NCBI RefSeq assembly: GCF_000743755.1
Contig: NW_014569442.1
Location: 1-32,759 of the forward strand
DNA from: Blastocystis sp. subtype 4
Taxonomy: Eukaryota
DNA: 32,759 bases
Reading direction: 5' to 3'
Positions 1 through 32,759 of this stretch are shown in pieces. The notes under the pieces are model-generated. The model did no database searches, was not told where the DNA came from, and saw only the letters and a list, made by a program, of their open reading frames with translations. The stretch's first letter is position 1. Each line of letters begins with the position of its first letter. A program made the position numbers and the translations under genes.

Positions 1-2310
1 AATGATACTAGTAACATTAGGAGAAAGAGAGAATGATTGATAGAGATAATAAGAAGATTCAGGTGAATAAGAGAATGAAGGAGGAGGAAGTAACACACAT
101 CGATCCATCAGAATCTCAGAGAATGTTCCATTGAAACAAATACGATATGTCTCACCTCCATATCCTTCAGGACAATTTGAGAGAGAAGATTCTTCACCAG
201 ATTCCACTCCCTCATATCCATCTTCAGAAGAACAAGGCGGATATACCAATGTAAGGAGAAACACAGTAGTCTGAGACCCTCCATCATTACTCTGTGTCAC
301 CGTAAACGACATCTCATTAACACTATCTACGGGTACACCACTTATCACACCATTTGTAGTGTTCAGAAACAAACCTTCAGGAAGAGAAGGTGTAATGGAA
401 AACTCAGAGTACATTGAGACATTCGAAGGAGTAAGAGACAAAGGCTCATACAACAAATACCTCTCATCCACACTATAACTGAATGGAGAAGGAGGGATCA
501 TTTCACAGAGGTCCATTTGGATCTCTGTAAAGGTTCCATTAAGACAGATTTGATAAGTATCACCTACGAATCCCATTGGACAATCATTTTCAAATATTTG
601 GCGAGCTCCATGATCAATCCTCTCACCAGATTCTGTCTCACAACCAAGGAAAGAACGAGTAACTGTGATAGGAATATAGTGATATCCCTCATCACCAAAG
701 ACACCTACATAGAAGGAAACATCGTGACCTGTAGGTAACACACACAGTTGACCTGTAGTTGCATTCAGTGTAATGTCTGCAATCGATGGCAAGGCTGTAT
801 ACCCACTCGAGAAGAGAGTAAATTGTGTAACCCCAGTAGTGGTGGAAGGGTTCACACAGACAGTATCCCACACATCTGTAAACACAGTCTGTGGATACAT
901 CACAGTCGTTTCAGATCTGAATACAGTCTTCATCTTAGGCTGTACCTCTCCAATCTTCACATTCATGGATGTGGTGCCTGTGTTCTTGAAAGTGAGAATG
1001 AAGCGACGATAAATGGCAAGAGGAACAATACGATAACACACTACAATACTTCCATCAGATTGAATTTCGGTTGATTCTTTCTCCTCTCGTGTGAACGATT
1101 GAATCTCCACAATATTTTGAATCTGATAAGAGATAGTAAAAACAGGAGTCAAATCGGTCTCTTCATTCAGGATATGGAAACAAAGTGAAGTTACTCCTTC
1201 AACAGAATCAAAAGGGAAAGCATAAATTAATGTGTTCTGAGCGTCAGGAAGAATCGTTACCGACCATGCAGTTGACACATCATAATCAAATACTGGATAG
1301 TTCCCTGTAACAGTCTGCTCTGTAGCCAAATACCGATACGTATTATCCATGAGAAGACGGACTGTACAATCAAAGAATATGGAAGATACACTCGCTGTCT
1401 GTTTGGATGTTACAAATACGGCCAACACATTCTGACCTTCAATAAGTAAATGACCAGGAACAGCAACTGTTTGCCATTCGCGACTCGAACCTGTAATACG
1501 ATAACTAGGAGAAGGCTCGGTATAAATGCGAATACTATTCAACATAATGATGAGAGGTGTTGCAGAACGAACACGGATATCAAGACCCGAAGTGAGTTGA
1601 GAAGAAGAAATGGAGAATGAATACCGAACAATCACATTATCAGTTTGAGCGATAGAACTAGGCCAAGTAGTTTGTTCAGTGAAGTCAGTTTCATTGACAT
1701 TGTATAATAACAAATTTGTGGAACTCGAAGAAGAAAAAGCCATTTTACATGGTTGATTTCCTTCAGCAAGGGGAGTAACTAAATACTTGAGATCCACTTT
1801 GATCTCAGAATTAATGGGTCCAGCATAAATGGTAACTTGGTCACCCCAGGAAGTAGCTCGAATTGAGATAAGAGAATTTCCAAAGCAGTTATTTGGCAAG
1901 TCTGTGTAGATACAAGGACGATTCACTAGGCGGCCGGAAATATGTAAAACGTAGGTGTCAGGGTGAACATCTATGTTAATCGAAGATGAACTCACACGTG
2001 AAGAATAAACAGTATCCGATGTTGAATTCACCAAAGTAAGTAATGTAAGATCATTTCCAGATAGTTTCTTTTCCGTTTGGAGTTTTTGAATTGCACTGAC
2101 ATAGAATGAAAGTTGCACAACAACTTCACTCTCTCCAGTGCGCAAAAGGGAAGAACTCGAAAGCCTCCTCATGGTATTTCCATCCACTTCTTCCTGTATA
2201 TATTCGCCTAATACCATACAGGAACTCATTACCACAAAACACAACAAGATCCTGATAGCTATGATGTTACGACCATCTTTTAGTGACTTACACTGATTAA
2301 TAAGTTTCAT
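1..2310 (-). CDS. Secreted/surface protein with putative Ig-like (He_PIG-type) and Cys-rich repeats; runs off window start
   Basis: Frame from ATG 2310 to base 1 with no stop in the stretches read (absent from the ORF track, consistent with no stop in the window). It has an N-terminal hydrophobic stretch, YSEFSITPSLPEGLFLNTTNGVISGVP, and two Cys units (CPMGFVGDTYQICLNGTF; CPEGYGGETYRICFNGTF). Confidence 0.8.
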   Translation of the reverse strand, partial: MKLINQCKSLKDGRNIIAIRILLCFVVMSSCMVLGEYIQEEVDGNTMRRLSSSSLLRTGESEVVVQLSFYVSAIQKLQTEKKLSGNDLTLLTLVNSTSDTVYSSRVSSSSINIDVHPDTYVLHISGRLVNRPCIYTDLPNNCFGNSLISIRATSWGDQVTIYAGPINSEIKVDLKYLVTPLAEGNQPCKMAFSSSSSTNLLLYNVNETDFTEQTTWPSSIAQTDNVIVRYSFSISSSQLTSGLDIRVRSATPLIIMLNSIRIYTEPSPSYRITGSSREWQTVAVPGHLLIEGQNVLAVFVTSKQTASVSSIFFDCTVRLLMDNTYRYLATEQTVTGNYPVFDYDVSTAWSVTILPDAQNTLIYAFPFDSVEGVTSLCFHILNEETDLTPVFTISYQIQNIVEIQSFTREEKESTEIQSDGSIVVCYRIVPLAIYRRFILTFKNTGTTSMNVKIGEVQPKMKTVFRSETTVMYPQTVFTDVWDTVCVNPSTTTGVTQFTLFSSGYTALPSIADITLNATTGQLCVLPTGHDVSFYVGVFGDEGYHYIPITVTRSFLGCETESGERIDHGARQIFENDCPMGFVGDTYQICLNGTFTEIQMDLCEMIPPSPFSYSVDERYLLYEPLSLTPSNVSMYSEFSITPSLPEGLFLNTTNGVISGVPVDSVNEMSFTVTQSNDGGSQTTVFLLTLVYPPCSSEDGYEGVESGEESSLSNCPEGYGGETYRICFNGTFSEILMDRCVLLPPPSFSYSPESSYYLYQSFSLSPNVTSII

Positions 2311-2806
2311 TTCTATCAACTTCTTGTATTTAAGAAGAACAAAGCCAACAAAACAAACACAAATCCCATCTATTTCAGTCATTCCGAGAATAGAAGTGAT
2401 ATTGGAGTTTAAGAAAAGACTCAGTTTATGGTTTCCAGCAAATTCTGATAAAACTAAGAGTACCTATTCTGTTCTATACTAGAATAGAGTATTATTCCAA
2501 CTGGATTTGCCTGTTTTCAATATAGAGAACCTGATGTCTCTCATATTGTTCTGGATCCATTACAAATAGCATAGCAGTAATTGTGAACGACATACTTCAC
2601 TATTCGTGACTTCTATGTCAATTAACTCAAATTGTTTACATGGATACTCCAAAAACAACATTCACAAATGAATAATTCTATTCCAGGTAATACAAACATC
2701 AAACTGTTACCTGTTGCCGAAACCTAAGGAGTTTCATCTTTAATGGTCCCCTCTTTTCCCGTGAAAGATGTCTTTTATCACAATTCTACGAACAACCGTC
2801 AATATA

Positions 2807-4630
2807 ATGGAGAACGATATACAGAAGCAACTTCCTGCTGATGTATTCGATGAAATCACTATTGCTGAGCAGCAACATGTCTTGAGTTACTTTTTGGATG
2901 GTGATTACTCCAAAGAAGACGTTGAGTTCTTTGTGAAACAAGTAAATTTTCAGAGTTTGGTTTAGGTGTAGTGTCGAAGCTTTGATCTTATCCGAGCGCG
3001 GAATCTTTACACGAATTCAATCCTCCATAATCGGATTATATCAAGAGTGTATAGTGAGATGAAGGAATCTCCAGAAGTATTATCTTCAACATTTGTGTTA
3101 TTTTTAGACCTTTACTGAGCTAAAAGACTTATCAGATGATATACGCCAAAAGTATCGGGATACTGGACTTGGCGTTCTAGCAGATGGCAAAATTGCATTA
3201 GTTCTACTTACTGGAGGTCAAGCAAGTCGTTTGCAAATCTCTAAAGTCAAAGGAAATGCAGATTTTGGACTTCCATCCCGTTTGATTTAGGTTGTTACTT
3301 TGATTAGTAGATTCTACCTTGTTTAAACGAATCTTTTACCACATTCGACATATCCAGGATGAAGTAAAAGCGTTTGCTGGAAAAGATGTTCAACTTCCTA
3401 TCTACGTGATGACGTCAGAATTTAATCGTCAAGACGTTGAAAACAATATCCATACTTCCTTTTCCGTTGTTGTACTCCTTAATCGTACTTTTCCTTGATA
3501 ATCGTTATTATGGTCTCGATAAGAATCAAATAACCTTCTTTCATCAGGGTTCTTTCCCATGTGTCGATTCAAATGGTGACTTTGTGATGCGAGAGAAACA
3601 TCGCGTTCGAGATGATAGGATTCCTGATATGTAGATTGCTCTCTCTCCAGATGGAAGTGGAGGACTCTTTTTAGCTCTTCATCGTAATCATATAATCGAT
3701 GAATGGGTTCGAAAGGGTATTTCTCGTATCCATGTATTTGGTATCGACAATGCATGTGAATTGGTACGAATAGATTAGTATTATCATTCGTAGCCAGGTG
3801 ATCCAGTGTTCCTTGGATATTCTGTCATTCATCAAACAGATGTATGCTTGAAGTGTGTGGAAAAATGTTGTCCAGAAGAACGACTCTCTGTACTTGCTCA
3901 ATATGCAGAGCGTCCTCTTCTTGCCATTCACAGTGAGATGAACTATCGACAGATCATTCACCGAGATGAAGACGGTGAATTGGTATTTCGTTATGGATTC
4001 ATTTTTGATTCCATTTTCACTTTGGATTTCATCTCTCAACAATGTCGAGAATCGTCATTACCTCTATAGTAGATATCTAAATCACTGGTCATGTATAGTT
4101 GTCATGTAGTAAAGAAAGCTATTCCTTATTATGATTCCATTCTCAATAGAACTATTAAGCCTATCACTCCTAATGCATATAAGATGGAATACTATCTCTC
4201 TGATGTTTTCCCGAATGCAACGAACCTTAAGGCGTTGGTTGTTTCAAGAGATGAATTTGCCCCACTAAAGAATCCCACAGGAAAACCTATTGCTTCTCCA
4301 GAGAAGGTGGTTGAACATGTTACCAATCAGCATCTCCGTTTCTTGCTTCGAGCTGGAGCTATTCTCGAAGGAGTAACGGAAGAAGACACTGGTCAGGTGG
4401 AGATTTCACCTTTGGTATCAGCTCATGGTGAAGGACTGGAACCATTTTCGGGAGTTCAGGTGAAACTTCCTTGTTGTGTATTGGATGAAAGTGAAGTGGA
4501 CTTGAGAATGATCAAGAGTGAACCAATTAATGAAAGACTACATTTGTTGAATGATCGAAATGGTGACTATTATCAATACGTTCTTTTAAGAGTTTCTCTT
4601 CTCTTCCATGTTTCCTTACAAACATCATAA
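2807..4630 (+). CDS. UDP-N-acetylhexosamine pyrophosphorylase (UAP1/AGX)-like protein, divergent; 7 introns incl. one AT-AC
   Basis: Spliced product contains LLTGGQASRL..VKG, GLPS, IYVMTS, QGSFPC, PDGSGG, DPVFLG, KMEYYLSDVF, EFAPLKN and EISPLVS. Alternative start at 2768; exact 3' end uncertain. Confidence 0.85.
3446..3488 (+). other. U12-type AT-AC intron, 43 nt
   Basis: ATATCCAT...TCCTTAAT-CGTAC. Removal restores the frame (QDVEN-I-FLDNRYYG). Confidence 0.9.
4617..4624 (-). terminator. GU-rich polyadenylation element (TGTTTGTA)
   Basis: Lies exactly 4 nt downstream of the in-frame T at 4629 that follows the last GOS1 codon. Confidence 0.7.
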
Positions 4631-5558
4631 TGGAAAGCGTACCAGATACAAAAACAGATACAAAAAGCGATAAACGACGCAACAATGATACTAGAGATGA
4701 TGCTGACTACCAATCCTCACTTATCTCGGTTCTTTTTGTCTTTTACTTTTTGCATCAAATTGTTAACAAGAGGAAAACGGGTTATCATTCCTGTCATACG
4801 TCCACTGCTTATTTCCAATCGTTTCCGTTGATTGATAAGTTGGGAGTGCGTTTCTGAAGCTTGACTAAACGTGAATTTAAAGAATCGAACTCACTTCAAA
4901 TACTCATCAGCCATTATCACTGAATTGTGAGCTGCTCCTCTCTCTTTCAATAATGCTTGCATTTCTGTTTCGTCGGGTGTCATTCTAGAATCAATACTGG
5001 AGACTACTCTTACTCATGAATTGATCCAGGGTACAGAAGACGAACTCGATCCAATTTCATTTGTAGATTGTTCTATTTATTTTTCATTCCTAAGAATATT
5101 ACATCCATTCGTATGAAATCCTTCTTAAAATCTCGTAAAACAGACCGCTGTCTCTACATATCAAGTAAAATGTCCGAACACACTTCCACAATAGATTTGT
5201 ATGTTGAATTACCACTTGCATCTCCAAGACGTTGCAATTCTTCGAGAGCATTAGCATACTACAAGTAAATCAGTTCAGCTTATTTAACATTCTTCAGAAG
5301 ATTGTTAATTGTCTGTTTGATGTCGTCTCCACGATCAGCTTGTGCTTCTAACCTTTATCCCAACCGCAATCCGTTACCAATATCAGAATTCGAATGATCT
5401 ATATCTCTAATAAATGAACTGAAAACCTGGAGTTTTGTCTATTTATCTTCACCATCTAGAAGATGTACTTGAATTCCGTTTTCAAGGATACGGATTCCCG
5501 AAAGAGTCGATTCCCACTACATATCACACATTGGATGACGGATATCTACAGAGGCCAT
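4629..5558 (-). CDS. GOS1: Golgi SNAP receptor complex member 1 (Gos1/GS28-like Qb-SNARE); 9 introns; stop predicted to be made by poly(A)
   Basis: MASWESTLSGIRILENGIQTKLQVFS...RFPLVNNLMQKVKDKKNRDN followed by C-terminal TM IIVASFIAFCICFCIWYAFH. Introns are 29-33 nt GT-AG. Confidence 0.88.
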
Positions 5559-6030
5559 ATGAGAAATGAGAAAGAAAAGAGGACTGAAAATTCTGGGGAT
5601 CCCATCCAATTTCTAGTTTTCGCATCTACTTCTTCGCTGAAGCAGAATATATTATTTAGGATTCGTTGGACAAGAACTTGTTGATTTATCCCATATTCTT
5701 GAACCGTCATTCGTACTAGGCTCATTCACTTTTGATCAATGTTTATATTAGATTATAACCCACACAGGGGAGAAAGAACAAGGTATTGTTGGTTCTAGTA
5801 TCCGTATAGTGATTCTTGATTATCAAAGAGGTTCATCGTAAAACTGCTAGTTTGTGGAAAGACAATAATTGCTTTCTCAGAAGGTCATACTCGTTCTACC
5901 AGCTTCAAGGCTCTTATTCCTGGATATTACCTAATTTTTCCCCTCGTTTGCACAGTATCAGCGAATTGACGTCTAGGAGTTTGAAACCCCTTCGAGTTGA
6001 TACCGAACTACCGCCCGACTATCCCCTGCT

Positions 6031-6754
6031 ATGTTCACCTCTCCCGCCTCTTCATTCTTTCTGGACGATTGCTCCACTCAATCATTAATATGCATCCTTT
6101 CCTGCATTTTGGAAGGTGTTGTGAAGCGTCAGGATCAGGTAAAGGTTCTAGAAGGGAGTGACTCATAGTTGCATCCGCTTTCCTGCATTTCTCGTTTCAC
6201 CGCCCTTCATAAACCAGCAATAGACATTCAGGATTACATTGAACGGTGAGTGAAGGAGGGGAAAGGTGATTTTTAGTATATATACATACACTTTATGTAG
6301 TCCTGAGTGTCTTGTTCTATCTCTTGTCTATATTGATCGCTTAATTCAGAGTCAGACTGTTGTGGTGAACTCGTTGTCTATTCATCGAGTACTCATAACA
6401 AGGTTTTGGTATTGCCTTTGTCTCATTGTTAGTATTATGATTGCTGCTAAATTCTTTGATGATTCTTTCTTTAAGAACGAGTTCTATGCTCGTGTGGGTG
6501 GAATTGACACTAGTGAATTGAATATGCTCGAACAAGAATATCTCTGTTCGATTAATTTCTCACTGGTGGTGTCACCTGAGGATTATCAACAGTATCACAA
6601 CGAATTGTACAAGCATACTGTGAATGATATGTGCTCTTGCTGCTGCGGTTTAATGATTCCATTTCTGAAAGCATGTCCAGAGTCTCCTAATATCTTAATC
6701 TATGAGTATCCAAAACAGGTCATTCCAGACTCTCCTTGCAATGTTGTATATTAG
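6031..6754 (+). CDS. Cyclin, Pho80/cyclin-P(U) family; 3 introns
   Basis: KPAIDIQDYIERI, CLVLSLVYIDRL, SIHRVLIT, AAKFFDD..FKNEFYARVGGI, ELNMLE. Confidence 0.9.
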
Positions 6755-6811
6755 CTATGGTTTGCTCTAAGTATATGTACTATTGTCATGTTTATTGAAA
6801 ACATATATCAG

Positions 6812-7661
6812 CTATTTACCACAGCAACTTTTCTTTTTTGCAGGTTGCGATTCCAAAGATCTACATGAAACACACTCTTTATCCCATACACCTTATCACT
6901 AAGATTATTTTTCACTTCTACTAACTGGAAGCCACTGGGTTTATTTGTCTCCATATACTCTTTTACTAGAAGTGCTAGAAGTGAAGCAATCTAACTAACC
7001 AAACCAATCCGAGTAAAAACATCCGAAACACCAGCACCAGAAAGGGCACTTGTTTCGACATACATGAGATTCTCCTCTTTACAGAATTTATCAATATCCT
7101 ATGTTTGAGTACATTGCCAAAGAGCAACTTCTTTGGGGACACAACGATCCTGTACCATATCACACTTGTTTCCAGCAATAATAATAACTAGAGATAAAAG
7201 CACTGATTCAAGGATACTGATATTTTCGTCAGCACATTTTCGAATACTATCTAACCAATCAGCTTTAACAGCATCAAATGTGGACTAAAGATGATTAGTT
7301 TCTCTGATAAGATCATACTCTTTGTGTCAGATCGAACACAATAACAGCAGCGGCAGCACCACGATAATACAATTGATTAATGCTTCTGTAGCGTTCTATT
7401 CGTTACAACACTCACCCTAGGAGTTACCCTGTCCAGCAGTGTCCCATATATCAAATTTAACAGTGAGTTTGTCATCTACAACAAGGGTCTTTGTAAAATA
7501 GGCAACTATTCGATTCATCACAATTTCAAGACTGTACCTCCAACACTGGCAATATGATTCTTTGTAAATTTGTCATCAACAAAGCGAGATGCCAACGAAG
7601 TTTTCCCCACAGCGATATCTCCTACAATCACCATCTTCCCCTTGAAAACATAAGATGACAT
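6812..7661 (-). CDS. Rab GTPase, Rab5/Rab22-like; 7 introns
   Basis: GDIAVGKTS, VKFDIWDTAGQERYRS, YYRGAAAAVIVFD, GNKCD, ETSAL, C-terminal KKKSCCGK*. Confidence 0.92.
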
Positions 7662-7752
7662 AGTTAAATTGCTTCTACAAACAAAGATTCTTTAATAGTT
7701 CCCAATCGATTAAAAAACGGGGATTTTAGATTCCTAGCAGCACAAGCAAGTT

Positions 7753-9111
7753 TCAATCCCTTAAAGCAGGTGCTGGCCGGATGACTTCTACATGGAAAGG
7801 ACGATTACTTCTCTCGAATATGTTACACTCCTCATTTCCCATAACATCAACATAATCAAAAGTAGCAACCGATGAGTTCCTATTGCTTTGTAAAGCAGCT
7901 GCCAGTTGGCCGTAAGAACTCTCGAAGGTTACCAATAATTGATCAGATCGCTGAAGAATCAGCAAGTCCACAATCGCTCGTTGCATGTGGACTATAGCAT
8001 TTGACATAGAACCATAGTTCTTTTTAGGAGCCGAGTGACCAAGTTCAAATTCTGTTGTTGTAACCAGGGATCTTCCATATTTCCTCTTGAACAGCGAAAT
8101 CACATTTTTATTATCAGTAGAGAGGAAGATATACACTTCTGACAAAGAAAGAAACTCTTCTTGTAAGATCTTGTCAATAGCCTCATAGTATAATGGAATA
8201 TCTTCCATTGTCAAAAATTGCTTATCTGTATAATGTTCCTGCTTACCGCCGATCCGAACTTGAACCCCAATCATGAAGCGAGTAAGAAGGGTTTTCAAAT
8301 GAGACTGAATGATACCGCACAAAGGCGGACGAGGATACATTACTATTTCATAGAGAAGATTCACAACCCCTTGGAGCATGGGCTGCTGTTCTGGAGAAAG
8401 ATGATATTGTTTCCAAACATCACTGTAGTAACGATTCTGGAAGAAATTAGCTGTAGTATTAGTAAAGCAATCAATCTCCAAAGCTGCCTTGTGAGTCAAT
8501 TTGTTCAGATGGTTTCGACGAATATCGCGTCCTTGACGAAGCGTAGAGTACATAAAATAGAACTCGATCTGACTAAAAGGAATGTCAAGGAGACTGTACC
8601 GCATGTTAGGAAGTGCATCAAAGAAGTGGTTAGAGTACAATGGAAATGATTTCACTACACATAAAAAGGGAACAACAGAACCACTCTGAATGCCACGGTT
8701 AGTGGCTAAAGCAGCTATAATACTCGATACTAGTCCAATTATCACATTTCCCAAACCTGATTCTGCATTCACACTGTAGATAATCACTTGATGAGTCGAA
8801 GAAATATTCATCTGGTGTTGGTACATAGACTCGAGCATCTTATAAAAGAGAACATCTTGTTCATTAGTTTTGTTCAGTTCCCCTCGTTTCCGAATACTGG
8901 TTTGCTGTGACGAATGAAATCGGAATTTACTCCGATATATTCTGTGATAAAAGATGTCTTTGTCACTTCCAACAATTGTTTTCGATGTAAGATTGCCCGA
9001 ATAAATATCTGTGTATTGAAGGAATCCAATAAGAACGAAACAAAGGAGAATCTACTTCATGACACAAGAACACCAAGTTACTACACGGAATACAGATATC
9101 CTATTCTCCAT
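7753..9111 (-). CDS. Type II membrane GT-B glycosyltransferase, fucosyltransferase-like (GT23/GT37-type motifs)
   Basis: N-terminal TM after a 30-nt intron; GLGN, IGVQVRIG, IFLSTD, AIVDLLIL and SSYG motifs. The long ORF probably reads through in-frame 30-nt introns. Confidence 0.75.
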
Positions 9112-9144
9112 GTTCAAAACCAATCGAATCAATCAAATTGCTTG

Positions 9145-9152
9145 CACAAACA
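9145..9152 (-). terminator. GU-rich polyadenylation element (TGTTTGTG)
   Basis: ATG TA|TTTC|TGTTTGTG: 4 nt after the TA that follows the DDFM codons. Confidence 0.8.
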
Positions 9153-9156
9153 GAAA

Positions 9157-10065
9157 TACATGAAATCATCATCATAACCTGCGTAATCCTCGTCATCCAT
9201 CTGATCTTGCCAAGTATCATTTGATACCTTCAGGCTGATGGTTGTCTTGCCCTTCTTCTTGCCCTTCTTTGTTCCAATCTTCTCTTCCTTCTTTCTTTCC
9301 TCCTTCAACACGTTGCATGTTGTGGAAAGTTTTGCGAAATCATCACTGTTCAACTTGCCTCCACACTACCCATGAAATACCATATACAGTAGTACCTGAC
9401 GAAGACAGCACTGTAAGAACTCCAAAGTATTGGTTGCATTGCCAATTTCAAGCATTCTCTTGCCTAGTTTATATGCCAATTGCTGATAGTCTGTAATCTC
9501 TTTAAGGGGAATCATATTCACTCCCTTCTCGGTTTCACTGATGAATGCTACGAATGAAAGCCTAAATACACAGATACAGTCATCAGCCTTTCCACCGAAC
9601 ATCTCTTCCAGAATCTTGGCATCTGCGTTTTCCGAGATTTTCTTCAGACGCTCCTTTTCGGCAATGGGATCATCAAGAGGATGGTCCATTATATCGTCAT
9701 GCTGAACACCTTTATTCTCGTCATACTTCTTCGCCTGGACATAAAGTCATTTTAAAGGTACCTTACAGGACCCTTATCCGCAGCCTTCGCTTTCATTCGA
9801 TCCTCCACACGGATTTTCTCTTCCTCCGTCACCTTTCCTTCTCCATGACAAATAGGACACTGTAGTTAAAGAATCCGAAGAAAAGAATCGCAACAATAGG
9901 ATATCTCCACTCGTTTGTCTATGACTGCATTATTATCAAAAAGCATCGTAGCTTCTGCTTCCCAGTTGTCAGCAACATCTTGATTAGCAACTTCTGCTTC
10001 CCAGTCATCAGCGACATTATCTTCTATTTCATCAAGAAACCCAGCTCCTAGATACCCCAAGACAT
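9157..10065 (-). CDS. EIF3J: Translation initiation factor eIF3 subunit J; stop predicted to be made by poly(A)
   Basis: Acidic N-terminus MSWEDNVADDWE..DNWE, DPIAEKERLKK..ENAD..EEMFG, Lys-rich KKGKKKGK, and family C-terminus YDDDFM. Confidence 0.9.
9860..9904 (-). other. U12-type intron, 45 nt, apparent AT-AG termini
   Basis: ATATCCTA...TTCTTTAAC-TACAG. Only the AG end restores the frame (KRVE|CPICHGEGK). Confidence 0.75.
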
Positions 10066-10631
10066 GATGGATGTAGAATCGGATTGGTACAAGGCCTTTT
10101 TCTGATTGGGAAAAGGAATCACGGGAATGTGATAATAAGAACTCATTCCAAAGTGGTCGTGTATCATATTCTATGCAACAGCTCAACCTATAATACATAG
10201 TGAATGACTTCGGTTTGTCGAATCTGACAACATCAGACTTGGATTATCTTTCTTATTTGTCTATCGGCTATCCAGGGTGTATCTACATTTGCTGTATTGA
10301 AAACTGTCGAGTATAGGTCTGGTGAAATAGAGGCATATTCTCCCCTTTAGCGTCTTTGCATTTATTAATAAAAGTACCATAGATTGGGATGGTTATTCTG
10401 TAAAGAAAAAAGATTCACATCACTTGGTGTCTACTTGTTGATAGATGTTTGTATCATTAATGAACTATTAAACACCACAATAGATCTCTCCATAAATGGA
10501 ATAGCTCTTTGGAAGGAAACAAGAAATGCCAATTATCCCTCATTTATTGATTGTACGACTCTTATTGCAATTTGAATAGGATCGAACTGTACCGTTTTAT
10601 ATTCGTTCTTAGCATTTTACGCAAGAATAAA

Positions 10632-12530
10632 ATGTGCATATGGCGTTCAGTCATAAGACGATGGAAAATGTGGAGATTATACAGTGTTGTATCAATTATT
10701 CTGTTTTGTTGTCATTTCATTTCTAAGTGGATGTGGAAGTAATTTGATATGGTTATTTGTAGTTATAATAGAGTCTTTCCTCTAGGTTCATGTGTCTGCA
10801 GCTATTATCCTGGGTTTTCGAATCACGAAGGCAGTTTTATATACCAGGGAAAACTTATCACTCCCTTAAGTAATAATGGAGTGAGATTTGATAAGTTGAA
10901 GTTGAAGTTGTGGATTATAACTAGATCATTGTCACTGGTGTCAAAAACTGTATTCTTTGACATTAACTCGCGCTTCTATGTTGATTCGGATTTGCGTGTA
11001 CCATACTTTGGAACGTTGTGTAGTAAGCCGAAGGTGTTGTGTATCTGATTTCTAGAAGAAAGTAACTGTTCTGATTACTGTCGACATCCTGTGAACACTG
11101 AAATGCGAAACCAACATAATGATGCCTACCTTCACTATTATAATAAAGATCTTAAATATGTTGATGGAGAGTATCAGATTCAACAAGAGTATAGTCTTTT
11201 TGTTTTTCGAGGCTCTGTACAATTATCTGATGAAGAATCCAAGAAGTTTCAATCAGGGTCGATGGATGAGCCAACATTCATGACTCCTAGGGATATTACT
11301 CTTGTTTCTCAAACATCGTTCATTTTGGATTCATGCCTAATTCATAGAGTTGAGCGTTTTTTCTTCATTTCCAGTCTCCTTCAACGATGGAAAGGGTCAC
11401 GTTTCTGTTATTGCTTTATCACTAGTCCTATCTCTATTACTATTTTCGTCCACAAAGATGCACTCGATAATCTGATTAAGCAGATTCTTCAGGCTCATTT
11501 TCCCTTTCGATTGCTTATTACGTTGTATATTCCTCTACATCCTGACAAAGATTGTATCCAGTATCCTGCACGGAATAGTTCACTTCATTGCCGTTCGCAA
11601 TCATTCTTTCCTCTCAATCGGCTTCGCAATATTGCACTTCGAAGAGTTGCTACTACTCATTTTCTACTTGTCGATATGGATTCATGGCCGTCAGGTATAC
11701 AAGTATTAGTGTTATCAATATAGAGGGTACTTATGATGCACTTCAGTCGCTCCCGCGGGACTACATGGATTCTTCAAAATTTGCTACAATCGTTCCTTTG
11801 TTCACTTTTCATCCTTCTTACTTCAGTAAAGAACGGTTTGCATTTCGTGAAGGTATTCTCAAGTATTGTAATACTTCCTCAATGATTCATAGAGCAAAAG
11901 AGCTGCTTCCAAAAACCAAAGAAGAACTTATCAGGGAGATTAAAGAGAACCATTTTGTTCGTTGTGGTGAAGTGGCTCAGAATCATGTACAGTATTCTAG
12001 GTTATTCTTCCTTAGCAATATCTTCCTCCCGAGTGGTACAATCTAAAGAATCAAACCAAAGTATTGTATCTTCCTTGCTTTCATAGTCTGTGGTTAGAAC
12101 CATATATTATGTTACGATCTTCCTCTTCTCTTCAATTATTTGATGAAACATTTGTCAATTATGGATTTAACAAGGTACAATGGATTGAAACTCTCCGGTA
12201 CTCTGGATATGAGTTTTATGTCCTTAATGACGGGTTTCTCATGGATATGCCACATAAATCGTATGGATAATTCTTCTGGATTAGTTCAATAGATCGAAAT
12301 TTGCTAAATGGTATTATTCCATTTTTACGAGGGGTCATCTAACTACGCTGAAAGTGTATCGATCCTTCTTACATCGTTTGAGACAGCAACCGGATCGAAG
12401 TCGACAGCTACTTTGTTTTAGTGATCATGAGTATTTGTATATTCATTGTTGTGAACATCCAAACTCTTCACCTTCACTGAGACTTTGGTTAGAACCTGAG
12501 CCTTATCATCAAACTCACTTCAGTACATAG
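10632..12530 (+). CDS. GT49 (LARGE/B4GAT1-like) glycosyltransferase, multi-exon
   Basis: DITLVSQ, RWKGPIS, FPLNRLRNIA, LLVDMD (DxD), EPY, FDETFVNYGFNKVQWI. N-terminal hydrophobic segment; both ends approximate. Confidence 0.82.
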
Positions 12531-12614
12531 CATAACTCAAACTGATAGAATTGTATTTTACCAATAACCACTATGCATAACATTCATTTTAGATTAGTTT
12601 TATCCCAATACAGT

Positions 12615-15062
12615 ATGCGGGTTTCTTTAACCTGTCTTTCAACTGGATTTAAGGATAATGATGGAGAGTTCGTTTTAGAATGTGAAAACTCCAAGTGAGT
12701 GAAGAAACCAATTCCGATGTGTAGATACTTGATCAATGCACGAGATGGAACTCAAAGACTGTGTAACGAATTCTCTATCCGACTGTCAAAACTAAAGGGG
12801 ATCTTCATCACAAGGATGTCTCCCGAAACACTTGGTGGACTTCCTGGTTTCGTATCTGTTCTTTTAGTTATTTGTAGGTATGCTTCTAACGATTTATGAT
12901 ATGGGATTGAGAGAATTGAAGATTTATGGTCCTGAAGGGTTATCTGTCTATATGGATACATTACAACTATTTATCAATCGGTATTGTTTATTGTTTGTGA
13001 ATCCCATTCAGTCCTGACTACGTTATTACGGTAATTGAGATTGAAGAGGATATGGATTCAATTGAACTTGATAATGACGTTGTCATCAGACCGTTTGTAA
13101 TCCACCCAACTCCATGTAGAATCTTGGAATGTATTCAATTTTAGCGTCTCTTGCTTTCACCAGAAAAACTTCCCAGACTCCCTGTATTATCATATTGTTA
13201 CTACTGACTTTCTAGATTCCCTCAATTTGTCTTTTAGTCTTGTTCAGCGAGAAACTGCATTGTATGGAAGTGAGATTAGTTATCTCATCGATATTCCAAG
13301 GATTAAAGGAAAGTTTTGTCCAGATAAAGCGAGAGCACTGGGAATTCCAAAAGGAATTCTATTCAAAACACTCAGTATGGGAGGAGAAGTTGAGATTGGT
13401 GACAAGGTGATTACCAGTGATATGGTCATGACTCCTCCTACACGAGGTCCGTGTGCTCTAATCCTGTCAATTCACTCAGAATCGATTTTGAATCAAAGTA
13501 TGCAATCGCGATTATTTAGTACAATTGGCAAGGAGATAACACTCCAATTCATTCTTCATTCTTCACCGTTCTCCCTCCGATCTTATCCTTTATATGAGCA
13601 AATTCTATCAACATTCTCTCAATTCCTTCATTATTCTCTACCTGATGCAGAAATCAATCGAATTCAGGTTCATGAAGCCAGTTCATTGATTCACACTCGT
13701 GTATCTACACTTTTCCCATCACTTTTCCCACCCCTCATCAGTTACTCTGATCATTCATCTGTATCTTCGATTTCTATTATCGTATCTTTACAAATGTGAA
13801 ATAAGCTCAAGGAACCTCATACTTTGATAACTCTAGTTCCTCACAAGCCTTCTCAGTCTCTCACATCAGCTGCACATCTCAGTGATGATCACTCATTATC
13901 AATGACAGAAATCGGGACAAAATCGTATTTCCAACGTCTACAAGAAATAACTCCGAAAACTACCATTCCAGGATCTCTTTTGTTTCTTGGTACAGGTTCG
14001 GCACTCCCAAGCAAGTATCGAAATGGTTTGGTTATAGATCGATTATCACCAGTAGTTACAGGTATGTTACTCAATAACTCCATTCTCCTTGACTGTGGTG
14101 AAGGAACCTTGAATCAGCTCCTCCGAGTAACCTCAGAAGACGAAGTCCTTACTCGAATCCGTGTGGTTCTGATCAGTCATTCACATGCTGATCATCACTT
14201 GGGTTTGCCACTTCTGTTAACTCAGTTAGCGAGGAGAGTGACAGAAGAATCAAAGTACACAGAGAAGCGGCCAAAGAGAATAGATCTGTCTCCTTTACTC
14301 ATTGTTGGGCCACCTCGAGTACGGTTATTCCTGGAAATGTGGAGTGCATTTATTCCTTCGATTTCTTCCGTCTATACTTATCTGGATATTCCAATAACCA
14401 CGGGGATTCATGGTCATGATCATGTGGCACTTCCTTCTCTTGCACCTACTTTAATTCGTTCCGAGGGAATCTTTGCTGAGACTCAGAGAGACGGAAGTTT
14501 CATTGTAGCAATCCGTGATCAGGACCTTACCTTCAAGTTCTATCCAGTAGGAGTTGATTCGGTTGCTGATGGTTAGATTGAGCATTGTGATGATTCTGTA
14601 AGCACTTTGGTTCATACTCCTTCCTTCACTTTGATGTACTCAGGAGATGGTCGGCCCAATGAACGAGTACAAGAATATATTCCATCAGAATGGTCCATTG
14701 ATGTGTTGGTGAATGAATGCACATTCAGTGATGATCGACAAGAACAAGCCAAAACTAAAAATCACTGTACATGTAGTGAGGCATTACATGTTGGTGAGAC
14801 TGTAAAGGCAAAATATACGATTCTGACTCATTTCTCACAACGATACCCTAAGAATCTGTGTCATGATCAAGGAATGAAGGAAACTCGTCAACTTGTCTTC
14901 AATAATGATAGTAAGTGGATCTATGCTCATGATCTTATGAATATTACATTTGATGATCTGGAAAGGATCTGTTTGATTCGGGATGAATTAGAAGCATGTT
15001 TTGTTTCTGATGAAGAGGAATCAAGTATTTCTTTTAAACAATCACATATATGCAATAATTAA
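12615..15062 (+). CDS. ELAC2: tRNase Z long form (ELAC2/Trz1), multi-exon
   Basis: YLINARDGTQRLCNE, GGLPG, GKFCPDKARALGIPKG, LGTGSALPSKYRNV, LLDCGEGT, SHSHADHHLG, YSGD, LTHFSQRYPK. The true end may be 15021 (poly(A)-made stop). Confidence 0.93.
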
Positions 15063-18000
15063 ACCTTTTCCATACCTTCAACCAACAATGGGAAGCATTC
15101 ATAAAACTCATTCTTTGCTTCCATTGTTGGGAACTCCAATGTTAAGGACCGAGAGGCATGCAAAGTAACAAGAGGTTTCTCATTTCCATTTTCAATCTTT
15201 GTGAATTCACTTAATAGCAAAAATGCCACTTTACCATGGAATATAGATTTCTTTCTCAGCCATTGAATCTACGTGTCACCTCATTCTCTTTATCCTCACA
15301 GCACGACCTCCTGAACTATGGGTAATCAGCGAAACTGTAGTCTCATGAGGTTTCCCACGAGAACAATGCTTCATACACACAATACCAGCTTTCAGTTTCT
15401 CTTCAATCATAGCAGTCTTACGAATTCTTTCTTCTTCTTCACGTCGTTTACGTTCCTCTTCCTCACGCTGTTTACGAATTCTCTCTTCTTCTTCACGGCG
15501 TTGTCGTTCAGCTTCTTCTCTTGCTTTTCTCTCTTCTTCTTCCCTTGCTGCCTTAACAGCAGGATCCTCATCAGGAGTGGTTGTTGCACTTACAATACTG
15601 TTGACAGTATTTGTAATAGAACTAGTTAACGAAGCAAATAGACTTGGAGAAGCATCTTTGCGCTCATCCTTATCACGTCTAAACATATTGAATATGCTCT
15701 TTTGTTTCTTTGTCTTTCCAAGCATTGGACCTGGTGACGAGACTTGTTCCAGAGGTGAGACTTGTTCCTTCTCTTCTTCATCGAATGGATTATGTGCTTC
15801 CTCTTTGGGTTTCTCTTCAGGAGCAGCAAATGGATTGCCTGATTCTTCTTCTTCTTCTGAAGGATTGTCGAAAGGATTTGGTGAAGTTACTTTCACTTCT
15901 GGGTCGAAGGGATTACCTGCCTCTTCTTCTTCTTCTGAAGGAGCATCAAATGGATTAGAAGAAGTGACTTTCAGATCTTCCTTCGGAGTCTCCTCTTCCT
16001 TCAGAGGTTCTTCCTCAGGCTTATCTTCCTTCTCCATAACATCCTCTTTGGGTTTGTCCTCCTTCTCAGTGACTTCTTCCTTAGGTTCTTCTTTCTTCAC
16101 ACTATTTGATGTGATATTATCAGTATTGAGAAGCATGAACTGAGATGAAACATGACTTCCAGAATCATGACAACGCTTTGCATGAGCTTGTGTATTGGCT
16201 GCCGCCAATTTCTTTCCACAAATTGTACACACGAAATCAGGATCTACTGATAACAAATTCATAATGAATACTTTCATCATCACCATCTTCTTCCTTATTT
16301 AGAATACTTGATAAACTCTTTGATGCTGATTTCATGAAGGTATTTAGAGCAAAACGATGTTTAATAGGACCATGATGAAGATCAGATACTCCTTCACTAT
16401 CACTTGATTCCTCTTCTGATTTCTTTTCTTCAGGCTTCTCTTCCTTTGGCTTCTCTTCAGATTTCTCTTCCTCTTTGGGTTTCTCTTCAGGAGCAGCAAA
16501 TGGATTGCCTGATTCTTCTTCTTCTTCTTCTGAAGGATTGTCAAAGGGATTTGGTGAAGTCACTTTCACTTCTTCTGGGTCGAAGGGATTACCTGCCTCT
16601 TCTTCCTCTTCTGAAGGAGCATCAAATGGATTAGAAGAAGTGACTTTCAGATCTTCTTTAGGCTCTTCTTTGGACTCCTCCTTGGGTTTGTCTTCCTTCT
16701 CCATGGGATCCTCTTTAAGCTCTTCCTTCTCAGTGACTTCTTCCTTAGGTTCTTCCTTCTGCTTCTCGTCACTTTCCTTCACACTCTCTTCCTTCGGCTT
16801 ATCAATATCTCCTCCAATCGGAAGATAACGCACACCTCTGAAGTCCTTACCAGGGATACAAGTGATCAAATGAATGATTGAATCCGTTTCTGTCAATGAC
16901 TTACCACACACGGTACAGATATAAGCCACTACACCTAAGCATTCCTTCACATTCCTACAAGGTTCTTCTTCCTCTAGTGTCTTAGAAGCAGCTTCTTCTT
17001 TTTGCTTCCTTTCTTCTTCCTCTTTCTCAGCAGCAGCTGCCGCTGCCGCAGCTTCAGCCTCCTTGCGCTTTCTCTTTTCCTCCTTCTTTCTCTTTTCCTC
17101 TTCCTCAGCAGCGGCAGCAGCTGCAGCAGCCTCGGCTTCCTTACGTTTTCTCTTTTCCTCCTTTCTCTTGCGCCTCTCTTCTTCCTCAGCAGCTGCTGCT
17201 GCCGCTGCAGCTTCCTCTTCTTTTCGTCTCTTCTTCTCTTCCTTTCTCTTCCTTCTCTCTTCCTCCTCAGCTTCGGCAGCAGCTGCAGCTGCAGCAGCAG
17301 CAGCTTCCTCTTCCTTTCGCTTCTTCTTCTCTTCCTTTCTCTTCCTTCTTTCTTCTTCTGTTTCTTCCACAGCCTTCACTTCCTCACCAGGTACTGGTGA
17401 TGAAGCAGCTTCAGCTTCCTTGCGCTTTCGTCTCTCCTCCTTTCGCTTTCGTCGAGCTTCCTCTTCCTCCTCCTGCTTCTTCTTCTCTTCAGCTTCAGCA
17501 GCAGCAAGAGCAGCAGCTTCAGCTTCCTTGCGCTTCTTCTTCTCTTCATGACGCTTCTTCCTTTCCTCTTCTGTCTCTTCTCCTCTTGGACTCTTCATCT
17601 CAGCTTCAGCGGCTTCGGCCTTTCTCTTTCTCTTCTCTTCCTTCTTGCGACGTTTCTCTTCAGCTTCTGCTTCAGCAGCAGCTGCAGCTGCTTCTTCCTC
17701 CTTCCTTCTTCGCTTTTCCTCTTTCTTCTTACGCTTGCGCTCCTCTTCATCATCATTCGAGGATTTCTTTTCCTCTTCTTCATCAGATGAAGAATCCTGA
17801 TTCTTCTTTCCAATTGTCTTCACAGAATTCAAAAAACTTGAGACAAATTTCGATTTCCCTTTGAAAATACCTCCTTCAGGTACTTGAGAGGCATCTACAA
17901 ATTCGTATCTTGCTGTTGCAACCTGACTATCAATATACTATCCATGCATTACCTTTTTCTTTTCCTCTTCCGTAGCCGGACAAACTTTGTCATGAGACCC

Positions 18001-18107
18001 AATGTCAGATTGTGGGACATAATAACCACATGCATAGCACAGAGCAAACATATCGGAGCTACGGAAATCAATCTTCGTTACATGAATCCATACTCTGGTT
18101 GTGGCAT
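15059..18107 (-). CDS. Large multidomain protein: 3 C2HC zinc fingers, K/E/A-rich helix, 9 NPF motifs, C-terminal PH-like domain
   Basis: Five 28-35-nt GT-AG introns join the C-terminal part of ORF 17938-18540, ORFs 16237-17832 and 15276-16286, and a last exon ending ...RSLTLEFPTMEAKNEFYECFPLLVEGMEKV*. Confidence 0.78.
15796..16760 (-). repeat. Internal direct duplication, ~290-bp copies at about 15796-16097 and 16465-16760
   Basis: Near-identical DNA encoding KEDLKVTSSNPFDAPSEEEEEAGNPFDPE..VTSPNPFDNPSEEEEESGNPFAAPEEKPKEE. Confidence 0.9.
16985..17780 (-). repeat. Coding low-complexity repeat: (EEERRKRKEEKKRRKEEE + poly-Ala) units
   Basis: Repeated gcagct/ttcttc tracts; visible in the translation of ORF 16237-17832. 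Confidence 0.85.
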
Positions 18108-18382
18108 TTTGGATAATACACAAAAATAAACTCAAAGATAATCCCGTAAGATGGGGATTGAAGATACTCCCAAAAATGAATGTGTGCCGAACAAAATGGA
18201 GGGGATTTTGGGATTCACTGGAACTATTCATATACCGAATTCTTACATGATGGAGATTGTGAATAGCTTGTAAAGACTGAACATTCATGAGTGAGAGAAT
18301 TGGAGAGAATTCTTGGACAACCAATATGGATCTCTTAACAAACAACTCTCCTGAATATGAACACAAAGAGTCTACTAATCCT

Positions 18383-19502
18383 TTATTCCAACCAATTTTC
18401 ACTTCGAAACTGGTAGCCACAACGAGGACAAGTGAATTCGACAAGAAAATCAACAGCATCCTTATTAACCCAAATCTCATCATGGGTGCTAATTGGGACA
18501 TACTCCTTGATTGCAAAACGTAGCATTTGCTTATTTCCACATTTCGAACAAACCATATCTACTAACTGACGGTTGTCATTCAGTTGACTGCTATTTCTAG
18601 ATCTAATCCCTTTATCGTGATATTACGATTTCATTGACTGCATTTCGGAGTAGTATTGGCTGAAGTCTACTTCTGTGATGTCTATGATCTTCTACTTCAT
18701 AATTACACTCCTCTGATTCGACTTTTAAAAGAATGAGCTGAATAATTGCGGTATCATCACAAGAGAGAAGATTCGAATCAAGAGAGCGAACCCACTGTCT
18801 CATCCGTTCTTCCTTTGACCACGTCATTTCAATTGTACGACCTTCAGTATTTGGTTTTGATATCCACAGCTCGCCACGTTCCCCTTTTGAGAGAATTACA
18901 CTCACCATTTGCATGACAATACTCCCTAACTCTCTCGCAAAAAGAAAGGAGTCATCCGAAGAAGAATCTGCGTGGTAAAAATCAAGGACTTCTTGCTTCA
19001 TCTTCAAGGGCATGAAATCAAATCGATATTGCAAGGAACGGGTTAACATCTTTGTCATAATTGCTGCAAAGGAATCATTTTCATTCCTTTCAATACGAGG
19101 AATGGGAGGTAATGATTCTATCACTGATTCATGGGGAAAATACAAACTCATATCAATAACACTATCAGATACTGCTTTTTTCTTCTGTTCGAGATCCCAT
19201 GCCTTTGACGATTCCGAAACAACGCGAGATGATGCTTCTTTTTCTCTTTGTGAACTTTTATCAATGGTTCGAATATCATTTCCAAGAGATATCTCACATT
19301 CAGCCTTCATCTGTAAATCACTCTTCAAATCCACTTCTACCTGTTTGCAATAATCTAAATCTTTGTTGAATTGGTCCACATCAATGATTTTGGATTGACC
19401 ATAATGACCGGCATGCATCGAGCAGAGAAAGTCAAGAAGACATAGTTTCACGTCACAACACTCAATACATGCATTCTTCTTTCCACAAACAGAACATTCC
19501 AT
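18383..19502 (-). CDS. Hypothetical protein: N-terminal B-box-like zinc finger, C-terminal TFIIS-like helical region and zinc ribbon; 2 introns
   Basis: CSVCGKKNACIECCDVKLCLLDFLCSMHAGH; spliced C-terminus DMVCSKCGN...THDEIW...FTCPRCGYQFRSENWLE*. Confidence 0.65.
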
Positions 19503-19524
19503 CACCAAGAAGAAAGAATGTCAT

Positions 19525-19532
19525 AACAAACA
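19525..19532 (-). terminator. Perfect TGTTTGTT polyadenylation element
   Basis: GAA T|GAGT|TGTTTGTT at the end of the REP gene. Confidence 0.8.
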
Positions 19533-19534
19533 AC

Positions 19535-21652
19535 TCATTCAGTGAGCTCATCAAATAGAGACAGTTCCTGAGCTATTTCATCTTCCTTACTTGCTTCCTT
19601 ACTACTATGAGTCTATTCGCTATTCAAGTCCCAAAATTCATACCTGAGGTAAGAAACGATCTCCTGGACACAGCTTCTCAAACATCTCTCGAACATGTTT
19701 CATGCGATGGTCCATATACAAATAACATCCTTCTTGTCGAGTAGGGAAGTAATAATAGTTTGAAGCAGAAGGCTGACAGGATCGAGTTACCTACAGTCAT
19801 ATCCATGAGCAGAACTCACTTCAATATAGTGACAATCATACAGAACAGAAACTGGAACTGAACTCGACAATTGGCCAAGATATCTCTGAACAGCAGTATC
19901 CATAATAGAATATAAGGAATCTATTGTATTCTCATCGACTTTCTCGATTTCCATGAAAGCATGAATCAAGGACTCTTGAGGAGCAGTCATTTTGAATTCG
20001 TCGTTCAGCTATACTTCACATAAAGTAATAAAAGGTACCACAAGGAGGTAGATTGCTCGATGAGACTCGGTTGCTGGAATTACAATAATCTCTCTCAAAT
20101 CCTTTTTATCTGCTATATCTCTTTTATCATTTCCTGTGAACAGATAGATTCCATGAATCACCTTTCCATAAATCGGTCGGATTTCCGTCATCCTTTCCAT
20201 AAACGGATAATCATCGCTTGCGATCACATTCTTGCATCGAATAACTGTATGAATGCTTTCATTTGCAATTTCGATAGCAAGGACCTTTTGATCCCGATTT
20301 CGTGTGATCACTCGAATCACTTGAGTCTGGAGCATTGTGAGACCTGCATACACATTATTGATTCTACAAAAGGACTGTAGAATATCGCCACATCCATAGA
20401 TCGGATAGAGGAATGGTGTTGTTCCATAGATGTTCAATGATTTGATGAACTCCTGAACACGATGAATTCCGTCTGGAGTGAGTAATGGGACAAAGGCTAA
20501 CTATCATTATTGAGGAAGAAGAGTACAATGAGAATCGGAGAGATATGACTGATCCGAGCCAGTTAAACAGATGGAATAGCTATCTGACCAATCATCTCCA
20601 ACATGCCTACATTATCATGTCTTTAAGAATACCTGTGATCTGGAATTCTGACTTCAGAAAATCAACAAACGGAACATTGGTATATTTCTCTAGATCAATG
20701 ATCAACACAGATTTGTTCTGAGGTCTGGTTAAACTACGGCCTTGCTTCAGCTCCACATCATTCACAGCCAAAGCATCTTCTTCTGTTGATGCAATACTAT
20801 CTCCAATGAACTGAATGAACTTTGCAAGAAATCGTTTATCCTTTAGACTGATTGTCTTGCTTGCAAAGACTTCCTGACGACTACATGGGAGTTTCATCAC
20901 TTCAGCTTTGGAATCTTGTTCGATCAAGGCAGAAATACTATTCTACAACAGAATTGAAATTAGGATGGAAATACCATAGGATAAAACTGTGTATATTGGC
21001 CAAGGCCAGACTCTGCTAAAACAGAAACAACCTCACCTTGAGAGAGAATCATGCTACTATTTATATCAAAATTGTAGCGTCGATTCTGTTTTATAATACG
21101 CTCTTCTACAGATTGAAGTTCAGGAGAATCTGAATCTGATGACTCTGCTATCATCTCCCTCCAGAACGAAACAGAAGGTTTATTCCATTCATCTACGACA
21201 TTGTGAAGACATACGTCATTGGGAGAATACTGTTCAGGAGTGATTGGCTCTTCTTCAGTAACAACAAAGGTCTCCTTTTCCCAATCAATTGTACGACGAG
21301 TCACAGGTTGATTCAATAAACGAAGACACTCTTCAACAGCTATGATCACAACAAAGTCTAATATTTACGTAAGGGACTAATATCAAATGGTAGTTTACTC
21401 AGATCTTTATCCTTTGGAAAGTTTCGTAGTTCCGAATAGGAAAGAGAAGCTTGATTCGACCCATAGAAGGAATTCTATGATATGAATATCAACAATCCAT
21501 ATCTACTGTATCAATTAGTAATACACGCTTCCCAATTCGAGATAATGCACTAGGTTTCATTCTTCCTTGATTCCAAACCCCGCAAATACCGAATTCTCAA
21601 AGTTTGTTCCCAGAAGCACATAATCGTATTCTGCTTGTAACTCCTTATCCAT
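19535..21652 (-). CDS. Rab escort protein (REP/CHM-like, GDI superfamily), multi-exon
   Basis: EYDYVLLGT..NSVFAGALSRIGKRVLLIDTNSFYGS, long REP-type insert, RRYNFD, LPCSRQEVFASK..LKDKRFLAKFI, YGTTPFLYPIYGCGDILQSFCR. Confidence 0.9.
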
Positions 21653-21715
21653 CGATGATGCTTAATAATCAACTGAACTCACAGCAATCGTTCTCTATTG
21701 ATAGAGATTTTTGGA

Positions 21716-23857
21716 ATGAGATCCGTGATAACTCGGATTTGCAATCCGAAGACTTGCAATGGTTCTTCTGAAAGTGGCCTCGTTCCACCAGCCTCGATTA
21801 TTTCCAAAAAGTAAGAAACTATCTGGTTTCTGTTAGCTTTAGTGCTCATACTATGGGATATGCAGATGTTGCTGAGAATCAGAACTTGGTTGTGGCGAAT
21901 GACTCATCGTATACATCCTTGTCTTTTGAGGAGATTTCAATGTATGGACGATTGACTCACTTGGATCTCAATTGTTCGCCTTACGAAGATTGTATCAATT
22001 GCTGTTCGTTCAATGAGCTATCATCGTTAGTTGCTGTTTCAGTAGGAAATGGTTCTGTTTATCTATGGGATGTGCAAACCCATACAGATACTCAGTGTAT
22101 CAAATCAAAAGCACCAATACGTCAACTTCAGCGATTTATTCAAACCGATTCGTGGTTAGGTTGTATGAGTCAGCAGATTGTTGTGCTTGATGGTTCTCAA
22201 GATGTTGTGACTCCCTTTATTCAACGACCCTCTGTGTCTTGCTTTGGCATTTCTTCAGATAAACAGTATCAGTACTAGTGAGTGTGAACTGTAGATTGGT
22301 GGCTGTTGGGGATTCTGACCATAGTCTGCACATTTACGATATTCGGCAGCCATCACTTCCAATTCACTCGCTTTTCTTCCCTGAGTCTTGTGATCCTGTT
22401 GCTGTGACTTGGGATAATTCCAATCGTTTTGTTTGTGTGAATGGACATTCTTGTATTGCTACTGTCGATTTGGTTCAGGAGGTATGTGCGGGTAACGGAG
22501 TATCTATTCTTAATGTCCAACACAACCAGAAATACTCTCGAAATTGTATCTTTCAAGATGGATACCTCATTACAGGCAATGATGATGGTTTAATTTCAGT
22601 ACATGGACCTTCCTCTTCAACCTCTGTATCAATATGTATTCACTATGAGGTCTAATTGATATGTAGCAGAATCACCCATTATGAGTTTGCATCCTCTCTC
22701 TCTCACTCATTCTCTTGCTGTGCCTGATGCTGTTCTAGTTACGACCGATACAGAGATTGCTTTATTGTCTCTCACTCAATCATTTCCAATTGATGAGGAG
22801 TCAACTGGTGACGAACCGGCAGATGTAGTGAATTTGGGAGAGGATATGGAAGAAGAGGCTGAAGAGTGGATGCTTCAGGGAGTTCGTAACGAGTATATGC
22901 GTTGTTCTTGGGACCAATATGGAGTCTGTTGTCAACAAGTATTTGTTTGTCGAACATGTCGAGACCAATATGATCGATTGTTAGCGCGATTACATCCAGA
23001 ATGGTCGGCAACTGAGATCCAATCCATGTGTGATGTGGGAGCACTCTGTGAACAATGTGCGTATCACTGTCATGAAGCTCGAGGGCATGAAGTAGTTGAA
23101 TTAGGGATGAAGAAAAGTGTTGCTTGTGACTGTGGGAATCTATTGTTCCAAAGACTGGATCAATTGGCCCTTCTCGACCAGCCCTCTCTGTCTCGCGAAG
23201 ATATTCCTCATCTTCATGAGTGTTCGCTATGTCCTTCCAAGCCTGAACAATCCTGCAATCACTTTAACCATAATTGGCGTGATCGATGGTGCTACTGTGA
23301 CAAAGAAGAACGACTTCCAATGGTCCAATGTGTTCAGTGTTGTGATTGGTTTCATGAAGATTGTGCAAAGGAACGATATTTATTGACTCATGGGGAGGTG
23401 ATTAATTTGGAAGATGAGAAGAAAGACTTCTATTGTGAGGCCTGTGAATCGAAAATAGGAAGTCAAGTTCAGCCAATGCAAACACAGTTAGTAGGGCAGC
23501 CTTTACAGTCTCCACCAATGGTGCAACCTTCACAACTTCCACAACAGGAATCGCAACGAGACAAAGAAGAGGAAGTTGATGATAACGAAGAGAAGAAGAT
23601 GGAGAGGAAAATTCGTTCTCGGCTGAAAAAGAATGACAAAGCAGGAGCAATGAAACTCGTAAGAGAGAAAAAAAGGAGTCACTTCTAGATCATGAAATAC
23701 ATGCTACGACAAACACTCTCAGAATCAGAATCTCATCAACGTAATATTGTAGTTCAAAATGTGGAATCGTTTGTAGTTTTATAATGAATAGGATGTGATG
23801 CAAGGAGCCAAGATGTTAGAACGGATTATAAATAAGATTAAACATGATCGTGAATGA
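21716..23857 (+). CDS. WD40-repeat region fused to UBR7-like (UBR-box + PHD) module
   Basis: WD repeats (GNGSVYLWD, SLHIYDIR, LITGNDDG) spliced in frame to QQVFVCRTC..CAYHCH..GHEVVELG.K...CDCGN..NHN..CYC..MVQC..C.DWFH. Two further exons extend the CDS to TGA 23855-23857. Start is tentative. Confidence 0.78.
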
Positions 23858-23885
23858 ATCTGTTTTCACAAATAAACTACTTTCG

Positions 23886-26800
23886 ATGTACTCATGTCTC
23901 GGAACGACCTGTATTTGTGGTAATGAGGTTAGTCTCTATCGATTCCACAGGACAGGGTTGACGCTTTACACAATCCACTCGAAGTCGACGATTGTTAAAG
24001 GTTACTTCGTAATTTTCTTTTGAATTGGTATTATAATTAGTCCATTACAACAGAAGCTCTTGACACAGAGTATACTAAGAAAGATGATGGACTTCCTCAT
24101 ACTCATATCCTAAACCATTTCAGCGATGAGAGAATACCTTAATGGATCACTTGAACATCTCATTTTCACAGGGAGTCAGGAGTATCCTTATAAGGGAATT
24201 TTGGACCAAGTGGCAAATCGTTGTTTTGCGCAAGGAACAAATGCTTGGACGGATATTGATCATACAGTGTATGTAAGAGTATTGTTGTAGAATGTAGATA
24301 TTCCCTTGAGGTTGCTGGTATTGAAGGCTTCCTAAGTATTTTACCCATGTATTTGGATGTAGGAATTGGGATTTCACTTCATTCAAGCATATCCTCTTCC
24401 CTACGTTGACGAAAGAGGCATTTATCACAGAAGTTCATTCGATTAATGGAGATGGAGAAGATGAGGGAGTAGTTTACAGTGAAATGGAGTCTGTCCAGAA
24501 CACTTGTGATGAAATCATGTCTCGAAAGCTGTGCTCATTATTATATGGCAACAGTGGATATATATCCTCCTTATCGTGGATCCAAAGAGTTCTTAACGCT
24601 ACTCTTCATATTTTGGAGGTGATATTTCAAATCTACGTGACTTGACGATTGAACAGATCCGACGATATCACCGAGAATATTATCGTCCTGATAATATGTG
24701 CTTAATCGTTGGAGGTAGTTGGGAGAATGGTGATTCGATGTTACTGGAATCCTTAAAGCAGTTTGAGAATCAGATTATTCAACGTACTGTAAATCCGCTT
24801 CCACCCTACCATCGTCCTTGGATGCATGAAATGAGTTTCATTTGTGATGATTCTGCTCCTGTTACTTATGTAACGTTTCCTAGTGCTGATGAAGAGGGTA
24901 ATAATAATCATGTAAGTATTGCAGCAAGAACTGTTCCTATTACGGATTTCCAAACCTGTTCACTCCTTCAGTTATTATTGGAGTATTCGATACTATAGAA
25001 TAATTAACTGTTAGCTATTTGACAGATTCGACAAATTCTTTACTTTCCCAATATTTCGTAATTGATCAGAGAATGTGTGGAGAAGTATCCTATGATACAT
25101 ATGACAATCGCACTGCTGCTTATTGTATTCAGTTTAGTAATGTGGAGAAAGAGAGCATTGATCGCATTCGACCTGAATTTGATCGATTGATCCAACGGTA
25201 TAAGATGGTATAAGACTTCATGATAGAGAGATTTCCATGGGAATCAACATGAAGAGAATGATTCAGACCATCACGAAGAATCTGAATCGATTCAAGGAGA
25301 GTCTCGAAGAATGTGCCACAGAAGCGTTTGCAGACAATATTTTCCTTCATTTCTTGTCGTTCTTGATGATTGGACTTATTGTCAGATATAGCGAGCATCG
25401 CGGGGATCCTTCTGAATTCGCAGAACTAGAATCATCACTATCATATTCTAAGTTCCTCACCTCATTACTCGCCAATCCAGACCCTTCAATCTTTGTCAAT
25501 CTCCTTCACCAATTCTTCACTGAAGGTGGTCAAACACATCTTGTCACGGTTATTGCTACACCCTCTTCAGAAGCTGCAGAGAGGGTAGCAACAGCAGAGA
25601 AAGAACTAGTGGAATATCGTGTACAGACTCTTGGGAAGGAGGGACTCGAAGCAGCCGAAATGGCACAAGAAGCAGCACAGGAAGTGAATGATAAGAGGAT
25701 TCCAGACGAGTTAATAGAGAATGTACCAATTCCAACGGTGAATGCAGTACCATTGCACGATACATGGAGTGGATGTGTGCGAGGTGAAGTAGTAGAATGC
25801 AGTGATCCTCGTCTGTATCCCCAGCTACAGGAAATAGTGAAGGCTGCATGTCCTTATGAAGTACGAGTTTATCATACCACCACAGAATTTGCGACAATAG
25901 CATGTCTATTCCCGACGCAGTCACTCTCAATTGAAGAGAAGCGGTATGAGTTGATTGATAATTTGAACACTAGTCTCCTTCCAATTCTCTTTGCATCTAT
26001 CACAGAGTGTCCTCAGATTCTATCAAATGGAACTGTGAGGACAAGTGATGAAGTCATTGATTTGCTGTATACTCAAACTCTTTCTTGTTCTTTCCAGCTG
26101 GGTGTAAATCCAACTTCAGCATATCAACCGAATCGTTCATGTGAAGTGGCTTCCTTTCAACTTCGTGTAGAGAAGGAGAATCTGAATCAGGGATTGCAAT
26201 TGATGCATGACGTTCTTCTGTGTAGTGACCTTCACAGTGAAAGAGTGTTCTCAGCAATCTCAAAAGTCTTAAAACTATTAGAGGAACGAGTTCATAATGG
26301 AGATAATGTGGCAGAGATTCTCTTACGACGACTTGTTCTCTCAGAAGAATCGAATTATAACTGTTTTGATCAGATTCATATGCGTTGTTGGCTTCAGACG
26401 TTGAATACAGAGAATGATACACACGAATCACTACTCCAATCTCTGGAGGCTCTTCGGGTTAAACTTTGTGATGCTTCACATATTCAGTTTCTCTTCTTCT
26501 TATTGACTAATGAATAGTCTCTTCATAAGTACTGATTTCACACACACACAACTCTCAGCTGAAGTTCTTCATTCACTTACTCTTCACAAGAAGTCATTCT
26601 CTTCCATTCCAACCACCCTTCCTTTCATTCAGTCTAATATCTATCATAAGTCGATACCCACGGGGAAAGTGTATCTTTGTGGGATGAAGGATGTCACGAC
26701 TGTTTCATTCTCGTTAGTCGTTCCAGACCTGAAAACTCGTTCACTTCACAACTTGATGGTACTTCACGTTGCCAAAGAGTTGTTAGCGGGGTTCGAAGGG

Positions 26801-27328
26801 CCATTTTGGAGAGCGATTCGAGGGAAAGGACTCAGTTATGATTTTGGATTGTAGGTGTGAGGAATGAATGTAAGAAGTAGATTGCCTCGTCTGGATCAGG
26901 GATATGAGTGTTTCTATCTTAGTGATTGTTCAGCTCCTGTGGAGGCTCTGGAAGCAGCTGCTTCCATCCTGGAGGAATATGCAGACAAAGGAGTGAGTGA
27001 GTTGGAATTGGATGGAGCTCGAGGAGCGATGTGTTATTCACTGTGTGACTCTATGGATGATGTGGTGTTGGATGCACTTACAAGAATTGCTGATGGAAAA
27101 GATGCTCACATGTCGAAGATGGCTTTGAAGGAACTCGGAATGGTGACAAAAGAGGAGGTTGAGAGTTGTATTCGCGATGAGTTAAGCCGTATATTTGAGG
27201 TAGAATTAACATGTGGCGTGATGACGTGTCCGGAAGATAAGGTTGAAGAATTCGACGAAGAGCTGAAGGAAATGGGATACGAAACCGTAGTTTTGTCCTT
27301 TGGAGAGTTACTCCAACAGGGATTCTAA
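23886..27328 (+). CDS. M16 family (insulinase/presequence-protease-like) zinc metallopeptidase, multi-exon incl. two AT-AC introns
   Basis: DDGLPHTLEHLIFTGSQEYPYKGILD, GTNAWTD, GVVYSEM, YHREYYRPDN, EGPFWRAIRGKGLSY. Confidence 0.92.
24105..24150 (+). other. U12-type AT-AC intron, 46 nt
   Basis: ATATCCTA...TACCTTAAT-GGATCAC. Removal creates H-T-L-E-H. Confidence 0.93.
24562..24602 (+). other. U12-type AT-AC intron, 41 nt
   Basis: ATATCCTC...GTTCTTAAC-GCTAC. Removal joins ORF frames 24406 and 24642 (GNSGY|SSYFGG..NLRDLT). Confidence 0.9.
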
Positions 27329-27386
27329 TACTTTGTTTTGTTTGTTTGTATTATCATTGGAATCTGACGAGTTCGTGGAATAGGAG

Positions 27387-28867
27387 ATGGAACTGTCTTC
27401 AAACTTCCAGAATTGTGTCCAGAACCTCATTGCGAAGACAAGTGGAGATCAATTAAACGAACTATTTTCAAGGAGTGTTTATGATCATACTAATGATTAC
27501 TGGAGGTCAGAAATACGAGTCGAAGCAATTCGGAAAGGTTTGGAATATATCTATCTGTTATCCAAGAATCCAGATGTTTTTAATACATTTGGAAACGATA
27601 TTATCCAATGTTTCTATGATCTGAGCAAAGTAATACAGAGGTTCTGGTTCCATATAGGTCTCTCCTGAGCCAATTCGTCACTTAACATTGGAGTATCTAA
27701 ATGTTGTGAAAACGAAATGGTTAGCAACGCTTCAAAGTGGTTATTGGAAAGAGAAGGAGATTCCAAATGAGCAGGAAGTCATGGATGCAGCCATCATTCT
27801 CTATAGTCTACAATGTTTAAACTCTGATGTGCATTTCGGTGGAGACCTCCAGAAATATGTTGTATCAAGCCAAGAAGATGACAACTCGGGAAAGAGGCTA
27901 TCAGTGATGGAATTGTTTGGATGGAATCCACTTGAGGAGAGTATTCCTTCAACAGTAGTTGATTTGTGTGTGAAATGTCATCGGCGAAACCCACGAAGAA
28001 GTACTAACTGCAAGTTGTTATGAATTGAAGTATTTATTTGTAGACATTGCAATAGTGAAGTAGTGATTATCACTCCATATCGATTATTGTCCAATAGTCT
28101 CATTTACTCCTTCTACTGCAACATGGCTGGAATTGATTTGGAGTGTTCATATGATGACTTTCTGCGTTGGCTTCCATTTCTCCGTCCTTACAAATCTTCC
28201 TTAGAGTTGCCATGGAAGGAATTTGTAGATCAGTGTTATCTTGTGATTTCGTTGTGATTTGGTGATGTCTAGATAACACATGTTATTTTCACCCTATCGC
28301 AATGGGGCCAATTACGGCTTCAGATCCAACAACTTCCTCATGAATATCTCTTTCTCCAAGAACATTTACCTCTTATGATCCAGAAGAAGGATGTTCACTT
28401 AGTAGGCGAGTTTATTCAGTGTCTGCGTATTTTTGGTGTGGAGGAGAATAATTCGAGTATCTTGGATGGGCTTCAATTTCTGTTGGAAGAACAGAATGCA
28501 GATGGATCCTGGGATAATCAAATGATGGATGGATTTCACGTAGATCTTGCATATGTAGCATACCATGCTACGATGGTTGCAATTCAGGCTCTGATTCCTC
28601 CCATGTTTACTGGTTTTGGTTGCATGAGTGAGTCAACAGAAGAGATTGTTTCGCGATGGTACAGTACAGAAGTAGGTTAGAATAGATGAATTGAGAGTAG
28701 TTCTTGCGATGTGAACCGATTCCTTCACCACTCCCATCAGAGAATATTGAGAACGATTTCATGAAAGATATGCGACTGGCATCTATGGAGGACAATCTGG
28801 ATCTGATCTTTGATTCAATTCCTTCGATACTTCAGCATATTCAAGACAGACGTCTTACTCGGCGATA
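27387..28867 (+). CDS. Hypothetical protein with zinc ribbon and prenyltransferase/terpene-cyclase-like QxxDGSW motif; 4 introns
   Basis: Spliced frame includes CVKCHRRN..CKHC, CYLITHVIF, HLVGEFIQCL, FLLEEQNADGSW and YHAT. Ends at TA 28866-67 (poly(A)) or genomic TAA 28878-80. Confidence 0.72.
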
Positions 28868-28871
28868 CGAC

Positions 28872-28887
28872 TGTTTGTAAACAAACA
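28872..28887. terminator. Back-to-back polyadenylation elements of two convergent genes
   Basis: TGTTTGTA (+, 28872-79) abuts TGTTTGTT (-, 28880-87). Confidence 0.72.
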
Positions 28888-28904
28888 AATAACACTACTA
28901 GGCT

Positions 28905-29721
28905 TTACAAAACGGTACAACAGCCCCCTGAAGGTACCTCTTCGGTTCTCAATTCCAACACATACTATGTTACATTCTATCCTCTCACCTTACATTCACC
29001 GCACTATCGAATACAGGCTTTAGTCCCTCCTGTGTCTTTGCACTGCACTGCAGACATCCTCCGGCATTTAACTTCTTCGCCATTGCCTCAGCCTCAAATT
29101 CAGGACATCAAGTATTTCGTACCTCTTCCATCGTGACAATCGTTTCTTTATTTTCACTAAGTTTGCTAAGCGTAGCAGGATCCGAAATGAGATCCTTCTT
29201 GGTTCCGACAAGGAACAAGGGAACTGGACGGCTTGTATCCTTCCAGTGCTGATTTAGTTCCTTAAACCACTATAGATCAAAGATGTTAAACACATGAACC
29301 TTTTCGACATTGTTAAATGAATTACGACTAAAGGTAAGATCAACCGAAAAACACATACTCCACACAAGAATATGCAATCAAAAAGATATCGGTATCAGGA
29401 TAAGAGAGAGGACGAAGCTGATCATATGCTTCCTGACCTACAAGTCTAAACACAAAACAAATTACTACCTGCAGTATCCCATAGCTCCAAACTTGCAGTT
29501 TTGTTTCCAATACTCACTTCAACCCTGTAATTATCAAAAACTAAAAATGAACTCCTATTCACTCACAAAATACCAGTAGGAACATATTCTTCAGGGAAAT
29601 GGTCGGTTGAATACGAAATAAGCATGCAAGTCTTTCCTACGGCACCATCACTATGACTCTCAATTCATGCACTGAAAAGATACCCAACAACCACACACTT
29701 AATTGAGTTCTGTTCTGACAT
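28905..29721 (-). CDS. Rho-family GTPase (Rac-like); 7 introns
   Basis: [61 protein letters not shown], CaaX CTVL*. Confidence 0.95.
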
Positions 29722-29988
29722 TGTCAAACTCCTATATCAAGTATTCTAAACAAGATCAGAAACCGTCCAAGAAATGCGTGTGTAACGGTTCTTTTGTAAT
29801 TTTGACAACACGATGTGATATTTCGATTATCGCTTTTGTTAGTATTGAAGATTCGAATATATCATTCCAGTAAGATAACAGTCACTTATTAGTGATTCTT
29901 TCAAACAGGCCAAAACAACGGATGAACGACTACTATGTAATAATTCTTTGGATTTGTAGAGAAGGAAAGAAAAATAAATGGAGTCAAC

Positions 29989-30267
29989 TCATTCGACATT
30001 GGCAGTATACAAGGACCATCCAACCCACCTGAAATATTGAATAGCTATAAGGAGAGGAAGCAGAAGAAATAATAAACAACTAAGACTAAAGACAATGGAT
30101 GATTGACAACATAATACGAATCATGAAGGAAGAATTAGCATCAATAGTTGCGATAATAGATGGAACCCAGTCCGAACAAAAACTACATCTTATATGATAG
30201 TATTCACAAACATCACAGCAGAGATGATAGCAGTGATTCCACATGAAATAAGAAGGATCTGTGTCAT
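29989..30267 (-). CDS. Small two-TM protein, PIG-Y/Eri1-like (GPI-GlcNAc transferase subunit); 2 introns
   Basis: About 70 aa after removing 29- and 31-nt introns; C-terminus CLLFLLLPLLIAIQYFRWVGWSLYTANVE* resembles the PIG-Y tail. Confidence 0.55.
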
Positions 30268-30285
30268 CAAGAGAAGAAAGAAAAA

Positions 30286-30367
30286 TGCACGAAGAGGGAC
30301 TCGAACCCTCGAGTGCGAACACATTACGGCCTTAACGTAACCCCTTGGACCACTCGGGCATCCGTGC
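30286..30367 (-). tRNA. tRNA-Leu (AAG)
   Basis: Acceptor GCACGGA/TTCGTGC-A, D-arm CCCGAGTGGTCCAAGGG, anticodon stem TTACG-TTAAGGC-CGTAA, long variable arm, T-arm GAGGG-TTCGAGT-CCCTC, then TTTTT. Confidence 0.95.
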
Positions 30368-30433
30368 AGCAATTAAGATCTTCTACATCTCTATATAAGG
30401 AATGTAACAAACATATCATTTGACGAACTCTGA

Positions 30434-30928
30434 CTACTTCACATCAATGTGCTTCTTGTTCGTTGCCTGTTCCTTTTTGGGGATAGAAATCATCAGTACA
30501 CCATTATTATACATGGCATCAATCTTCTCCGTATTCGCATTAGCAGGAAGAGAGATTTCGCGATGAAAACTACCAAAGTGTCTTTCAGTGAAGTGATACT
30601 TGTTGCTCTTATCATCAACTGTCTTCTCCTGCTTGCGTTCTCCCTCAATTGACAACACATTGTTGTCTGTGGTGATTTTAATCTCACTCTTATTCATTCC
30701 TGGAATATCCACGTTCAACTCATAGTTGTTTTCAGTTTCCTTCAGATCCATTCGGCCAAATCCAGAAAATGGAGTAATAACATCTCTTCTCATGCGCTTT
30801 GGAGAAGATATAGCATCGCTTGTCTTATCTTCTAGAGAGAAAGGATAGCTTCGGGTTCCGAAAGGCCAATTGGAACTGAGAATGTCTTCAAAACCGTTAA
30901 AGAAGGGATCTCGCAGAATAAAGCTCAT
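30434..30928 (-). CDS. Small heat-shock protein (HSP20/alpha-crystallin domain), intronless
   Basis: RMDLKET, DIPGMNK, LSIEGER, ERHFGSFHREISLP, YNNGVLMISIPK. Confidence 0.95.
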   Translation of the reverse strand: MSFILRDPFFNGFEDILSSNWPFGTRSYPFSLEDKTSDAISSPKRMRRDVITPFSGFGRMDLKETENNYELNVDIPGMNKSEIKITTDNNVLSIEGERKQEKTVDDKSNKYHFTERHFGSFHREISLPANANTEKIDAMYNNGVLMISIPKKEQATNKKHIDVK

Positions 30929-31359
30929 AATAATAGAGAATTGTATGAATTCGAGGTTGTCATCTTCACATGTCTTTCAAACTGATGGTAATTGATACAT
31001 GCACTCAAAATTCCATCTCTTACTCAATCGAAATAGTTTCGAGCCCGAAGGACTCTTTTCAACCAACATCCAACTAATCATCCATTTTCTAAGAGTTGTA
31101 TACTCACCTATGAGCAATATATTGGGCAGCTAGAGAAGCGCAAGTGCCTTCATTTTCTTAATTGGATCATATGCCAGCATATAACCCATAATAAATAGGG
31201 CCTTCAATAACTGAGATGGATTCTGACACCCATAGGTTGTCAAAAGCTCTATTATATCTGTAATTATTCTAACTAATATCATTTGATGCATAGGAGACGA
31301 TTAGAACCTGCCGTTATTCCTCCATTACTGGTCCTTCATCAGTACTTGATCTATTGATA

Positions 31360-32086
31360 ATGGATGATGAGTATGGAGAAAGTTTAGTGAAAGCCTATAT
31401 TTGTGTGATTAAATCTCTTGTGTCACGATGTGAAGATGTAGCGGTGCATAACCTAATTGATTGAATAGAAATCAAGCCATAATTCCACATCGAAGTTTCA
31501 CTCCACGCGAATTCCGTCTATCTCTATTGATGACTATGTTGAAAGGTATGAAAGCCTAGAATGTTTGATTTTGTAGAATTATGAAGTATTTTCAATGCAG
31601 TTATGAGTGTTTTGTGTGTTCTCTTGCCTACATTGATTTGTTACTCCAGAATCCTGGGTTTGTGCTTAATGGATATAGCGTCCATCGTGTAGTATTGACA
31701 ACGTAGGATTTTTATTACGCTTATAAAAGTAGTGTAATGGAGGCAGCCAAGTTCTATGATGATAGTTTTTTCAACAATGAGCTCTATGCACGAGTGGGAG
31801 GCGTTTCTGTTGATGAGTTGAATGACTTGGAGTTAGAGTTTGTCTTTTTGGTGAGTTTTTCTTTGGTAATCTCCCCTGAGGAGTATCAAAAGATTCACAA
31901 CGAATTGTTTAGACATTGCAGAGATATTTGCCGCCAATGTTGTATGAGACGGAGGATGCCTGTAATCTAGGTTCTCTTCGCTTTCCTTCTTTAAGAATGG
32001 TTCCTTCTTCTCATTCGTTTTCTTCTCTCGAATATTGCACTTTTGATTTCTCCGATACTCAAAACTCGAGGAAGATCTGTACATAG
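31360..32086 (+). CDS. Second Pho80/cyclin-P family cyclin; 4 introns
   Basis: FHSTRIPSISIDDYVERI, SLAYID, SVHRVVLT, AAKFYDD..NNELYARVGGV. Start could lie further upstream. Confidence 0.87.
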
Positions 32087-32139
32087 TAGTTCTTTAGTCC
32101 CTCTAGTGTTGTAAACAAACACCCACCTGCTTGAAATGA

Positions 32140-32595
32140 TTAGACTGGAGGCCAACCGCACTTCTTTCCTCCAATTACATGGATGTGAAGATGGAACACA
32201 GTCTGTTCTATACATTAGGGAACATAAATACCACTCACGAGCATCAGGACCATCATTAATGACAATACGATAGCCAGGCTCCAACTTCTCCTGCATGGCA
32301 ACAATCGTGGCCACTCTCATTAGATGACCAACAAGCTGCTCCTGATCCTCACGCATCTGCATATTATATCAGTAATACTTGCAAACATATCTCAACTGAG
32401 TAAGATTGCCGCAAACCTTTGGAACGACAATAATATGAACAGGAGCACATGGATTGATGTCTCTGAAAGCACAGCACTACACATCAAGCAAGTCCGACCA
32501 ATACACACTTGATCGTCCTCATACACGATAGTTGAAGGAATCTGATGGTTTGCAATCTTCTCGAAAAGTGTCAACTCTTTCGCTTCTCCAGACAT
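32140..32595 (-). CDS. HINT1: Histidine triad nucleotide-binding protein; 3 introns
   Basis: LFEKIA..IPSTIVYEDD, AFRDINPCAPVHI, GYRIVINDG, VFHLHIHVIGGK..GWPPV*. Confidence 0.93.
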
Positions 32596-32660
32596 TGTAG
32601 ATTTGATAAAACAGACTTAACGTCCTGAGAATATTTAGGAATAACAAACATGACAACTAC

Positions 32661-32759
32661 TTACTCCGACTTCACTTTACCATTGGTGCTGAGATTGAGC
32701 CAACGAAGGAAAGGAATCACAATCGTCACGAAGCAAGCTACTCCCAGAATGATATACTC
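32661..32759 (-). CDS. C-terminus of a membrane protein with KxKxx ER-retrieval motif (partial)
   Basis: EYIILGVACFVTIVIPFLRWLNLSTNGKVKSE*, followed by TGTTTGTT. Confidence 0.6.
   Translation of the reverse strand, partial: EYIILGVACFVTIVIPFLRWLNLSTNGKVKSE

Follow-up and report, generated by a model that had tools for sequence, protein, structure and literature searches.

Four introns in a 32,759-nt stretch of Blastocystis sp. subtype 4 (ST4) DNA (contig NW_014569442.1; hereafter the window) are excised from ST4 RNA, with exact borders, at the positions predicted in a preliminary description of the sequence (Table 1). They are genuine introns with U12-type signals, and it is highly probable that they are removed by an ordinary minor spliceosome and have shrunk to its predicted size floor. 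They are further examples of an intron class known since 2017; as the preliminary description indicated, short minor introns had already been reported for Blastocystis (PMC5608401).

Table 1. Minor-type introns and their host genes in the window. The branch A was assigned from the sequence.
Feature	Position	Strand	Ends or product	Length	Phase	Branch motif	nt after branch A	Splicing
Intron 1	3446..3488	+	AT-AC	43 nt	1	CCTTAAT	6	RNA contig skips intron
Intron 2	9860..9904	-	AT-AG	45 nt	0	CTTTAAC	6	RNA contig skips 45 nt
Intron 3	24105..24150	+	AT-AC	46 nt	1	CCTTAAT	8	RNA contig skips 46 nt
Intron 4	24562..24602	+	AT-AC	41 nt	0	TCTTAAC	6	RNA contig skips intron
Host gene 1	2807..4604	+	UAP-like	524 aa				6 GT-AG introns, minor intron 1
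Host gene 2	9157..10065	-	eIF3j-like	246 aa				4 GT-AG introns, minor intron 2
Host gene 3	23886..27330	+	M16 peptidase family	1027 aa				9 GT-AG introns, minor introns 3 and 4

Spliced contigs of run X1 omit exactly the four intervals of Table 1, and among equivalent placements of each junction only the one at these borders begins with ATATCC. The run was entered as "RNA?" in its listing, but its contigs are spliced and poly(A)-tailed. Excision was thus observed for four of four introns in the contigs of a single run, where minor alternative junctions and retention would be invisible. Runs X2 to X4 gave no genuine match spanning the four introns: the X2 contigs are unspliced and do not cover the four sites, and a 35-base partial match of an X4 piece at 24554-24588 was discarded because its flanks were unlike the window.

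It has also to be considered that the motifs arose by chance in broken genes or through assembly errors, with nearby GT-AG sites being used as in the public ST4 models. In place of introns 1 and 2, those models do take GT-AG sites, and GT/GC-AG alternatives that preserve the frame exist for introns 2 and 3. However, the RNA contigs use the AT-AC and AT-AG junctions, so that neither of the outcomes named beforehand as fatal to the proposal (no spliced RNA, or use of nearby GT-AG sites) was observed, and they run ungapped through an annotated 28-nt intron of a public model. Moreover, a metagenome scan yielded two ST4 contigs with 100% identity to the window, one of them spanning introns 3 and 4; its sole other return was one distant match, so that no DNA of other subtypes was obtained. 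This explanation is already refuted for the majority RNA form, and we give it practically no chance.

Retention of any of the four introns would lead to a stop within 12-27 codons. The earlier claim that each is needed to restore a reading frame therefore stands, except that intron 2, being a multiple of three in length, must be removed because of an in-frame stop and not a frameshift. Host gene 1 encodes a UDP-N-acetylglucosamine pyrophosphorylase (UDPGP family) whose spliced protein aligns without gaps to five homologues, and retention of intron 1 would truncate it at aa 200; the first two introns of this gene were placed by frame and the public table, not by RNA. In host gene 2, the exon after intron 2 matched Pfam PF08597 with an E-value of 0.0013, short of the significance cut-off, and in host gene 3 intron 3 interrupts the HTLEH (HxxEH) motif, present in 33 of 41 aligned rows. 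The stop codons of host genes 1 and 2 are created by polyadenylation, and a TGTTTGTT-like motif lies downstream of these poly(A)-made stops.

The published ST4 intron table, which the GT-AG introns of the window match, holds no ATATCC intron, and all three host genes are mis-modelled, as anticipated for GT-AG gene finders: in one model a false intron deletes a conserved motif, a second lacks two residues, and the third gene is divided between two models. AT-start introns are absent from the ST4 and ST7 tables alike, and further candidates are concealed in the ST4 table. As far as we searched, neither the missing ATATCC introns of this table nor the three mis-modelled genes have been reported in print. 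ST4 gene models are wrong at minor introns and, should minor introns be as frequent as in ST1, the error would concern a few hundred introns of ST4.

When compared with the RTATCC(T) donor, all four introns start with ATATCC, with T at +7 in three, and near the 3' end each carries a motif resembling UCCUUAAC, so that the described ATATCC(A/T) starts and CCTTAA, CTTTAA or TCTTAA motifs are borne out. At 41-46 nt they form, as proposed, a size class of their own, without overlap with the 28-33 nt of the 38 GT-AG introns listed (15 further gap or joint rows lie outside this list). They fit the short minor introns of Blastocystis, a class of about 37-47 nt apart from the 30-nt major introns. Signals, RNA junctions and size class together support the U12-type assignment.

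ATATCC alone was not enriched in the window (31 occurrences observed versus 18-31 simulated). The composite motif matched at exactly these four places, and four matches were reached in 0/900 Markov simulations with a strict pattern and in 5/900 with a loose one, both patterns having been composed after the four introns were known. A looser scan gave seven further strings, none of which fits the tighter composite patterns. RNA runs ungapped through one of them, at +28344. A GTATCCTT...CCTTAA look-alike at +29235 is antisense to a coding exon. A 30-nt GT-AG intron starting with GTATCCTT at -7217, considered as a GT-AG minor intron, lies without RNA cover and was classed as major by its size, its ST1 counterparts being 29-33 nt long in 25 of 25 cases. 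The ATATCC...AC scan suggested in the preliminary description would miscall intron 2, which ends in AG.

The RNA comparison covered 19.6 kb, all of the window but positions 1-3249 and 10101-19999, and gave 57 gap or joint rows, and public models of the window contain 73 annotated introns; from these figures, an estimated total of about 90-100 introns is plausible. The preliminary count of about four in 100 agrees with this estimate as to the total, but it does not establish a 4% rate: ST1 has about 1%, and at its rate (346/35,412) the probability of at least four in 95 is 0.014, a value to be read knowing that the window was selected for these introns and that two of the four lie in one gene. 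The GC content of the window (39.3%) is close to that of ST4 (39.6%) and, with the matching GT-AG introns and the poly(A)-made stops, supports the subtype assignment.

Could these be U2-type AT-AC and AT-AG introns removed by the major spliceosome, their U12-like signals being relics? AT-AC introns of the major class exist, and the weak major branch signal (T-N-A) can be accommodated inside the U12 motif, in almost the same position. However, U2-type AT-AC introns carry a U2-like donor but for the first base and would be expected in the major size class, whereas those described here carry ATATCC and avoid the tight 28-33 nt range; both signals are also retained in divergent relatives despite changed interiors. 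We consider this explanation very improbable.

The ST1 genome has been reported to contain 346 U12 introns, together with all four minor snRNAs and seven proteins of the minor (U11/U12) machinery (Gentekaki et al. 2017, PMC5608401), and Blastocystis minor introns are the shortest of those surveyed (Larue and Roy 2023, PMC10639083). Besides ST1, the minor machinery has been published for ST7. We examined by eye 60 of the 336 ATATCC rows of the raw ST1 table. Among these, 57 were 37-47 nt long, and 6 nt followed the branch A in 36, 7 nt in 22 and 8-9 nt in two. The 3' ends were AC (39), AG (19), AT (1) and AA (1), and C, G or T often replaced the first A of the branch motif (TTCA being frequent). 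ST1 introns beginning with GTATCCTT showed no 37-47 nt GT-AG class. ST1 minor introns thus look AT-only, with about one third AT-AG, which we did not find in print as far as we searched.

The preliminary description had invoked a minor spliceosome that is compact, divergent and altered in its geometry. Its 5-7 nt between branch motif and 3' site were correct as a count after the 7-mer motif, and the distance from the branch A is below the 11-13 nt optimum of the literature, a typical but non-defining trait, as it also is in ST1. A minor spliceosome specially remodelled or reduced in Blastocystis, with a short branch-to-acceptor distance peculiar to it, would agree with this spacing, with AT-AG ends in 19/60 ST1 rows versus 11 human cases, and with the 25/25 ST1 GTATCCTT introns that lie outside a 37-47 nt GT-AG class. 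However, all four snRNAs and seven U11/U12 proteins are kept in ST1, and major-type introns of Giardia and Trichomonas are known to have a branch site fused to the 3' site, the A being followed by 7 nt. Furthermore, the major introns of the window are equally short-spaced: T occurs at -10 in 31/38 and A at -8 in 27/38, both together in 24/38 (14/38 lack the pair), so that the short geometry is not specific to minor introns. These results do not bear out a divergent geometry peculiar to the minor spliceosome, and remodelling appears unlikely. The branch A, assigned from the sequence in both classes, lies 35-39 nt from the donor in the four minor introns versus 23-26 nt in the major ones; the roughly 13 extra bases of the minor introns thus sit 5' of the branch.

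Under the ordinary minor spliceosome (U11/U12/U4atac/U6atac) that we favour, established splicing chemistry would have ATATCC read by U11 and later by U6atac, and YYTTNAY read by U12 with its last A as branch point. The anatomy of the introns suggests that the acceptor would be the nearest AC or AG that lies 5-6 nt or more beyond the branch A, distance and not dinucleotide being decisive. This rule is suggested by two introns: intron 2 skips an AC 4 nt past the A, the use of which would shift the frame, in favour of the AG at 6 nt, and intron 3 uses the AC at 8 nt and ignores another AC, likewise in frame, at 14 nt. Parts common to both spliceosomes would account for the short 3' spacing, since major introns share it, and the extra donor-to-branch bases are likely needed for the U11/U12 di-snRNP to bind donor and branch site simultaneously. 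A genome in which both intron classes have reached their size floors would offer a natural ruler for the RNA need of each spliceosome. Within the window, Rfam detected no snRNA, only a tRNA, and no minor snRNA or minor protein was seen.

The position of intron 4 is common to divergent relatives, where it is visible as read-through inserts with both signals kept and interiors diverged. The exon downstream of intron 4 gave no match when searched against proteins. Comparison of the ST1 table with the back-translated inserts gave none among the matches listed (14 of 15, 1 of 1 and 14 of 27), and the relatives are thus not tied to ST1. It has been published that 11 of 12 minor introns were lost in ST7, and Blastocystis is cited for fast turnover and possible recent gain. 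As intron 4 persists in divergent relatives, the rapid ST7 loss may be an annotation artefact, a suggestion not found in print as far as we searched. A position kept across divergent lineages, together with ST4 and ST7 tables free of AT-start introns, suggests a re-test of turnover at the DNA level.

These observations can be joined in a reading that we offer tentatively, at somewhat below even chances. Blastocystis would have an AT-only minor system lacking the GT-AG subtype and with about one third AT-AG; the acceptor would be set 6-7 nt past the branch A, with a ruler common to these and the 30-nt major introns; a hard lower limit of about 31-39 nt between donor and branch would expose the physical footprint of the U11/U12 di-snRNP; and the introns would be old and stable across subtypes, the 11/12 loss in ST7 being an artefact of GT-AG-only annotation.

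The four introns resemble the U12 introns of ST1 and ST7 in their ATATCC donor, YYTTNAY branch and a length mostly of 37-47 nt beside 30-nt major introns (PMC5608401, PMC10639083), as well as in the 6-7 nt from branch A to end, the AT-AC and AT-AG ends and the frequency of phase 0. They differ in their host, since neither text describes minor introns in ST4 and the ST4 table has none. They are also slightly longer than in ST1 (41-46 nt versus a median of 39), and all four use TTAA, whereas ST1 often has TTCA. With animal and plant U12 introns they share the RTATCC donor, a UCCUUAAC-like branch, the lack of a pyrimidine tract, an acceptor set by distance and clustering in one gene (PMC3584512, PMC2846911, PMC1557818). 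In contrast to these, they are much shorter, with 6-8 nt to the acceptor versus 11-13 nt; AT-AG, described as disfavoured in U12 splicing, is common here and rare there, and the GT-AG subtype, dominant there, is apparently absent. In all four, the 5' signal ends at ATATCC(A/T), shorter than the human consensus. Finally, the constant spacing of about 7 nt between branch A and intron end recalls the fused branch/3' introns of Giardia, Trichomonas and Spironucleus, but those are major-type introns of intron-poor genomes, whereas in this intron-rich genome the short spacing is found in both classes (PMC6679479).

All four introns of the ATATCC type proposed in the preliminary description were found in the sequence at the positions tabulated here. 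In the window, ATATCC by itself occurred at background level, without enrichment, and the composite of donor, branch motif, and acceptor occurred exactly four times. At least four composite matches were obtained in 0 of 900 Markov simulations with a strict pattern and in 5 of 900 with a loose one, both patterns having been devised after the introns were known. The run X1, in which 76% of the words from the query stretch were present and whose entry gave RNA only as a guess, was taken to be RNA because its contigs lack introns and carry terminal poly(A). When its contigs were compared over 3250–10100 and 20000–32759 (19.6 of 32.8 kb), all four introns were absent, with the predicted lengths; as assembled contigs, they reflect the majority splice form only. 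Of the equivalent gap placements, only those reported gave an ATATCC start, and this held for each of the four. The remaining 38 gaps among those listed were GT-AG introns of 28–33 nt. Introns 1–4 are very probably U12-dependent.

Positions and properties of the four ATATCC-type introns
Intron	Ends	Position	Strand	Length	Phase	RNA (X1 contigs)
1	AT-AC	3446–3488	+	43 nt	1	skipped
2	AT-AG	9860–9904	-	45 nt	0	skipped
3	AT-AC	24105–24150	+	46 nt	1	skipped
4	AT-AC	24562–24602	+	41 nt	0	skipped

Retention of any of the four led to an early stop, in agreement with the claim that they are needed for the reading frame. Splicing of intron 1 yielded a 524-aa UDPGP-family protein whose junction was ungapped against five homologues, and that of intron 2 a 246-aa eIF3j-like protein (weak Pfam match). 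Splicing of introns 3 and 4, the former of which interrupts the HTLEH motif, yielded a 1027-aa M16 peptidase-family protein; no gap lay within 3 residues of their junctions in 38 and 40, respectively, of 40 aligned homologues.

These introns were compared with the public intron tables (S11 Data of PMC5608401), in which 336 rows start with ATATCC, all in the ST1 sheet; none was found in the ST4 sheet (24,095 rows) or among the 16,520 ST7 rows listed. One window intron is identical to KNB44290_1 of the ST4 sheet, and counterparts of 22 of the 38 introns with RNA support were recognised by eye among ST4 rows KNB44277-97; the DNA belongs to Blastocystis ST4. In the ST4 sheet, intron 2 is given in a false form, KNB44282_1, of 51 nt with GT-AG borders; KNB44277_4, listed as a 28-nt intron (3406–3433), is likewise false, the RNA being ungapped there; and the M16 gene, judged from intron rows alone, is split into KNB44290 and KNB44291. 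Thirty ST4 rows contain ATATCCTT internally, and about 10 of them, judged by eye, are candidate minor (U12-type) introns inside GT-AG borders. An RNA-supported GT-AG intron at 5946–5976 (+), in the 5' UTR upstream of a cyclin start codon, is also missing from the public model.

The predicted branch A, the last A of a YYTTNAY-like motif, is followed by 6, 6, 8, and 6 nt in introns 1–4, and by 6 nt in 36 and 7 nt in 22 of 60 ST1 rows inspected by eye among the 336. That the second A is the branch is suggested by the replacement of the first by C, G, or T in many ST1 rows. An optimum of 11–13 nt, with the counting base unstated, is given for U12 introns in passages of PMC3584512 and PMC6717393. 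No account of this spacing for Blastocystis came up in the literature searches, although the Figure 1 logos of PMC5608401 may show it. The altered geometry put forward earlier was retained as regards the short spacing, but not as a minor-specific trait, since the major (GT-AG) introns share the short 3' arm: T at −10 in 31/38, A at −8 in 27/38, and both in 24/38. The class difference sits 5' of the branch, with the A at position 35–39 in minor versus 23–26 in major introns. In intron 2, an AC at 4 nt is passed over and an AG at 6 nt used; in intron 3, an AC at 8 nt is used and an in-frame AC at 14 nt is not. The RNA-supported major introns, 38 in number, seem to be specified by their length together with a constant position of the branch.

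The same 60 ST1 rows end in AC (39), AG (19), AT (1), and AA (1); in human, 11 AT-AG cases among roughly 670 are reported in a passage of PMC1557818. All 25 ST1 introns beginning with GTATCCTT are 29–33 nt long, so no GT-AG minor size class is visible among GTATCCTT starts. A 30-nt GT-AG intron of a Rab GTPase gene, 7188–7217 (-), combines a GTATCCTT start, a perfect minor donor, with major-class size, and could be a chance match or a converted minor intron. Among the 38 RNA-supported GT-AG introns, the donor is weak (GTA in 24) and the end is TAG in 34.

Five protein clusters, likely from other Blastocystis subtypes and forming three lineages by pairwise identity, are 71–77% identical to the exon preceding intron 4. 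All five were predicted as uninterrupted coding sequence at this position and have I-S at the junction; back-translation of each yields an intron of the form ATATCC...YYTTNAY...AC, 38, 39, or 42 nt long and with 6–7 nt after the A (8 also possible in one cluster). Twelve of 14 distinct peptides were compatible with a minor intron, one of the others being truncated and one failing through an exon variant; 2–34 in 5000 shuffled peptides passed the same test. The 3' signal alone was present in 7/7 close relatives (two from the five-cluster set) versus about 2% of background windows and 0/29 distant full-length homologues. Intron 4, the one intron covered, thus appears from protein rather than DNA to persist in relatives, which fits poorly with the published figure of 11 out of 12 minor introns lost in ST7. 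An intron that keeps the frame and is taken for coding sequence could have been counted as lost, although the authors of that figure considered unannotated introns unlikely where alignments are good.

Poly(A) addition creates the stop codon at three of the four poly(A) sites seen, 4604 (+), 9157 (-), and 28867 (+), with a TGTTTGTT-like motif downstream in every case, a combination described for Blastocystis in PMC5608401; at the fourth, 6784 of the cyclin gene, the stop is genomic. GC content is 39.3% in the window and 39.6% in ST4. RNA contigs cross-match between related cyclin genes at 6031–6663 (+) and about 31350–32100 (+). A long lysine/glutamate/alanine-rich repetitive protein, 15276–18050 (-), contains an internal duplicated block that carries NPF motifs and short zinc-finger-like segments of the CxxC type. 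A tRNA-Leu(AAG), 30285–30368 (-), lies between two protein genes and adjoins an Hsp20-like gene, 30434–30940 (-). At 20039–23760, a single RNA contig covers a gene on the minus strand as well as coding sequence on the plus strand, with 21475–21842 partly skipped, as expected if transcripts converge or overlap in this very compact region. From the look of their sequence, 7753–9051 (-) and 10660–12420 (+) are presumably glycosyltransferase-like genes.

The statement in the preliminary description that short minor introns are reported for Blastocystis was borne out in passages of PMC5608401 and PMC10639083. The former gives, for ST1, 346 U12 introns in 319 genes, of 35,412 introns, with all four minor snRNAs and seven proteins present, likewise in ST7; the latter describes 253 Blastocystis minor introns (77% AT-AC, 49% in phase 0, on average slightly below 42 nt long) as the shortest in its survey. 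A passage of PMC11347168 lists B. hominis minor introns, yet outside the gyrista clade its authors found no components of the minor machinery, and the passages seen of PMC12129017 and the preprint discuss 30-nt introns and do not mention minor ones. From the published ST1/ST7 reports, this class and its size were already known; the four introns are real and correctly read, and are new members of a published kind. The weight of the finding lies mainly in the annotation errors and in the question of intron turnover. The standard minor spliceosome would act here on introns at its size floor, which may have a steric basis, and the acceptor would be set by distance, in common with the major spliceosome. 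A short 3' arm like that of both intron classes in the window is found in the major-type introns of Giardia and Trichomonas, with 7 nt after the A (PMC6679479).
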